The notes under the pieces are model-generated. The model had not been told where the DNA came from and made no database searches. It worked only from the letters and a program-made list of their open reading frames with translations. Positions 1-64,000 of a DNA stretch of 64,000 nucleotides are shown here, piece by piece; the stretch's first letter is position 1; each line of letters begins with the position of its first letter. This DNA comes from a candidate division WOR-3 bacterium (GTDB lineage Bacteria; Hydrothermota; Hydrothermia; LBFQ01), in assembly GCA_039802605.1 (NCBI GenBank), contig JBDRWW010000004.1, positions 32,001 to 96,000 on the forward strand, read 5' to 3'. Position numbers and translations under genes: made by a program.

Positions 1-1300
1 AAAAACCGTTGATGGTGTGGGTTCCGGTCAATCCATAGCGGATTTGGTTGCGGATATGAACAATGTAATAAACGGGATAAGGACCATACCGGAAAGTGGG
101 GAAGGGGTGGCAAACCTTATGTTAATGCTTGAAGGAAGGGAAATCCTGAACCAAATGGTAAAACCCGATTACTCGGAAGGCCTTATAATTTTCAGGTATT
201 CCCGAAAGGATGTTGATTCTATTAAAATGGCCAAAAAACTCGTTGAGGATTATATAAAGGAAAACATAGAAAAGGGGTTTATAGTGGTTCCGGCAAGTGA
301 TAAAAGGGTTATAAACAGGGTTGCCGAGGAGATTTATTACGACCTTTTAATAAGGGGTTGGAGGGCTGAAAAGACAAAAGTGGTTGATGTTTTGGAAAAA
401 GCCCTCAATTTGGAGTTTAAGCCCGATTTGGAGGCATTGAAAAGAAGGATTTACGATTATTTAACGGTTGAATCCCCTAAGATAATTGAAAAAGAAAGGG
501 TAATCACCCTTTTAAAGGGTATCCCTGAGAATGTTGAATTTATACCGGAGTATGTTGCGGAGAGGGTTGGGGGCGAATTTAAGGATATCATAAGGGGGGA
601 TTTGGATTTTATTTTAAAACAGGAGGTTAAAAGGCAAAGGGTTGAAAGCGTTTATGCCAGTATATTAACGATTATTCCAGAAAACCTGCGGCAAAACCCC
701 GAATTGGCGGTGGATATAAAGGGGGATATATCCCTTCTTTTAAGGGATAGTGTTATGATACCGGCGGATGGCGGTAAAAGGATAATGGATGTAAAGGTTT
801 CCGGTCTCCTTCCCATATACGCAAAAATAAGCGATCAAATTATAAAGAGTCAGATAACCAGTCTGGCAATAGCATTAATTTCCGTATTCCTCCTAATTGG
901 CATTATATTTAGGTCTTTTTATCTGGCCACACTCTCAACCATTGCCATCTTTATAGTTATCCTTGCCAATTTCGGAATTATGGGGATTTTGGGAATTCCA
1001 TTAAACAACGCTACGGTTTTAATAGCTTCAATAGCGGTCGGGATAGGAATAGACTACATAATACACTTCCTTTCGGATTACAGGAAGGAAGGTGATGTTG
1101 AAGGTGTTATAAGAACCACGGGAAAGGCTATATATTTGAACGCCTTAACCGTTTCTTTGGGTTTTGCCGTTTTGTTATTTGCAAACATGATACCGCTTAG
1201 ATATTTGGGAGGTTTAATAGGCTTGACGATGATTTTAAGCGCCTTGGTTTCAACAACCCTTTTGCCCTCAATGTTGAAAATAAAAGGAGGTATAAGATGA
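1..1300 (+). CDS. MMPL/RND-family transporter, C-terminal part (5'-truncated by window edge)
   Basis: C-terminal TM bundle with SIAVGIGIDYIIH and TGKAIYLNALT...GFAVL, typical of MMPL/RND; the reading frame is open to the window start. Confidence 0.85.
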   Translation, partial: KTVDGVGSGQSIADLVADMNNVINGIRTIPESGEGVANLMLMLEGREILNQMVKPDYSEGLIIFRYSRKDVDSIKMAKKLVEDYIKENIEKGFIVVPASDKRVINRVAEEIYYDLLIRGWRAEKTKVVDVLEKALNLEFKPDLEALKRRIYDYLTVESPKIIEKERVITLLKGIPENVEFIPEYVAERVGGEFKDIIRGDLDFILKQEVKRQRVESVYASILTIIPENLRQNPELAVDIKGDISLLLRDSVMIPADGGKRIMDVKVSGLLPIYAKISDQIIKSQITSLAIALISVFLLIGIIFRSFYLATLSTIAIFIVILANFGIMGILGIPLNNATVLIASIAVGIGIDYIIHFLSDYRKEGDVEGVIRTTGKAIYLNALTVSLGFAVLLFANMIPLRYLGGLIGLTMILSALVSTTLLPSMLKIKGGIR

Positions 1301-2022
1301 AAGGATTAAAGGCAATATTGCCGATGCTTTTGGCGGGGAACCTTTATGGATTAAGTGGCAATGATATATTAATCGGGGTGGATTCGGTTATGAACGCCCC
1401 AAAGGATAGAAAAACCTTGATGAAGATGACGCTAATAGACGGTAAGGGGAACGAAAGGGTAAGAACCGCCGAATCATATCAAAAGGGTAGAGATAAAAGG
1501 CTTATAAAGTTTATTACACCGGCGGATCAAAAGGGTGTAAGCTTCTTAGCCCTTCCAAACGATGTTATGTATGTTTATTTCCCCGCTTTTAGGAGTGTTA
1601 GGAGGGTGGCATCCCATATAAAATATCAGGAATTTGCCGGAACGGATTTAACATACAACGACCTCGGTTCTTTCGGTTATTCCAAGGACTACAATGCCGA
1701 AATCGTAGGTGAGGATGATGTGTCTTATATCTTAAAATTAACCCCAAAACCCGGAACGGATAAACCATATTCATACCTTAAAATGTGGGTTGATAAAAAG
1801 ACATTTCTGCCCCAAAAGGTTGAACATTACGACAAATCCGGCTCTCTATGGAAGGTTATGAGGATTGAGGGGGTTAAAAACATCAAGGGTTATAACATAC
1901 CCTATAAGATCTCGGTTGAGAATGTGAAGAAAAAACATAAAACCATAATGGAGTTTGAAAATATGGAGGTGGATGTGGGTTTGAGCGATGATATATTCAC
2001 CGTTAGTTATATGAGGAGGTGA
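1297..2022 (+). CDS. Outer-membrane lipoprotein-sorting protein (LolA-like)
   Basis: Signal peptide; F.TPAD.KGVSFL, Y.PAFRSVRRVAS and F.GTDLTYND motifs; SD AAGGAGG upstream; usual partner of MMPL genes. Confidence 0.8.
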   Translation: MKGLKAILPMLLAGNLYGLSGNDILIGVDSVMNAPKDRKTLMKMTLIDGKGNERVRTAESYQKGRDKRLIKFITPADQKGVSFLALPNDVMYVYFPAFRSVRRVASHIKYQEFAGTDLTYNDLGSFGYSKDYNAEIVGEDDVSYILKLTPKPGTDKPYSYLKMWVDKKTFLPQKVEHYDKSGSLWKVMRIEGVKNIKGYNIPYKISVENVKKKHKTIMEFENMEVDVGLSDDIFTVSYMRR

Positions 2023-2026
2023 AAAC

Positions 2027-3310
2027 ATGATTTTGCTTTTGGTATCCGATATAAACGGCGATGTTTTGGGATATTATAGGTATTGTTTTGGTTGCGATAC
2101 GGCGAGATGGACATGGAACGAGGAAAGGCTTGAATTGAGGTTTTCGGGTTCATCCGATAAGGTTTCTTATGGTGCGGATTTCAGGTTTAGGGTATTCGGA
2201 ATCCCGAATATAAACGGCCTTTCGGATATACAGAGGAGGGATAAGGGTGGAATTTCTCCAATATATGTTCAACCTAGGGAGGCGTTTATTACGCTTTACG
2301 ATATACCTTTTGGCGGTTTAGAGGTTTCCGTAGGGAAAAAGGTTATATCTTGGGGGAAGGCCGACGGAATAAATCCAACATCCCAAATATCCGTTTACGA
2401 TTATGAGGATTTCTTTGACATAGGGGCAAAATTGGGAACAAACGGTATAAACATCAGGTATTCCCTTGGAAACTTTTGGGTTGAAGGGGTTTTTTCAACA
2501 TTCTCCCCAGATGCCATCCCGCCAGATCCCTATTCTTCCGTTTTCTTCTCCTCTTTTCCCGATACCATAAACATCGTTGCGTTAAACGACACCATTAATA
2601 TTCCCAAAAACGGCCTTAGGGGGCCTTCCGAATTTGCAATTAGATTTGCCGGAACCGTAAAGGGTATAGACCTTTCCCTTATATACTTTCGCGGGTATGA
2701 TGGAATACCTTATCCCAAGAGAATTGATATAACCCCTTACAACCTCATTGAAAAACAGGTTAAGATAAACCTGATTATGGAATATCCCAAGTATCATATG
2801 TTGGGTTTTAACTTCGCCTCAACCCCTTTTAATTTGGGTTTTTGGGGGGAATTCGCGCTCTTCATTCCCGATTCCTTTGAAACCCAAAAGAGGCTTTTAT
2901 TACCCGACCCCTTCGGTTTTGACTCCGTTACTCTAACATTTCAACCGAACAAACCGTTTTTAAGGTTCGTATTGGGTTGGGATTACACATTCCCAAAGGG
3001 TATATACGCAAACTTACAATACATAAGGGGATTTATAAACGAAAGGTCAGCCGACAGTTTAAGGGATTATTTTATTCTACGCATGGAAAAGACATTCTTT
3101 GACGGGAACTTAAAGGTTATGCCGGCCAACCTGCTATTAGAAGTGGGAAATTGGGGGAATATTGTGTGGATACCGGCATTTGAGTATTACCCCGTTGATA
3201 ACCTAACCGCTTCCTTTGGCGTATTGTTAATATGGGGTAAGGGGGATTCTCCGCTTGCAAGGATGGAAAAAATAGACGAAGCCTTTTTCAGGATAAAATA
3301 CAGTTTTTAA
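2027..3310 (+). CDS. Outer-membrane beta-barrel protein (DUF1302-like)
   Basis: REAFI...VGKKVISWGKADGINPT motif, C-terminal aromatic KYSF, third gene of the MMPL-LolA-like module. Confidence 0.65.
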   Translation: MILLLVSDINGDVLGYYRYCFGCDTARWTWNEERLELRFSGSSDKVSYGADFRFRVFGIPNINGLSDIQRRDKGGISPIYVQPREAFITLYDIPFGGLEVSVGKKVISWGKADGINPTSQISVYDYEDFFDIGAKLGTNGINIRYSLGNFWVEGVFSTFSPDAIPPDPYSSVFFSSFPDTINIVALNDTINIPKNGLRGPSEFAIRFAGTVKGIDLSLIYFRGYDGIPYPKRIDITPYNLIEKQVKINLIMEYPKYHMLGFNFASTPFNLGFWGEFALFIPDSFETQKRLLLPDPFGFDSVTLTFQPNKPFLRFVLGWDYTFPKGIYANLQYIRGFINERSADSLRDYFILRMEKTFFDGNLKVMPANLLLEVGNWGNIVWIPAFEYYPVDNLTASFGVLLIWGKGDSPLARMEKIDEAFFRIKYSF

Positions 3311-3355
3311 AAGAAGACCTATTGGATGAGGGTACGGCGTTAGAATTCACACCTG

Positions 3356-3856
3356 ATGAGGAGGGTGGATGAATTCATAAGTTTTTCAAGGGAAATATCT
3401 TCGCTGAGATTGAGGAGGGAGTTGGAAAGGGCCAATTTGGATTTAAAGATTTCCCTATACAACCTTTTGAGGGATTATGAGGGTTTGAAGAGGGTTATGG
3501 AAGTTAGGGTTAAACAGAACGAGGAGAGGACAAAGGAGAGGTTTATAAGGGAAATAATCCCACTCCTTGAAGATATAGACAGGCTGTTAAATCACATAAA
3601 TTCCCTTGACATTCCGGAAAACGCTAAGGAATCCGTTAAAATCATTCTCAGAAAGGTTGAGCATAACCTTAAAAACCTCGGAATAGAAAAGGTTATGCCT
3701 TCCGTAGGGGATGATTTTGACCCCTCAATATGCGAAGCCCTAACAGTGGTTAATACGGGTGATGTGCCTAAGGGTAAAATAGCGGTTGTATTCGAGCCGG
3801 GATGGAGGTTTGAGGGGAGACTTATAAAACCGGCGAGGGTAGGGGTTGCGAATTGA
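3356..3856 (+). CDS. grpE: Nucleotide exchange factor GrpE
   Basis: Coiled N-terminus; FDPSICEAL...VFEPGWRFEGRLIKPARVGVA GrpE C-terminal signature. Confidence 0.85.
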   Translation: MRRVDEFISFSREISSLRLRRELERANLDLKISLYNLLRDYEGLKRVMEVRVKQNEERTKERFIREIIPLLEDIDRLLNHINSLDIPENAKESVKIILRKVEHNLKNLGIEKVMPSVGDDFDPSICEALTVVNTGDVPKGKIAVVFEPGWRFEGRLIKPARVGVAN

Positions 3857-5616
3857 AGCTAGTAATATATTCCAAAGGGAATAGGTTATATTTGGCATTG
3901 GGAGAGTTTGAGAAGGGGGTTTTCTTAGGGGAGGATGAACTGGGTAGGCCTGTGAAACTCAAAAGGGTGGATTTTTTATGCGGGGATGTAAAGGTTAAAC
4001 CGGATTTTAATACCATTAGAGAACTCGTTAAGGAGGATGATATAAGGCAGGTTTGGGAACTCGGCGAGGACTTGGATATTAAAACCTTATGCGAAATCCT
4101 CGGGAACGATTCCCCGGAATTTAAAGCATCCGTTTATTTGGTTTTGAACTCAACCCCTTATTTCAAGTTGGAGGGAGAAATACTGCGCAGGAGGGATGAA
4201 AATCAGGTAAAAAGTATAATCGAGGCCGAAAAGGCGAAGGATAGGGAAGAGGAGATATTAAAGGGCATTGAAAATATCTTAAAGGGAATGAAGACGGAAA
4301 TTTTGGAGGAGGTCTTAAATATTTACAATTACGGTTCCGGCGATAGGGATGTTGAAAGGGTTATAAAGAAAATTCCGGACTTTTGGAATAAATTCTTGGA
4401 TGCGGGTCTTGTGGGTATAACGGATATAAGCTTTGAGATCAGGGCACTGATGAACGATAACACTGGGGATTGTATCGGTATGGATTTCCATTACGAGGAC
4501 TTAACGCACTTGGATACTTTTTCCGTAGACGATGAGGATACGGAAGACATAGACGATGCCATATCGATTTGCGGGAACAAATTGTACATACACATAGCGC
4601 TACCTTATGCCTTTTGCCGGAGGGGTTGTGAGGCGGATAGGGAGGCCTTGAATAGGGGGGCAACCCTATACCTTCCGGATGGGAAATGGCACATGTATCC
4701 CAAAGAGGTGGTAAAAAACTCATCCCTTTTGCCCGGATACGAAAGGCCAACCCTTACTATGGAGGTTGATTTTGATAAAAATTTTGGGATAAAGGGATAC
4801 AGGTTTAAGGTGGCAAAGGTTATAAACAAGAGAAGGCTTTCTTACAAGAATGCCGAGGAAACGCTTAAAAGTATGGGTATATGGGAAGACCTCATGCGCA
4901 TAAGCGGTTATCTTAGGGATTTGAGGGTTAAAAGGGGTGGGGTGGTAATAGACAACCACTTTTTAAAGGTTTTGTTAAGGGATGGTGAAATCCTCATAAG
5001 CGTTGAACCCCCAAACGATGCTTCAAGGATTATAACCGAATTGATGATATTTTACAACTCAAAGGCGGGTGAATTTTTGGCCAATAGAGGAATTCCCGCC
5101 ATTTTTAGGGTTCAAAACGAACCCGTTGAAGGCGAAATTCCCGAACCCAACGACCCATTATACTATCCAAAGATAAAATCCCTTTCAAAGCCCATAACAT
5201 CAAGTACAAAACCGGGACCCCACTTAACAACCGGCGTGGATTACTATACTAGGGTCACATCGCCAATAAGGAGGTATTCCGATGTTTTAAACCAACACCA
5301 AATTTTGGCCGCTTTGGGATACATCGAGCCTTTAAAAGAGGAAGTATTAGCCGAAGAAATGCAAAGGGCACTATCCGGAGAATATAAGAGGCATAATGCC
5401 CAAAGAAACAGGACAAACTTTTTGATTTTGCATAAAATACTTTTGGACGGTTTGGTTGAGGGCATAGCTTATAACGAAACCTATGTGTTCTTACCCGAGT
5501 ATTTGTTTTTAAACGCAAAGAGCACAAAAAGGTTGGAGGTTGGAAAGCGTTATAAATTTAGGGTTAAAAGGGTCTTCTTTTCGTCCCAAAAGGTTATCCT
5601 TTCCCCCTTAGAATAA
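3853..5616 (+). CDS. RNB-domain exoribonuclease (RNase II/R family)
   Basis: SVDDEDTEDIDDAIS catalytic motif and TSPIRRYSD. Confidence 0.9.
   Translation: MKLVIYSKGNRLYLALGEFEKGVFLGEDELGRPVKLKRVDFLCGDVKVKPDFNTIRELVKEDDIRQVWELGEDLDIKTLCEILGNDSPEFKASVYLVLNSTPYFKLEGEILRRRDENQVKSIIEAEKAKDREEEILKGIENILKGMKTEILEEVLNIYNYGSGDRDVERVIKKIPDFWNKFLDAGLVGITDISFEIRALMNDNTGDCIGMDFHYEDLTHLDTFSVDDEDTEDIDDAISICGNKLYIHIALPYAFCRRGCEADREALNRGATLYLPDGKWHMYPKEVVKNSSLLPGYERPTLTMEVDFDKNFGIKGYRFKVAKVINKRRLSYKNAEETLKSMGIWEDLMRISGYLRDLRVKRGGVVIDNHFLKVLLRDGEILISVEPPNDASRIITELMIFYNSKAGEFLANRGIPAIFRVQNEPVEGEIPEPNDPLYYPKIKSLSKPITSSTKPGPHLTTGVDYYTRVTSPIRRYSDVLNQHQILAALGYIEPLKEEVLAEEMQRALSGEYKRHNAQRNRTNFLILHKILLDGLVEGIAYNETYVFLPEYLFLNAKSTKRLEVGKRYKFRVKRVFFSSQKVILSPLE
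5609..5614 (+). promoter_or_regulatory. -10 box TAGAAT 9 nt before the proS ATG (leaderless-type promoter)
   Basis: ccct-TAGAAT-aacccgcct-ATG with no SD; the same architecture occurs at more than 25 genes. Confidence 0.7.
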
Positions 5617-5623
5617 CCCGCCT

Positions 5624-7282
5624 ATGCGACAGAGCCTTTCCCTCATAAGAACATACAGAGAAGCGCCTTCGGAAGCCGAAACAAAAAGCCATAAACTTTT
5701 GGTTAGGGGGGGATATGTTAGACAACTAACAAGCGGGGTATATACATTTTTACCATTGGGTTGGAGGGTTTTGCACAAGGTTATAAACATAATCAGGGAA
5801 GAGATGAACTCCATAGGGGCTCAGGAACTTTTAATGCCCTCTCTAACCCCATCATCCCTATGGAAGGAATCCGGTAGGTGGGAAAGCTTTGGCGATGACA
5901 TGTTCCGTTTAAAGGATAGGAAGGGCAGGGAGTACGCTTTGGCGCCCACGCATGAGGAGGTTATATCGGAAATAGCAAGGGAATTCGTAAAATCCTACAA
6001 AGACTTACCCCAGATTTGGTACCAGATACAGACGAAATTTAGGGATGAGCCTAGGCCAAGGGGTGGTATTTTGAGGGTTAGGGAATTCATAATGAAGGAT
6101 TCTTATAGCCTTGATGCCTCTTGGGAAGGCCTTGATGAGAGTTATTCCTTACACAGGGAGGCGTATAAGAGGATTTTTACGAGGTGTGGCTTGAAGTTTA
6201 TACATGTTAAGGCATCAACGGGCTTAATGGGGGGTAAAGAAAGCGAGGAGTTCATGGTTATATCGGATGCAGGTGAAGATAAGTTGGCGTATTGTCCCAA
6301 CTGCGGGTGGGCGGCTAATGTTGAAGTTGCCCCGGTTGTTGATAAAGGGGAGAAAGTGGAGTTAAATTACGAAATGCCCGAATTGGTTTATACACCCAAT
6401 GCAAGAAGCGTTGAAGAGGTATGCACCTTCTTGGGTATAGAACCCAAATACTTGGTAAAAACCCTGGTTTATATCACGGATGAAGAACCCGTAATGGTTT
6501 TGGTAAGGGGCGATCACGAGGTTAATGAGAATAAATTGGCACAAATATTAAAAAACCCGAGATTGGCGACCCCCGAAGAAGTAAAAGGACTCCTTGAAGT
6601 TGATGTGGGTTTTGTTGGGCCAGTTGATGTAAAGATGAGAAAGATAGCGGATAATTCTATAAAGTATATGAAGGGTTTTGTTGTGGGTGCAAACAAACCC
6701 AACTACCATTTAATAGGGGTTTCCTTGGATGATATAGAGGATGTTGAGTTTCATGACATAAGGATGGTCGCCCGGGGTGATATGTGTCCAAAGTGCGGGG
6801 AGGAATTGTCCGTTAAGAACGCGATAGAAGTGGGTCATATTTTCAAGTTGGGGACGAGGTACTCCGAAAGTATGGGGGTTTATTTTACGGATAAGGATGG
6901 GGATAGGAAACCGGTTATAATGGGGAGTTATGGCATAGGCCCGGGTAGAATAATGGCTAGCGCCGTTGAACTATACGGTACAGAGGATTCTATGATTTGG
7001 CCAAAAAACATATCCCCCTTTGATGTTCATATTATAGACATAGTAGGGGAAGGTGATGAGGTTTATGAGGTGCTACAAAAAGCGGGTTTTGATGTTTTAT
7101 GGGATGACAGAAGGGAAAGCGCAGGGGTTAAGTTTAAAGACGCGGATTTGATAGGGGTTCCCATAAGGGTAGTTATAGGGAAGCACTGGGAAGAGGATAG
7201 GGTTGAAGTTCAGGATATATCAAAGGGGGAATCAAAGATTATCCACAGGGAAAACCTTATAAACTTCCTCAAAGAAGCGTAA
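5624..7282 (+). CDS. proS: Proline--tRNA ligase (bacterial type with editing insertion)
   Basis: LAPTHEE, FRDEPRPRGGILRVREFIMKDSYS, IEVGHIFKLG, MGSYGIG. Confidence 0.97.
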   Translation: MRQSLSLIRTYREAPSEAETKSHKLLVRGGYVRQLTSGVYTFLPLGWRVLHKVINIIREEMNSIGAQELLMPSLTPSSLWKESGRWESFGDDMFRLKDRKGREYALAPTHEEVISEIAREFVKSYKDLPQIWYQIQTKFRDEPRPRGGILRVREFIMKDSYSLDASWEGLDESYSLHREAYKRIFTRCGLKFIHVKASTGLMGGKESEEFMVISDAGEDKLAYCPNCGWAANVEVAPVVDKGEKVELNYEMPELVYTPNARSVEEVCTFLGIEPKYLVKTLVYITDEEPVMVLVRGDHEVNENKLAQILKNPRLATPEEVKGLLEVDVGFVGPVDVKMRKIADNSIKYMKGFVVGANKPNYHLIGVSLDDIEDVEFHDIRMVARGDMCPKCGEELSVKNAIEVGHIFKLGTRYSESMGVYFTDKDGDRKPVIMGSYGIGPGRIMASAVELYGTEDSMIWPKNISPFDVHIIDIVGEGDEVYEVLQKAGFDVLWDDRRESAGVKFKDADLIGVPIRVVIGKHWEEDRVEVQDISKGESKIIHRENLINFLKEA

Positions 7283-7299
7283 AGCGATTAATGGATAGC

Positions 7300-7455
7300 A
7301 GAGCACTCTATACCCCTTTCCTGACATTTTACAACGGCCACTTCGGCGGGTGAACAGGCCGGACTCTTATCGCGCCAAATTGGTCACCAATTGCCGTATT
7401 CCTTGTATTCCAGTGGGCGTTCACCTCCACTTGGGCACAGGAAGAGGACCCCTCA
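7300..7455 (+). ncRNA. Candidate 6S-like rod-shaped RNA
   Basis: GC-richer intergenic spacer with nested stems CCTTTCCTG(7315-23)/CAGGAAGAGG(7438-47), GGTGAAC(7349-55)/GTTCACC(7419-25) and AATTGG/CCAATT(7378-92), plus an unpaired ACATTTTACAAC bubble; ends and strand are uncertain. Confidence 0.5.
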
Positions 7456-9492
7456 CCGTGTAAAAATCTTCAAAAGTATCCCACCGTATTTGTGGAGTAG
7501 TGGTCCAAACACCAAGGACACTATTGACATCAACTTTATTAATATGTTCATCGATGGACCCGTTGTATCCTTGAAAGGATCGCCAACGGTATCGCCCACA
7601 ACCGCAGCCTTATGGGCATCGGAACCCTTACCCCCGAAATGCCCCTCTTCAATATACTTCTTTGCGTTATCCCAAGCGCCACCGCCGTTTGCCATAAAGA
7701 TCGCTATTAGTGCCCCAACCAGCAACGAGGCACCTAGGAAGAAACCGAGGGCCTCCGTTCCAAAAAGCAATCCCACCAAGATCGGTGCCAAAACGGCGGA
7801 TATACCCGGTAAAACCATTTCCTTTAACGCCGCCTGCGTAACTATATCTATGCACTTATCGTATTGGGGCTTTGCGTTTTCGTCTTCCAGTAGTCTCAAT
7901 TCCCTAAACTGCCTCCTAACCTCTTCAACCATTTTGTTTGCCGCTCTTCCAACGGCGTTGAGGGTTAATGCCGAAATCAAAGCCGGCATTGAGGCACCCA
8001 AAAACGCGCCCACAACGCTTTCAACCTTTGAAAAGTCAAGCTTGTCAAGGCCAACCGTTTCCTTATATGCAAACAAAAGGGCCAAAGCAGCAAGTGCCGC
8101 CGAACCTATCGCAAAACCCTTACCTATCGCCGCCGTGGTATTACCCAAAGCATCAAGTTTGTCCGTTATAGACCTAACTTCCTTACCCAAATGCGACATT
8201 TCCGCAATGCCACCGGCGTTATCCGCTATGGGTCCGTAAGAGTCCGTTGTCATAACTATACCTATGGTTGCGAGCATACCAACGGCCGCCAACGAAACGC
8301 CATATATCCCAAGGCCGGGACTCCCCCAAATCTCCGCGGAGAAATAGCCCAAAAGGAGTGCCAACGCTATGGTGATAAAGGGCAAAACTACGGATTCATA
8401 GGCAACGGCAACGCCGTTTATAATAACGGTAGCAGGGCCGAATTGGGCGGATTCTGCAATCTTCTTTATAGGGTTTCCGGATGTGTAATATTCGCTTTCA
8501 AAACCTATTAGCAGTCCGGCTATTATTCCGGAAACAACTGCTATCCATGTCCCCAAATAACCCACGAGTAGGGAGTTTATAAAGTAAGAACCTATTATAA
8601 ACAAGGCGGCGGCAAATATAGTTGCGTTCCTCAAAGCGGTTTGCGGGTCCGCCTTTTTAAACAGGTCTATTGACCAAACACCCAAAAGGGAGGATATAAG
8701 ACCCCAGGCGGATAAAACAACCGGAAGGCTCGCAAATGTTAAGGATTGATCTTTTAAAGCAAAGGATGCGGCCAATGCTATTGCTACCGTGGAAACCATA
8801 CTACCCACATATGATTCGTAAAGGTCCGCACCCATTCCGGCCGTATCTCCAACATTATCCCCCACATTATCCGCTATAACCGCCGGATTTCTGGGATCAT
8901 CTTCTGGAATCCCCGCTTCAACCTTACCCACCAAATCCGCACCGACATCCGCCGCCTTTGTATATATACCTCCACCCACACGGGCAAAAAGGGCAACGGA
9001 TGATGCACCCATACCGAAACCGCTTAAAACTGTCGGATCCTTTGTGAAGTATAGCCACAAAGCGACACCCAAAAGCCCCAAGGCTGCAACGGTTATACCC
9101 ATAACCGAACCGCCCTTAAAGGCCACGGAAAGGGTATCACCGGCGTTTTTTGTCCTATAAGCGGTATAAGTCGTCCTGACATTTGCAACAGTGGCCGCCG
9201 CCATCCCAACAAAGCCCGCCAAAAGGGAAAGGAAGGCCCCGGTAATATACGCCACACCCACTATTGGCTTTATAAATACTGCAAGAACTATTGCCACTAT
9301 CAGAGCAAATATACCAATATATGTATATTCCCTTCTCAAGAACACGAACGCCCCACTTCTAATAGCCGCCGCGTATTCAAGCATTCTACCTTCACCCGCC
9401 GGAAGGGATTTTATATAAAAATATGTAAGGATTGCTACTAAAAAGCCAACCGCTCCTAAACCCGCGGATATGATAAGGATGGCCATTTCCAT
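7453..9492 (-). CDS. hppA: Membrane-integral pyrophosphatase, K+-dependent (probably Na+-translocating)
   Basis: DVGADLVGKVE, DNVGDNVGD and DTVGDPFKDT motifs; GNTTAA with Ala marks the K+-dependent subfamily; start reassigned to ATG 9492 after a -10 box at 9501-9506. Confidence 0.95.
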   Translation of the reverse strand: MEMAILIISAGLGAVGFLVAILTYFYIKSLPAGEGRMLEYAAAIRSGAFVFLRREYTYIGIFALIVAIVLAVFIKPIVGVAYITGAFLSLLAGFVGMAAATVANVRTTYTAYRTKNAGDTLSVAFKGGSVMGITVAALGLLGVALWLYFTKDPTVLSGFGMGASSVALFARVGGGIYTKAADVGADLVGKVEAGIPEDDPRNPAVIADNVGDNVGDTAGMGADLYESYVGSMVSTVAIALAASFALKDQSLTFASLPVVLSAWGLISSLLGVWSIDLFKKADPQTALRNATIFAAALFIIGSYFINSLLVGYLGTWIAVVSGIIAGLLIGFESEYYTSGNPIKKIAESAQFGPATVIINGVAVAYESVVLPFITIALALLLGYFSAEIWGSPGLGIYGVSLAAVGMLATIGIVMTTDSYGPIADNAGGIAEMSHLGKEVRSITDKLDALGNTTAAIGKGFAIGSAALAALALLFAYKETVGLDKLDFSKVESVVGAFLGASMPALISALTLNAVGRAANKMVEEVRRQFRELRLLEDENAKPQYDKCIDIVTQAALKEMVLPGISAVLAPILVGLLFGTEALGFFLGASLLVGALIAIFMANGGGAWDNAKKYIEEGHFGGKGSDAHKAAVVGDTVGDPFKDTTGPSMNILIKLMSIVSLVFGPLLHKYGGILLKIFTR

Positions 9493-9537
9493 AGGCGTGT
9501 ATTCTAAGGGTGAATTAACACCCCTTAAAATACCCCC

Positions 9538-10899
9538 TTGTTTGGTATTTTTGAGATTTCCCACTACTTTTATAGGGATTACGGCTGGACAAACGCCATA
9601 TTACATGGGGGAAATTCCTATATCATCTTTCAAGATTATCTATCTTCATCCATAGGAAAACGCACGAGAACATTAAATGCCAAACTTTCCTTCCATAAAC
9701 TTAACATACTTTCCGATAACACTTCATCCGTGCGCTCATCCGAGTATTCCCTAGGAATATCTTATAAAATCTCAAATATAGAAGTGGGTGGGGACTTACG
9801 CTTTATAAGGTCGGGTATAATAACGAACAACTCCGGGATATTCCTTTTATTCTCCCCATTAAACCTTAGGGTGGAATACCGCCCACTTCTAAAAACACTC
9901 TTTTTATCCCCAAATATAAGAATAACAAAGTTTAATCACAAATTCACCCTATCTTCGAACGCCGAATACTTTAAATATTCCCTCCCCGGTTTCTCCGAAG
10001 AGGGTTATAGGTATAATTTTAGACCAAGTATATCCTTTGGAAAATCCATAGGGTACAATGCCCATGTGTTATTTGAGAACACGAATTACATAACATCCCC
10101 CACAAAAAACAGGCAAACAACGCTCGGATACTTGGAATTATTCTTAAACCAAAACCTTTGGATAACATCCCATAACATCAAACTTTTAAGGTCTTTGGGG
10201 GAAACAAACTTCCCCGCATTTTCATCCGACAAGTGGGAGGATGTTATCAGGTTTGATTATTCTCCGAAAATATACGACTTTATAGGGTTTAACCTTTACA
10301 TAAGGAGGCTTTTAAACATTTATTCGGGTGTTTTGGATTACCAATCATTCGGTTTGAGGGAAACATTTTCCGAAGGCGAGGTTCTTGCAAAAGACTTTAA
10401 AATCTACCTATCAAGAAAAAGAGAAGATTATGTATATCTCCACCCCTTGAGGTCGTCGGAGAGTAAGGGTTTAACAAAGTATTCCTTGGGGTTTAATTCC
10501 TATATGGGTTCTATTACCATACGTGGGGAACTGGTGGCAATTTACACCCTTTACAGGTTTAAGCCTTCGGAAAACAACCTTAGTAGGTATTTGGAAATTG
10601 AGATAAATTACAAGGGAAATGCCGAAGGGAATTTTAAAATCAGGTTTTCGGACATAGGGTGGTTGTCCAACAACATATATTACAGAACCCTGAATTACAC
10701 AAACATATATTCGCAAGGATGGGTACCATTATTAACGGTTTTGAACTCTAAAATTGGTGGTATTTTCGGTATAAAGCCGGACGGTGCGGGGGTGGGAATA
10801 GGTAGTAGGTTTCCGGGTGGTGAAATGTATATTATGAAAAGGGCAGAGGATAAAAAAAGGTTTTGGGAATTCTCCCTAAGATTCAGCACACCGGTATAA
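9538..10899 (+). CDS. Hypothetical protein, probably an outer-membrane beta-rich protein
   Basis: Long ORF rich in Tyr/Phe/Ser with alternating beta pattern; TAAAAT 6 nt upstream of the TTG. Confidence 0.55.
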   Translation: MFGIFEISHYFYRDYGWTNAILHGGNSYIIFQDYLSSSIGKRTRTLNAKLSFHKLNILSDNTSSVRSSEYSLGISYKISNIEVGGDLRFIRSGIITNNSGIFLLFSPLNLRVEYRPLLKTLFLSPNIRITKFNHKFTLSSNAEYFKYSLPGFSEEGYRYNFRPSISFGKSIGYNAHVLFENTNYITSPTKNRQTTLGYLELFLNQNLWITSHNIKLLRSLGETNFPAFSSDKWEDVIRFDYSPKIYDFIGFNLYIRRLLNIYSGVLDYQSFGLRETFSEGEVLAKDFKIYLSRKREDYVYLHPLRSSESKGLTKYSLGFNSYMGSITIRGELVAIYTLYRFKPSENNLSRYLEIEINYKGNAEGNFKIRFSDIGWLSNNIYYRTLNYTNIYSQGWVPLLTVLNSKIGGIFGIKPDGAGVGIGSRFPGGEMYIMKRAEDKKRFWEFSLRFSTPV

Positions 10900-10908
10900 T
10901 TCCCGTTT

Positions 10909-11310
10909 GTGAAAGTTGATAAAACCTTCCTCCTTAGGGGTTTGTGGGTTGTTATAGCGGCCCTTACTTTGTTATTCTTTATAATTTCCGTTATACCCAA
11001 AAATAAAAAGGAAAAACCTTATACGAGCATAACCGACGAAAAACTCGATGTGGTTGTATTAAACGGCACAAAGATGGACAAATTGGCGTATACCGTATCC
11101 CAGTATTTGAAGGGTAAAGGGGTAGATGTTATATATTACGGAAATGCCGACAGTATATACTCGCATACCCTAATAATAGACCGCAGGGATAGTATAAATT
11201 TATCTTATGCCAAGAGGGTTGCGAGGTTTATAAAAGGGAAAATCATGTATATGCCCGACCCCGATAACATCGCCCCGGTTTTCGTAATACTCGGAAACGA
11301 TTACAAATGA
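10909..11310 (+). CDS. LytR C-terminal domain protein
   Basis: N-terminal TM, then VVVLNGT...LA...L...G.DV...GNAD...VILGNDY. Confidence 0.85.
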   Translation: MKVDKTFLLRGLWVVIAALTLLFFIISVIPKNKKEKPYTSITDEKLDVVVLNGTKMDKLAYTVSQYLKGKGVDVIYYGNADSIYSHTLIIDRRDSINLSYAKRVARFIKGKIMYMPDPDNIAPVFVILGNDYK

Positions 11311-13007
11311 TAACCCTTTTAGTATCGCTTAATATAACCGACATTAGGGTTTCCGGAAACCGTTTTTTAAAAAGCGATTTTATAAAGTCCGTATTAGGTT
11401 ATAAGAGGAATTTCATTTTCTTTAAAAAATACCCAAAGTTTTCCCCTTTTGCGATAAAGAGGGGTATTGAAGTTTTGGAAGGAGTTTATACGGACAGCGG
11501 TTTTTTTGATGTCAAAATTGAATGGAACAGAAGCGTTGAGAAAAACGGCGTTGTGATATTTTTAAACATTTACGAGGGTAAAAGGTATGTTATAAACGAC
11601 ATTGTTGTTCCTGAGGATTTACGGATAAAATTTTCCCTTCCAAAGCCCTATACCATAACATATGTATCCAGCGTAGAGGAAAAAATCCTAAGTTATTATA
11701 GGAATCACGGGTATCCCTTTGTTGAAGTAAATAGGGAAGAATACAAGGACTACGAGAACAAAACCGTAAAAATCGTTTTTTCCGCTTCAAAGGGTGATAG
11801 AATAATTATTAGAAATGTAATTTGGAAAAGCGCCGACACCACAAAACCTTTAAACACCCGCTGGAAGATTTTCAAAAGGGAAATAAAGGTAAAGGGTGGA
11901 GAGTTTTTTAAGGAAAGGGATGTGGAGGAAAGCATAAGCCGTTTATACAGAACACAATTGTTTAACACCGTATTTTGGAAGCTTGAAAATGTCAAAGACG
12001 GATATGCCGACTTGGTGTTTTATGTAAAGGAAGGCCCTCCGAGGATCTTGGATTTAAGCTTTGGTTTTCAAAGCGAGACCAAGCACCCAATACTTATAAA
12101 ACTTGAAAATGTATTCCAACACATAAACCTATTCAACAACCTCCAAAGGGTTCAGCTATCTTCCTATTTATTGGTTGATGTTGCAAATACAAACCTAAAC
12201 GCTTATAACATAAGGGTCTTATATCAAGAACCATACTTTTTGGATTTTAACCTCCGTGCAAATTTTAACATTCCGGTTTTTTACGATCGTGATAGAAACC
12301 TTTTTCAATACGGATTGGCGGGGGAAATTACCAAACCCTATTTTTTTGGCGAAAATAACTCTTTAAACTTTGGGCTATCTTACGACAAAAGGAAGGCGTT
12401 ATCCGATGAACAGGGTTATGACATATTCCGCCTTTATCAAAGCGTGTTTTTTGATACCCGGGATAATATATTTGATCCGGACTTTGGGAGCTTCCTTAGG
12501 TTTGAAATTTATGAAGCGGGCTTTGGTTATTTGGGTAATTACGATTATATAAAATGGGTATCGGATATCTCACTTTATCAAAGGTTCTTTTTAAGCGAGT
12601 GGAAATGGGCCCTTAGATTATATTTTGGGGGTATTTCCCCGTATATAAGAAGCGATACCCTTCCCATAATAGACCTTTTTACCGTAGGCGGTGAGGGACA
12701 AGTTAGGGGATATGATAGGTTTTCCATAGGACCGGATTTAAAGCGATGCTATTCATACATATGTAAAGCCGGCCGGTATCCCCTTCTGTTTAATTACGAG
12801 ATAAGGAGAAAAATAAACGATTACTGGGGTTTTGTCCTGTTCTTTGATTATGGGTATTTGGATGGGGATAAGGGGTACTCCGGTGGAATGGGTATAAGGT
12901 ATTTTACACCCATAGGGCCCATAAGGTTTGATTGGGCTATAAAATTAAAGGAAAGATCTCCCACGGATAGGGGAAAGATTTATATAAGTCTAGGTCATAT
13001 GTTTTAA
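11307..13007 (+). CDS. Omp85 family protein (BamA/TamA-like) with POTRA domains
   Basis: POTRA repeats (ITDIRVSGN, GYPFVEV), GGEGQVRGY, GIRYFTPIGPIRFDWA, C-terminal LGHMF. Confidence 0.9.
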   Translation: MITLLVSLNITDIRVSGNRFLKSDFIKSVLGYKRNFIFFKKYPKFSPFAIKRGIEVLEGVYTDSGFFDVKIEWNRSVEKNGVVIFLNIYEGKRYVINDIVVPEDLRIKFSLPKPYTITYVSSVEEKILSYYRNHGYPFVEVNREEYKDYENKTVKIVFSASKGDRIIIRNVIWKSADTTKPLNTRWKIFKREIKVKGGEFFKERDVEESISRLYRTQLFNTVFWKLENVKDGYADLVFYVKEGPPRILDLSFGFQSETKHPILIKLENVFQHINLFNNLQRVQLSSYLLVDVANTNLNAYNIRVLYQEPYFLDFNLRANFNIPVFYDRDRNLFQYGLAGEITKPYFFGENNSLNFGLSYDKRKALSDEQGYDIFRLYQSVFFDTRDNIFDPDFGSFLRFEIYEAGFGYLGNYDYIKWVSDISLYQRFFLSEWKWALRLYFGGISPYIRSDTLPIIDLFTVGGEGQVRGYDRFSIGPDLKRCYSYICKAGRYPLLFNYEIRRKINDYWGFVLFFDYGYLDGDKGYSGGMGIRYFTPIGPIRFDWAIKLKERSPTDRGKIYISLGHMF

Positions 13008-13027
13008 CGGCCTTAGAATACACATAT

Positions 13028-14095
13028 ATGGTTGCACCTTTTAAAAGGAGGAAGAGCAGGGAAGTTAGAATCGGAAATGTCGTTATAGGGGGTGATAACC
13101 CCATTGCGGTACAATCAATGACAACAACGGATACAAACGATGTTGAGGCTACTATTGCCCAAATAGAGAGGCTAGTCAATGCGGGTTGTGAAATAGTCAG
13201 GGTTGCCGTTCCCTCGAGAAAAACCGTTGAACCCTTTAAAAGGATAGTTGAACATTTTAAGGGTAGGGTTCCAATAGTTGCCGATATCCATTTTGATTAT
13301 AAAATAGCCATAATGGCCGCGGATGCGGGGGCGGATAAGATAAGGATCAACCCGGGAAACATTGGGGGTTTTGACAAGGTTAAAGAGGTCATAGCGGCCG
13401 CAAAGGCAAACAATATTCCTATAAGGATAGGCGTAAACTCCGGCTCCCTTGAAATGGATCTAATTGATAAATACGGCGGGGTAAACGCCGACGCCCTCGT
13501 TGAAAGCGCGGTTAGGTGGGTAAGATTTTTTGAGGAACAAAACTTTTACGATATCGTCGTATCGGTTAAGTCCGCCTATGTTCCCCAAATGATAGAGGCT
13601 TATAGAAAGGTGGCACAACTGATAGATTACCCATTACATTTGGGCGTTACGGAAGCCGGCACTCCAAAGACCGGTATAATAAAATCCGCCATAGGTATAG
13701 GTACCCTTTTGGCAGAGGGCATAGGGGATACTTTTAGGGTTTCTTTAACCGCAGACCCAGTGGAAGAGGTTAGGGTTGCTTGGGAAATACTAAAATCCCT
13801 ACAACTCAGGACAAGGGGTATAATGCTTATAGCATGCCCAACCTGTGGTAGAACAAAGATAGACCTCATATCCCTTGCGGAAAAGGTAGAAAAGGCTCTG
13901 GATGGGGTTAATAAGAACTTGAAGGTTGCGGTTATGGGTTGCGAGGTAAACGGCCCGGGCGAGGCTAGGGAGGCGGACATAGGCATAGCGGCGGGTAAGG
14001 GGCAGGGAATACTCTTTATCAAGGGGAAACCCGTAAAAAGGTTAAAGGAGGAGGAGCTGTTAGACGCTTTGCTTGAAGAGATAGAAAAGCTATGA
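13028..14095 (+). CDS. ispG: 4-hydroxy-3-methylbut-2-en-1-yl diphosphate synthase
   Basis: PIAVQSMT, VADIHF, RINPGN, CPTCGR, VMGCEVNGPGEA. Confidence 0.97.
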   Translation: MVAPFKRRKSREVRIGNVVIGGDNPIAVQSMTTTDTNDVEATIAQIERLVNAGCEIVRVAVPSRKTVEPFKRIVEHFKGRVPIVADIHFDYKIAIMAADAGADKIRINPGNIGGFDKVKEVIAAAKANNIPIRIGVNSGSLEMDLIDKYGGVNADALVESAVRWVRFFEEQNFYDIVVSVKSAYVPQMIEAYRKVAQLIDYPLHLGVTEAGTPKTGIIKSAIGIGTLLAEGIGDTFRVSLTADPVEEVRVAWEILKSLQLRTRGIMLIACPTCGRTKIDLISLAEKVEKALDGVNKNLKVAVMGCEVNGPGEAREADIGIAAGKGQGILFIKGKPVKRLKEEELLDALLEEIEKL

Positions 14096-15270
14096 TTTTG
14101 GTAATCTTGTGTCAGCTCTTAATGGGTCAAGGTGGGGAAAGAGGTGAAGGAATATCAATTGAGCAGCAAACCGGAAAGGTAAGGTATCCGTTCTCGGCAA
14201 CCCCGACCATATACGACACCCTAAGGTTTCGTTCTATTATAACAGAAAAGGGCTTTATAATACCCCCAAAGGATTATACGTTTTTACCCGGTGATATTGT
14301 AGTTATTAGGTTGTCCGGCGATGTACCTTACGAATATTCTACCGTAATAGATTATAGTGGCAAAATCCCCATATATCTACCTACGGGGAAAACGGGCTTT
14401 TCTGTTGAAATTGCAAATATACCCTACGATTCCCTATTGAACTACTTAAATAGAATTATCGAGAAGCGATTGAGGAACTACAAAGTCAACGTATTTCTAA
14501 AACTACCGTCAATTTTCCCAGTTAGGTTTGAAGGTGAGGTTGTTAATGTTATGGATATTTATGTTGACGGTTTAACGCGTTTGCACGATGCTTTAAAATA
14601 CATATCTTTAAAACCCAACGCATCGAGGGATAGGTTTTTAATAACAATTGGGGATACCGGTTTTTTGGTGGATTTAAGGAATCTGTTTGAAAAGGGGGAT
14701 TTATATTCAAGCCCACTATTAAAACCCAATATGACAATTGGTGTTTTATCCGATTCGTCCTTTTGTACGGTTATGGTAGAAGGTTTTCAAAATGTTAATT
14801 GCAGCGAAGGGGAAAGCGTTATATCCGTTTTTAGAAAGGCAACCTTTATGAACCCCGTTTATAAACCCATAGGTTTTGCCGTTAAAAGAAGGGGTTTTGA
14901 ATTTACCAATGGCGATTATGCCGTTAAAGTAGGGGATACTATTTTCCCCATTTTTGGAATGGATAGCGTGTTCGTTTCCGGTTATGTGAATAAACCCACA
15001 ACGGTTGCATATGTCCCAATGGCAACGGTTGCATATTATGTATCGCAGGCGGGGGGTTTTAGGGATAACGCAACTATTGGGAAATATCTCCTCATTTCAA
15101 AGGATGGTAAAGAAAAAACCGTTGATGACACCTATATACCCATGCCGGGTGATGTTATATATGTAAAAAAGTCGTTTATAACTTTGAGGGAATTTTTGTT
15201 TTATACATCCTCGCTTGTGGGTATGACCGCCGCTTTATTGAATACATACCTAATTTTAAGAAGCAGATGA
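14092..15270 (+). CDS. Polysaccharide export protein with SLBB domains (Wza/KpsD-like)
   Basis: DYTFLPGD.V, V.GYVNKP, YVSQAGGF, PGDVIYV; C-terminal TM. Confidence 0.75.
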   Translation: MILVILCQLLMGQGGERGEGISIEQQTGKVRYPFSATPTIYDTLRFRSIITEKGFIIPPKDYTFLPGDIVVIRLSGDVPYEYSTVIDYSGKIPIYLPTGKTGFSVEIANIPYDSLLNYLNRIIEKRLRNYKVNVFLKLPSIFPVRFEGEVVNVMDIYVDGLTRLHDALKYISLKPNASRDRFLITIGDTGFLVDLRNLFEKGDLYSSPLLKPNMTIGVLSDSSFCTVMVEGFQNVNCSEGESVISVFRKATFMNPVYKPIGFAVKRRGFEFTNGDYAVKVGDTIFPIFGMDSVFVSGYVNKPTTVAYVPMATVAYYVSQAGGFRDNATIGKYLLISKDGKEKTVDDTYIPMPGDVIYVKKSFITLREFLFYTSSLVGMTAALLNTYLILRSR

Positions 15271-16316
15271 TATTTTTAACTTTGTACTTTCAGGATAGTA
15301 CGGGTGGCATATTCATAGTACCGAAGGATTATACCATAAACCCTGGGGATTTGTTAAGAATATCCATATACTCCAAAAGCGTTAAAACCTTGGATTATAC
15401 GGATTATGTCGATAATGATGGCTTTTTTCCGCTTATATTTTCCCCTAATTCAAAACCCGAAAGGGTAAAGCTTTTAGGTTTAACGCTTGATTCCGCATCA
15501 AAAGTTATACTTAACATGTTCAGAAATTTCGTTAAAATAAAAGGCATTGATGGGGTTTCCGTAAACCTTGTAAAACCATCGGAGTTTTATGTGTATATTT
15601 ATGGAAATGTGCAGAAATCCGGCCCATTAAAGGTTAATTCCTTAACCAGATTGTCCGATGTTATATTCAGCGAAAATGTTTTACCGTTTTCAGCATTGAG
15701 TAGGGTTGTTTTAAACGGCAATGTTTTATCCATATGGAGGGGCTTGCGCGGGGATATTAAAAACAACCCCTTACTTAAAAATGTGGATAGTATATTTGTT
15801 CCAAAAACCGATAGCGTGGTTTATGTTGTGGGATATTTAACCGATGGTTTTATAAAACCTGTTGAATATAATTCCGGTGATGATGTTTTTACGATAATTT
15901 GGAAAATTGGTTATGGGAAGGATTTGTATAAAATATTTAAGGCCTTTATAAACGGCAAAATTGCGGATTTAAACGATAAAGTCTCGCCAGGAGATACCAT
16001 AAGTTTAATGATTTTCCCGAATTATGTTATAGTGGTTGGTGAGGTTTCAGAACCTAAGCGCGTGGAGTATCAACCGGGTTTAACGGTTTTGGATTATATA
16101 AACCTTGCCGGAGGCTTTTCTGATAGGGCGGATAAGAGAAGGATATCTATAAAAATGTTTTGGAATAATAGAACAAAAAGGGTTCCTCTGGATTATAAAC
16201 CCATGCCCGGAGATGCGATATATGTTCCAAGAGTAATTTTAACATATCAGGAGATCCTTTCCACATTATCCTTTATTTTATCGGCTACAACGCTATACTT
16301 TGTAATTACCAAGTAG
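15267..16316 (+). CDS. Polysaccharide export SLBB protein, tandem paralog
   Basis: PKDYTINPGD, VVGEVSEP, YINLAGGFSDRAD, PMPGDAIYVP; same architecture as the preceding gene. Confidence 0.75.
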   Translation: MIFLTLYFQDSTGGIFIVPKDYTINPGDLLRISIYSKSVKTLDYTDYVDNDGFFPLIFSPNSKPERVKLLGLTLDSASKVILNMFRNFVKIKGIDGVSVNLVKPSEFYVYIYGNVQKSGPLKVNSLTRLSDVIFSENVLPFSALSRVVLNGNVLSIWRGLRGDIKNNPLLKNVDSIFVPKTDSVVYVVGYLTDGFIKPVEYNSGDDVFTIIWKIGYGKDLYKIFKAFINGKIADLNDKVSPGDTISLMIFPNYVIVVGEVSEPKRVEYQPGLTVLDYINLAGGFSDRADKRRISIKMFWNNRTKRVPLDYKPMPGDAIYVPRVILTYQEILSTLSFILSATTLYFVITK

Positions 16317-17036
16317 ATTTTGATAAATGGGGGTTAATTTTGAAGGTAAGGAAAATGTAAAATCAATAATCTTATAAAAGTCCAGCAATTTTTGTTTAAG
16401 GGAAATATCCGTAATAAATACGGGTATCCTCGGTATTTGAAAGGGTTTTAATTCCTTTTTGGTACCGCTTATACCCGAAAATGCAAACTTATATCCCAAT
16501 TCTTTCATAAAATTTTCCGCCCGCTTATCGTAAATTCCAAAAGGGTAGGAAAAGTGTATAACTTCTTTACCCGTAAGGTCTTCCAAATACTTTTTTGAAT
16601 ATTCCAACTCGTATTTGATCTGCGCATCATCTAGGAGTTTAAAACTCCTGTGGGTTTTTCCATGAGATCCTATTATCCAACCTCTTTGGGATAACTCAAC
16701 TATTTGTTGCTTATCCATATGATAAACAGGGGTCAAAAAGTGGGCATCCCATAAATTCTTTTTCCCTATAAAATCAACAACAACGAATATTATACCCCTT
16801 AAACCGTACTCTTCCATTAAAGGATAAGCATACTTATAAACACCCATTAGGGCATCATCAAAAGTTAGTAAAAACTCATTTTCCCTTAATCTTAAAGGAT
16901 TATTACCATTACCAGGTATAAAGACCTTTTTGAGAAAATTCAAGTGTTTTTTAAACTGCGATGGAAAAACCCAATTGCCGGCTAAATACGGTTTTTTTGA
17001 AATGTTGTGATAGTTAAAAATTAAGGGATATCGCAA
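16293..17036 (-). CDS. Polysaccharide deacetylase (NodB/CE4 family)
   Basis: LTFDD, IGSHGKTH and FSYPFG motifs. Confidence 0.9.
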   Translation of the reverse strand: MRYPLIFNYHNISKKPYLAGNWVFPSQFKKHLNFLKKVFIPGNGNNPLRLRENEFLLTFDDALMGVYKYAYPLMEEYGLRGIIFVVVDFIGKKNLWDAHFLTPVYHMDKQQIVELSQRGWIIGSHGKTHRSFKLLDDAQIKYELEYSKKYLEDLTGKEVIHFSYPFGIYDKRAENFMKELGYKFAFSGISGTKKELKPFQIPRIPVFITDISLKQKLLDFYKIIDFTFSLPSKLTPIYQNLLGNYKV

Positions 17037-17249
17037 GCGTTTATTATAACGGTGTTTGTGAAGGATATAAATGTTTGGTTATTTAAATTATTGTAAAATG
17101 TTTAATATACGGATTTTATTTGTATAAATTGAAGTATCGCAACGGTTATAAATTATTTAAGCGTTAATTTGACAATTTAACTAATGTAATTATAATTTAT
17201 AATATTGATTATTTTATACGGGTTATTTTGTGCATTATACACATTGCCC
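17037..17249. promoter_or_regulatory. Very AT-rich intergenic region with a DnaA-box-like site and a consensus sigma70 promoter
   Basis: TTATACACA at 17235-43; TTTGTATAA at 17119-27; TTGACA(17169-74)-N16-TATAAT(17191-96) on +. Confidence 0.4.
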
Positions 17250-18632
17250 CTATATTAAGTATAAAAGGGTTATAAGTATAAAAACCGGCATAAGTATAGG
17301 TATTGAATACTTGATTATATAAGTGAAAAAGTCGGGGGTTTTAAATCCCCATTCATCCGCTATCGCTTTTACCAAGAAGTTGGGGGCATTACCTATATAT
17401 GTATTTGCTCCCATAAACACCGCCCCTAAGGATACGGCCGCTAATAGCTTCTCGGGTATCCCTATGTGGGCAAGTTCGGGTGGTATGTGGTACACTCCGG
17501 GCATTTTTTCGGCCACGCCCTGAGCCAATGAGAAGAAGGTTAAATATGTGGGTGCATTATCAAGGAAGGCTGAAAGGGCACCGGTTGCCCAGAAGAATTG
17601 CCAGGGTTCCGTTATTCCCAGTTCGGGACCCTTTGCCCGTAGTATTTCAAGAGCGGGTACCATTGTTATAAATATCCCTATGAACAAAAAGGCTACTTCC
17701 TTTATGGGTTCAAAGGTGAAGTTGTTTTCCCTTCTCGTTTCGGATGATAGAGGTGATGTTATTAAAGATAGTATAGCAAATCCTATCATTACATATTCCC
17801 TTAAAAACTTTAAAGGCCCATGCATCAATCCCCATTCTTCAAGCCTTGAAGGTGTTAAGAATATGACCGCCGCCAAAACCCCAAAAAGCCACAAAAAGTT
17901 TATTTTCCCCTTTAACTTTAAGGGCCTATATGCAGCCGCTTCCATCTTTTCTATATATGCCTTCTCCCTCTTATAGGCCCAACTATCCCAAATATAAAAT
18001 ATCGTTAAAATTATCCCAAATGCGGTTATCCATTCAACTATTAACCTTAATGTCCAAAAGAAGGGAACACCCCTTAAATAACCCAAAAATAGGGGAGGGT
18101 CCCCTATTGGTAATAAACACCCCCCTATATTGCTAACTATGAATATGAAAAATATGGGGATATGTGCCGTTATAGCCCTTTCTGAGTTTGTTCTTAACAG
18201 AGGCCTTATTAATATCATACTCGCCCCGGCCGTCCCAAAAAAGTTTGCAATTACGCCTCCTATTGCGAGAAAAATAGTATTTACAATAGGTGTCCCCTTT
18301 AAATTCCCTTCAAGGTATATTCCCCCTGATATAACAAACAGGGCAAAGATAAGGGATATAAATGCGAAGTATTCCTCCAAACTGTGAATTAAAGGCCTCC
18401 ATTCGTTTATCTGCCAGAAGAAAAACAGAACGGGTATAGACCACAGGATGGCGAGTATTAGTTTATTATAGTTGTTTTCCCAAAAGTGCGCAACGCGGTT
18501 GTGGGGAAAGTTTGCGGATATAAAGGACATTATGCCTATGGTTAAGAGCAATCCTACAAAAGGTATTACCGTATATATAGGTAGATCCAATGCCTTGTGG
18601 GCCTCCTCGGCGGTTATTATTGCCCAGAACAT
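17250..18632 (-). CDS. Sodium:proton antiporter / ion transporter (IT) superfamily protein
   Basis: Many TM helices; SNIGGCLLPIGDPPLFLG, FLDNAPTY, GANTYIGNAPNF. Confidence 0.85.
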   Translation of the reverse strand: MFWAIITAEEAHKALDLPIYTVIPFVGLLLTIGIMSFISANFPHNRVAHFWENNYNKLILAILWSIPVLFFFWQINEWRPLIHSLEEYFAFISLIFALFVISGGIYLEGNLKGTPIVNTIFLAIGGVIANFFGTAGASMILIRPLLRTNSERAITAHIPIFFIFIVSNIGGCLLPIGDPPLFLGYLRGVPFFWTLRLIVEWITAFGIILTIFYIWDSWAYKREKAYIEKMEAAAYRPLKLKGKINFLWLFGVLAAVIFLTPSRLEEWGLMHGPLKFLREYVMIGFAILSLITSPLSSETRRENNFTFEPIKEVAFLFIGIFITMVPALEILRAKGPELGITEPWQFFWATGALSAFLDNAPTYLTFFSLAQGVAEKMPGVYHIPPELAHIGIPEKLLAAVSLGAVFMGANTYIGNAPNFLVKAIADEWGFKTPDFFTYIIKYSIPILMPVFILITLLYLI

Positions 18633-18657
18633 AGCGGGTATTATAATATGGGGAAAT

Positions 18658-19662
18658 TTATTCCGTTAAATATTTAAGGATTTTAGAAGTATTCTCCTCC
18701 CATGTGGGGAATTTTTCGGAGGATTTTTTTGCATTTTCTCCCATATATGCCCTTAAAGATTCATCCTTAGCCAAAGTTATGCAAAACTCTCTGAATTCCT
18801 TTAAGTTAAAGTTCTCGGCGTAAAATCCGTTATGTCCATTTATTATAATCCTATCGGTTGAATGGGCTTTAAAAGATACGGTTGGTAATCCATAAAATAG
18901 ACTTTCAACCATCACGGCCGTCAAATTGCCGTATATATAAGGCATAATAACAAAATCAACGGCAGAATATACTATATTCATTTTGGTATGGGGTATTTGT
19001 TCTATTATAATAGAATTAATTTCTTTTAACCATCTTTCCTCGGGTTTCATTTTTCCATTTCCAACTATTATTAACCTATAAGGGTCATTTTTACGGTATA
19101 TTTTGGGTAAGAAATGTATTCCCTTAAACTTTGAAAACCGGCCGATAAAGGCACCTATAACATCATCTTTGGGTAATTTTAACAATTCTCTGGCTTCCGC
19201 CTTATCAATCTTTGGATATTGGGGTTTAGGGTTTAACAACATAACATAATTAACATTGTACATTTTTGCCAACTCTTCGCCTTTTGAACCGTCATCTATT
19301 ATTAAAAAAATATCGGCACCCCCTTTAAACGCTTCATCAAGTTTTCTATACCTGTAAAGGTGTATGGGGTAAAGTATTTTGTTTATCGTCCTTAAGGGAA
19401 ACCTTTCAAATATACCGTATATGCTGACAATGAACTTTTTGGGTTTTAACCTTTTAACCAATTCCTTGGCATAAGGGTAGGGTATTTCGGATTGGCACCA
19501 TATAGTTTTATATTTATCGTATTTTGGCCTTTCGTTTGGAGAAATTACCCCGTATTCAACCGATTTTTTTAACAAGGGTTTTAAATAAAAAACCTCTGGA
19601 TAGGAATAAACATCGTTTTTTAACCATTCTTCCTTCCAAGGGGTAATTATAAGTAAATCCAA
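18658..19662 (-). CDS. Glycosyltransferase family 4
   Basis: FIGRFSKFKG, VMVESLFYGLPTV, IIINGHNGF GT-B C-terminal domain. Confidence 0.8.
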   Translation of the reverse strand: MDLLIITPWKEEWLKNDVYSYPEVFYLKPLLKKSVEYGVISPNERPKYDKYKTIWCQSEIPYPYAKELVKRLKPKKFIVSIYGIFERFPLRTINKILYPIHLYRYRKLDEAFKGGADIFLIIDDGSKGEELAKMYNVNYVMLLNPKPQYPKIDKAEARELLKLPKDDVIGAFIGRFSKFKGIHFLPKIYRKNDPYRLIIVGNGKMKPEERWLKEINSIIIEQIPHTKMNIVYSAVDFVIMPYIYGNLTAVMVESLFYGLPTVSFKAHSTDRIIINGHNGFYAENFNLKEFREFCITLAKDESLRAYMGENAKKSSEKFPTWEENTSKILKYLTE

Positions 19663-19736
19663 GGAAGTCGGTATTATAATGGATGTATTAAAATTGATTG
19701 GTTAACATAAGTACCATTATGTGCATACCCCCTTAA

Positions 19737-20441
19737 TCAGAAAACTATCCTTATCCTGCCAACAAAACCTTCCTTTACCTCTACCTCAACCACGCTCATC
19801 GCGCAGTTTATAACAACCGTTTCTTTAAACCTTATCCATCTACCCCCATAGTTGTGGGCGTGTCCGCACAATACAAGGGGAACCCAATGGGAATAAATTT
19901 CCAAAAACCCCCTTAAAGACTTTGAACCTATCTTTGTACCCCTTGGAATCTTATCCAAAATCCCATAAGGTGGTGCATGTGAAACTATTATCATCCTTTC
20001 CCCAACTTTTAAGGCATTCTCCAAAACTTCCCAATAATATCCCTCTTCCCTCCTCGTAATTCCCCCTATGGGATCGGTTGAACCCTCTAAACCAACAAAA
20101 TTATAAAAGCACCTAAACGATTTTCCGCTTATTCTTATTGCTCCCTTAGAATTTAGGTTAATCATAGGGTCGTCGTTTCCTTCAACATACAGAAAAGCCT
20201 TTTTGGGTATATTTACCAACTTACTTAAAATACCCTCTGATTTCCCATACTTCCTATAATGCCCGTTTATATATCCTTCAAGGGATTTGTCCATAACCGG
20301 ATAATCCCTTTCCGATATGAGGTTTAAAATCCCATCCCCTGCAAATATCAGAAAATCCGGAACATCACACTTTTTTAATACCTCAACCAAAAAATCACCC
20401 TTTAACTTCCCCTGCCAATCGGAAAAGCATAAAATTTTCAC
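19737..20441 (-). CDS. Metallophosphoesterase (calcineurin-like)
   Basis: FSD, AGD, GNDD, SHAPP and CGHAH motifs. Confidence 0.85.
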   Translation of the reverse strand: MKILCFSDWQGKLKGDFLVEVLKKCDVPDFLIFAGDGILNLISERDYPVMDKSLEGYINGHYRKYGKSEGILSKLVNIPKKAFLYVEGNDDPMINLNSKGAIRISGKSFRCFYNFVGLEGSTDPIGGITRREEGYYWEVLENALKVGERMIIVSHAPPYGILDKIPRGTKIGSKSLRGFLEIYSHWVPLVLCGHAHNYGGRWIRFKETVVINCAMSVVEVEVKEGFVGRIRIVF

Positions 20442-20570
20442 GGGTGGATATTATAAGTCTTGGATATAAGGGAAGACTAAACTATTAAAATAGAACAAAT
20501 GTACCCTGCTTGGGTTCCGCTTTACGCGAACAATATACCGTTTACGGGAACACCAACAATTGTGCAAGGC

Positions 20571-20598
20571 AGATTAATCTATTATAATAGATCAATCT
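20571..20598. repeat. 28-bp near-perfect palindrome in a divergent intergenic region
   Basis: AGATTAATCTATTATAATAGATCAATCT, one mismatched pair. Confidence 0.75.
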
Positions 20599-20681
20599 TT
20601 GCTCTACTATAACCGAATAACACCCCATAACCAATGAAAGGCCATATTTCCAACACTGCGGATTTAGAATATCCGGAAATT

Positions 20682-21668
20682 ATGGACATAAAAAATGTAG
20701 CCTTTATAATGGCGGGGGGAAAGGGTGAAAGGCTTTGGCCGTTATCAACAGAGGAAAGACCTAAACAGCTTATACCCCTGTTAAACGGAAAAAGCCTCTT
20801 AGATTTGGCCGTAGAAAGGGTTGGGGATTTGGCGGAAGTGATAATTTTAACAAATAAAAAAATAGCGGATAAAATTAAGGGAAACTTTAAAACCTTTGTT
20901 GAATCCATACCCAAAAACACGGCCCCGGCTCTAATATACGCCACATATAAAGTACATAAAGAATACGGAAACACCCTTATAGCAGCCCTACCCTCGGATC
21001 ATTACATTGGAGATATTGAAAACTTCAGACAAACCCTTAAAAATGCTTACGAATACGCTTACAAAACCAAGCATATAATAACCTTTGGCATAAAACCTAC
21101 ATATCCGCATACGGGGTATGGATACATTGAGAGGGGGGAAAGGTTTGAAGGCAACATTTACAAAGTAAAAAAATTCCACGAGAAACCGGATAAGGAAAAG
21201 GCGGAAGAGTATATAAAGTCGGGTAATTTCTATTGGAATTCGGGAATGTTTGTTTGGGAAAGCGAAGCATTTCTCGAAATAGTTAAGGATGTGGCGCCGG
21301 AAATATACGGAATATTGGATTTGAACGAAGGGGAATTCTTTGAAAGATCTCCTGAAATATCCATAGACTATGCGGTTATGGAAAAAACCAACAGGATAAT
21401 GGTTATAGAGGCAAACTTTAAATGGCTTGATGTGGGTTCTTATAGGAGTTTATACGAGATCTTGCCCAAGGATGAAAGGGAAAACGCTTACAGGAATATT
21501 AAACCCTTTGTTATAAACTCCTCAAAGAATTTAAGCATAGCGGAAAAAGAGGTCGTTTTAATCGGTGTTGAGGGGGTTGCGGTGGTTGAGACGGAAAACA
21601 TAATAATGGTTTTAAAACTTGAAAAGGATCAGGATGTTAGAGAGGCGGCGAGGAGGTTCAAAAAATGA
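20682..21668 (+). CDS. manC: Mannose-1-phosphate guanylyltransferase
   Basis: IMAGGKGERLWPLS...PKQ, NTAPA, PSDH, YWNSGMF, SIDYAVME; start moved to ATG 20682 after TAGAAT. Confidence 0.92.
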   Translation: MDIKNVAFIMAGGKGERLWPLSTEERPKQLIPLLNGKSLLDLAVERVGDLAEVIILTNKKIADKIKGNFKTFVESIPKNTAPALIYATYKVHKEYGNTLIAALPSDHYIGDIENFRQTLKNAYEYAYKTKHIITFGIKPTYPHTGYGYIERGERFEGNIYKVKKFHEKPDKEKAEEYIKSGNFYWNSGMFVWESEAFLEIVKDVAPEIYGILDLNEGEFFERSPEISIDYAVMEKTNRIMVIEANFKWLDVGSYRSLYEILPKDERENAYRNIKPFVINSSKNLSIAEKEVVLIGVEGVAVVETENIIMVLKLEKDQDVREAARRFKK

Positions 21669-22798
21669 AAATAGGAACTATATGCGTGCATGCGGGACTT
21701 GAACCGGATGAAACAACGGGTGCAATATCCCCCCCAATATATCAAACATCAACATATGTTCAGGATGAGCCCGGAAAACCCAAAAGGGGTAAATACGAGT
21801 ATAGTAGAACAATAAATCCCACAAGGGAAAGGCTTGAAGAGGCGATCGCCAAACTCGAAGGGGTAAAATACGGTTTGGCCTTCTCATCGGGTATGGCCGC
21901 AATTGATACGGTATTAAAAAACCTTGAAGTGGGCTCTACCGTTTTGTGCGAGGAGGATGCATACGGGGGAACAAAGAGGATATTGAACTATTATCAAAGA
22001 AGGGGTTATTTAAGGGTGTATTATTTGGATTTTAAGGATTACGAAAACTTGGCATTGGCGGTGGAAACCCTAAAACCGAATATAATATGGTTTGAAACAC
22101 CAACAAACCCATTAATGAAGGTAATAAACATAAAAAGGGTGGTTGATATAAGGGATGTAAAAAGTCCGAAGAGTTTAATAGTGGTTGATAATACATTTGC
22201 ATCGCCCATTATACAAAGGCCTGCGGATTACGGGGTTGATATAATAATACACAGCGGAACGAAGTATTTGGCGGGGCATAGCGATGTGGTCATAGGTTTG
22301 ATCGCAACGGATAAAGAAGAGATTTACAAAGAACTGAAATTTTTACAGAATGCGGCGGGTGCGGTTCCTGGCCCATTTGACTGCTTTTTAACCCTTAGGG
22401 GTATAAGGACATTACATTTAAGGGTTAAAGCCCATAGCGAAAACGCATACGAAGTTGCGCAATTTCTAAAAGGGCATCCTAAGGTTGAAAGGGTTTATTA
22501 TCCGGCATTTGATGAAGATGCAAAGGGTCAAATGGCGATGTTTGGGGGTATGCTATCGGTTAGGTTTAAAGATGAAGATACCGCTTTAAAGTTTGTAAAG
22601 GGTTTAAAACTGTTTTTCATTGCGGAAAGTCTTGGGGGTGTTGAAAGTTTGGTATCAATACCCGCCTTAATGACCCATGCCTCCCTACCCTACGAGGAAA
22701 GGATTAAAAGGGGCATAGATGAACGGCTTGTAAGGTTGTCGGTGGGGGTTGAGGATAAGGGGGATATTTTAGAGGATATTAAAAATGCTTTAACTTAA
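21665..22798 (+). CDS. Cystathionine gamma-lyase/synthase (Cys/Met metabolism PLP enzyme)
   Basis: PPIYQTSTY, YEYSR, ETPTNP, DNTFA, HSGTKYLAGHSD, ESLGGVES. Confidence 0.93.
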   Translation: MKIGTICVHAGLEPDETTGAISPPIYQTSTYVQDEPGKPKRGKYEYSRTINPTRERLEEAIAKLEGVKYGLAFSSGMAAIDTVLKNLEVGSTVLCEEDAYGGTKRILNYYQRRGYLRVYYLDFKDYENLALAVETLKPNIIWFETPTNPLMKVINIKRVVDIRDVKSPKSLIVVDNTFASPIIQRPADYGVDIIIHSGTKYLAGHSDVVIGLIATDKEEIYKELKFLQNAAGAVPGPFDCFLTLRGIRTLHLRVKAHSENAYEVAQFLKGHPKVERVYYPAFDEDAKGQMAMFGGMLSVRFKDEDTALKFVKGLKLFFIAESLGGVESLVSIPALMTHASLPYEERIKRGIDERLVRLSVGVEDKGDILEDIKNALT

Positions 22799-22845
22799 CA
22801 GCGGGGGTGTTCAAAGTAGTCGGTTTATTGCGTTGAAAGGGGCAG

Positions 22846-23086
22846 ATGGATATATACCACGAGGCCGTTTTATCCTTCGCAAGTGAGTACATAAATAGGC
22901 TTGTTAATCATAATGCCTTTGAGCGGGGGCGATCAAAACACTTTACAAAATCAACTTATACGGCTTTATTATTCTTACCCTATGAAAAGGGGGGATACGG
23001 TTAAAATGTTAAGGGGTTTGAATGAAGTTAAAAACGAGGAATTGGGCGACTTAAAGGAGGAGGTTAAGGATATGGTTTTAAAATAG
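22846..23086 (+). pseudogene. Probable frameshifted gene remnant at the left flank of the island
   Basis: ATG 22846 (MDIYHEAVLSFASEYINR) and an overlapping frame ending ...EEVKDMVLK at 23086; host-like codons; no recognisable family. Confidence 0.35.
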
Positions 23087-23097
23087 GAGGTTGAGGT

Positions 23098-26000
23098 ATG
23101 AGGATAATAAGCGGTAAATCTTTAAGGAAGATATTAGCAAAAGGGCGCTCAGGCTATGATTTGGATTTTGTGGGTTATGAGCACAAAGGTAAATACGGCT
23201 TTTTCAACTTTATGCACGGTGAGAAAGATGATATAAGGAACTATTTAGAGAGTATATTAAAGACGGCTAACGATGATCAGGTTATAGATGAATTTATACA
23301 AAACGCCTTTGATGCTAATGCAACGAAGGTTTATATAATCCTCATTGAAGAAAAATACCTATTGGTTATAAACAACGGTAAAAAGTTTAAAATTCAAGAG
23401 ATAAAGAATATCCTAAACATAGGGCAGAGTGAGAAGTCAAAGGATTGTAGCAAGATAGGTAAGTTTGGGATAGGTTTTAAGTTGATTCATAGGCTTGTAG
23501 GCTCTGGGACGGGTATAAACGAAATTATGAATTACAAAGGGCCTATAATGTTCTCTTGGAATAACGGTGGTTTATGTAAAATCGTAGGAAAAACACCAGA
23601 GGATATTTTGAATTACATACAAGACTGTCCAGAGGATATATTGAATTACCTACAATACTGTAAAAACGAAAAAAAAATTGTGGATTACCAATTCCTTTTC
23701 AAGTTCATACTAACAGCATTCCCTACAACACCCGGCGAGATCGTGAAAGATTTAAAATATAAAGAGGATGAACTTTTTAAAAAAGATGAGTTTGAAACTT
23801 TCTTAAATGTTGTAAGGAAAGCTATAGGAAAACAACATATAAACTTTGAAGAGGGCAGTTTGTTTTTTGTCGAAGTTCCGAAAGAAAAGATGGAAATCTT
23901 GGAAAAAAACAAACAAAATATACAAGATGCCTTGGAGTATTCCCTTGCTATAATATCAAAACACTACTCTAAGAACAACTTGGAGGTTTTTCTTTTTGAT
24001 CAAAAAATAACACCACCAAAGAATGTTAAAGTTGTTGATATAAGTGGGAATGAAAAAACTGATGATAATTGTGATGAAAAGACATACCTAATATATCCCG
24101 TTGATGGTAATAAGCCGAACTTTTACCTATTTTTCCCGGTTAGAGATGAAAGGCATAAATGGAATATAGCATTGCATTCAAATCTGTTTAAAACCCAATC
24201 AAACAGGACAAAGTTAGATAATACTTGTTATCCAGAAATAGATTATGTTCTTGATAGGGTATTAAGGGTATTAAGAAATAACCAAAACAAAGACCTGCTA
24301 AAAGCGATAATACAAAGCAATATATGCGATGCAAATTGCCAAATATGTGAAAAGTTTAAAGTGTTTGTGAGTAAAGTTCTTAAGATATGGCCGACTTATG
24401 ATTGTGATCCGGATAATTTGACGCCATTAAATCAAACCGGAAAAAATCCTGCTATAAAGGACAGTGATGTAAATATCAAACCACCGGATGGTTATGTATG
24501 GCTTTGGGATGACAATGGTAATTTAAGGGCTAATTTGGAAGCATGGCTTAATAAAACCGGGGAAAAATATTATAAGATGCATATAGTTGATATATTGGAC
24601 AAACATTATAAACTGAGAATAAACGATATAACGCGAGTCCTATGCACAGAAAATTATGTAGATGAGATAAATAAAATACACAATGAGATGGTTCAATTGC
24701 TTAATACATCAAAAGTGCAATCCAAAGATATAATTAAAACTTTTGATAACTGGAACATTTTGGCTTTTCAAAATTCATCAAATCAAACAGATTTTTTGAA
24801 TATATCGGGTTATCATCAAAAAATTAACCAAGGATACATTGTTTTGAGCAAGGGACATCCCGAAACCCAAGAAATAAAAAAGTTAATGCAAGGTTTTTGG
24901 ATAGCCGAAATTCCGGAAGATATATTCTCAAAGTTAACAAAGTTAAAAAACAACATGAGGCATTTCATTGATTGGGTAAATTCTCAACAAAGATCTTGGG
25001 ATATTAGCTCAAAAAAGGAAATCCTTCAAATTTGTATAAATATTTCGGATCAAAAAATAAGTAGTGGGTATTGGGGTGGTTATACAAGCAATACAATTAG
25101 GGATTTAAAAATTTTTAAGAGTGCTAACGGGCAAACCAAACCCCTTAGAGAATTAATACAACATAGTGGAAAAAACTGGTTAAACGATTGGATAATGGAT
25201 AAAAATGAGTATATTCAAGTTCAGGGCTTGGTAGATCAATACCTTATGACCGATGAGGAGATTTATGATAATATATATGTAAATAAATTATCGGAATTTA
25301 TTCAAAACTCAAGTAATGCTAATGATATTTTAGACGATGCTTTTGCTTTATATCAAAAAATTACAAACAAACAACCTTGTCAGGGTTTCAGCAATAAGTA
25401 TTACCATAGGAAACTTAATAATAATGTTATTAGTGCCCTTAAAAAACTTGGCATAAATGTTATAGAAGACTATGTGTTTAATTGGATAAATGGGGATAAA
25501 CAAAAAGAAAATATGCTGGGGTTAAACCAATATCACCAGCAATTATCAAATTACTTGATTAACAATAACAATAACTTCACTCTTCAACAAAGTCAAATAA
25601 ACCAAAACGAGTTTCAAAACTTGATAGATTTCCTTTCGCAAACGGGAGATAGCAGCTTTTTCCAGCATTACATCTTTGAAGAGAATAATTATCAATATAC
25701 CCTAATCAAGAAGGGGAATAATGAACAGGTTTATTTGGGGGAAAATATAAACCCGCAATTAAAGAGTTTTCTCAAACAAAACCACATATATGTTATAGAA
25801 AATCAAAACATTAGTCAATATATTGGAAACATTGGAATAAAAAAGGGTAAAAAGGAAATTGTTGAAAAATTAAACATAACAGTTGATATTACATACAATA
25901 ACGGTAATATAACCGAAATTTATGTGAAGGGGAGTAATAATTCTCCCCTAAATTGGGAAAACAATCAAAACAACAATAAAGATGCCATAGCACAACTTTT

Positions 26001-26832
26001 GGAATGGATTATAATCAACTGGAATAAAAATTGGAAACAAAAAATAAATATAAACTCTCAAAATTTAACCAATTACTCAAGTAAGCAGTTTAAAAATAGA
26101 AAATGGGAAAATTTGGGCTTGGATATAAATCAAATAATAATTACCCAACAAAACTTCAATACTAATGACTTCTCTCAGGTTTTGGCGGGATTTATAGGAA
26201 ATAACAATTTACAGCAAGATATAAACAACAACTTCTTTGATCCTATTGAATTGGAAGATAATGAAATTTACAGTCAAATACGAAATCCAGACAACGACCA
26301 CCAAAAGGTTTTTGTTCTGTTGTATGAGTTGGAAAATAATAATGTATCACAATCCAAATTTACGAATAACCAAATTCAAAAATTAAACATAAATTCAAAT
26401 TCGGGGTTAGAAATAGACAAAATTAAAGAAGAAATTAGGGTTTTATCTAACGAAAGTAAAATTCCACCTATGATAATTGAACCGTTTTTAAAAGAAAGTA
26501 TTATTATCCACTACCCTGTAAATGGAGATAATGAAAAGAAAAAGCTTATGAAAAAACTCTACGAAGAATGGAAAAACATAAAACCTGGTAAAATAAACTT
26601 TGTTTGCAATTGGAAAAATAAAAGTTGCGAATGCGGATTTAATGATTTTGAGAAATACATATACCCTGACGATTTGGCAATTGAAACCGAGAAAATACCA
26701 GACTGGCTAAGGGTTAATAACAATAATAATGATTTTAAAGAGTTCTTAAAAGTTTTAGGGGTAAGGGTTAAGGATAAAAATGAGGATGATGAGGTTAAAT
26801 TAAGGAAGAAAATAAAGGAAAAGGAGGTGTAA
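23098..26832 (+). CDS. Large sacsin-like GHKL ATPase protein (1244 aa)
   Basis: N-box EFIQNAFDA (about 23290), NNGKKF, NIGQSEK, G2 IGKFGIGFK (about 23455), then YLFFPV...LHSNLF..QSNRTKL as in sacsin/Nov; strong SD AGGAGG; Asn/Gln-rich remainder. Confidence 0.8.
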   Translation: MRIISGKSLRKILAKGRSGYDLDFVGYEHKGKYGFFNFMHGEKDDIRNYLESILKTANDDQVIDEFIQNAFDANATKVYIILIEEKYLLVINNGKKFKIQEIKNILNIGQSEKSKDCSKIGKFGIGFKLIHRLVGSGTGINEIMNYKGPIMFSWNNGGLCKIVGKTPEDILNYIQDCPEDILNYLQYCKNEKKIVDYQFLFKFILTAFPTTPGEIVKDLKYKEDELFKKDEFETFLNVVRKAIGKQHINFEEGSLFFVEVPKEKMEILEKNKQNIQDALEYSLAIISKHYSKNNLEVFLFDQKITPPKNVKVVDISGNEKTDDNCDEKTYLIYPVDGNKPNFYLFFPVRDERHKWNIALHSNLFKTQSNRTKLDNTCYPEIDYVLDRVLRVLRNNQNKDLLKAIIQSNICDANCQICEKFKVFVSKVLKIWPTYDCDPDNLTPLNQTGKNPAIKDSDVNIKPPDGYVWLWDDNGNLRANLEAWLNKTGEKYYKMHIVDILDKHYKLRINDITRVLCTENYVDEINKIHNEMVQLLNTSKVQSKDIIKTFDNWNILAFQNSSNQTDFLNISGYHQKINQGYIVLSKGHPETQEIKKLMQGFWIAEIPEDIFSKLTKLKNNMRHFIDWVNSQQRSWDISSKKEILQICINISDQKISSGYWGGYTSNTIRDLKIFKSANGQTKPLRELIQHSGKNWLNDWIMDKNEYIQVQGLVDQYLMTDEEIYDNIYVNKLSEFIQNSSNANDILDDAFALYQKITNKQPCQGFSNKYYHRKLNNNVISALKKLGINVIEDYVFNWINGDKQKENMLGLNQYHQQLSNYLINNNNNFTLQQSQINQNEFQNLIDFLSQTGDSSFFQHYIFEENNYQYTLIKKGNNEQVYLGENINPQLKSFLKQNHIYVIENQNISQYIGNIGIKKGKKEIVEKLNITVDITYNNGNITEIYVKGSNNSPLNWENNQNNNKDAIAQLLEWIIINWNKNWKQKININSQNLTNYSSKQFKNRKWENLGLDINQIIITQQNFNTNDFSQVLAGFIGNNNLQQDINNNFFDPIELEDNEIYSQIRNPDNDHQKVFVLLYELENNNVSQSKFTNNQIQKLNINSNSGLEIDKIKEEIRVLSNESKIPPMIIEPFLKESIIIHYPVNGDNEKKKLMKKLYEEWKNIKPGKINFVCNWKNKSCECGFNDFEKYIYPDDLAIETEKIPDWLRVNNNNNDFKEFLKVLGVRVKDKNEDDEVKLRKKIKEKEV
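23596..23661 (+). repeat. In-frame 33-bp tandem duplication (PEDILNYIQDC / PEDILNYLQYC)
   Basis: ccagaggatattttgaattacatacaagactgt then ccagaggatatattgaattacctacaatactgt. Confidence 0.9.
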
Positions 26833-26833
26833 T

Positions 26834-29800
26834 ATGAGTTGGCAAAACACCATTCAATGGCTTAAAGACAAAACCGTTAAAATGGATATAAAAGATAATG
26901 ATGAGATTTTAGAACTTTTATCCAAATGTTTGAATTCGCAGGGCCAAAATCAAAATATCGTCGTTCCTGTCCTTACCCAAAAAAACGGGATCTTGGCATA
27001 TAGGTTTGAAGAAATAAAAACAAATGATGACTATATTTTTTATACAGATGAAGATTTGAATAGCTTAGGCTTGGATGAAAATGTATTATTACAAAGTTTA
27101 AACAACACTAAACTCGTATGGGCTGGAAAGGATAACCAAAGCAAAAACTGGAAAAGTTTGCTTGATAATCAAAAAGATATAAATTCCCTTGTTCAACCGA
27201 GTAAAAACCACTTAGATAGCAACTTACCCAATGATGTTTTAAACAATAACAATATAAACAATATATACATTTACGATGGCCGGATATACTTAAACATCAA
27301 AGGTGTTGATATACCTTCAAATAAAAACCATATACCTCTAAATGGAAATAATTTATACAAAAACGATAACGAGTTTAAAGATATATGGGATTATATTGGA
27401 CAAAATCTATATCCAGACTTCTCTCCGGATGATTCCAGCATTAATAGCAGCCTTGATGCCGAGGTGGTTAAAGAGTATATGAAACAGAAGAAAAAGGACA
27501 TTATTATCTTCAATGGCAGTATAAAAATAAAGGATAAGAACGGCAAGATTTACACGATTTCAAAAGACGAAGTAGTATTTGGAAATGCAGTATATTATAA
27601 GGATTTATTAACTTGTAAAACTAAAAATAACATAACTTATAATGACCCAATAACATTTGCCATTCAAAACAACATTTTCACACCAAATGTTATTATTCAA
27701 GGATTTAATAAAAATAACGCGTCTGCCTTCTTACAGCAATTACAAAAACATAAGGTTGAAGTCCTGAAAGTCATAGAAGGGAAAGTTGAAAATCTTTCCC
27801 ACAACAAACTTTCCATCGAATTAACCGTTGAATGGCTTTTCTGGGCTACAATATGGGAATATTTGGAAACATATATAACTCCACGAAAACTAAAAATTAC
27901 ATCAAACTATATATATTATGAAAACCAAAACAAAATCGTTATACCTATGGATTATAAGGTTGGTATTGAAGAAATTGAGATTAAATACTTAGAATTATAC
28001 TTACTCGGAAATGTTAAACTTTATTCCGCTAATCAGGGAATTGATAACTTGGGTTGGAATAATGACGGTTTGGCTTTACAAATACAACCAAATTGGACGG
28101 GGGGAGATATACCGGATAAACTAAATTGTGGTGGTGCAAGCTATGATTTGGCGATTAACAATAAGGGCGAAATAGTTGTAAAAAACAATCCTCAACTTTC
28201 TGGAATAGGAACAATTAACGGGGTTCAAGTTAAAGTAAATAACGGAAAAGTTGAAATGCATAATAACAAACCGATACCCTTAAAAATCTTTGCAAAAATT
28301 GAATACAATGCAAGCCAGATTTTTAGGGATATAGTGGTTAATTACTTTTCGGGGATAATAAACACATCCGTTTGGCAAAGTAAAATTTCCGAGGAAATCG
28401 CTAAAATTATAAATCAAGCTCCCAACAACGGAAACCAAAGCAACCCACCATTCGTTTGGGGACCACCGGCAACCGGAAAAACCACATATTTGGCAAATAG
28501 AATAATTGATTACCTTAATAATGGTAAAAAGGTAATAGCCCTTACACCCACAAATAAGGCGGCGGATGTGTTAATAGAAAGAATTTTAAGTGAAAACCCG
28601 TCCGCAAATGCTTATAGGTTCCCAAACACAAGATCCAATAATCCAAATGTACATCAAAAAATTCTAAGACGGGATGGTAGCCCCCCATCCCCTCCGTACG
28701 CAATCATAACCACAATCCACAGGTTTATATTTGACAGTATCCAAAATCAGAAACTGGAATCCTTGGATTGGGATGTTGTTATTATTGATGAGGCTTCAAT
28801 GGTTGAATTGCCTTTTGTGTTTTATGTAATTCATAGTTATATAAATAGTTATATAAATAAAAAAGTTGAGTTAATCATAGCGGGGGATCCGGAGCAGTTA
28901 ACCCCCGTGGGTAAAACACCCGGAGAAAAGCGAAACATTAAGGGTTATTCAACGGAAAACATCTATACGGTTTTGGATTTGACTTTTAATAATGTTAATA
29001 TTAATCGTAATAATACACGGGTTAATGTCGGGGTAAAGAGTTTTCAGGTCATACCCTACACACACAAAATAAACAACCAAAACATAAATGTAATAATTTT
29101 AACAGAACAACACAGAAGTGTCCAGGAAATAGGTGAGGTATATAGCCGCTATCGTTATGGAGGGAAATTAACCCATACAAGGGGGTCTTCAAGTGGAAAG
29201 ATAACCATAAACTTTTACAATAACCAAATTACAATATCGCCCATAACGGTAATAGAGTTTGACATTAGTTCCTCGTCCGGAATACCCACAAGTCCCAACG
29301 ATATTGGAAAACTGGAATATTCATCTTATCATCTGTTTTCGGCAGTTTTGGCCGTTGAGTTGGCAAAAGAACTGGAAAATCAATTGAGAGATTACAACAT
29401 AGGTATAATTTCTCCTTATGGAGCTCAGGTAAAGATTATGAGACAATTGGCTGGGCCTTATAGCTTGAGTTTAACGAGAACAACCGTTGATACCGTTCAC
29501 GGTTTTCAAGGAGATGAGAGGGATATTATAATATTAGTAATGAACCCACCTTCTCAAAAACCCGGCCCACACTCACACTTCAACAATCACAGAATAGTGA
29601 ATGTTGGAATAAGCCGTGCGAAGGATTTCTTAATAATATTAAAACCGGCAATTATAACCAATTCCGAAATTGATAATGCTTTAAGCCATGCTCGAAGCCT
29701 TCCAAAAATTAACAGTAATATAGTGAATCAAATAAATAACAAAATAGAAATCTTCAGCCACCTTGAAGTTAATTTATATTCTCAAAGTTTGCTATCTTCC

Positions 29801-29860
29801 ATGACCAAAAATTATATATTCTTCATAGATTGGGATGTGCTGGATATTTTGGTTAAATAG
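26834..29860 (+). CDS. SF1B (UPF1/DNA2-like, AAA_11/AAA_12) helicase with a long unknown N-terminal region (1008 aa)
   Basis: GPPATGKT (about 28460), TPTNKAAD, IIDEASM, GDPEQL, QHRS, ISPYGAQ, TVHGFQGDE, NVGISRAK; SD AAGGAGGT within the end of the upstream gene. Confidence 0.88.
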   Translation: MSWQNTIQWLKDKTVKMDIKDNDEILELLSKCLNSQGQNQNIVVPVLTQKNGILAYRFEEIKTNDDYIFYTDEDLNSLGLDENVLLQSLNNTKLVWAGKDNQSKNWKSLLDNQKDINSLVQPSKNHLDSNLPNDVLNNNNINNIYIYDGRIYLNIKGVDIPSNKNHIPLNGNNLYKNDNEFKDIWDYIGQNLYPDFSPDDSSINSSLDAEVVKEYMKQKKKDIIIFNGSIKIKDKNGKIYTISKDEVVFGNAVYYKDLLTCKTKNNITYNDPITFAIQNNIFTPNVIIQGFNKNNASAFLQQLQKHKVEVLKVIEGKVENLSHNKLSIELTVEWLFWATIWEYLETYITPRKLKITSNYIYYENQNKIVIPMDYKVGIEEIEIKYLELYLLGNVKLYSANQGIDNLGWNNDGLALQIQPNWTGGDIPDKLNCGGASYDLAINNKGEIVVKNNPQLSGIGTINGVQVKVNNGKVEMHNNKPIPLKIFAKIEYNASQIFRDIVVNYFSGIINTSVWQSKISEEIAKIINQAPNNGNQSNPPFVWGPPATGKTTYLANRIIDYLNNGKKVIALTPTNKAADVLIERILSENPSANAYRFPNTRSNNPNVHQKILRRDGSPPSPPYAIITTIHRFIFDSIQNQKLESLDWDVVIIDEASMVELPFVFYVIHSYINSYINKKVELIIAGDPEQLTPVGKTPGEKRNIKGYSTENIYTVLDLTFNNVNINRNNTRVNVGVKSFQVIPYTHKINNQNINVIILTEQHRSVQEIGEVYSRYRYGGKLTHTRGSSSGKITINFYNNQITISPITVIEFDISSSSGIPTSPNDIGKLEYSSYHLFSAVLAVELAKELENQLRDYNIGIISPYGAQVKIMRQLAGPYSLSLTRTTVDTVHGFQGDERDIIILVMNPPSQKPGPHSHFNNHRIVNVGISRAKDFLIILKPAIITNSEIDNALSHARSLPKINSNIVNQINNKIEIFSHLEVNLYSQSLLSSMTKNYIFFIDWDVLDILVK

Positions 29861-29864
29861 CATT

Positions 29865-30406
29865 GCTTTCCTTATAGCGCTAAAGACTATTTCACCCCCA
29901 TCGCTTTTCCTTAGTAAGAGTATTCACCGCAAAAGATTTTTAATTCCTCGCTGAGGCTAACGAATACCTTTTGGTTTGCCACCTTTTCCCAAGGAAAAAC
30001 ATCATCAAAAACCCCTTAGAAGTCCCTTACCCATTGGAGCGCATTATCCAACAAAAAGAAAAGCGGGATAATAATCCCCTTTGTCTATTACCTTCTTTAA
30101 GTGGGCATAGGCTAATATCCTCCTGAAAAATATTTCAAGGGTATAGAGGGTAAAGGAATCGTGAGGATTACCCACACTTGTGGGTATCAACAGTTTTTGT
30201 TCGGGTATCCCCGTATAAAGTGATGTGATATATTTCCGTTTTGCCCGGAATACCAAAGGTATATATCCTTTAAATGCTTTAACACTTTGGGATTTTTTTA
30301 GAAGTTGTTTAAAAGGGTTTTGGCTTTGGAAGATTCATTCATATAAAAATTAAGGCATATTACAGCTATATCCTTTAAGCAGTTTGTCCATGCTCTTGGG
30401 TACCGT
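29865..30406 (-). pseudogene. Decayed gene at the right flank of the island
   Basis: Protein-like text over several frames broken by stops and shifts (LKDIAVICLNF...*, KYITSLYTG...DYYPAF, DNALQWVRDF*GVFDDVFPWEK); TATAAT(30416-21)-N9-ACG suggests a mutated start codon. Confidence 0.5.
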
Positions 30407-30455
30407 AGGGTTGGAATTATAAATCGGAAAACCCCTCAACTTTATAATACCCAGT

Positions 30456-31247
30456 ATGCTTTTAAACATTTCCGAATATGAAGAGGTTTTAAACTTTTAT
30501 GAGGAAATAAACAAAAAGGAGATTCAGCCAAAAAGGCTTGAAATTGACAGGGATAGGGATTTGTTCCAACAAACCATAACAAAACTTTCCGAATTAGGGG
30601 TATTAGACCAAGAAAACAACGAATTCCCATTACAGGTTAGGCTTTTGGCAATAATAACCCTTGCAAAGGGAGAACCTTCAATATCCCAATATGTTGGAAA
30701 GACTTGGGCTTTGGGGGATTTGGGGCTTGCAAGGTCGGAAAGTTTGGTTCAGTTTCCAAACGAGAGGGTTTATTATAACGGTAAAATAGCGGAGTTTGAG
30801 GGGGAAGGGGTTGAGGTTTTGGGGCTTAGGGCGTGTGGTTGGGCAAAGGGAAAGTTAAAGATTTTGGAAGATTATCCATTTGAAGTGCAACAAACCCTAC
30901 TCTTTTATGATATAGCCACATTAACCGGCATATCCTTGGCGGCTATGGAAGAGGCGGAGAATTACGCTAAGGAGAGGGTGGCCTTTGGAAAACCAATATA
31001 TGAATTTGAAGAGGTGAGGGGTTTCATAGAAAGGGGTAAATCCTTTGCGGAAGCTTTGAAAACCGCTCTCCTTTTAACGGATAACCCGGAAAAATTACTT
31101 AACTTGGCCATTGAAACCGCATACTTTTGCACGGATAAAGCATTACAGATATTCGGGGGGTACGGCTTCATAAACGAGTATCCCGTTCAAAAGTTTTTAA
31201 GGGATGCGAGGATGTTGAGGAGTTTGCTCATAAGAATGGTTCAATGA
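30456..31247 (+). CDS. Acyl-CoA dehydrogenase-family protein (short, degenerate N-terminal part)
   Basis: YAKERVAFGKPI and ALQIFGGYGFINEYPVQKFLRDAR; only 263 aa. Confidence 0.8.
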   Translation: MLLNISEYEEVLNFYEEINKKEIQPKRLEIDRDRDLFQQTITKLSELGVLDQENNEFPLQVRLLAIITLAKGEPSISQYVGKTWALGDLGLARSESLVQFPNERVYYNGKIAEFEGEGVEVLGLRACGWAKGKLKILEDYPFEVQQTLLFYDIATLTGISLAAMEEAENYAKERVAFGKPIYEFEEVRGFIERGKSFAEALKTALLLTDNPEKLLNLAIETAYFCTDKALQIFGGYGFINEYPVQKFLRDARMLRSLLIRMVQ

Positions 31248-31248
31248 G

Positions 31249-33039
31249 ATGAGGTTAAGGTTTGAAGAGGAGTATATAGAGGCGTTTTTTACCGGTTTAA
31301 CCCTTTTGTTCTTTCTGATTTCTTTGAAATACGAAATCGCTTGGATAGGTGCCTATATATTCGGTAGCATATTTACACTGAAATCAACCGTTGAATCTTT
31401 AAGGGAAAAAAGGGTTGATGTTGATCTTCTGATGCTCTTGGGTGCATACGGTGCGGCATACATAGGAAAGTTTCACGAAGGAGCATTCCTTTTATTACTC
31501 TTTAATCTCGGAAATACATTTGAAAAATTTGCATTTAAAATAAGCAAGGATTCTCTAAAAGATTTGTTGTCTTTAAGACCGGAGAGGGCATTAGTGTTAA
31601 AAAACGATCAATGGGAAGAGGTTTCAGTTGAAGAAATAGAGGCGGGTGATATGGTTCTCGTTAGGGCCGGGGAAAGGGTTCCGGTTGATGCGGAAATAGT
31701 TGAAGGAAAGGCATCCGTTGACCTGTCCCTTATAACCGGGGAATATATACCGGAGTTTAAGAAGGAGGGTGATAGGGTTGTTTCCGGTGCCTTGGTAATA
31801 GATGGGTCGTTAAAACTTAGGGCATTGGGAGGTATTAGGGAAAGTACCCTTGAAAAGATAATAAATCTCGTTATGGAAGCCCAGGATTTAAGGAGCAAAA
31901 CGCAAACATTGGCGGAATGGATAGGACAGAAATACACATTGGCCGTTTTATTAACATTACCATTGGTTTATGGATTGTTTTACCTGATTTTAAAAGATCA
32001 CTACCAAGCCTTTTATAGGTTGCTTATACATTTGGTGGTTGCATCCCCTTGCGCCTTTGTAATATCAACACCTTTAACGGTTATGTCCGCGATAGCATCG
32101 GCGGCAAGAAAGGGGATACTATTTAAAGGGGGGGCGGTTGTTGAGGATTTGCATAAGGTTAAATGGATAGCCCTTGATAAAACCGGAACCATAACGAGGG
32201 GAAAGCCAAGGTTGAAAGAAATAAGGGTTTTGTGCGGTTGCCATACGGAGGATGAGATTTTAACCATAGCGGCATCCCTTGAAAGTAACATAACCCATCC
32301 AATAGCCGAGGCTATAACATCAAGTGCAAGGGGGAAAAACTTGAAAACCTTGGACTTTAAAGATGTCAGTTATAAATTGGGTTATGGGGTTTCGGGTAGG
32401 TTAAACGAAAACATTTGGAAGGTGGTATCGGCAAGGGAAAGGAAGGAAAGCGGGATAGTTTTGTCGGTGAAAAAGGACGGCATAGACGAGGCGGTTTTAA
32501 TACTTGAAGATGAGTTGAAGGAGGGAGCAAAGGAGAGCATTCAAAGGTTGAAGGAAATGGGTTATAGGGTTATAATAATAAGTGGGGATAGGAGGGGGAA
32601 TGTTGAAAGTATAGCAAAGGCGGTTGGTGTAAATGAGTTTATTGCCGAGGCCTCTCCGGAAGATAAACTCAGGAAAATAGAAGAGCTTTCAAAGAGTGGC
32701 GGTTGTTGTATGGTTGGGGATGGAATTAACGATGGTCCGGCTTTGGCCGCCGCGACATTTGGAATTGCCATGGGAACATTGGCTTCGGATGTGGCTTTGG
32801 ATACATCGGATGTTAATATCCTTTCGGATAACATAAACCTTTTGCCCAAAGCTTTTGAAATATCCAAAAAATCCTACGGCATAATCCTACAAAACATAGT
32901 TATATCCTTGGGTTCTGTCGTCCTTATGATATTACTAAACCTTTTCGGGGTGATAAATATCCTCGTTGGAGTGATCGGTCATGAGGGAACGACGGTTTTG
33001 GTGGCCTTAAATGGGTTAAGGGCTTTGTTTTTGAAATGA
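31249..33039 (+). CDS. P1B-4 type heavy-metal ATPase (Co/Zn/Fe)
   Basis: TGE, SPC in TM, DKTGT, HP, GDGINDGP, HEGTT; no N-terminal metal-binding domain. Confidence 0.92.
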   Translation: MRLRFEEEYIEAFFTGLTLLFFLISLKYEIAWIGAYIFGSIFTLKSTVESLREKRVDVDLLMLLGAYGAAYIGKFHEGAFLLLLFNLGNTFEKFAFKISKDSLKDLLSLRPERALVLKNDQWEEVSVEEIEAGDMVLVRAGERVPVDAEIVEGKASVDLSLITGEYIPEFKKEGDRVVSGALVIDGSLKLRALGGIRESTLEKIINLVMEAQDLRSKTQTLAEWIGQKYTLAVLLTLPLVYGLFYLILKDHYQAFYRLLIHLVVASPCAFVISTPLTVMSAIASAARKGILFKGGAVVEDLHKVKWIALDKTGTITRGKPRLKEIRVLCGCHTEDEILTIAASLESNITHPIAEAITSSARGKNLKTLDFKDVSYKLGYGVSGRLNENIWKVVSARERKESGIVLSVKKDGIDEAVLILEDELKEGAKESIQRLKEMGYRVIIISGDRRGNVESIAKAVGVNEFIAEASPEDKLRKIEELSKSGGCCMVGDGINDGPALAAATFGIAMGTLASDVALDTSDVNILSDNINLLPKAFEISKKSYGIILQNIVISLGSVVLMILLNLFGVINILVGVIGHEGTTVLVALNGLRALFLK

Positions 33040-33440
33040 AAAATTTGGAGTTTTTGAAGGATTACATAAACAGGATAAAGGCGCATAGGGAAAAGTATCA
33101 CTGGGTGGGAATATATATTAAAAACGGGGATGTTTTGGAACTGTATCCATATTACATTGGAAGACCAACACCACACGAGAGGATAAACATAAATACGGGT
33201 ATATGCGGTGCGGCCGTCAGGGAAGGTATAACCATAAATGTCCCCGATGTGAATTCCGATCCGAGATACTTGGCGTGCTCTGTACATACAAAATCGGAAA
33301 TTGTTGTACCTATCTACAACAAAAGGGGTGAGGTAGTTGGAGAAATAGATATAGACAGCGATTTACCCAACGCTTTTGATGAAAAGGATAGGGTGTTTTT
33401 AGAGGGTATTGCCGAGGAGATCGGAAAAATTTGGCCGTAA
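33036..33440 (+). CDS. GAF-domain protein, free methionine-R-sulfoxide reductase-like (MsrC/YebR)
   Basis: WVGIY, GICG, VPDV...YLAC...SEIVVP, GEIDIDS. Confidence 0.8.
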   Translation: MKNLEFLKDYINRIKAHREKYHWVGIYIKNGDVLELYPYYIGRPTPHERININTGICGAAVREGITINVPDVNSDPRYLACSVHTKSEIVVPIYNKRGEVVGEIDIDSDLPNAFDEKDRVFLEGIAEEIGKIWP

Positions 33441-33482
33441 TCGCGGTTGAATTGGTAATCATACACCCTTAGAATATCAAAT

Positions 33483-35009
33483 ATGATATGGTTGGTATCG
33501 TTTACATTCAGCATTTGGAAATCCTTGGCGGGTGATAATAAAAATCAGGCGGTTCAGGTATTAGCAGGGGGAATATTATCACCAACCGCAAAATGGAGGA
33601 CGAACTTTGGTTTTGATATTGTAAACCTTCTATGGGCCTCGCCCGCTATATGTAATGTTTCCAATGCATACCCCGAAAATGAGGTGATAATAAAAGGGCA
33701 TATATCACTGAGTGGAAATACCACACTATATGCCCTAAGGGGTACAGACGGTACCATACTTTGGAGTATTTCATTTTTTGGTATGGATCCTTCAAGCCCC
33801 GCCTGTGGAGACCTTGACGGCGATGGGTTGGATGAGATTGTAACGAAGACTTTCTCGGATGGCTTAAAGGCTTTGGATAATGATGGAACGGTTTTATGGA
33901 CATTCCCAACCACCTATTCCTTTTCAAGCCCCAAAATAGAGGATGTCGTTTCTTCAAGCCCGGGTCCTGAGGTTATATTTATGGATCCAAGCGGTGGTAA
34001 TTTGGTCTTGTATGTCTTATCGGCGAGTGGAACCCCTATATGGACGGCTAATGTTGGAATAGCCGAACAACCCGCTGCAACCCCGGCCATTAGCGATATA
34101 GATGGTGATGGGGTTAAGGAAATAATAATAGCAACCCTTTACAGCGGTTTAAGGGTATATGATGGACAAACCGGAACGCTTGAATGGTCGTATTTCGCTC
34201 TGGCCATAAATCCAACACCTTCCGTTATTGACCTAAACAACGATGGTATTGAGGATATATTGTTTTCCAACAGTTCAACCATAATGGCCATTAGTGGAAC
34301 GGGAACATTTATGTGGTCTTTTAATTTAAGAGCCCATACCCCACCTTCCGATACCCATGTGGTACTTATGGAATATGTTGCTCCGGTATGGGATATAAAC
34401 GGTGACGGATTTCCCGAGATATGGCTCGGAGATGGTGGGGATTCCTCAAATGTAAATAGCCACTTATTAAGAATTGATCAAAACGGCTCTTCGGCCTCAA
34501 TCAACTGGTTATATGGGATAAATCAGTGGGCCTATGACGGTGGAGGGGGGCTTGTTGATATAAACAACGACGGTATATGGGATTTTATAAAGGCGGCGGA
34601 TAACGGGTATGTTTATGCGGTAAGGGCGGATAACGGAACACCTGTTTGGAATTTTAGGTTTGACAATTGCGGTTCGGGTGTTATAGATCCATCGGTTGCA
34701 ATAGGGGACATTGACGCGGATAACTGTTCAGAAGTGGTAATAATAGGTTGTCAGAGCAGCTTCTTAGGGGGAAATATAGTGGCCGTGGCAATAGACAACT
34801 CTACACCGGTTTCGTCCTGTGCCGTCCTCTCCCGTGATGATGAGCTAAAAGCTTCCGAAATGAAACCTTATGAAGGTGGGGAATTCAAGGTATATACCAC
34901 AAGCGGTAGGCTAATGGGTACCTTTAAACCGGGTCAAAGGATTAAACTCAAACCCGGATTTTATATAGTTAAAATGGGAACAAAAACCAAGGGTGTGCTT
35001 GTAAAGTAA
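33483..35009 (+). CDS. Secreted FG-GAP/PQQ-like beta-propeller protein with a T9SS-like C-terminal tail
   Basis: Repeated D[LI][DN]GDG..EI motifs alternating with G...W.F; tail VYTTSGRL...KPGFYIVK. Confidence 0.8.
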   Translation: MIWLVSFTFSIWKSLAGDNKNQAVQVLAGGILSPTAKWRTNFGFDIVNLLWASPAICNVSNAYPENEVIIKGHISLSGNTTLYALRGTDGTILWSISFFGMDPSSPACGDLDGDGLDEIVTKTFSDGLKALDNDGTVLWTFPTTYSFSSPKIEDVVSSSPGPEVIFMDPSGGNLVLYVLSASGTPIWTANVGIAEQPAATPAISDIDGDGVKEIIIATLYSGLRVYDGQTGTLEWSYFALAINPTPSVIDLNNDGIEDILFSNSSTIMAISGTGTFMWSFNLRAHTPPSDTHVVLMEYVAPVWDINGDGFPEIWLGDGGDSSNVNSHLLRIDQNGSSASINWLYGINQWAYDGGGGLVDINNDGIWDFIKAADNGYVYAVRADNGTPVWNFRFDNCGSGVIDPSVAIGDIDADNCSEVVIIGCQSSFLGGNIVAVAIDNSTPVSSCAVLSRDDELKASEMKPYEGGEFKVYTTSGRLMGTFKPGQRIKLKPGFYIVKMGTKTKGVLVK

Positions 35010-35034
35010 TCCTGCGGCCTTAAAATATCAAACC

Positions 35035-35475
35035 GTGCATATAACATTAAAGCCTAACGTTGCGAAAATAACTTTTAGGGGATTAAAGGATAGACCGGGC
35101 ACGGCGGCGGATTTGATATATGTTTTAAAGGATGAGGGTTTTACCCTTTTGGCCGCAAGTTTTGACAGTTCAACGGGGGGTGTGGGCGATATATCCTTTA
35201 TCATTTATGAGAGTGAAGGTTTGAAGGCAAAACGCAAGAAGGAAGAAATAGCGGAAAGATCAGGGGCAAGGGAGGTTATAGTTGATGCGGGGCTATCTTT
35301 TTTGGAATTCTTTGATGTTTTAAACCTTGAAGAGGTTTTTGAGAGGTTTGCGAGTTTGGGTATTAATATAGAGTTTATAGCAATGACTTCTGGACATTTG
35401 GGGGTGGCTTTCCGTAGGGCAAAGTTAAACGAAGTTATAGAAATGTTTCAAGCCGAAGTTATCAATTCTTACTAA
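35035..35475 (+). CDS. Stand-alone ACT-domain protein (aspartokinase beta-subunit-like)
   Basis: VAKIT..GLKDRPGTAA and VFERFASLGINIEFI..TS, two ACT-like repeats. Confidence 0.7.
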   Translation: MHITLKPNVAKITFRGLKDRPGTAADLIYVLKDEGFTLLAASFDSSTGGVGDISFIIYESEGLKAKRKKEEIAERSGAREVIVDAGLSFLEFFDVLNLEEVFERFASLGINIEFIAMTSGHLGVAFRRAKLNEVIEMFQAEVINSY

Positions 35476-35783
35476 TGAAGAAGTGGATTTTGGTTATTTC
35501 CCCTTCAATTTTGGGGCTTTTCCTTTTGTCCTTCAAAAACGAAAACATTGACGAAAGCGTTGGCGTGATAGTATTGCAGTTTGTAATGCTCGTACTCTTT
35601 GGGTTGATAACTTTGAGTTGGGTTTCAAGGTATATAAAGTTTGTGTATATAAATTGGCTTTTCGCCTTTGTGGGGATTATGAATCTTGCAATTGGTATTT
35701 TCGTGTTTCTTAGATTTTTGGACGGATATATTTCCCTACCCTTTTTCCTTATAGCATCTTACAGTTTTTTCAAAGTAAAATAA
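35475..35783 (+). CDS. Small membrane protein, hypothetical
   Basis: Three to four hydrophobic segments; TAATG coupling with the upstream gene. Confidence 0.6.
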   Translation: MKKWILVISPSILGLFLLSFKNENIDESVGVIVLQFVMLVLFGLITLSWVSRYIKFVYINWLFAFVGIMNLAIGIFVFLRFLDGYISLPFFLIASYSFFKVK

Positions 35784-35809
35784 AGTACTTCGGCCTTAGA
35801 ATAAAAATA

Positions 35810-36317
35810 ATGCAAACCGTTATAAAAGGGAAAAATTTGTTAGAGGCTTTAACCTATGAGGTGGTTGATGGGAAACCCATTTATTACCGGGGTTATAAGG
35901 GTGTTTTGGAGGGTAAAAAACAACCGGAGGAGGTTATGGGAAGTTCAACTTTACAAGCACTTTTGGTTTCAAGGTTATTTAAGCATCTGCTAAAACTTGA
36001 AGACAGTTGTTGATATAGGGATATTTGAAAAAAACAAGTTTAAACTCTCGGAGGGGTATTCCGATGTTGCCCCGATTGTTGCGATAGAGGTGGATACGAA
36101 GGCGGAATTGGAGAATATAACCTTTATGGAGTATGTTGGCGAAAAGGTTAAAGACCTGTTTGAAGCGGGAACACAAAGAGTTATATGGATATTAACAAAG
36201 CCGAAGATTGTTATGGTGTTTGAGAGGGGTAAAGAGGGAAGAATATTAACTTGGGAAGATGAGGTTGAGGTTTTACAAGGGCTAAGGGTTAAGTTGTTGG
36301 AACTCTTTCAGCATTAA
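35810..36317 (+). pseudogene. Uma2 (DUF820) family endonuclease, copy 1, frameshifted and deleted near 36000-36012
   Basis: YEVVDGKPIYYRGY...EEVMGSS in one frame; VDIGIF...VAIEVD...GTQRVIWI in another; the GEVG segment is missing. Confidence 0.75.
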
Positions 36318-36327
36318 AATGAAAGCA

Positions 36328-36809
36328 ATGGAAACCGTTGTTAAGGAAAAAAACCAGAAACTCCTGGAAGTTCTAACCTATGAGGTAGTTGATGGGAGAC
36401 CCATTTATTACCGGGGCTATAAGGATGCTTTGGAGGGTAAAAAACAGCCGGAGGAGGTTATGGCAAGCGGCGCCCTACATTCCAAGATATTATAGCGTTA
36501 GATAAGTTTAGAATTTGTGTAGGTGAAGTCGGGGTAAAAATAAACGATAGAAACATTAGGAGCCTGGATATGGCCATTTTTTATACGGAAGATACAAAAA
36601 TAGCCATAGAGATTGATATAAGGGCGAAAGTTAAGAATGACACGGATTATATAATTCAAAAAACAAACGATCTCCTAAGGTTCGGTGTTAAAAGGGTAAT
36701 ATGAGTGGTGTTTGAATTTGATAAGGATAAAGGGGGAAGAATCCTTCAATGGGACGATGAGGTTGAGGTTTTACAAGGGGTAAAGTTTAAGCTTTCGGAA
36801 TTGGTTTAA
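36328..36809 (+). pseudogene. Uma2 family endonuclease, copy 2, with internal stops and deletions
   Basis: Near-identical 5' part to copy 1; TAG at about 36491, frameshift, GEVGVKI...RSLDMAIF...IAIEID...GVKRVI then TGA. Confidence 0.75.
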
Positions 36810-37504
36810 ACACCCCTTTTATTCCCCCAAATTCTTATATGTATCCTATCCGAATATCTTAAATTGTGTTTTTTGCAAAGTTTCACAACCTCTTCTGCCA
36901 AAGGCAAATTCCCACTAATCCCTTCCGGCATTAAAAAAACGGAAAAAGGTCTGATATGCCCGGGCAATCGTAGTTTTTCAAGTATATCAAGGATTTCCCA
37001 TTCATCCCTTTGTGGGTCCGATATTACAAACTTTAAATATGCCCTACTTTGATGGATTAAAGGGGTAAATTCCCTTAAAACATCAAGGTTTATAGCGTTT
37101 TCGTTCCCACTACTCTTTAACTTTGGGGAAACCACAAAATAAACCCTATTATCATCCCTTAAAATCGGTGGAAACGTGCCGTTTGTTTCAAATTGAAACA
37201 TACCACCATCAACCCTTTTTATCCAATCCTCCCAAATTTTTGAATATAGCAGGGGTTCCCCTCCGGTTATAACCACTAAGGGTATTCCCCTTATATCATC
37301 CTTGAAATCATCAAATGTGTAGGGAAAACCCATTTCGTAATCCCCTTTGCTATACCTACTTTCCCCCCTAACATCCCAAGTATAATAGGAATCACACCAT
37401 TCGCATTTAAGATTACAACCCCAAACCCTTAAAAAAAGTGAAACAACCCCGATAAAGGGCCCCTCCCCTTGAATACTAATAAACTTCTCAACCAAGCGTA
37501 ACAT
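36806..37504 (-). CDS. queE: 7-carboxy-7-deazaguanine synthase (radical SAM)
   Basis: F.SIQGEG, CNLKCEWCDS, TGGEPL, ETNGT, VSPKL, LMPEG. Confidence 0.9.
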   Translation of the reverse strand: MLRLVEKFISIQGEGPFIGVVSLFLRVWGCNLKCEWCDSYYTWDVRGESRYSKGDYEMGFPYTFDDFKDDIRGIPLVVITGGEPLLYSKIWEDWIKRVDGGMFQFETNGTFPPILRDDNRVYFVVSPKLKSSGNENAINLDVLREFTPLIHQSRAYLKFVISDPQRDEWEILDILEKLRLPGHIRPFSVFLMPEGISGNLPLAEEVVKLCKKHNLRYSDRIHIRIWGNKRGV

Positions 37505-38276
37505 CCAAGAATAACATCAAAACCAAACCCAACATAAATCCGAATGTTGCCAACCTCTCGTGCCCAAACCTGTGGGTTTCCGGAATTATCTCATCGCTTA
37601 TTACATACAACATGGCTCCGGCGGCAAAACCCATAGCATAGGGCAATATCGGTTTGAATAAATATACCAAGGTTGCACCCAGAATTGCCAGAGGTAATTC
37701 TATCAAACCCGAGCGCAATCCGGTATAAAATGCGTAAAACCTCTTACCTAAACCCGCGTTTATAGCCCCCAAAGAAACCGCCAAGCCTTCCGGTATATTC
37801 TGTATTCCTATCGCAAGCATCAGAATAATGGCTTCTTTCAAATTTCCCGAACCAAAACCAACCCCAACCGCCAGACCCTCGGGGGCATTGTGTATAGTTA
37901 TCGCTATTATGAAAAGTATAACCCCCTTTAACCTCTTAACATCAACACCCTCCCTACCCCTTATAAAGTGTTCGTGAGGAATTAAGTGGTCTGCCAAGTC
38001 CATAACAACCGCCCCGAGAATTAAACCCATTAAAACCGGAAAGATACCTCCTATTTCTATGCCCGGTAATATCAAACTCGTAAAACTCGCCGCAAGCATA
38101 ACACCCGCCGCAAAGCCCAAAGAGGAATCAAGAAACTTTTGTGATACATTCCCCAAAAATATCACAAATAACGCCCCAAGGGTATTAAGGGTCACTATCA
38201 CTATACCTCCAAAAAATCCATGCCATATTGGGTTATTGGGTAGGTAATTTTCAAAGATCTTTATTATGAGTTCCAT
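37488..38276 (-). CDS. ZIP family metal transporter (GufA/ZupT-like)
   Basis: GFAAGVMLAASF, PHEH, HNAPEGLAVG, QNIPEG, EIIPE. Confidence 0.92.
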   Translation of the reverse strand: MELIIKIFENYLPNNPIWHGFFGGIVIVTLNTLGALFVIFLGNVSQKFLDSSLGFAAGVMLAASFTSLILPGIEIGGIFPVLMGLILGAVVMDLADHLIPHEHFIRGREGVDVKRLKGVILFIIAITIHNAPEGLAVGVGFGSGNLKEAIILMLAIGIQNIPEGLAVSLGAINAGLGKRFYAFYTGLRSGLIELPLAILGATLVYLFKPILPYAMGFAAGAMLYVISDEIIPETHRFGHERLATFGFMLGLVLMLFLDVTLG

Positions 38277-39430
38277 ATAGCCTTTCTAACCTCTTCCATC
38301 GTACTTTCCGCAACATTTAAAGCCTTTTTGGAACCTTCAATTATAATATCCATAACATCGTCATCGGATATGTTTTCAGCCTTTTCCCTATAAGGTTCAA
38401 GGGATTTTATGAGATTATCGGTTAGCCTATTCTTACACTCCACGCATCCGAGTTTTCCGGATTTGCAATCACCTTCTATTTGTTGCGTTTCGTTTTGGTT
38501 AAACGCCTTATGAAGGTAAAATATCGGACATATCTCCGGTCTTCCGGGGTCGTTTTTCCTGATCTTCATGGGGTCGGTTATGCTCCTTCTAACCTTCTCC
38601 CTTATTGTATGCGGTTCATCGGAAATGAATATGGCGTTGTTATAGGATTTTGACATTTTCCTCCCATCCGTTCCCAATATTTTTGGTATTTCCGTTAATA
38701 GGGGTTCGGGTATTGGGAAAACTTCGCCATAAATCCTATTAAAATCTCTCGCTATCTCCCTGCTGAGTTCTAAGTGTGGCAATTGATCCTCCCCTATTGG
38801 AACAACTTCTCCCTTATAAAGTAGTATATCAGCCGCCTGTAAAACCGGATAACCCAAAAATCCATAAGATATTTCCGATGGTATTGTGCCCTCTTCAATG
38901 TCTGCAAAGGATAACCTCTCAAAAATCTCCTCTTTTATTCTACCTATTAAACTCCTCAACATATTCTCACCTTTAACTTCATCTTCGTTTCTTATGAATT
39001 CGGCTATGCTTTTAATCTCACCCTCAACCGATAAGTTTTCAAGGTTTAATGAAACCTTAACTTCGCTTTTCTTTTTTCTTATCTCCGCAACCTTTTCCTT
39101 AAATGTGGGATTTCTCAAAAGTCTATTTACGGAAACGAGCATGGAGAATGCCAAGTGCAATTCCGCATGTTGTGGAACCAAAGATTGCCTAAAAATAACG
39201 GATCTTTCCGGGTCTATACCAACCGCAAGCCAATCCTTAACCATATCCAAGGTATTCCTGGAAATATCCTTATTTCTTGTGGGGTCATCTGTTAGGGCAT
39301 GCCAATCCGCAATTTCAAAATAGCAGTTGTATTCGTTCTGTAAATTAACCCAATTTTCAAGGACACCCTTTAAATGCCCCAAATGCATCCTACCCGTCGG
39401 TCTCATACCCGATAAAACCGTTTTTTTCAT
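38264..39430 (-). CDS. trpS: Tryptophan--tRNA ligase with an internal insertion
   Basis: SGMRPTG.MHLGH, YPVLQAADIL, GEDQ, KMSKS; start reassigned to ATG 39430. Confidence 0.96.
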   Translation of the reverse strand: MKKTVLSGMRPTGRMHLGHLKGVLENWVNLQNEYNCYFEIADWHALTDDPTRNKDISRNTLDMVKDWLAVGIDPERSVIFRQSLVPQHAELHLAFSMLVSVNRLLRNPTFKEKVAEIRKKKSEVKVSLNLENLSVEGEIKSIAEFIRNEDEVKGENMLRSLIGRIKEEIFERLSFADIEEGTIPSEISYGFLGYPVLQAADILLYKGEVVPIGEDQLPHLELSREIARDFNRIYGEVFPIPEPLLTEIPKILGTDGRKMSKSYNNAIFISDEPHTIREKVRRSITDPMKIRKNDPGRPEICPIFYLHKAFNQNETQQIEGDCKSGKLGCVECKNRLTDNLIKSLEPYREKAENISDDDVMDIIIEGSKKALNVAESTMEEVRKAIWNS

Positions 39431-39482
39431 AAGGGTTGGTATTCTAAGCCCGCACGGTTTTCCCCCATATAATACCCGCATT

Positions 39483-40832
39483 ATGAAAAGGTTTTTGGTT
39501 TTATTATCCTTAGGCCTATTTCTAATATATGGATGTAAGAAGGCCGGTCAGGAGGTATTGGAGATCAAAAAGGGTAAGATAGAAGAGGTTATAATAAATG
39601 TACATCCCGCCCTCGGTATAGTGAATCCAAAGGCTTTGGTATATTTACCACCAGATTACGACCCAAACAAGAAATATCCGGTTATTTATATGCTCCATGG
39701 GTTTGGAGGTGATTATAGGACATATGTGTATTACAACGGGGTTAATGAGATACTTGACTATATGATTTCCACCGGGCAAATGGACCCGGTTATAGTTGTT
39801 ATGCCCGATGGTAGAAACCTCGTAGGCGGTTCATTTTATACGAATTCAAGGCTTTATGACCCTTCAAGTCAAACATATATGCCATTAACGGTATTCGGGG
39901 ATTACGAAACATATATGATAGACAGCTTGGTTGCGCAAATAGAAAGGAAATATCCCGTTAAAGGTGGTAGGGAAAATAGGGCTATTATGGGTTTGTCAAT
40001 GGGCTCATACGGTTCGGCAAAACTATGGTTAAAGCACGCGGACATGTTTGGAGTTGTCGCTTTACATTCGGGTCCATTGGCGTTTGATATGTTAATTGAC
40101 GAAAATGTTGTTGATAGTTTGTTAAAGGATTTTGAGGAAATAGGTGGTAAAAAACTCTGGATAAAGGATTACCTTGGAAGGGAACACCCCTGGCTAACCC
40201 TCGGCAACGGTTTGTCCGCGGCCTTTACCCCAAGGGTTGTCCCTTATAGCAACCCCACAGATTGGAGGGTCATACAGAACTGTTATTATCCGGGGGGTTT
40301 GGATTCCATAAACGGTGATTTCCTGCTTGATACCATGTTTATACCATCCTTTGGGATAAAGGTTTGTGTTGGTGTAAGGTTTCCAATGAGGTGGGATACA
40401 ACGGGTCCTTATGCCTCATGCCTAACAACCGAACAGCAGGCCAAGCCCAACGCAAAGATGATATCCGAGGATTTTTGCGTTTGGAAAAAGTATCACGATC
40501 CATACACATTAATAGATTCCGCGGAGATTAATTTCCCAACGGAGTTTAGAAATACAAAGGTTTATATTGATGTGGGGTTAAAGGATGAACTAACCCTTTT
40601 GTCCCATAATAGAAAGTTTAAGGATAAGCTAAGGTCCAAGGGTTTAACAAACATCGTTTATGTTGAATTTGATGGCGCTTTGGGTTATCCAGCCGAACTC
40701 TTCCCCGGAAAGCACAGCAATTGGCTTTATGCGAGGCTGAAGAAATCCTTCACATTCATAAACAGGGCGTTCAAAGGCGAGGATATAAAAGCCGGTGAGT
40801 ATAAGCAGTACGAAGGAAAAGACTATGAGTGA
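39483..40832 (+). CDS. Lipoprotein alpha/beta-hydrolase (putative esterase)
   Basis: Lipobox IYGC; VYLPPDY...[19 protein letters not shown] nucleophile; start reassigned to ATG 39483. Confidence 0.85.
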
Positions 40833-41307
40833 GGTTTATAAGGTTTTGAAAGAAAGTTTTGGCGAAAAAATAGGGCCGGAGATAGAGGATAGGGGTGAAA
40901 GGAGCATATATGTTGATAGGGATGTTATAGTTGATGTTATAAGGTTGTCCAAAGAGGCATTGGGTTTTGATATGATAATATACATTACCGCCGTTGATTA
41001 TCTGGATTGGAAGCATAAAAGACCCACAAACAAAAGGTTTGAGGTGGTTTATAACCTCTACTCCACGCAGAGGAGGGAAAGGATAAGGTTTAAGGTGGCA
41101 GTTGATGAAAATGAGGATATTCCTAGTATAACGGGTGTTTTTAAGGGTGCCAATTGGATGGAAAGGGAAGTCTATGATATGTTCGGCATAAAGTTCTCGG
41201 GTCATCCCGATTTGAGGAGGATTTTACTCTGGGAAGGGTTTCCCGGCCATCCGCTTAGAAAGGACTTTTCCGAAAGGAGATTTGTTCCAATACCACCCAA
41301 CGAGTGA
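40825..41307 (+). CDS. nuoC: NADH-quinone oxidoreductase subunit C
   Basis: [42 protein letters not shown]...GHPLRKDF. Confidence 0.92.
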
Positions 41308-42059
41308 TATTATTATTGGCCTTTGACAGTTTAAGCGTTGATTCTCTGTGGAAAATTGCAAAAAAGTGGCGTGCGGGGTATGATGTTGCTATTGTGGATT
41401 CCGCGCGGGATAGAATAATTTCCATAGGTGAAGGGGCGATTTTTTATATAATAAAAAAGCACATATCAAAGAAGGATAGGCTTGGGGTAAGGGCTGTAAG
41501 GGATATGTGTTTAAAAAAACCGGAATACTGCACAAGGGGTATATCTTACCTCTTGGATTTAAGGGATACAATAGCCCTTAAAAATGCCCTTTATGTATCC
41601 TCGGAGGTGAAAATACCGGGTTTGGAGGGAAAACTCCTAGATGTTTTAAAAAGGCAGAAAAAGGGCCCTTGGATAAGCAGAACTTTAAGGGCTATATATA
41701 AATCGGGTGATGATAGGGTTTGTAATGTATTGAAGGGTTATTTAAATCATCCTTACGAGTATGTTAGGATGAGGGCGGCTTTGTTGGTGGGAGAAAAGGG
41801 GTGTATAAAACTCAAAGGTTATATGTGGAAGATGATGAAGGATAGCGTTTTTACCGTTAGGGATGCCGCCAAATTGTCCTTGGCGAAACTCGGGTTTTCA
41901 TTAAACGAATTTGAAAAAAACATAGAGAAAATCCCCGATTACGAGGTTATGAAACTCCTATATATGAATTGTCCTTCGGGAGATTACCTAAGGGTTGCCG
42001 AAAAGAATGTCGATAAAAGGATTTTCAACACTTGGATAGATTTTATAAGTTGCAAGTAG
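41304..42059 (+). CDS. HEAT-repeat protein
   Basis: [17 protein letters not shown] and [15 protein letters not shown] repeats. Confidence 0.65.
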
Positions 42060-43390
42060 GGAAAACGGCGGGTAATGTATTAAAGGTTTTTTCCGGACAA
42101 AGCTTATCCTTTGTCATAAACACATTCACGGGTTTTTTACTCCTCCACTATTTAACACCCGATGATTTTGGGCTTTATAGTGTCCCAGCGGATTTCATAA
42201 ACATGGTGGTTTTGGGGGTTTTATCGCTCTTTACAAACTTAAACCAAAAGTTCATATCGGAATACCTCGGAAGGGGCGAGGTAAATAAGTTAAAGGGGGT
42301 TCTATGGTTGTCCCTGCTATACTTTTCCGCTTGGGGTATTATATTCTCTGTGGTTTTTTTAGCCTTTGCGGAGTACATATCGGAATACATTATGAGAAAT
42401 CCGGAATACTCATACCCTTTACGTTTATATTCGTTCGGAATTCCTTTTTTGGCCTTATCCCTTTACATGTCTTCGGTTTTAAACGGTTTTGGAAAATTTA
42501 GGGAATTAGCCTTAAACGATGTAATTATACCAACGGTTTCAAGGGCAATTTTTTTGGTAATCCTATTACCCCTTTACCCATTAAAGGTTTTTGTCGCCAT
42601 ATTCTCCACAAACATAAAGTATTTTGTGAATTTCTTGAGCAATTTATGGGTATCTTGGGGGGTGTTAAGGAAAGTGTTTTTCGGGCAAAAGGAATACGAC
42701 TTTAAATCTTGGCTTAGGTATGGGATTCCGATTTGGTTGAAGTATTGGTTAGGACTTATACAAAACAACATAAAACCGGTTCTTGTGGGTTCCTTTGTTG
42801 GAGTATTTTCCGGGGGTGTTTTTAAAGCCGCCTCTTTGATTTCAAGCGGGGTATATATCCTTGAAGTATCGGTTTCAAATGTCCTTTTCATAGAGTTGAG
42901 TAAGGAAATTGGAAGGGGAAACTTTTTTAATTCGGCTTTGAGGATTAGGGGTATAACCCTTAAAATGTCCGCCATTATGGGTGTATTTTCTTTAATATCC
43001 GCAGTTTTAGGAGTATTGGTTTTAAGGTTTTTCGGTAAGGGTTATGAGGGAGGGGGAATAATATTATCCGTGATTATCTTGGGGTATTATATAAATTCCC
43101 TTTCTGGGATTTGGCAGGCATTTTTACAAGCCTCGGGGAGGTCGGATATGGTATTTTTAATATCTTTGGTGTATTCCGTTGTAGACATTGGTTTGGTCTT
43201 GATGCTTATAAAACCATTGGGGATACTGGGGGCAGCTTTATCCTTTCCTATATCCGCCGTGTTAATAACCCTTTTGAGGTTTTATTTGTTTTATAAAATA
43301 AGCGGTGTTAAACCTATGGGATTAAAAACGCTTATTCTATCTTCCACCTTCGTAGTACTGTTCTTGATAATCATACCCGTAATCGCATAA
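42032..43390 (+). CDS. Polysaccharide flippase (Wzx/MOP superfamily)
   Basis: About 12 TM; LTPDDFGLYS, LQASGRSD, LIKPLGILGAA. Confidence 0.85.
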   Translation: MDRFYKLQVGKTAGNVLKVFSGQSLSFVINTFTGFLLLHYLTPDDFGLYSVPADFINMVVLGVLSLFTNLNQKFISEYLGRGEVNKLKGVLWLSLLYFSAWGIIFSVVFLAFAEYISEYIMRNPEYSYPLRLYSFGIPFLALSLYMSSVLNGFGKFRELALNDVIIPTVSRAIFLVILLPLYPLKVFVAIFSTNIKYFVNFLSNLWVSWGVLRKVFFGQKEYDFKSWLRYGIPIWLKYWLGLIQNNIKPVLVGSFVGVFSGGVFKAASLISSGVYILEVSVSNVLFIELSKEIGRGNFFNSALRIRGITLKMSAIMGVFSLISAVLGVLVLRFFGKGYEGGGIILSVIILGYYINSLSGIWQAFLQASGRSDMVFLISLVYSVVDIGLVLMLIKPLGILGAALSFPISAVLITLLRFYLFYKISGVKPMGLKTLILSSTFVVLFLIIIPVIA

Positions 43391-44488
43391 TCCTTCCAAC
43401 AAGCCCTTAATCCTATTTTCAAAAGCCTCTATTTTTACCTTGGAATAATCCGAATATATCTCAAAGTATTCGGCAAAACTTATTCCACCCCCCTCGTAAA
43501 ACCTCTTGGCAGCATTTATAAGGTTTTTGTAATGTAATATATCCCTTTCTGGTCTAGAAATTTTAAAATTTGGCTCCAAGTTTTGCAAATTCCCCTTTAT
43601 GGTTTCCAATCTCTTTAAAGAGTGTGCGGCCTTGGAATATAACCTCTTCGTTTCATCAAATTCAAAAACTACCCTAAAACCCACAACCGTTGAAGGGGTG
43701 GTTATGTTCCCGTTCCAAACCTCACCGAATAGGTAAAGTTTTGGAAACCACCATAAGGATTCCGCAAAAGCCTTATAGTTTAAGGCTTTAATCTTTAAGC
43801 TGTCAGAGGATTTTGCGCATTGGGGCTTAAAGTTTTGATTAAGTTCCAGGCCTTCAAGGGTTATATCCAAAAGACTTTCAAGAGAATCCTTCAAGGATTT
43901 TTGGGTTTTTATGAAATATTCCCTTAAATCCTTTAAACCTTCAACTTCCCCCTTTATCCTTTCAAGCTTATAACCTTCCAGTCTTTTTAATCCCCCAAGG
44001 GTATCAAGTTTTACCAATAATTCTTCGCCCAAACTTATAAGGGAATCCAATACGCTTATTACACTGTCCAGATTTATCAAAATCCTGAGATAAACCCTTA
44101 AATTGTTTTTAACATTTTCCTTTAAGCCCTCTATCTTTGAATACTCCCATTCCCTCATATACCGGGAAGATTTTATTGCAAATATAACCTGAGGGTTTAA
44201 CGGATTCCAATAAAAACCAAAGCCCCATCTCCTCCAAAAGGGGTAGCCAATTTCAATCTCCCTCTCCGTAAGCCTGAGGTTTACGGTATCGGCATATTGA
44301 ACCCTTATAGTGGGCAAAGGCGATATGTTAAATTCATCGTAAAATAGATACAGTTTTGGGAATAGGTATCCCTTTGGAATATCGTAGATAGCCTTCAAGT
44401 CGGAATAAACCCAAAAAGTTTTGCTCTCAAAAATCCTGTCAAAGACCCTTAAAATACTGTCTTCCGTGATGGAAAGTATGAAGATCAA
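43337..44488 (-). CDS. Hypothetical exported protein, possibly TolC-like
   Basis: Repeated FPKLYLF segments with helical coiled regions; RFYEGGGISFAEY resembles the TolC C-terminal motif. Confidence 0.45.
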   Translation of the reverse strand: MIFILSITEDSILRVFDRIFESKTFWVYSDLKAIYDIPKGYLFPKLYLFYDEFNISPLPTIRVQYADTVNLRLTEREIEIGYPFWRRWGFGFYWNPLNPQVIFAIKSSRYMREWEYSKIEGLKENVKNNLRVYLRILINLDSVISVLDSLISLGEELLVKLDTLGGLKRLEGYKLERIKGEVEGLKDLREYFIKTQKSLKDSLESLLDITLEGLELNQNFKPQCAKSSDSLKIKALNYKAFAESLWWFPKLYLFGEVWNGNITTPSTVVGFRVVFEFDETKRLYSKAAHSLKRLETIKGNLQNLEPNFKISRPERDILHYKNLINAAKRFYEGGGISFAEYFEIYSDYSKVKIEAFENRIKGLLEGLCDYGYDYQEQYYEGGR

Positions 44489-44533
44489 GTGCGATAGTTT
44501 AAAGTTGTAAAATTTCCTTTAAAATACTCGCTT

Positions 44534-45049
44534 ATGAAAGTAATTGAGGAAAGGGTTGTATATAAGGGGAAGTTTATGGATTTTGTGGTTTTGAGGTATG
44601 AGAAGGGGGGTAAGGTTTATGATAGGCAACTCGTTAAGCATCCCGGTGCCGTTGTTATAATTCCCGTTATGGATGACGGAGGGGTTATATACGAGAAACA
44701 ATTTAGGTTTGCGGTTGGAGGGTATATATACGAGTTACCCGCTGGAACGCTTGAACCGAACGAAGACCCCTTGGAAACCGCAAAAAGGGAGTTGATAGAG
44801 GAAACCGGATATGAAGCGGGAACTTGGGAAAAGTTGGCGGAGTTTTACCTGGCACCGGGCTATTCAACGGAGTATATGCATTTGTATTTGGCAAGGGATT
44901 TAAAGTTCGTTGGAAGAAAACTTGACGGGGATGAGGATATAGAGGTTGTTATATGGACTAAGGAGGATATAGAGAGGGGAATAAGGGAGGGGATAATAAG
45001 GGATGCCAAAACCCTCATAGGTAGTATGTTTTATCTAAACAGGCTTTAA
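44534..45049 (+). CDS. nudF: NUDIX hydrolase (ADP-ribose pyrophosphatase-like)
   Basis: HPGAV, QFR, ELPAG...[20 protein letters not shown]. Confidence 0.85.
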
Positions 45050-45060
45050 AATACCCGCCT

Positions 45061-45612
45061 ATGGTTAAATCGGATAAGTGGATAGAAAAAATGGCCAAGG
45101 AATACGGCATGATTGAACCCTTTGAACCAAGCCTTGTTAGGGATGGAAAAATATCATTTGGTTTATCATCTTATGGCTACGATATAAGGGTGGCCGACGA
45201 GTATTATATATTTACCAATGCTTATATGACCGTTGTGGATCCAAAAAACTTTGACGAAAGGTCTTTTGTATATCACAAGGGGGATTATTGCATAATACCA
45301 CCGAATTCCTTTTGCCTCGCCCGCAGCGTTGAATATTTTAGAATCCCAAGAAATGTTATAGGTATATGCCTTGGGAAATCAACATATGCAAGGTGTGGAA
45401 TAATCGTCAATATTACACCCCTTGAACCGGAATGGGAGGGGCATTTAACCATAGAAATATCCAACACAACCCCATTACCCGCAAAGATATACTCATACGA
45501 AGGTATAGCCCAATTGATATTCATAGAAGCCGATGAGGTTTGTAGGGTTAGTTACGCGGATAGGAAGGGCAAGTATCAAGGGCAAAAGGGTATAAACCTT
45601 CCGAAGATATGA
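45061..45612 (+). CDS. dcd: dCTP deaminase
   Basis: [34 protein letters not shown]. Confidence 0.96.
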
Positions 45613-46064
45613 AAAAGTGGGTAATATTGGGTGAAAGGACTTATGAGGTTGATACATCAAAGGAAAATATACATTTTGTTGAGTTGGATAGGGGTATAAA
45701 CCTCGCCTTTATAGACGGAAAACCCATTGTTTTCAGGGTTAAAGCTTATGGAAACTCGGGGGAAATAGAAACCCCTTTAATACACGCCGAATTCAAAACA
45801 TTTAAATCCCTACCCAAGGATTTCTCGGAGGAAAAGACCGCTATGGTTCAACAAATAAAATCCCCTATGCCCGCTTTGGTTGTGGAGGTGAATAAAAATG
45901 TTGGGGATAGGGTTCAAAGGGGTGAAACGGTTATAACAATTGAGGCTATGAAGATGAGAACCCAATTAAAGGCAAAAATTGAAGGTGTCGTCAAACATGT
46001 ATATGTTTCCAAAGGGGTAAATGTTGGCAAGGGGCAACTTTTAGCGGTCATAGAAAGGGAATAG
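45609..46064 (+). CDS. Biotin carboxyl carrier / biotinyl-domain protein
   Basis: SPMP...VGDRV..G...IEAMKM biotinylation motif. Confidence 0.9.
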
Positions 46065-46096
46065 ATGTTTTTCATACCGTGTAACAAGTACCTCTT

Positions 46097-46311
46097 CCGT
46101 TTATGTGCTTTTGAACCATTTTCCCTATCCTTTCCCAAACCCTTAATCTCCCCCAATACTTTACCTGACGCTAAGCCCTTTGAAATAAACAAAGCTTTCA
46201 AGGCCCCCAAAGCGCCGAGATAAGCAAAGTCAATATAACGGCCAACCCTTTTATCAATCCCAGCCTTTTTTAACCTTTCCTCGGGTGTTAATGCCTTTAT
46301 TTTAAGGTTGC
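46097..46311 (-). pseudogene. Heavily deleted duplicate of the adjacent DUF5618-like gene, including its promoter
   Basis: Collinear blocks shared with 46312-46790: ttattttaaggttg, taacctttcctc.ggtgttaa, ccctt(t)tatcaat, aaacaa.gc.ttcaaggc, tccctatcctt, ccgtttatgtg. Confidence 0.75.
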
Positions 46312-46767
46312 TTAGCCCTTACCGTTTATGTGTCTTTCAACTATTTTTATGATTTTCTCAACGCTTTCAAAACCCGCATCTATCGCTTTTTTGTTTTGCA
46401 ACTCCCTATAATAACCTCCGAGGTGTAGAATAACATATACACTGTCAAAAAGCTTGAGCAAAACATCCCTATCCTTACCTATCTTAGCGGTCTTTGAAAG
46501 GTAATAGGCATACATATCTATCTTTTTTAACTTGTTTTTGATTTCCTTAGCCGTTATTAATCCCTCCCATAAAAACAAGGCCTTCAAGGCTTCAAGTGCC
46601 GATAAATACGCCGTTCCCGAAGCCTCGGAAACATACTTTAAATCTTCATAGACACCAGCCCCTTTATCAATGGGCGATTTCTTCAAAACCTCCTTTGCAT
46701 TCTTTAAATACCTCTTTGCCAACTCTAACCTTTCCTCAGGTGTTAAAGGCGTTTTTGTTTTAGGCAT
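46312..46767 (-). CDS. DUF5618-family / HEPN-like protein
   Basis: AKRYLKNAKEVL...YEDLKYV..A.GTAY..AL.A...Y.ILHLGGYY pattern. Confidence 0.65.
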   Translation of the reverse strand: MPKTKTPLTPEERLELAKRYLKNAKEVLKKSPIDKGAGVYEDLKYVSEASGTAYLSALEALKALFLWEGLITAKEIKNKLKKIDMYAYYLSKTAKIGKDRDVLLKLFDSVYVILHLGGYYRELQNKKAIDAGFESVEKIIKIVERHINGKG

Positions 46768-46789
46768 AAACCTTTATTTTAAGGTTGTC

Positions 46790-47515
46790 TTAATACTTTA
46801 CCCATAAAAGGTACAGCGCATAAGGGGGTAAAGGGGTGAGATCTTTTATTTTTTTGCCGGTATTTAAGGACATTTTAATATCCCCTTCCGTAATTTTTCC
46901 CTCCGCAAGCATCAAAACCGCACCGGCCATAAACCTAACCATTTTCCTTAAAAACCTATCCCCTTCAACCTCAAAATAAAAAAAGTTTTCCACCCTTGAA
47001 AGCGATATATCGTAAATCGTACAAACCTTATTATCCCTTTCATCCGACGAAAACCCTTCAAAATTGTGTTTTCCTATAAAAACTTTTAAGGATTTCCCAA
47101 TTTCTTCAACGGATAAATCGCAATCTATGGAGTAAACCCTATTTCTCAAAAGGGGGTCATATCCCCTTAAAAACACATACCTATAGACCTTTGATTTTGC
47201 CGAAAACCTTGCGTGGAAACCCTCATTAACCGTTTCAACACTTTTAACATAGATATCATCAGGTAGCAGTTTGTTGAGTTTGTACTTCAATTCTTCAACC
47301 CTAACCCTTAAACGACCGGTAATTTTAACATTTACAACATAATTTAATGCGTGTACTCCGGCATCCGTTCTCCCACAACCTATAACTTTAAAATCCCCAT
47401 CTACAAAGTTTTTTAATGCCTTTATTAGCTCTCCGGCAACCGTCCTTTTATTCGGTTGAACCTGCCAACCGTAAAAATTTGTACCGTCAAAGCTTAAAAT
47501 TAATTTAACATTCAT
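46790..47515 (-). CDS. truA: tRNA pseudouridine(38-40) synthase
   Basis: FDGTNFYGWQ.Q, GRTDAGVHA, FHARFSA, FLRKMVR. Confidence 0.96.
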   Translation of the reverse strand: MNVKLILSFDGTNFYGWQVQPNKRTVAGELIKALKNFVDGDFKVIGCGRTDAGVHALNYVVNVKITGRLRVRVEELKYKLNKLLPDDIYVKSVETVNEGFHARFSAKSKVYRYVFLRGYDPLLRNRVYSIDCDLSVEEIGKSLKVFIGKHNFEGFSSDERDNKVCTIYDISLSRVENFFYFEVEGDRFLRKMVRFMAGAVLMLAEGKITEGDIKMSLNTGKKIKDLTPLPPYALYLLWVKY

Positions 47516-48081
47516 ACCTCAAAGAAAATATCCGAAAACGCAAGGGCAAACGATGCGTAAAAAACCCCCATAACTACTATCAATCCGAGGAAAACAAAGG
47601 GATTTTCCGAAGATAAAAACCCGTAAATTCCCAAAAGCAAAGGTATGAGTATAACCATTGAGAAAAATTCCATATTAACCCTTGCCATTTCCCCTATAAT
47701 GAAAACAATGGTTGTTAGCATTGTTGAAGAAAGCGTCCATATTGCCACACCTATAACCTCCTTAAATCCAAAAAAATTGTAAATCAAAAAGGATAAAAGT
47801 AGGATTAAGAAGTTTGCCAAAGATGAAACCACTAAAACGAACGAGTAAGGGAAAAATATCCCCCCTACCCTTCCATATCTCAAAATTATCCTATTTATGG
47901 CCATATCCTCCCAAAACGCCCTAATGGTATTTGACGATGCGAATAATGTGGCAAAAAAGGAAGAGACCGTAAAACTTAACGGAAAATCGTATCCAATCAA
48001 AGACATAAATATTAACACACTCAAACCTAAAACGGTTGGTTGAAAAATCCCCCTCCTACCTTTAAACAAAAAGGATATCAA
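47512..48081 (-). CDS. Membrane protein (possibly CcmB/ABC-2 permease-like)
   Basis: Five to six TM helices; family assignment weak. Confidence 0.5.
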   Translation of the reverse strand: MISFLFKGRRGIFQPTVLGLSVLIFMSLIGYDFPLSFTVSSFFATLFASSNTIRAFWEDMAINRIILRYGRVGGIFFPYSFVLVVSSLANFLILLLSFLIYNFFGFKEVIGVAIWTLSSTMLTTIVFIIGEMARVNMEFFSMVILIPLLLGIYGFLSSENPFVFLGLIVVMGVFYASFALAFSDIFFEV

Positions 48082-50189
48082 GATTGATTGCCCTTTAACT
48101 TACCTATGCCCCCTATCAGGGCCTGCTTTCTTGAAACCTTTGCCCTTCCCATTTCATCAATATCTATAACCTTTACCAAAAGTTTGTCCCCTACCTTTAC
48201 AACTTTGCTCAAATCCTTAACGGGATTAACATCAAACTCGGATATGTGTAATAAGGCCTCTTTTTTACCTATTCTAACAAACACACCGTACTTTTCAATT
48301 CTATAAACCTCTCCCATATAAACCTTTCCAACTTCAAGGTCTTGGGCTATTTCGTTTATCATCTGCTTGGCCTTTTCAACATCCTCCCATTTTTCCCCAT
48401 AAACAAAAACCTTACCGGTCTTATCGTCTATGGTTATTTTGGTATTTGTTTCGTTTATTATTGGTTTTATGTTCTTTCCGCCCGGACCTATGATTTCACC
48501 TATCTTGTTTATCGGAACGGTGAAAGTTATAACTTTGGGTGCGTATTTAGAGATTTCACTTCTCGGCTTTTCTATAACCTTATACATAAAATCCAAAATT
48601 TCCAGTCTGGCCTCTTTTGCCCTTTCAAGGGCATCCTTTATAATCTTAGGTGTTAAACCGTCTATCTTTATGTCCAATTGTATTGCGGTTATTCCCTTAT
48701 CCGTCCCGGCAACCTTAAAGTCCATATCTCCGAAGAAATCCTCCATCCCCTGTATATCGGTTAATAATTTATAATTCTCACCGGATGTTATTAGGCCTAT
48801 GGATATTCCCGCAACATGCTTTTTTATCGGGACACCCGCATCCATAAGGGATAAAGATCCACCGCATACACTCGCCATTGATGTTGAACCATTCGAAGAT
48901 AATATATCCGAAACTACCCGAATGGTATATGGAAATTCATTCTCTTCGGGTATTAGGGGTTCTAATGCCTTTTCCGCCAAATTCCCATGCCCTATTTCCC
49001 TCCTTGAAGGACCCCTAAGGGGTTTAACCTCTCCCGTGGACATAGGGGGAAAGTTGTAGTGCAACATAAACCTTTTTATCTCTTCTATATCCAATTCGGT
49101 CATTATTTGAACATCCTCTTTTGTTCCCAAGGTTGTTGAAACCATTGCAACGGTTTCACCCCTCCCAAAGATTGCGCTTCCGTGTACCCTCGGCAAGAAT
49201 CCCACTTCCGCAAATAGCGGTCTTATATCCTTCAAGCCCCTGCCATCAATCCTTTTATCGTTTTCAAGTATATATTTCCTCATCACCTCGGCTTCATAAT
49301 TGTAAAGTATATCGCCTATTTCAACTTCACTGTTGGGATATTTTTCGGAAAGTTGGGAAATTATCTCCTCTTTTAATTTATCAAGGGCTTCGTTCCTCTC
49401 CCCTTTAACAGGGGTTAATAACGCCTCCAAAACCCTATCCTTTGCGAGATTTATAACATCCTCGTACAAACCCTCGGGATAGGTTAGTTTTGTCGGTTCA
49501 AACTTTTCCTTCCCGTACTTATCCCTTATTTCCTCTTGCAAGTTTATTATAAGTTCAATATAAGGGGCTGCAAAATCCAAGGCGTCCAAAATTAAATTTT
49601 CGGATATTTCTCTTCCCCCGAACTCTATCATATGGAACTTCCCGGGTGTTCCGGCTACGAGGAGGTCAAAACCCCCTTCTTGCACCTCCTTATTTGTGGG
49701 AAATGCTATGAATTTCCCATCCTTGTACCCCACCCTTAACACCCCTATGGGTCCGTTAAAGGGAATTTCGGAGATTGTTAAGGCCGCACTCGCCGCTATC
49801 GCCCCGAGGAAATTCCCCTCGAACTCCATATCGTACGATATCAAGAAAACCTCTAACTCCACATCGTCTATCATCCCCTTGGGGAAAAGCGGCCTTAAAG
49901 ACCTATCAATAGCCCTTCCGTAGATAATCTCCTTTTCCCTCGGTTTTCCCTCCCTCTTAAAGAAACTACCGGGTATTTTTCCGGCCGCAAAGGCCTCTTC
50001 CCTATATTCAACAAGTAGTGGCAAAAAGTCCCTTTTGTTTTTGGGATCGGCTTTTTTATAAGTTGCGGCTGCCAAAACCACCGTCTCGCCGATGCCAACC
50101 ATCACCGCCCCGGCCGCCTGTTTAACCCACTTATCAACTACCGTTATAGTTAATTTTCTACCGCCTATATCTAAGGTGTATTTATCCAT
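48078..50189 (-). CDS. pnp: Polyribonucleotide nucleotidyltransferase
   Basis: GKIPGSFFKREG, RREIGHG, SNGSTSMASVC, GDMDFKVAG, KH and S1 domains. Confidence 0.98.
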   Translation of the reverse strand: MDKYTLDIGGRKLTITVVDKWVKQAAGAVMVGIGETVVLAAATYKKADPKNKRDFLPLLVEYREEAFAAGKIPGSFFKREGKPREKEIIYGRAIDRSLRPLFPKGMIDDVELEVFLISYDMEFEGNFLGAIAASAALTISEIPFNGPIGVLRVGYKDGKFIAFPTNKEVQEGGFDLLVAGTPGKFHMIEFGGREISENLILDALDFAAPYIELIINLQEEIRDKYGKEKFEPTKLTYPEGLYEDVINLAKDRVLEALLTPVKGERNEALDKLKEEIISQLSEKYPNSEVEIGDILYNYEAEVMRKYILENDKRIDGRGLKDIRPLFAEVGFLPRVHGSAIFGRGETVAMVSTTLGTKEDVQIMTELDIEEIKRFMLHYNFPPMSTGEVKPLRGPSRREIGHGNLAEKALEPLIPEENEFPYTIRVVSDILSSNGSTSMASVCGGSLSLMDAGVPIKKHVAGISIGLITSGENYKLLTDIQGMEDFFGDMDFKVAGTDKGITAIQLDIKIDGLTPKIIKDALERAKEARLEILDFMYKVIEKPRSEISKYAPKVITFTVPINKIGEIIGPGGKNIKPIINETNTKITIDDKTGKVFVYGEKWEDVEKAKQMINEIAQDLEVGKVYMGEVYRIEKYGVFVRIGKKEALLHISEFDVNPVKDLSKVVKVGDKLLVKVIDIDEMGRAKVSRKQALIGGIGKLKGNQS

Positions 50190-50192
50190 AAC

Positions 50193-50462
50193 TTATTTAA
50201 CATCCCTGAGACCCAGTTCCTTTATAACCTGAACATACCTCCTATAATCCGTGCGCTTCAAATACCTCATAAGTTTCTTCCTCTTCTCCACCAGTTTTAA
50301 AAGCCCATACCTTGAATGCACATCCTTTTTGTGCCTCTTAACATGCTCGGTTAGGTGGTTTATCCTCTGGGTTAATAATGCTATTTGCACCTCCGGGGAT
50401 CCCGTATCCTTTTCGTGCCTCATAAACTTTCCTGCTACCATTTTCTTTTCTTCCCTTAGCAT
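50193..50462 (-). CDS. rpsO: 30S ribosomal protein S15
   Basis: [19 protein letters not shown]...HKKD.HSR.GL; conserved rpsO-pnp order. Confidence 0.98.
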
Positions 50463-50470
50463 AAGCGGTT

Positions 50471-50476
50471 ATTATA
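50471..50476 (-). promoter_or_regulatory. -10 box TATAAT 8 nt before the rpsO ATG (leaderless-type)
   Basis: Minus strand TATAAT-aaccgctt-ATG; no SD. Confidence 0.7.
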
Positions 50477-50529
50477 AACCCGAAAAGGAATTCCAACAGG
50501 GGAAACCTTTCAACTTTAAAATATTCACA

Positions 50530-51276
50530 ATGGCAGGGCATAGCAAGTGGGCTCAGATAAAACACAAAAAGGCTAAGATGGATGCAAAGAGGAGTAAAAT
50601 TTTTAACAAGTTGATCAGGGAAATTCAGGTTGCCGCAAGGCTTGGGGGAGGAGATCCGGATTTGAATCCTAGGTTAAGGTTGGCCATAGAAAAGGCCAAA
50701 GAGGCCAATATGCCCTGGGAAAATATAGAGAGGGCTATAAAGAGGGGAACGGGTGAGCTTGAAGGTACCCAATATGAAGATGTAATTTACGAGGGTTATG
50801 GACCGGGTGGTGTTGCCTTTATGATAAAGGTTTTAACCGATAACAGGAACAGAACAACGAGTGAAATTAGGCATATATTTTCAAAGTTTGGGGGTCATTT
50901 GGCAAGCCCTGGAAGCGTTGCATGGCAGTTTGTGGAAAAAGGGGTTATATATGTTGATGGCAATGTTGAGGAGGATAAAATCCTTGAAGTTGCTTTGGAA
51001 GGTGGAGCAGAAGATGTTAAAAGGGAAGGGGATACATGGGTTATATACACATCCACAGAAAACTTTTCCGCGGTTAAAGAAAGTATAACGAAAAGTGGAA
51101 TACCCATAAGTAATGCCCATATAACGATGATGCCCCAAAATACGGTTAGGGTTGAAGGGAAGAATGCGGAAACCATAATAAAACTCTTCCAGTCGTTGGA
51201 GGAGCACGACGATGTTCAGGAGGTTTATTCAAACTTTGATATACCCGAAGAGATATTGGAAAAGATGGAAGTATAA
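50530..51276 (+). CDS. yebC: YebC/PmpR family protein
   Basis: [38 protein letters not shown]; start reassigned to ATG 50530. Confidence 0.96.
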
Positions 51277-51719
51277 TGAGGGTTATGGGTTTAGACCCGT
51301 CGCTTAGGGCTACCGGGTGGATAGTGATAGATACGGATGGGTTAAAGGCTTTGGGTTGGGGTATTATAAAAACGAAGGGGAACTTAAAGGGGAGCCTTGT
51401 AAAGATAAGGGATAATTTAAGGGATATTATTAAAGAGTTCTCGCCGGACAAAGCGGTTATGGAGGCTATAATATATCACAGAAATCCAAAAGTGGCTATA
51501 ATGCTCGGTGCGGTTAGGGGCGTTATCCTTTTAACATTGGAAGATTTGGGTATTGAAGTTATAGAATTACAACCCACAAAGATAAAACTGGGAACCACAA
51601 GGTATGGATTGGCCAGTAAAGAACAGGTGGCAAATGTGCTAAGAAATGTTTTTTCATTGCCCGAGGTGGAGGACCACATAACTGATGCCCTTGCCGCGGC
51701 ATATTACCTTGTAAGGTGA
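51276..51719 (+). CDS. ruvC: Holliday junction resolvase
   Basis: MGLDP, E, ASKEQV, DALAAA; yebC-ruvC-ruvA synteny. Confidence 0.93.
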   Translation: MRVMGLDPSLRATGWIVIDTDGLKALGWGIIKTKGNLKGSLVKIRDNLRDIIKEFSPDKAVMEAIIYHRNPKVAIMLGAVRGVILLTLEDLGIEVIELQPTKIKLGTTRYGLASKEQVANVLRNVFSLPEVEDHITDALAAAYYLVR

Positions 51720-51722
51720 GAA

Positions 51723-52301
51723 ATGATAAGGGGTTTAAGGGGTAAAGTTTTTAAAGTTTTGCAGGATTCATTTTTGATAGACACACCCGGAGGTGTTATA
51801 TACCAGATAAAAGCCCCCTACCCTTACCTTTCAAGGATATCCGAGGGTGATGAGGTTTTGGTACATATATATACGAATTTTTCGCAAAACGGCATAGAGT
51901 TGTATGGGTTTGAAAACGAGGAACAATTAAAAGTTTTTCAGATTCTCCTTGAAATTCCCGGTATAGGTCCGGCTATGGCGCTCAGAATACTGTCGGATAT
52001 ATCAATAAAAGATCTGTTTGAAGCCGTTAAAACCGGTAATGTCAATGTTCTTAAAAGGGTTAGGGGTCTTGGAACAAAAAAGGCGGAGATAATAGTTTTT
52101 GCGTTAAGGGATGTAATGTGGGATGAGGGGTTTGAAGGGCAGGAGAACGAAGCCATTTCCGAATCATTGCAGGCACTCGTGTCCCTAGGCTTGGATTATA
52201 CCCTTGCAAAGAAATTGGTATCGGAAGCCGTGAAAAGTGGGGCAAAGACTTCGGAAGAAATGATTAAGTTTGCCCTTCAAAGGAAAAGCGAGCATTTTTA
52301 A
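51723..52301 (+). CDS. ruvA: Holliday junction branch migration protein
   Basis: LYGF, IPGIGPAMAL, VRGLGTKKAE, ALVSLG. Confidence 0.93.
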   Translation: MIRGLRGKVFKVLQDSFLIDTPGGVIYQIKAPYPYLSRISEGDEVLVHIYTNFSQNGIELYGFENEEQLKVFQILLEIPGIGPAMALRILSDISIKDLFEAVKTGNVNVLKRVRGLGTKKAEIIVFALRDVMWDEGFEGQENEAISESLQALVSLGLDYTLAKKLVSEAVKSGAKTSEEMIKFALQRKSEHF

Positions 52302-52310
52302 GAACCCCCA

Positions 52311-52329
52311 AATGTGGTAAAACCACATT
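52311..52329. promoter_or_regulatory. Perfect inverted repeat abutting a -10 box (operator or hairpin)
   Basis: AATGTGGT-AAA-ACCACATT, then TATAAT(52329-34)-N8-ATG. Confidence 0.55.
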
Positions 52330-52342
52330 ATAATATATTCTT

Positions 52343-53761
52343 ATGATAGCCATAATAATTGCGCAAAGCTGCATAAACATTTATGGGATTAATAGGTTGA
52401 CTAACTATTCGGGCCACGACTATTGGGGGTCTGATGGCTACTTAATATCGTCTAGTTTCTTCAACGAGAGGACACCCCAAAGCCTGTATATAGTGGGTGA
52501 TACGGTGCATATCTTATGGGTAAGGCAAGGTGGAGGGAATAGGTATAACAGGTCAAGGGATAGGGGTGCAACATGGGATTGGTGTACGGGTTCGGACTGT
52601 CATGGCGTGCAGGTACTAAATTACGGTTGGGAATCCTCTATCGTTGCCCGATATTCAAAAGTTCATGCAACATCGTACTGTTGGGATTGCTCTCCCTCTT
52701 CATGGGTTCCGTATAACAGGTCATTAAATAACGGAACCAGTTGGGATTATCCGTCATCCGGTCAAAATATATTTGCGGCTTCCGAGTACGGACTTGGGGC
52801 GAGAAGTTTGGATTCCCCGGCCATGGACGCTACTCAAAGTGGTGATACCGTACTGCTTGTTGTTGATGCCTATTCCCAAGGCGTTAGGGTTAAGAGAACT
52901 TTTGATGGTGGAACCACTTGGGGCCCTTACGGGGGAATAGTCGTGGCAACGCCTTCTTATACCGGAGAAAGGCATCCACAAATGGCGTACAATAATGCCG
53001 GTAAATTTTATGTTTGTTATACGGATTTCCCCTATGTTATGGTAACATACAGTGTGGATTACGGAAGCACTTGGAGTGCCCCTTATCCCCTTGATACATT
53101 ATCGGTTAATTTGGGTTATAATTCCTGTCATATATCCGCGGATGGGAATTTCGTAAGCGTTGTATGGTTTGATATGAAAGGGAATGCTATAAATGTGTAT
53201 TATAGGGAATCCGTGGATGGTGGGCTAACATGGAGGCCAAAGGTAAATATTACGGGTTTAACCTCAGTAGGTGATACCGCCGCGGGTGCAACCGTTGTAA
53301 ATCACGGATATATTACATACATAACGTGGTTTGAGCGTTCTTCAAGGACCGGTGGTGACTTTGAGATTATGGAGGTTTGCAAGCCCCATCCGGATTCCTC
53401 TTGGTATCCCGTTCAGAGGATAACATACATAGGCGGTAGGTCCTTGTGGCCTATGGTTGCGTATAATTGGTCTGGGAGATGGGGAATAATATGTTGGCAG
53501 GATAACGCACCGGGGAACTACGAAGTTTATTGCTCGTCATTTATACCCCTACTTGGGGATACAACCCTGGGTTATAAAGAAAATCCGTTAAAAGAAAACC
53601 CATTCACGGTAAAAGGTAATTTGTTAATCCTAAACGGGGAATATGAGGTTTTTGATGTTAATGGTAGATTAAGGGCGAAGGGGGAAGGTGGGAGTTTGAT
53701 GTTGAGAAAAGGTATATACTTCATACGGATAAAGGGCAAAACATATAAAGTTAAATTATAG
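52343..53761 (+). CDS. Secreted BNR/Asp-box (sialidase-like) propeller protein with a T9SS-like C-terminal tail
   Basis: Five Asp boxes (SRDRGATW, SLNNGTSW, TFDGGTTW, SVDYGSTW, SVDGGLTW); tail VFDVNGRL...KGIYFIRI. Confidence 0.82.
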   Translation: MIAIIIAQSCINIYGINRLTNYSGHDYWGSDGYLISSSFFNERTPQSLYIVGDTVHILWVRQGGGNRYNRSRDRGATWDWCTGSDCHGVQVLNYGWESSIVARYSKVHATSYCWDCSPSSWVPYNRSLNNGTSWDYPSSGQNIFAASEYGLGARSLDSPAMDATQSGDTVLLVVDAYSQGVRVKRTFDGGTTWGPYGGIVVATPSYTGERHPQMAYNNAGKFYVCYTDFPYVMVTYSVDYGSTWSAPYPLDTLSVNLGYNSCHISADGNFVSVVWFDMKGNAINVYYRESVDGGLTWRPKVNITGLTSVGDTAAGATVVNHGYITYITWFERSSRTGGDFEIMEVCKPHPDSSWYPVQRITYIGGRSLWPMVAYNWSGRWGIICWQDNAPGNYEVYCSSFIPLLGDTTLGYKENPLKENPFTVKGNLLILNGEYEVFDVNGRLRAKGEGGSLMLRKGIYFIRIKGKTYKVKL

Positions 53762-54152
53762 AACCCACAACAAAAACCAACCCTCCCCACAAAACAAAGG
53801 AGAGTGCAAAGGGTAAAATTAAACCTTCCCTGTAAAACTCATAAGCGCACCATATAAGGGCAAATGGAAGCATAAAAAATTGAACCAAAAGCATCACGGC
53901 AAAGAAGGGAGGACTACCTATGCCGGCTATGTTGGTTAGTATCGCAATTATTAAGGCTATATCCAAGGGTAAGAAAAGGTTTCTTTTGGGAAATCCATAC
54001 TTTAAAAGCCTACCTATGAAGAAATAAATGGGAAAGAAGAGTAGTCCAAAAATCGCAAACATTAAGGCCGGAAGGAATACACTCTTGGATAAAAAGCCAA
54101 AGCTCAAAAGGTATAACGACAGAATTGCGGTAAAAACCGCCAGATATTTCAT
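53751..54152 (-). CDS. Hypothetical membrane protein
   Basis: Strongly hydrophobic ORF coupled to deoC (ATGA overlap). Confidence 0.6.
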   Translation of the reverse strand: MKYLAVFTAILSLYLLSFGFLSKSVFLPALMFAIFGLLFFPIYFFIGRLLKYGFPKRNLFLPLDIALIIAILTNIAGIGSPPFFAVMLLVQFFMLPFALIWCAYEFYREGLILPFALSFVLWGGLVFVVGSII

Positions 54153-54829
54153 ATTATGTCAAATCCCCTTGATGTGCCTATTCTCGTAGCGCCCGCCTTT
54201 ATCAATTTTAAAGCGAAGGTTTTATCCCTTATCCCTCCGGATGCCTTAATGCCAAGGGAACAGGATTCTTTCATTATCAAGACATCGTATATGGTTGCTC
54301 CCCCTTTGGAAAAGCCCGTTGATGTTTTAACAAACTTCGCACCCGCATTTTCGGAAATTTTGCAGGCTATAACCTTTTCATCGTCGGTTAACAATGCGGT
54401 TTCTATGATAACCTTTACGGGAACACCGATTGAGACAACTTCCCTTATATCCTCCTCTACCCTTTTATACTCCCCACCCTTTAAAAACCCAATATGTATA
54501 ACCATATCCAGTTCATCCGCGCCGTCTTTAACGCACCTTTCGCCTTCCTTAACCTTTGCGTAAGTTGTCGTAGCACCGAGGGGAAAACCCACAACGCTAA
54601 CCACCTTCAAAGAATTGCCCACAATACCCTTTACCAAAGGTACAAAAGATGGATTTACACACACCCCATAAAAGCCGTAATCAAGGCTCCTTCTACAAAA
54701 ATCTTCAACTTCCTTGGGTGTCGCTTCCGGTCGCAAAATCGTGTTCTCTATGTAAGGCCTTATATCAATATCCTCGGGTGATGAGTTTTCTATTTTTTCG
54801 GCTAAGGCCTTTAACCCCTTGAAGTCCAT
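54149..54829 (-). CDS. deoC: Deoxyribose-phosphate aldolase
   Basis: VVGFPLG, GADELDMV, KVIIET, FVKTSTGF, KASGGIR, RIGTS. Confidence 0.96.
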   Translation of the reverse strand: MDFKGLKALAEKIENSSPEDIDIRPYIENTILRPEATPKEVEDFCRRSLDYGFYGVCVNPSFVPLVKGIVGNSLKVVSVVGFPLGATTTYAKVKEGERCVKDGADELDMVIHIGFLKGGEYKRVEEDIREVVSIGVPVKVIIETALLTDDEKVIACKISENAGAKFVKTSTGFSKGGATIYDVLIMKESCSLGIKASGGIRDKTFALKLIKAGATRIGTSRGFDII

Positions 54830-56643
54830 CAGTATATATACCCCCTATAATCCTTTAAGGGCATTAGGTCTTCCAATTCGCGTTGGAGGTTTGTTATGAT
54901 TTCCATAGCCTCCTGCTGCTGGTACTGGAATAACAGTTGCTGGAATCTTGCCTCAAAATCCTTTTTATCCGGTTTTATCCCGTAGTATTTTATGATGTAA
55001 TAAACCCCATCACCGTAGTCATAAGGGCCACTCCATTCGTTGGGCTTTATTATTTGTAATGCCCTGTAAAAAACATCCTTGTTTGATATTCCCGGAACAA
55101 ACATTGTATAACTTGAACTGTCCGCCCTTCCTATGTAAATCCCGTATTCGGAATATTGATTTCTAAGCGTATCGGGGTTTTCCCCCCTCTTCAGCTTATC
55201 TACTACTTCCTTGGCTATTTTTAAGGCCAGCTTTCTCTTTTCCGAGAGCAAATAATCCCTTTCAACCTCTTTCTTAACATCCTCAAAATTGGGAATACCA
55301 CCCTCATCCTTATCCGCCACCTGAACCACGAGGTAATACCTCGTTTTGTAAATTATCCCCGATATATCCCCCTTTTTTGCATTTTTTATAAAGTTTATCA
55401 AACTCCTGTCCGGACCAATAAAGGGTATGAACCCGAGGTTTAACTTGAATTTTCCGGTACTATCCACCCTCAAACCCAACTCCTTAGCCGCCTCTTTAAA
55501 GCCTTTTTTACGCGCCAAATTGAGGAATTTCATAAGCGTATCCCTAAGGGTTTGCCTTGTTTGATAAGATGTTTTTACCGATACAAATATATGCGCCAAA
55601 TGAACGCTATCACCTTTCTCGTTTTTTCCAAGGAGCTTTACGATGTTATAACCACCGGGAACATCAAAGGGCCCCAAAACTTGTCCGGTATCCGCGTTTT
55701 CTAAGGCTAACCTAACTTCCGGTGGCAATGTATAAAGATACAACCAACCCAAATCCCCATCGTTTTTCTTAGTATTCTCATCCTCGGAATATGTTTTAAC
55801 CGCTCCCTGCCAGTTTGTTTGCGCCTCTTTCTTAGCCCTCTCTATTAGATCCTTTGCCTGTAATGAATCCGCTTTTGAAGGGGCCTTTTCAAGCCTTACA
55901 ACATATAGGTCTGCCGTTGGGGGTTGTTTAAACTTTTCTTTGTTTTTCTCAAAGTAGTCTTTCAATTCGCTTTCCGAGGGCCTCTTTACCTTTTCGTCTT
56001 TTATCCTCGCATAGACGAGATTAACAAAGGAAAATCCGTACTTTGTATTTTCAAATTGAAACCTGTTCCAAAGGTATTCCTTTGGCGGCAATGGGATTTT
56101 TGATACCAACATCCTCGCCAAATCCGGAGGTATTTCATCCCTTAACCTCGCCTCATGGGCGGCGAATATTGGGGCATACCTCTTATCGTTTAACACCTGT
56201 AAGTATAACTGATAGTTAAACCTCCCATCCCTCATAAAATTCGTATCGTTCATTAGTTCTTGTGGCGGAATAAGGGCAACCAGGGTTAATACGGCTTTAT
56301 CCGACAGTTTAAGCCCGAGTTTTTCGGCGACTTTCTTCCACCTTATGTTATCCACCATTCTGAAAAATACCTCTTCCCTAATGGCTTCCTCTTCATCCGG
56401 GGATATACTTTCAACCCCCCTAACCCTTAAAGTTTCCTGTATCTCCCTCTGAACCAAGGCCTCATAGTATTCGCTTGAAATCTTAAAATCCCCAACCTCC
56501 GCGACTATTCCCTGCTCCCAAGGTTTTACACTCCGAAAGTTTAATATATTTGCTCCAAGTTCAAAAACCAACCATGCGATAAATGCCATTGATACGATCC
56601 ATATCAACCATTTAAAACTCTCGCGGAAAGTTCTTAAAGCCAT
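54829..56643 (-). CDS. PpiD/SurA-like periplasmic chaperone and parvulin PPIase
   Basis: N-terminal TM, SurA_N region, YSED...DGDLGW, HLAHI. Confidence 0.85.
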   Translation of the reverse strand: MALRTFRESFKWLIWIVSMAFIAWLVFELGANILNFRSVKPWEQGIVAEVGDFKISSEYYEALVQREIQETLRVRGVESISPDEEEAIREEVFFRMVDNIRWKKVAEKLGLKLSDKAVLTLVALIPPQELMNDTNFMRDGRFNYQLYLQVLNDKRYAPIFAAHEARLRDEIPPDLARMLVSKIPLPPKEYLWNRFQFENTKYGFSFVNLVYARIKDEKVKRPSESELKDYFEKNKEKFKQPPTADLYVVRLEKAPSKADSLQAKDLIERAKKEAQTNWQGAVKTYSEDENTKKNDGDLGWLYLYTLPPEVRLALENADTGQVLGPFDVPGGYNIVKLLGKNEKGDSVHLAHIFVSVKTSYQTRQTLRDTLMKFLNLARKKGFKEAAKELGLRVDSTGKFKLNLGFIPFIGPDRSLINFIKNAKKGDISGIIYKTRYYLVVQVADKDEGGIPNFEDVKKEVERDYLLSEKRKLALKIAKEVVDKLKRGENPDTLRNQYSEYGIYIGRADSSSYTMFVPGISNKDVFYRALQIIKPNEWSGPYDYGDGVYYIIKYYGIKPDKKDFEARFQQLLFQYQQQEAMEIITNLQRELEDLMPLKDYRGYIY

Positions 56644-56709
56644 AGTTGGGAATTATACCGCTGGGATGTTTGTGAATTTAAATTTTCATCGTCTTTACAA
56701 TTACAGCCC

Positions 56710-58623
56710 GTGAGAAGGATAAAGGTAAAGTTTCCGAACGGTGAAATCGCCGAATACGAGTTTGAAGGGCAAAAGTCTATACTTGAACTGGTTGGCGATC
56801 CAAAAGGGGGATTTGTGGCAAGGGCCAACGGGAAGCTCTTTGACCTATTCGTCCCGATACCCGAAGGCGTGGAATATGTGGAAATATTGGATTTTAACGA
56901 TAAGGAGGGCAAGGAGGTGTTCTGGCATTCATCCGCACATATTTTGGCACAAGCGGTAAAAAGGCTTTATCCGTATGCAAAACTAACGGTTGGCCCCCCT
57001 ATTGAAAACGGTTTCTTCTACGATATTGACTTTGGCGGAAAAACCTTAGCACCCGAGGATTTGGAAAGGATAGAGGAAGAGGCAATAAGGATATGTAAGG
57101 AGGATTACGAGGTTAGGCGCGAGGAAATGCCATCCGAAAGGGCGAGGGAATTCTTTTCAAAACTCGGCGAAGACTATAAGGTTGAACTGATTGACGAGTT
57201 TAACCTCCCCGTAGTTTCGGTTTATTGGCAGGGTGAGTTTGTGGATCTGTGTAGGGGTCCGCATATATACAGGACGGGTTTGGTAAAATCCTTTAAAATT
57301 ACCGGTGTTTCTTCCGCCTATTGGAAAGGGGATCCAAGAAACCCATCCCTTCAAAGGATTTACGGAATATCCTTCCCCACTGGGGAACAGATGAAAGAGT
57401 ATTTGGAATTGCTTGAAGAGGCCAAGAAAAGGGATCACAGGGTTTTGGGTAGGGAATTGGATCTGTTTGGATTTTATGAGGAGGCGGGTGCGGGTTTTGT
57501 ATTCTGGCATCCAAACGGGGCGATAATAAGGGGGATAATAGAGGATTATTGGAAGAGGGAACACATAAAGGCGGGTTATAAGTTCGTATATACCCCCCAC
57601 CTCTTAAGCGGGAAACTATGGGAAATATCCGGACATTTAAACTATTATGCAAAAAACATGTTTGTCTTTGAGAAGGAGGGACAACTTTACGCCGTTAAAC
57701 CTATGAACTGTCCCGCACATATATTGATATACAAATCTCGGGTTAGGAGTTATAGGGATTTACCCATAAGGCTTTGCGAACTCGGAACGGTTTATAGGGA
57801 TGAACTTTCGGGCGTATTGCACGGACTTTTAAGGGTAAGGGGCTTTACACAGGATGACGCCCACATATTCGCAAGGGAAGACCAGATAGAGGAAGAGGTT
57901 AAGGGTGTTTTAAACTTAATGAAGAGGATATTAAAGAGGTTTGGTTTTGATGATTTTGAAGTGGAACTTTCAATTTGGGATCCAAACAAGCCGGAAGAGT
58001 ATATGGGAACAAAGGAGATGTGGGATAACGCAATAAATTCCTTGAAAAACGCCCTTGAAAGTTCCGGATTCGAATACAGTGTTGAGGTTGGAGAGGCGGC
58101 CTTTTATGGCCCAAAGATAGATGTAAAGTTAAAGGATGCCCTAAACCGCAGGTGGCAATGCACAACCGTACAGGTTGATTTTAACCTCCCGAGGAGGTTC
58201 GAGGCTACATATAAGGGGAGTGATGGTAAAGACCATTATGCCGTAATGATACACAGGGCTTTATTCGGTTCCATAGAGAGGTTTTTGGGTATTTTGATAG
58301 AGCATTATGCGGGGGATTTCCCCCTTTGGCTTGCACCCGTTCAGGTTAAAATCCTACCCATAAAGGACGAGATTAACGAATATGCCTATAAAGTTAAAGG
58401 GATACTAGAAAACGAAGGTTTTAGGGTTGAGGTTGATGACAGGAATGAAAGGCTAAACTATAAAATCCTTGATGCCGAAAAGCACAAGATACCCTATATG
58501 CTAATAGTTGGCGGGAGGGAAATGGAAAGCGGAACGGTATCCGTTAGAAAGAGGAAAGAGGGGGATAAAGGGGTTATGAGGGTTGAGGAGTTTTTGCAAA
58601 TTTTAAAGTCAGAAATGGAATAA
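56710..58623 (+). CDS. thrS: Threonine--tRNA ligase
   Basis: HSSAHILAQA, DLCRGPH, RDHR, KPMNCPAH, RVRGFTQDDAH, HRALFGSIERF. Confidence 0.98.
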   Translation: MRRIKVKFPNGEIAEYEFEGQKSILELVGDPKGGFVARANGKLFDLFVPIPEGVEYVEILDFNDKEGKEVFWHSSAHILAQAVKRLYPYAKLTVGPPIENGFFYDIDFGGKTLAPEDLERIEEEAIRICKEDYEVRREEMPSERAREFFSKLGEDYKVELIDEFNLPVVSVYWQGEFVDLCRGPHIYRTGLVKSFKITGVSSAYWKGDPRNPSLQRIYGISFPTGEQMKEYLELLEEAKKRDHRVLGRELDLFGFYEEAGAGFVFWHPNGAIIRGIIEDYWKREHIKAGYKFVYTPHLLSGKLWEISGHLNYYAKNMFVFEKEGQLYAVKPMNCPAHILIYKSRVRSYRDLPIRLCELGTVYRDELSGVLHGLLRVRGFTQDDAHIFAREDQIEEEVKGVLNLMKRILKRFGFDDFEVELSIWDPNKPEEYMGTKEMWDNAINSLKNALESSGFEYSVEVGEAAFYGPKIDVKLKDALNRRWQCTTVQVDFNLPRRFEATYKGSDGKDHYAVMIHRALFGSIERFLGILIEHYAGDFPLWLAPVQVKILPIKDEINEYAYKVKGILENEGFRVEVDDRNERLNYKILDAEKHKIPYMLIVGGREMESGTVSVRKRKEGDKGVMRVEEFLQILKSEME

Positions 58624-58644
58624 ACATCCGTAGAATATCCTACT

Positions 58645-60036
58645 ATGGCGGATTACAGGATTGAAAAGGATACGATGGGAGAGGTTAAAGTTCCCTCTTG
58701 GGCGTATTGGGGGGCGCAAACCCAGAGGGCTATTGAAAACTTCCCAATATCCGGATGGAGAATACCCAAGAGGATGATATATTCAATTGCCCTGATAAAA
58801 AGGTATGCGGCGGAGGTTAATGCCGAACTGGGACTGCTGGATCCGAAAATCGCCGATGCGATAATACAAGCGGCGGAAGAGGTTATGTCGGGAAGGTTTG
58901 ACGACCATTTCCCCTTGGATGTTTTTCAAACGGGTTCCGGAACATCCACAAACATGAATGTAAACGAGGTTATAGCAAATAGGGCAAACGAGATACTCGG
59001 AAGTCCCCTAGGCAGCAAAAATCCCGTGCATCCAAACGACCATGTGAATAAAGGCCAATCCTCAAACGATGTTATACCAACCGCAATACACATATCCATA
59101 AGGTTGGAGGCGGAAAACTTAATTGAAGCTTTGGAAGATTTGGCCGAGGCCTTTGATAAAAAAGCCGAAGAGTTTAAGGATATAGTAAAAATCGGTAGAA
59201 CGCATTTGCAGGATGCCGTACCTATGACCCTTGGACAGGAATTCTCGGCCTTCGCCACCCAGATAAAGCACGGTATAAGGAGGGTAAAAAATACGTTTTA
59301 CCATTTGGAGGAGCTCGCCCTTGGGGGTACAGCCGTTGGGACGGGTTTAAACACCCATAAGGAGTTTGCACCGAGGGTTATAAAGAAAATAGCGGATAGG
59401 ACGGGGATACCTTTTAGGGAGGCGGAAAACAGGTTTGAGGCCTTAGCCACAAAGGACGCCGTGGTTGAATACATGGGGGCTTTGAACACCTTAGCCGTTT
59501 CTTTGATGAAAATAGGCAACGATATAAGGTTGCTTTCAAGTGGTCCAAGAACGGGCATAGCGGAAATAATTTTACCCTCTTTGCAACCCGGAAGTTCAAT
59601 AATGCCCGGTAAGGTAAACCCCGTTATCCCCGAGATGTTAATACAGGTTGCCGCCCATATCATGGGTTCCCATTTGGCGGTAAGCGTAGGCGGGCAAAAC
59701 GCACCCTTACAGTTAAACATTATGAAACCCTTAATAGCATATCACTCAATAACATCCACCCAGATATTAACAAATGCCCTTAGGACATTTACGGAGAAAT
59801 GCGTTGTTGGAATACAGGCGAACAAAGAGAGGTGTGAAGAACTGGTTGAATGGAGTATGGCCTTGGTTACACCCTTGGCATTGAAAATAGGTTATGATAA
59901 GGCGGCGGAAATAGCCTATAAGGCTTATAAAGAGGGTAAAACCGTAAGGCGGTTGGTTATTGAGGAGGGAATTTTGAGCGAAGAGGAGGCTGAGGAGGTT
60001 CTTGATCCCAGAAAGATGTTAGGCCCTTACGGTTGA
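58645..60036 (+). CDS. fumC: Fumarate hydratase class II
   Basis: QTGSGTSTNMN, HPNDHVN, GRTHLQDA, GSSIMPGKVNP. Confidence 0.95.
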   Translation: MADYRIEKDTMGEVKVPSWAYWGAQTQRAIENFPISGWRIPKRMIYSIALIKRYAAEVNAELGLLDPKIADAIIQAAEEVMSGRFDDHFPLDVFQTGSGTSTNMNVNEVIANRANEILGSPLGSKNPVHPNDHVNKGQSSNDVIPTAIHISIRLEAENLIEALEDLAEAFDKKAEEFKDIVKIGRTHLQDAVPMTLGQEFSAFATQIKHGIRRVKNTFYHLEELALGGTAVGTGLNTHKEFAPRVIKKIADRTGIPFREAENRFEALATKDAVVEYMGALNTLAVSLMKIGNDIRLLSSGPRTGIAEIILPSLQPGSSIMPGKVNPVIPEMLIQVAAHIMGSHLAVSVGGQNAPLQLNIMKPLIAYHSITSTQILTNALRTFTEKCVVGIQANKERCEELVEWSMALVTPLALKIGYDKAAEIAYKAYKEGKTVRRLVIEEGILSEEEAEEVLDPRKMLGPYG

Positions 60037-61001
60037 TGTATAAAAACCTTGTGCCCGCAAGGGAAGAAAACATAAAAAAGGCTGCGGAGATAATTAAAAT
60101 GGGTGGTGTTGTAGCCTTTCCAACGGAAACGGTTTATGGTCTGGGTGCGAATGCATTAAACCCCCATGCGGTTGCAAGAATATACGAGATAAAAAACAGA
60201 CCTTCCTTTGACCCCTTAATTGTTCATGTATGTTCAATTGAAATGGTTGATAGGGTAGCCGAAAGGGTTGATGAAATATCAAAAAGGTTAATGGGGAGGT
60301 TCTGGCCGGGACCTTTAACGATTGTCTTACCTAAAAGGGAAACGGTTCCGAGTATAACAACCGCGGGATTGGAAACCGTTGCCCTTAGGATGCCCGCAAA
60401 TGAAACGGCCTTAAAACTCATAGAATACTCTTCCACCCCAATAGCCGCCCCAAGCGCCAACCCCTTCGGATACGTTAGCCCAACAAACGCCTTACAGGTT
60501 GCCGAAATGCTTGGAGATAGGGTTGATTTAATACTTGACGGTGGGAAAACCACATTTGGGGTTGAATCAACCATAATAATGGTTAGAGATGAAAGGGTTT
60601 TCCTGTTGAGGCCTGGGGCATTACCCGTTGAAGAAATAGAGGAATTCCTTAAAGTAAGGGTTGAGGTTTTGGAAGGGGAAAGGGTTTTGTCGCCCGGTAT
60701 GCTCCCCAAACATTATGCGCCGAAGGCGAAGGTTTTTATAATGGGGGATTGGAACGATTATTATAGGTTAAAGGCTTTATACGGGAATGTCGCCTTGGTT
60801 TTACCTAAGAGGAAAGGATATTACGACTTAAACGCCATATACCTATCCGAGGAGGGAGAATTAAGGGAAATAGCCGCAAACCTCTTTGAAACCCTTTATT
60901 CCTTGGATAAAAAGGGAATAAAGTTTGCGGTTTTTAAGGGTGTTGAGGAAAGGGGTCTGGGTAGGGCTATAATGAACAGGTTAAAGAAGGCTTCCGGCTA
61001 A
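60036..61001 (+). CDS. sua5: L-threonylcarbamoyladenylate synthase (Sua5 type)
   Basis: FPTETVYGLGA, KNRP.FDPLIVH, APSAN, SPGMLPKHYAP, GLGRAIMNRL; TGATG overlap with fumC. Confidence 0.95.
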   Translation: MYKNLVPAREENIKKAAEIIKMGGVVAFPTETVYGLGANALNPHAVARIYEIKNRPSFDPLIVHVCSIEMVDRVAERVDEISKRLMGRFWPGPLTIVLPKRETVPSITTAGLETVALRMPANETALKLIEYSSTPIAAPSANPFGYVSPTNALQVAEMLGDRVDLILDGGKTTFGVESTIIMVRDERVFLLRPGALPVEEIEEFLKVRVEVLEGERVLSPGMLPKHYAPKAKVFIMGDWNDYYRLKALYGNVALVLPKRKGYYDLNAIYLSEEGELREIAANLFETLYSLDKKGIKFAVFKGVEERGLGRAIMNRLKKASG

Positions 61002-61544
61002 TTTATCGGCACCGTTTAACATTTCTTCCGCCTCCCTTTCACCATTCGGATAGCCTTCAAACGCATAAATCCCAACACTTGCAAATGGCATGGGGATTTT
61101 AAACCCGTCCCAAGTATCCAATTCCCAAAAATGGGAGTATGCTACCCCAACGAAAACCGTTCTAACATTTAACATCTTTATCAAAGAAACCGTACCCCTT
61201 TTAAACCTTTTCCTTGGACCTAGGGGACCATCCGGAGTTATGCATATGTTTTTACCCTCCTCCACCGCTCGCACGATTTCTTTTAACCCGTAATACTTGT
61301 TTTTTCTGTGGGAAGACCTTATGACGCCGAGCCCGAAATACCCCACAAACCTTGATATGATTTCGCCGTCCCTGCTTGGGGAGATTAAAATATATACGGG
61401 AGAATTCTTAAAGGCATAGGGCAAAACAAAAAAATTGGAATGCCAAAAAAAGAATACGGTGGGCCTTTGGGTGAAAAACTCCCCAAATCTTCTAATGCTA
61501 TAAGTTTTGCATAGGTATTCGTATAGATTAACGAGAAATTTCAT
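60981..61544 (-). CDS. DUF374 / lysophospholipid acyltransferase-family protein
   Basis: FWH, LISPSRDGEII, ITPDGPLGP, TWD.F.IPMPF. Confidence 0.88.
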   Translation of the reverse strand: MKFLVNLYEYLCKTYSIRRFGEFFTQRPTVFFFWHSNFFVLPYAFKNSPVYILISPSRDGEIISRFVGYFGLGVIRSSHRKNKYYGLKEIVRAVEEGKNICITPDGPLGPRKRFKRGTVSLIKMLNVRTVFVGVAYSHFWELDTWDGFKIPMPFASVGIYAFEGYPNGEREAEEMLNGADKLAGSLL

Positions 61545-62382
61545 CCGCTATTAGGTTGAGAGCATACTGCAATGCCCTTGTGGGGTAAAACTTTGAGAAG
61601 TCCGAAGGTTCAACCTTCCAACATTCCCCAACCCTTCTAATTTCAAACCAAACCTTATGTAGGAGTTTATCCTCGGAAATAATCCCCTTTATCAACATAA
61701 AATCGCCGCATACAAAGGTTTCCTTAACCACAAAGTGGGAACCATCCGGCAAAACATAATCACCGCTCAAATCCTTGATTTTAATCCATTTTAACTTTGG
61801 AATGTTCAACTCCGTTTCGGGTATTTTAAAGTCGCACACCTTTTCCAAAAAGAATACCGCCTCGTATATACTCTTCCCCATTTCCCTCCATTTCCTCTCA
61901 TACTTTGTACCGAATTCCCTATAACTTTCTGAAACATAACCCCACCAGCACCCGCTTTTAATAGCGTTATCGTAAAACCACATCAAAGCGGGAAGGTGGT
62001 CGGAAACTATTGATACTTGGCCATCGGATTTTACCCTTAATGTCAATAATCTCCAAAAATCCTCCGAAAATATCCTTTTATGAGTATGCCTCTTTTTTGG
62101 CCAAGGGTCTGGAAACAGGGAATAAACCCTGTGGAATTTTAAATTCTTAGCCCCAAACATCAAGAAAGGCCATACATCCCCCCAAACCAAAATTACATTG
62201 CTAAAATTCCTAAGCCTCTTTGAGGCCCTCTTTATTGATTGCCACGATACATCCACACCTATGTAGGTTATGTTTGGGTTTTGACCCGCCAAAAACTTTA
62301 TAAACTCTCCATTCCCGCAGCCTATTTCCAACTCTATGTTTCCCGAGATTGCCAATTCATCCGATGCAATCCTTATTTCCAT
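61528..62382 (-). CDS. trmB: tRNA (guanine-N7)-methyltransferase with a C-terminal extension
   Basis: LEIGCGNG, FPDPWPKKRH, TKYERKW. Confidence 0.92.
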   Translation of the reverse strand: MEIRIASDELAISGNIELEIGCGNGEFIKFLAGQNPNITYIGVDVSWQSIKRASKRLRNFSNVILVWGDVWPFLMFGAKNLKFHRVYSLFPDPWPKKRHTHKRIFSEDFWRLLTLRVKSDGQVSIVSDHLPALMWFYDNAIKSGCWWGYVSESYREFGTKYERKWREMGKSIYEAVFFLEKVCDFKIPETELNIPKLKWIKIKDLSGDYVLPDGSHFVVKETFVCGDFMLIKGIISEDKLLHKVWFEIRRVGECWKVEPSDFSKFYPTRALQYALNLIADEISR

Positions 62383-63302
62383 TTTATGTCCCTTATTATC
62401 CCTTCAAGCCTCAAAATTAACCCCAACTTGTTGTTTGATTCCGGGGCATAAACCCCCGCATCTATCAAATAAAACTTCCCATTATTGTTAAATGCGTATG
62501 TTAAAAATGGCCCACCCACAAGTAAGCTGTCGTTTTTCCAAATCCCGTAAATCTTCAAAACCGAAATGCCGTCCAAGTAATCGGATACGGAATATGAGTA
62601 TTCCCTAAGGGCTACATCCCCTTTATAAATTTCGGATGTTAAGCTATCCCTAATATCCAAAACCCTATCAAAATTCAATTCATCTTCCTCCTTAACAAAA
62701 AACAGGATAAACCTATCCGGATTGTGTTTGTTTATAACCAAAACATCCTTTGATTCGTAATACACATTCCAACCCTTGGGTATGGGAATGTAAAACCCAA
62801 ACTTATCCTTAACCTTTTTCCTCAAACCCATATCCACCCCAACCATCAACTCCACATTTGAAACCTCTTTTAGCATTTTGTAGTTTAAACTGTCAAATAT
62901 ACCCTGTATGTTATCGGAAACCAATCTTAGCGAAGTCCTGCTATCATAGGCGCAAAACATAACGACAAAATCCCCCTTAGCAAATATGTCCCTACGGATG
63001 AACACGCCCTCTTCTTTGTTGCATAAATCCCAAAGGGAATCGTTGGGAAGGAGGAATATTATTTTGTTGCGATAATCCTGATAAACCTTAAAATTTTCCC
63101 ATTTTATTGGATGGATTTTGAAAAGGGTTTCCGGCTGTGGGGTATTATAAACCCTTATGAAGTATTTGTAAACCGCACCTGCGGCGAATTTGCTATCCTC
63201 CGAATAAGCCAAAACCACTTCCCTACTCGTCCCCTTAACAAACCCCCCACCCTTACCACAGGCAAAAATAAAGGGTAAAATTAACAGAAACCTACCCAAC
63301 AT
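62373..63302 (-). CDS. DUF4837-like lipoprotein
   Basis: Start at ATG 63302 gives lipobox IFAC; TPQPE, RDSL, GIW, GGPF, YAP motifs. Confidence 0.7.
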   Translation of the reverse strand: MLGRFLLILPFIFACGKGGGFVKGTSREVVLAYSEDSKFAAGAVYKYFIRVYNTPQPETLFKIHPIKWENFKVYQDYRNKIIFLLPNDSLWDLCNKEEGVFIRRDIFAKGDFVVMFCAYDSRTSLRLVSDNIQGIFDSLNYKMLKEVSNVELMVGVDMGLRKKVKDKFGFYIPIPKGWNVYYESKDVLVINKHNPDRFILFFVKEEDELNFDRVLDIRDSLTSEIYKGDVALREYSYSVSDYLDGISVLKIYGIWKNDSLLVGGPFLTYAFNNNGKFYLIDAGVYAPESNNKLGLILRLEGIIRDIKWK

Positions 63303-64000
63303 CACACCACTTGCCTTAAAGCGTCTATTGGTTTCATCTTTGCGGAAATAGAAGAGGGTATATAGGCCGCAATCCAAGAAATGAAAATCGTTAAAATGGT
63401 TATAATAATCCAATCCGTTAGTTCGGGTTTTACGGGTACATAGTTCAACATATATACATCGGGTGGGAGTTTAACCAGTTTGTATTTATCCACAAAGTAA
63501 GAAATAGCCCATCCAAAAGCGGAACCCACTATCAGCCCCGCAATACCCAACAAAACCCCAACCGTTGTAAAGGTCCATGTTATCTGCCGCGATGTGAATC
63601 CCAGGGATTTTAAAAGCCCTATCTCCCACCTCTTTTCAAGCGTAAGCATCGTTATTGATACCACAACATTTATCGCCGCTATTAAGAGTATTAGCGCAAA
63701 TGATAGGAACATAGCGAGTCTTTCCATATTTAAGGCGGTAAATAGGGTTCTGTTTAGGGTTATCCAAGAAGAGCAACCAAAACCCAAATCGTAAACCCTT
63801 TTACACATCTCGTTTGCTTTATAGGGATCTGAAATATACCCGAATATCACGGGTGCTTCCTTATCCCCGAGGCCGAACAACTTTCTCGCAAGCTCAATAT
63901 CCATTATAACCGTTTGGGCGTCATAAACATACAATCCCGTTGAGAACACCCCAACAACCTTAACCCTTTTGGGGACTAGGTTTGAACCAAAGGGGGTTTT
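63302..64000 (-). CDS. LolC/E-family ABC transporter permease (5'-truncated by window edge)
   Basis: LFTALNMER, EKRWEIGLLKSLG, LPPDVY, YIPS..SAKMKPIDALR. Confidence 0.9.
   Translation of the reverse strand, partial: KTPFGSNLVPKRVKVVGVFSTGLYVYDAQTVIMDIELARKLFGLGDKEAPVIFGYISDPYKANEMCKRVYDLGFGCSSWITLNRTLFTALNMERLAMFLSFALILLIAAINVVVSITMLTLEKRWEIGLLKSLGFTSRQITWTFTTVGVLLGIAGLIVGSAFGWAISYFVDKYKLVKLPPDVYMLNYVPVKPELTDWIIITILTIFISWIAAYIPSSISAKMKPIDALRQVV

Follow-up and report, generated by a model that had tools for sequence, protein, structure and literature searches.

Classical Sec signals cleaved by signal peptidase I (SPI) are about 18-30 residues long and consist of a basic n-region, an h-region of about 7-15 residues and a c-region with small residues at positions -1 and -3; this n/h/c architecture is treated as universal, and few sorting signals are as well defined as signal peptides. 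In studies of E. coli signal peptides, a core of 6-8 residues lies at or below functional lengths. Engineered E. coli signals, in which the core consists of polyleucine or a lost charge is offset by a longer core, demonstrate that a hydrophobic core alone can drive Sec export; these are, however, laboratory constructs of reduced efficiency, whereas the N-termini described here have shorter cores and appear to be the natural default of a proteome. A variant of SPI processing is the Q-rule, under which Gln occupies position +1 of the substrates and is cyclised to pyroglutamate, and which is described as Bacteroidetes-specific, with an average of about 71% (PMC5837995, PMC10653852). Phrase searches of the literature for short or minimal signal peptides returned nothing comparable in bacteria, and the terms "signal peptide" and "leaderless" are absent from the main texts of PMC12285271, PMC12542636, PMC11696919 and PMC4791363.

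The window analysed here, 64,000 nucleotides in full length, comes from the genome of Candidatus Caldipriscus (WOR-3), a hot-spring bacterium. An earlier note on this DNA described eight genes for exported proteins that start with only a few hydrophobic residues, and all eight open reading frames indeed begin where it placed them (Table 1). There is also no earlier in-frame start: in the order of the table, the open frames upstream extend over 12, 39, 15, 114, 24, 45, 30 and 9 nt and contain no ATG, GTG or TTG. The starts are further fixed by a Shine-Dalgarno site or by a leaderless-type -10 box. Six of the genes start with ATG, whereas the initial Met that the note wrote for the other two stands for GTG (41304) and TTG (44488, reverse strand). 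The -10 boxes said to pin three of the starts are TAGAAT for 33483 and TATAAT for 52343; for 44488, the pinning is weaker because the only candidate, TAAACT, matches at 4 of 6 positions. Envelope-type families support export for six of the eight proteins, and 41304 and 44488 come without export evidence. In the Omp85 protein, the Pfam match places POTRA from residue 10 onwards, as had been claimed.

Table 1. Short hydrophobic N-termini, adjacent start signals and contrasting lipoprotein signals in the window
Feature	Positions	Strand	Gene and context
Codons for MILLLVSD	2027..2050	+	DUF1302-like outer-membrane barrel (Pfam E=1.3e-5), gene 2027-3310; in-frame TGA 12 nt upstream
Shine-Dalgarno site GGAGGTGA	2015..2022	+	4 nt before ATG 2027; shares bases with the stop of the preceding LolA-like gene
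Codons for MITLLVSLN	11307..11333	+	Omp85/POTRA, gene 11307-13007; start overlaps the preceding LytR_C gene by 4 nt (ATGA)
Codons for MILVILCQ	14092..14115	+	SLBB-like, below curated cut-off, gene 14092-15270; start overlaps the GcpE gene (ATGA)
Codons for MIFLTLYFQ	15267..15293	+	SLBB/Poly_export (Wza-like), gene 15267-16316; start overlaps the preceding gene (ATGA)
Codons MIWLVSFTFSIWKSLA (MIWLVSFTF start)	33483..33530	+	FG-GAP/PQQ_2, BamB-like propeller, gene 33483-35009
-10 box TAGAAT	33470..33475	+	7-nt spacer to ATG 33483; leaderless-type start
Codons for VILLLAFD, GTG start	41304..41327	+	Weak HEAT matches only, gene 41304-42059; export putative
Codons for LIFILSIT, TTG start	44465..44488	-	383 aa, no Pfam match, gene 43337-44488; start and export uncertain
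Codons for MIAIIIAQ	52343..52366	+	BNR-like, weak match, gene 52343-53761
-10 box TATAAT	52329..52334	+	8-nt spacer to ATG 52343; TAA of the box is the in-frame stop
Classical lipoprotein signal	39483..39536	+	Contrast case
Classical lipoprotein signal MLGRFLLILPFIFAC	63258..63302	-	Contrast case

Analysis of the whole genome confirmed that the short hydrophobic N-termini are real and extend beyond these eight genes. Defining the class as Met followed by at least 6 uncharged hydrophobic residues, so that residues 2-7 lack charge by definition, we found 139 members among the 1572 proteins of our own gene set, for which gene calls, start picks and exported-versus-cytoplasmic labels are crude, heuristic or hand-made. 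Internal in-frame start codons are followed by the same pattern in 771 of 21884 cases. The uncharged run after Met comprises 6-8 residues, at or below the customary minimum of an h-region, in 94 of the 139 proteins and 9-13 in the other 45. The motif M-[ILMVF]-W opens 43 of 1572 N-termini and occurs at 24 of 6758 internal Met; within the class, Trp occupies position 3 in 25 of 139 starts, compared with a background of 1.3%. More generally, Lys and Arg are absent before 186 of the 430 N-terminal hydrophobic stretches in this genome. Like classical Sec/SPI signals, the short starts place an N-terminal hydrophobic core on periplasmic, outer-membrane and extracellular proteins, often with a small residue at the boundary and then the mature protein, in a genome encoding SecA, SecY, YidC and one canonical LepB; unlike them, they have no basic n-region, a c-region cut to 1-3 residues, a total length of about 7-10 residues in the 94 shorter cases and frequent Trp at position 3. 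Isoleucine at position 2, which the earlier note regarded as part of the signal, does not hold up as a motif: residue 2 is Ile in 43 members of the class, Leu in 34, Val in 19, Met in 15 and Phe in 10, and among the leaderless members Leu (26) outnumbers Ile (9). In 18 of the 43 Ile-2 genes, the start forms a 4-nt NTGA overlap with the upstream stop, so that the second codon has to begin with A; Ile-2 is partly a by-product of ATGA overlaps between genes.

If the true proteins were longer, through a non-canonical start, read-through, a frameshift or an assembly error, they could carry normal signals upstream of the apparent starts. Such an artefact would fit the 58 of 139 class genes with 10 or more open codons upstream, as well as the 28 that start with GTG or TTG and the heuristic nature of start picking. 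Nevertheless, we regard it as very improbable: in 85 of 139 class genes the upstream open frame is 30 nt or less, the closing stops are of all three kinds, the density of open reading frames under genetic code table 11 is normal, with 95% coding, and many starts directly follow a Shine-Dalgarno site (28 of 139) or a -10 box located 6-9 nt before the start (67 of 139). Genome-wide, 417 of 1567 genes have a TAnAAT that ends 6-9 nt ahead of their first start, and no other spacer accounts for more than 30. Furthermore, the same short starts are seen again in many species, in assemblies made independently, although the upstream stops lie at different positions. An alternative genetic code was considered as well, several of the upstream stops being TGA, and was rejected, as all three kinds of stop occur upstream and the coding density under table 11 is 95%. 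With respect to transcripts, 0 reads from two raw-read metatranscriptomes mapped, and the RNA matches are short Logan contigs of two RNA libraries, a type of contig that shows neither starts nor strand.

The short starts are strongly associated with proteins acting beyond the inner membrane. The class includes BamA, SurA, TolC, SprA, LolA and Cu/Zn-SOD; in the last of these, query residue 25 aligns with residue 12-13 of mature SOD1, and because the fold aligns from this residue, there is no room for a signal of normal length. Among the 19 proteins with the type IX secretion system (T9SS) C-terminal domain (PF18962), 14 have a short start, 3 a classical signal and 2 are ambiguous, and above the curated cut-off the short form accounts for 8 of 11. 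A hand tally of Pfam families for 138 of the 139 class genes yielded 50 envelope or exported proteins, 13 cytoplasmic proteins, 9 proteins with multiple membrane passes, 19 ambiguous cases and 47 genes without a family, compared with 7, about 79, about 7, about 8 and 37, respectively, for 138 matched neighbour genes; five of the control genes labelled exported or ambiguous also begin hydrophobically, narrowly below the class threshold. The contrast between exported and cytoplasmic proteins corresponds to an odds ratio of 43 (50/13 vs 7/79, Fisher test, p=7.6e-20). This enrichment argues against the idea that the N-termini are not targeting signals at all, the proteins using another route or an internal signal and the pattern reflecting composition or a constraint on leaderless mRNAs. 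Leaderless-type genes are, it is true, more common in the class than genome-wide (48% vs 33%), and the 13 clearly cytoplasmic contaminants (SurE, MiaA, PurF, GT2, IspDF and others) share the pattern, their N-terminus being the beta-1 strand of a Rossmann fold. However, the pattern also occurs in Shine-Dalgarno-led and operon-internal genes, and leaderless cytoplasmic genes mostly begin with MK or MR, so that a non-targeting origin seems highly unlikely.

Comparison of homologues points in the same direction. All 11 full-length family-level Omp85 loci encode an N-terminus of the form M-[IF]-x-L-[LFW], read from the earliest ATG in the open frame, beyond which only scattered GTG and TTG codons are found, and the orthologue of gene 2027 in genome G002 has the N-terminus MLLLLVSD. 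The six orthologues of 52343 all consist, at their N-termini, of Met, 6-8 hydrophobic residues and [ASG]-Q-(x)-C, with an in-frame stop 3-15 codons upstream in each; in 5 of 6, a box of the TATAA type ends 9 nt ahead of the ATG. Four distant Omp85 outgroup loci (22-24% identical) had flanks too short for reading the N-termini, and a BamA protein search was used instead. In 21 of the 23 closest BamA homologues, only 7-22 residues, Met or Leu plus hydrophobic ones without Lys or Arg, precede POTRA1, whereas BamA proteins of named Zixibacteria, Latescibacteria, TA06 and Sabulitectum mostly carry classical signals that are 17-30 residues long or longer; in two entries from Zixibacteria, only 14 residues without Lys or Arg are read. 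In alignments, the short form corresponds to the final ~7 residues of the classical signals of its homologues. Homologues outside WOR-3 have a classical signal at exactly the same place, before POTRA1, which again speaks against a non-targeting origin. The proposal that the trait is lineage-specific is thus upheld: it is found across WOR-3 and is most extreme in the Caldipriscus family, with mostly classical BamA signals in the named neighbouring phyla.

Taken as a reading of sequence patterns, the short N-termini are probably genuine, much reduced Sec-type signal peptides that would serve as the main signal on non-lipoprotein envelope proteins of this genome. In the layout, Met1 would be followed by about 5-9 hydrophobic core residues and then by 1-3 boundary residues, with no basic n-region, and the users would be barrels of the outer membrane, chaperones and enzymes of the periplasm, and T9SS cargo. 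Classical MKR-plus-long-core signals are kept by the lipoproteins and by a smaller number of other proteins. Because no signal recognition particle (SRP) was found (see below), the route is likely to be post-translational, via SecA and SecYEG. Residue 2 is bulky in most cases, hence Met1 would be retained, and its free amino group may provide the sole positive charge. The single LepB would then cut where the core ends, in many cases in front of Gln, resembling the apparent cut in this genome's classical signals.

The composition of the boundary bears on this last step. At 7-9 residues, the whole segment roughly matches in length the stretch of a signal that occupies the LepB groove, with no membrane-spanning helix left over. 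If SPI did not cut it, such a segment could be retained, being too short to anchor the protein, or be trimmed by another protease. Many class members do lack a small residue or Gln at the boundary, the first polar residue being D, E, N, K, R or H in 95 of 139. Yet Gln comes first in 37 of 139 and, among starts without Lys or Arg, in 44 of 185, a 4-5 fold enrichment over its background share of 5.5%, with Ser, Ala or Gly before it in 23 of the 44; the resulting ...A-Q boundary is shared with the classical signals of this genome, which end in ...FA-Q or ...YA-Q. In addition, orthologues vary the hydrophobic residues and keep the Q boundary, which is how cleaved signals usually evolve. An uncut signal therefore seems unlikely, albeit less so than the artefactual and non-targeting explanations, and cleavage by LepB is the reading we retain. 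The adapted LepB envisaged in the earlier note is not evident; the enzyme is present in one copy, matches Peptidase_S26 with E=2.3e-45 over profile positions 3-167 of 168, and contains the usual Ser and Lys boxes. The genome also encodes LspA and TatC. The Gln preference, together with the presence of T9SS cargo, resembles the Bacteroidetes Q-rule; the differences are that the host belongs to WOR-3, that Gln follows the hydrophobic segment in about a quarter of cases, below the average of about 71% reported for Bacteroidetes, and that the plant-type glutaminyl cyclase PF05096 was not found in a search of this genome. The M28 family has one strong match, a 551-aa peptidase, and a second one just over the cut-off (24.7 bits).

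The genes of the SRP pathway, Ffh, FtsY and SRP RNA, appear to be absent from the Caldipriscus class, suggesting that SRP was lost. Ffh (PF02978) was detected in 0 of 31 class relatives, TIGR00959 gave 0 of 31 class genomes above ~21 bits, and SRP RNA (RF00169) was found in 0 of 31; in the source genome itself, which is 90% complete, PF00448 reached only 20.8 bits, TIGR00064 and RF01854 yielded nothing, and tblastn with WOR-3 Ffh gave a best E of 2.1, compared with 1e-135 in a positive control. In our literature searches, no paper mentioned the term "signal recognition particle" together with WOR-3 or with any alternative name of the phylum. It is conceivable that short chargeless signals arose as a consequence of this loss, and in five genomes, a small and phylogenetically non-independent set, the share of hydrophobic stretches without Lys or Arg is 43%, 36% and 34% without SRP vs 21% and 10% with it. 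The trait itself, however, does not track SRP status: among 40 genomes, with N-termini read by eye, BamA has a short signal that lacks an n-region or contains just one Lys in 13 of 20 SRP-less genomes, all 13 inside the class, vs 9 of 19 SRP-bearing ones, from families f14, f15, f20, f23, f28, f30 and f32, and the SRP-less families f12, f24, f25 and f27 contribute 0 of 7. A causal role of SRP loss is, accordingly, improbable.

More tentatively, the gene content of the Caldipriscus/EM3 class of WOR-3 would be compatible with a broader picture, possible although we rate it rather below even, in which these free-living diderm thermophiles export most of the envelope proteome by chargeless 7-10-residue signals and without any SRP. 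If so, targeting and gate opening would follow a mode outside textbook models, one possibility being that SecA or ribosome-bound SecYEG/YidC directly recognises the first nascent residues, and signal peptidase would act on substrates that have no membrane-spanning helix. With chargeless 7-10-residue leaders on BamA, SurA, TolC, SprA, LolA and on the majority of T9SS cargo, the lineage would give Sec signals a new lower limit in nature and show which signal parts are dispensable. Most of the WOR-3 secretome may escape prediction tools and gene callers. The apparent natural loss of SRP also bears on its indispensability for free-living cells. E. coli suppressor strains can live without SRP if translation is altered (PMC7844537 and the preprint PMC8299109); the apparent loss here, by contrast, is natural and extends over entire families and one class of thermophiles with a free-living lifestyle. 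Strain sy37, a relative in culture, has been described (PMC12285271), making both the short signals and the SRP loss amenable to bench tests.

Other signal types coexist with the short class. Lipoproteins keep classical signals, and the two that the earlier note singled out, 39483 and 63302 (reverse strand), read as it described. Altogether, 51 lipobox-like starts combine a basic n-region with a long core ending in Cys, and about 25-65 further non-lipoproteins also retain classical signals. The lipoprotein signals, cleaved by signal peptidase II, resemble the short class in being N-terminal, hydrophobic and directed to the Sec route but differ in the basic n-region, the long core and the Cys; the lipobox is absent from the short class. 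The 52343 orthologues have a conserved Cys 1-2 residues past Gln, preceded by Q, S, A, G or N, which we do not read as a lipobox. As for Tat, no Arg or Lys precedes the core in the class, leaving no twin-arginine motif. Type IV pilin signals consist of a short charged leader, Gly at -1 and a roughly 20-residue hydrophobic helix that includes Glu5, features not seen in the class, where a 6-13-residue run is followed by globular domains (POTRA, SOD, propellers). Extra hydrophobicity as compensation for shortness was rejected, since the mean Kyte-Doolittle value is 2.77 for residues 2-7 of the class vs 3.2-3.3 for the best 6-residue window of the classical and lipoprotein signals, the short cores thus being no more hydrophobic than the classical ones.

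All eight ORFs that the earlier note singled out as encoding exported proteins with ultra-short hydrophobic N-termini start where it had placed them (8/8), and none has an earlier in-frame start: in each case the in-frame open stretch upstream, 9-114 nt long, is free of ATG, GTG and TTG codons. Methionine starts had been read throughout; six are ATG, and 41304 and 44488 begin with GTG and TTG, respectively. Of the -10 boxes said to pin 33483, 44488 and 52343, those next to 33483 and 52343 were located, 44488 having just a four-of-six match (TAAACT), and four other starts (11307, 14092, 15267 and 41304) lie in a 4-nt NTGA overlap with the preceding gene. An envelope location is backed by Pfam for six of the eight proteins, with 41304 and 44488 lacking such backing, and the two lipoproteins carry classical signals, as claimed.

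Features of the window and of the genome that holds it (G000); window coordinates unless a contig (C2) or locus (L055) is named
Position	Strand	Feature
2027	+	Short start; Pfam DUF1302 barrel; Shine-Dalgarno GGAGGTGA 4 nt upstream (sequence reading)
11307	+	Short start; Pfam Omp85/POTRA, POTRA beginning at residue 10
14092	+	Short start; Pfam SLBB
15267	+	Short start; Pfam SLBB/Poly_export
33483	+	Short start; Pfam FG-GAP/PQQ_2 propeller; -10 box TAGAAT, 7-nt spacer (sequence reading)
41304	+	Short start; weak Pfam HEAT matches
44488	-	Short start; no family match in the Pfam scan
52343	+	Short start; Pfam BNR, weak; -10 box TATAAT, 8-nt spacer, TAA of the box being the in-frame stop
39483		Lipoprotein, classical signal
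63302	-	Lipoprotein, classical signal
5624, 13028, 30456, 33483, 35035, 44534, 45061, 52343, 58645		Genes with a TAnAAT box before the start
10909-11310	+	LytR_C protein
23098-29860	+	Two giant ORFs
33839-34077, 39708-39941, 45603-46125, others		Metatranscriptome contig matches
L055:11780-14713		SecA
G000:C2:107416-108426	-	SecY

The genome-wide pattern was assessed on a crude gene set with our own gene calls and functional labels (1572 genes, 95% coding density), in which -10 boxes and Shine-Dalgarno sites guided the choice of each start. A start was classed as short when residues 2-7 were uncharged, mean hydropathy was >= 2.0 and the first polar residue occurred by position 14. This class comprises 139 of the 1572 proteins, that is, 8.8% of the N-termini versus 3.5% of internal in-frame start codons (771/21884); the uncharged run following Met spans 6-8 residues in 94 of its members, and the open frame upstream is at most 30 nt long in 85. 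The proposed "MI" motif dissolves at this scale because residue 2 is varied (I 43, L 34, V 19, M 15, F 10): Ile occupies it in only 43 of the 139, and 18 of these 43 cases are NTGA overlaps, in which the second codon must begin with A. Leu-2 predominates among the leaderless short-start genes. For 417 of 1567 genes, a TAnAAT box ends 6-9 nt ahead of the initial start codon, and 515 of 1572 pass a looser rule, so that about a third of the genes in G000 look leaderless; the share in four other WOR-3 genomes is 6-13%. Trp is residue 3 in 25/139 short starts (background, 1.3%), and M-[ILMVF]-W is 7.5-fold enriched at N-termini. The classical signals of G000 also frequently have Trp directly behind MKR or MR; 33483 (MIW...) is a short case in the window.

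The short starts are concentrated in exported proteins. Among 19 matches to PF18962, the C-terminal domain of the T9SS, 14 have a short start, three a classical signal and two an ambiguous one; above the curated cut-off, the short start is found in 8 of 11. A Pfam scan covered 138 of the 139 class genes and 138 matched controls, taken in each case from the closest neighbour whose N-terminus was unremarkable (E-value limits of 1e-6 and 1e-8, respectively; categories tallied by hand). The class divides into 50 envelope or exported, 13 cytoplasmic, 9 multi-pass membrane and 19 ambiguous proteins and 47 without a family, and the controls into 7, about 79, about 7, about 8 and 37, respectively. An equal frequency of the pattern among cytoplasmic proteins, which the earlier note named as grounds for rejecting its reading, is thus not what we found (Fisher test on exported versus cytoplasmic, odds ratio 43, p=7.6e-20), and among the control genes tallied as "exported" or ambiguous, five themselves have hydrophobic starts narrowly under the threshold. 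Class members include SprA, the 776-aa BamA, a second Omp85, two TolC-like OEPs, a TonB-dependent receptor, SurA, LolA, LolA-like proteins, cytochrome c, Cu/Zn-SOD, PCuAC, a DsbA-like protein, two amidases, SLT, M23, two C25 and two S8 peptidases. Its cytoplasmic members are enzymes whose sequence opens with a beta-1 strand, among them SurE, MiaA, PurF, GT2, IspDF, SucD and AlaDH.

The short starts are conserved among relatives. All 11 full-length family-level Omp85 loci begin with M-[IF]-x-L-[LFW], the Met codon being in each case the earliest ATG in the open frame, and the position of the upstream in-frame stops shifts while the short start stays. Six orthologues of 52343 begin with Met, 6-8 hydrophobic residues and [ASG]-Q-(x)-C, with an in-frame stop 3-15 codons upstream in 6/6 and, in 5/6, a TATAA-type box that lies 9 nt ahead of the ATG. 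Among the 23 nearest BamA homologues (35-90% identity; one bears the name "candidate division WOR-3"), 21 begin with M/L and hydrophobic residues and lack K and R there; only 7-10 residues precede the POTRA1 column in 12 of the 21. BamA proteins from named Zixibacteria, Latescibacteria, TA06 and Sabulitectum mostly have classical signals of 17-30 or more residues, with the exception of two Zixibacteria entries, in which just 14 residues, none of them K or R, were read. Residue 25 of the Cu/Zn-SOD aligns to residue 12-13 of mature SOD1, which leaves about 12 residues ahead of the fold. An ATGA overlap couples translation of the short-signal Omp85 gene to that of the LytR_C protein, which is small and membrane-anchored; in several family-level relatives the frame ahead of the Omp85 start remains open and encodes a similar peptide, in keeping with a conserved LytR_C-Omp85 pairing.

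The spread of the pattern in WOR-3 was gauged from about 313-400 kb of each of four other genomes processed with the same pipeline.

Short starts in five WOR-3 genomes
Genome	Family	Short-start proteins	N-terminal hydrophobic stretches without K/R	Median stretch end (residue)
G000	f1	8.8%	43%	11
G020	f4	5.1%	36%	15
G093	f25	5.0%	34%	14
G052	f14	2.1%	21%	17
G105	f17	0.9%	10%	14

Visual reading of the BamA N-terminus in 40 genomes of 28 families showed that many WOR-3 families have short signals lacking an n-region, with the 7-8-residue extreme in f1, f2 and f5.

The short N-termini, whose lineage distribution, conservation, fixed starts and enrichment in exported families are directly observed, are best read as Sec signals reduced to the hydrophobic core. 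Such a core would be handled post-translationally by SecA/SecYEG, with the amino group of the retained Met1 as the sole positive charge, and LepB would probably cut at its end, often before Gln. SecA, SecY, YidC, LspA and TatC are all present. The adapted LepB proposed earlier found no backing in the sequence: this single-copy, 223-aa protein with one membrane segment aligns with positions 3-167 of the 168-position Peptidase_S26 profile and contains the expected Ser and Lys boxes. The cell continues to read classical signals, given the 51 proteins with a lipobox-like motif, a basic n-region and a long core and the SPI-type signals (about 25 clear by eye, up to 65 with a looser filter). Lipoproteins plausibly keep long signals because Lgt and LspA would act on a membrane-held precursor.

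The Gln boundary is common to the short and classical signals of G000. Gln is the first polar residue in 37 of the 139 short starts (it makes up 1.8% of residues) and, more broadly, in 44/185 starts without and 21/196 starts with K/R (background share, 5.5%); 13 classical SPI-type signals end in ...[AGS]-Q. In the window, 14092, 15267 and 52343 are examples, the classical form being ...FA-Q. This Gln after a hydrophobic signal resembles the Q-rule, which PMC5837995 describes as Bacteroidetes-specific; no plant-type glutaminyl cyclase was found in G000.

The SRP pathway looks to have been naturally lost in these free-living thermophiles, judging from genome sequences. None of the 31 genomes of the class searched, three of them rated 100% complete, yielded a match to the M domain of Ffh (PF02978), to ffh (TIGR00959) or to the small SRP RNA (RF00169), with control genomes positive in 14/14, 14/14 and 12/14 cases, respectively. 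In G000, the best PF00448 match reaches only 20.8 bits, searches for ftsY (TIGR00064) and the large SRP RNA (RF01854) were empty, and tblastn with a WOR-3 Ffh gave a best E=2.1 versus 1e-135 in the positive control. Matches of the ffh and/or ftsY type occur in 80 of the 121 genomes of a phylum sample, with 0/23 in same-class families and none in f12, f24, f25, f27 and f33; three Ffh-positive genomes contain SRP RNA, and two Ffh-negative ones lack it. All three components are present in most other WOR-3 families and co-vary across dozens of assemblies, although absence in incomplete genomes is never proof. A literature search retrieved no paper linking SRP with WOR-3 or its synonyms. SRP loss as the explanation of the short signals was rejected: short BamA signals that lack an n-region or have just one Lys occur in 13/20 genomes without SRP, all 13 in the class, and in 9/19 with SRP.

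The window occupies G000:C4:32001-96000; the assembly totals 1.65 Mb in 23 contigs and has a completeness rating of 90%. The genus Caldipriscus is placed in Candidatus Caldipriscota, equivalent to WOR-3 (NCBI taxonomy), and PMC4791363 and PMC11696919 describe it as an abundant member of streamer communities in Yellowstone at about 80 °C. A WOR-3 relative, sy37, is in culture. Short contigs from two metatranscriptome libraries align with the window at 99-100% identity, which places the organism or its RNA in those samples; the contigs are uninformative about transcript ends. The neighbouring giant ORFs (1244 and 1008 aa), each with a strong Shine-Dalgarno site, occupy the lowest-GC part of the window (0.30 at 24001-28000 versus about 0.40 elsewhere) and may represent a foreign island.
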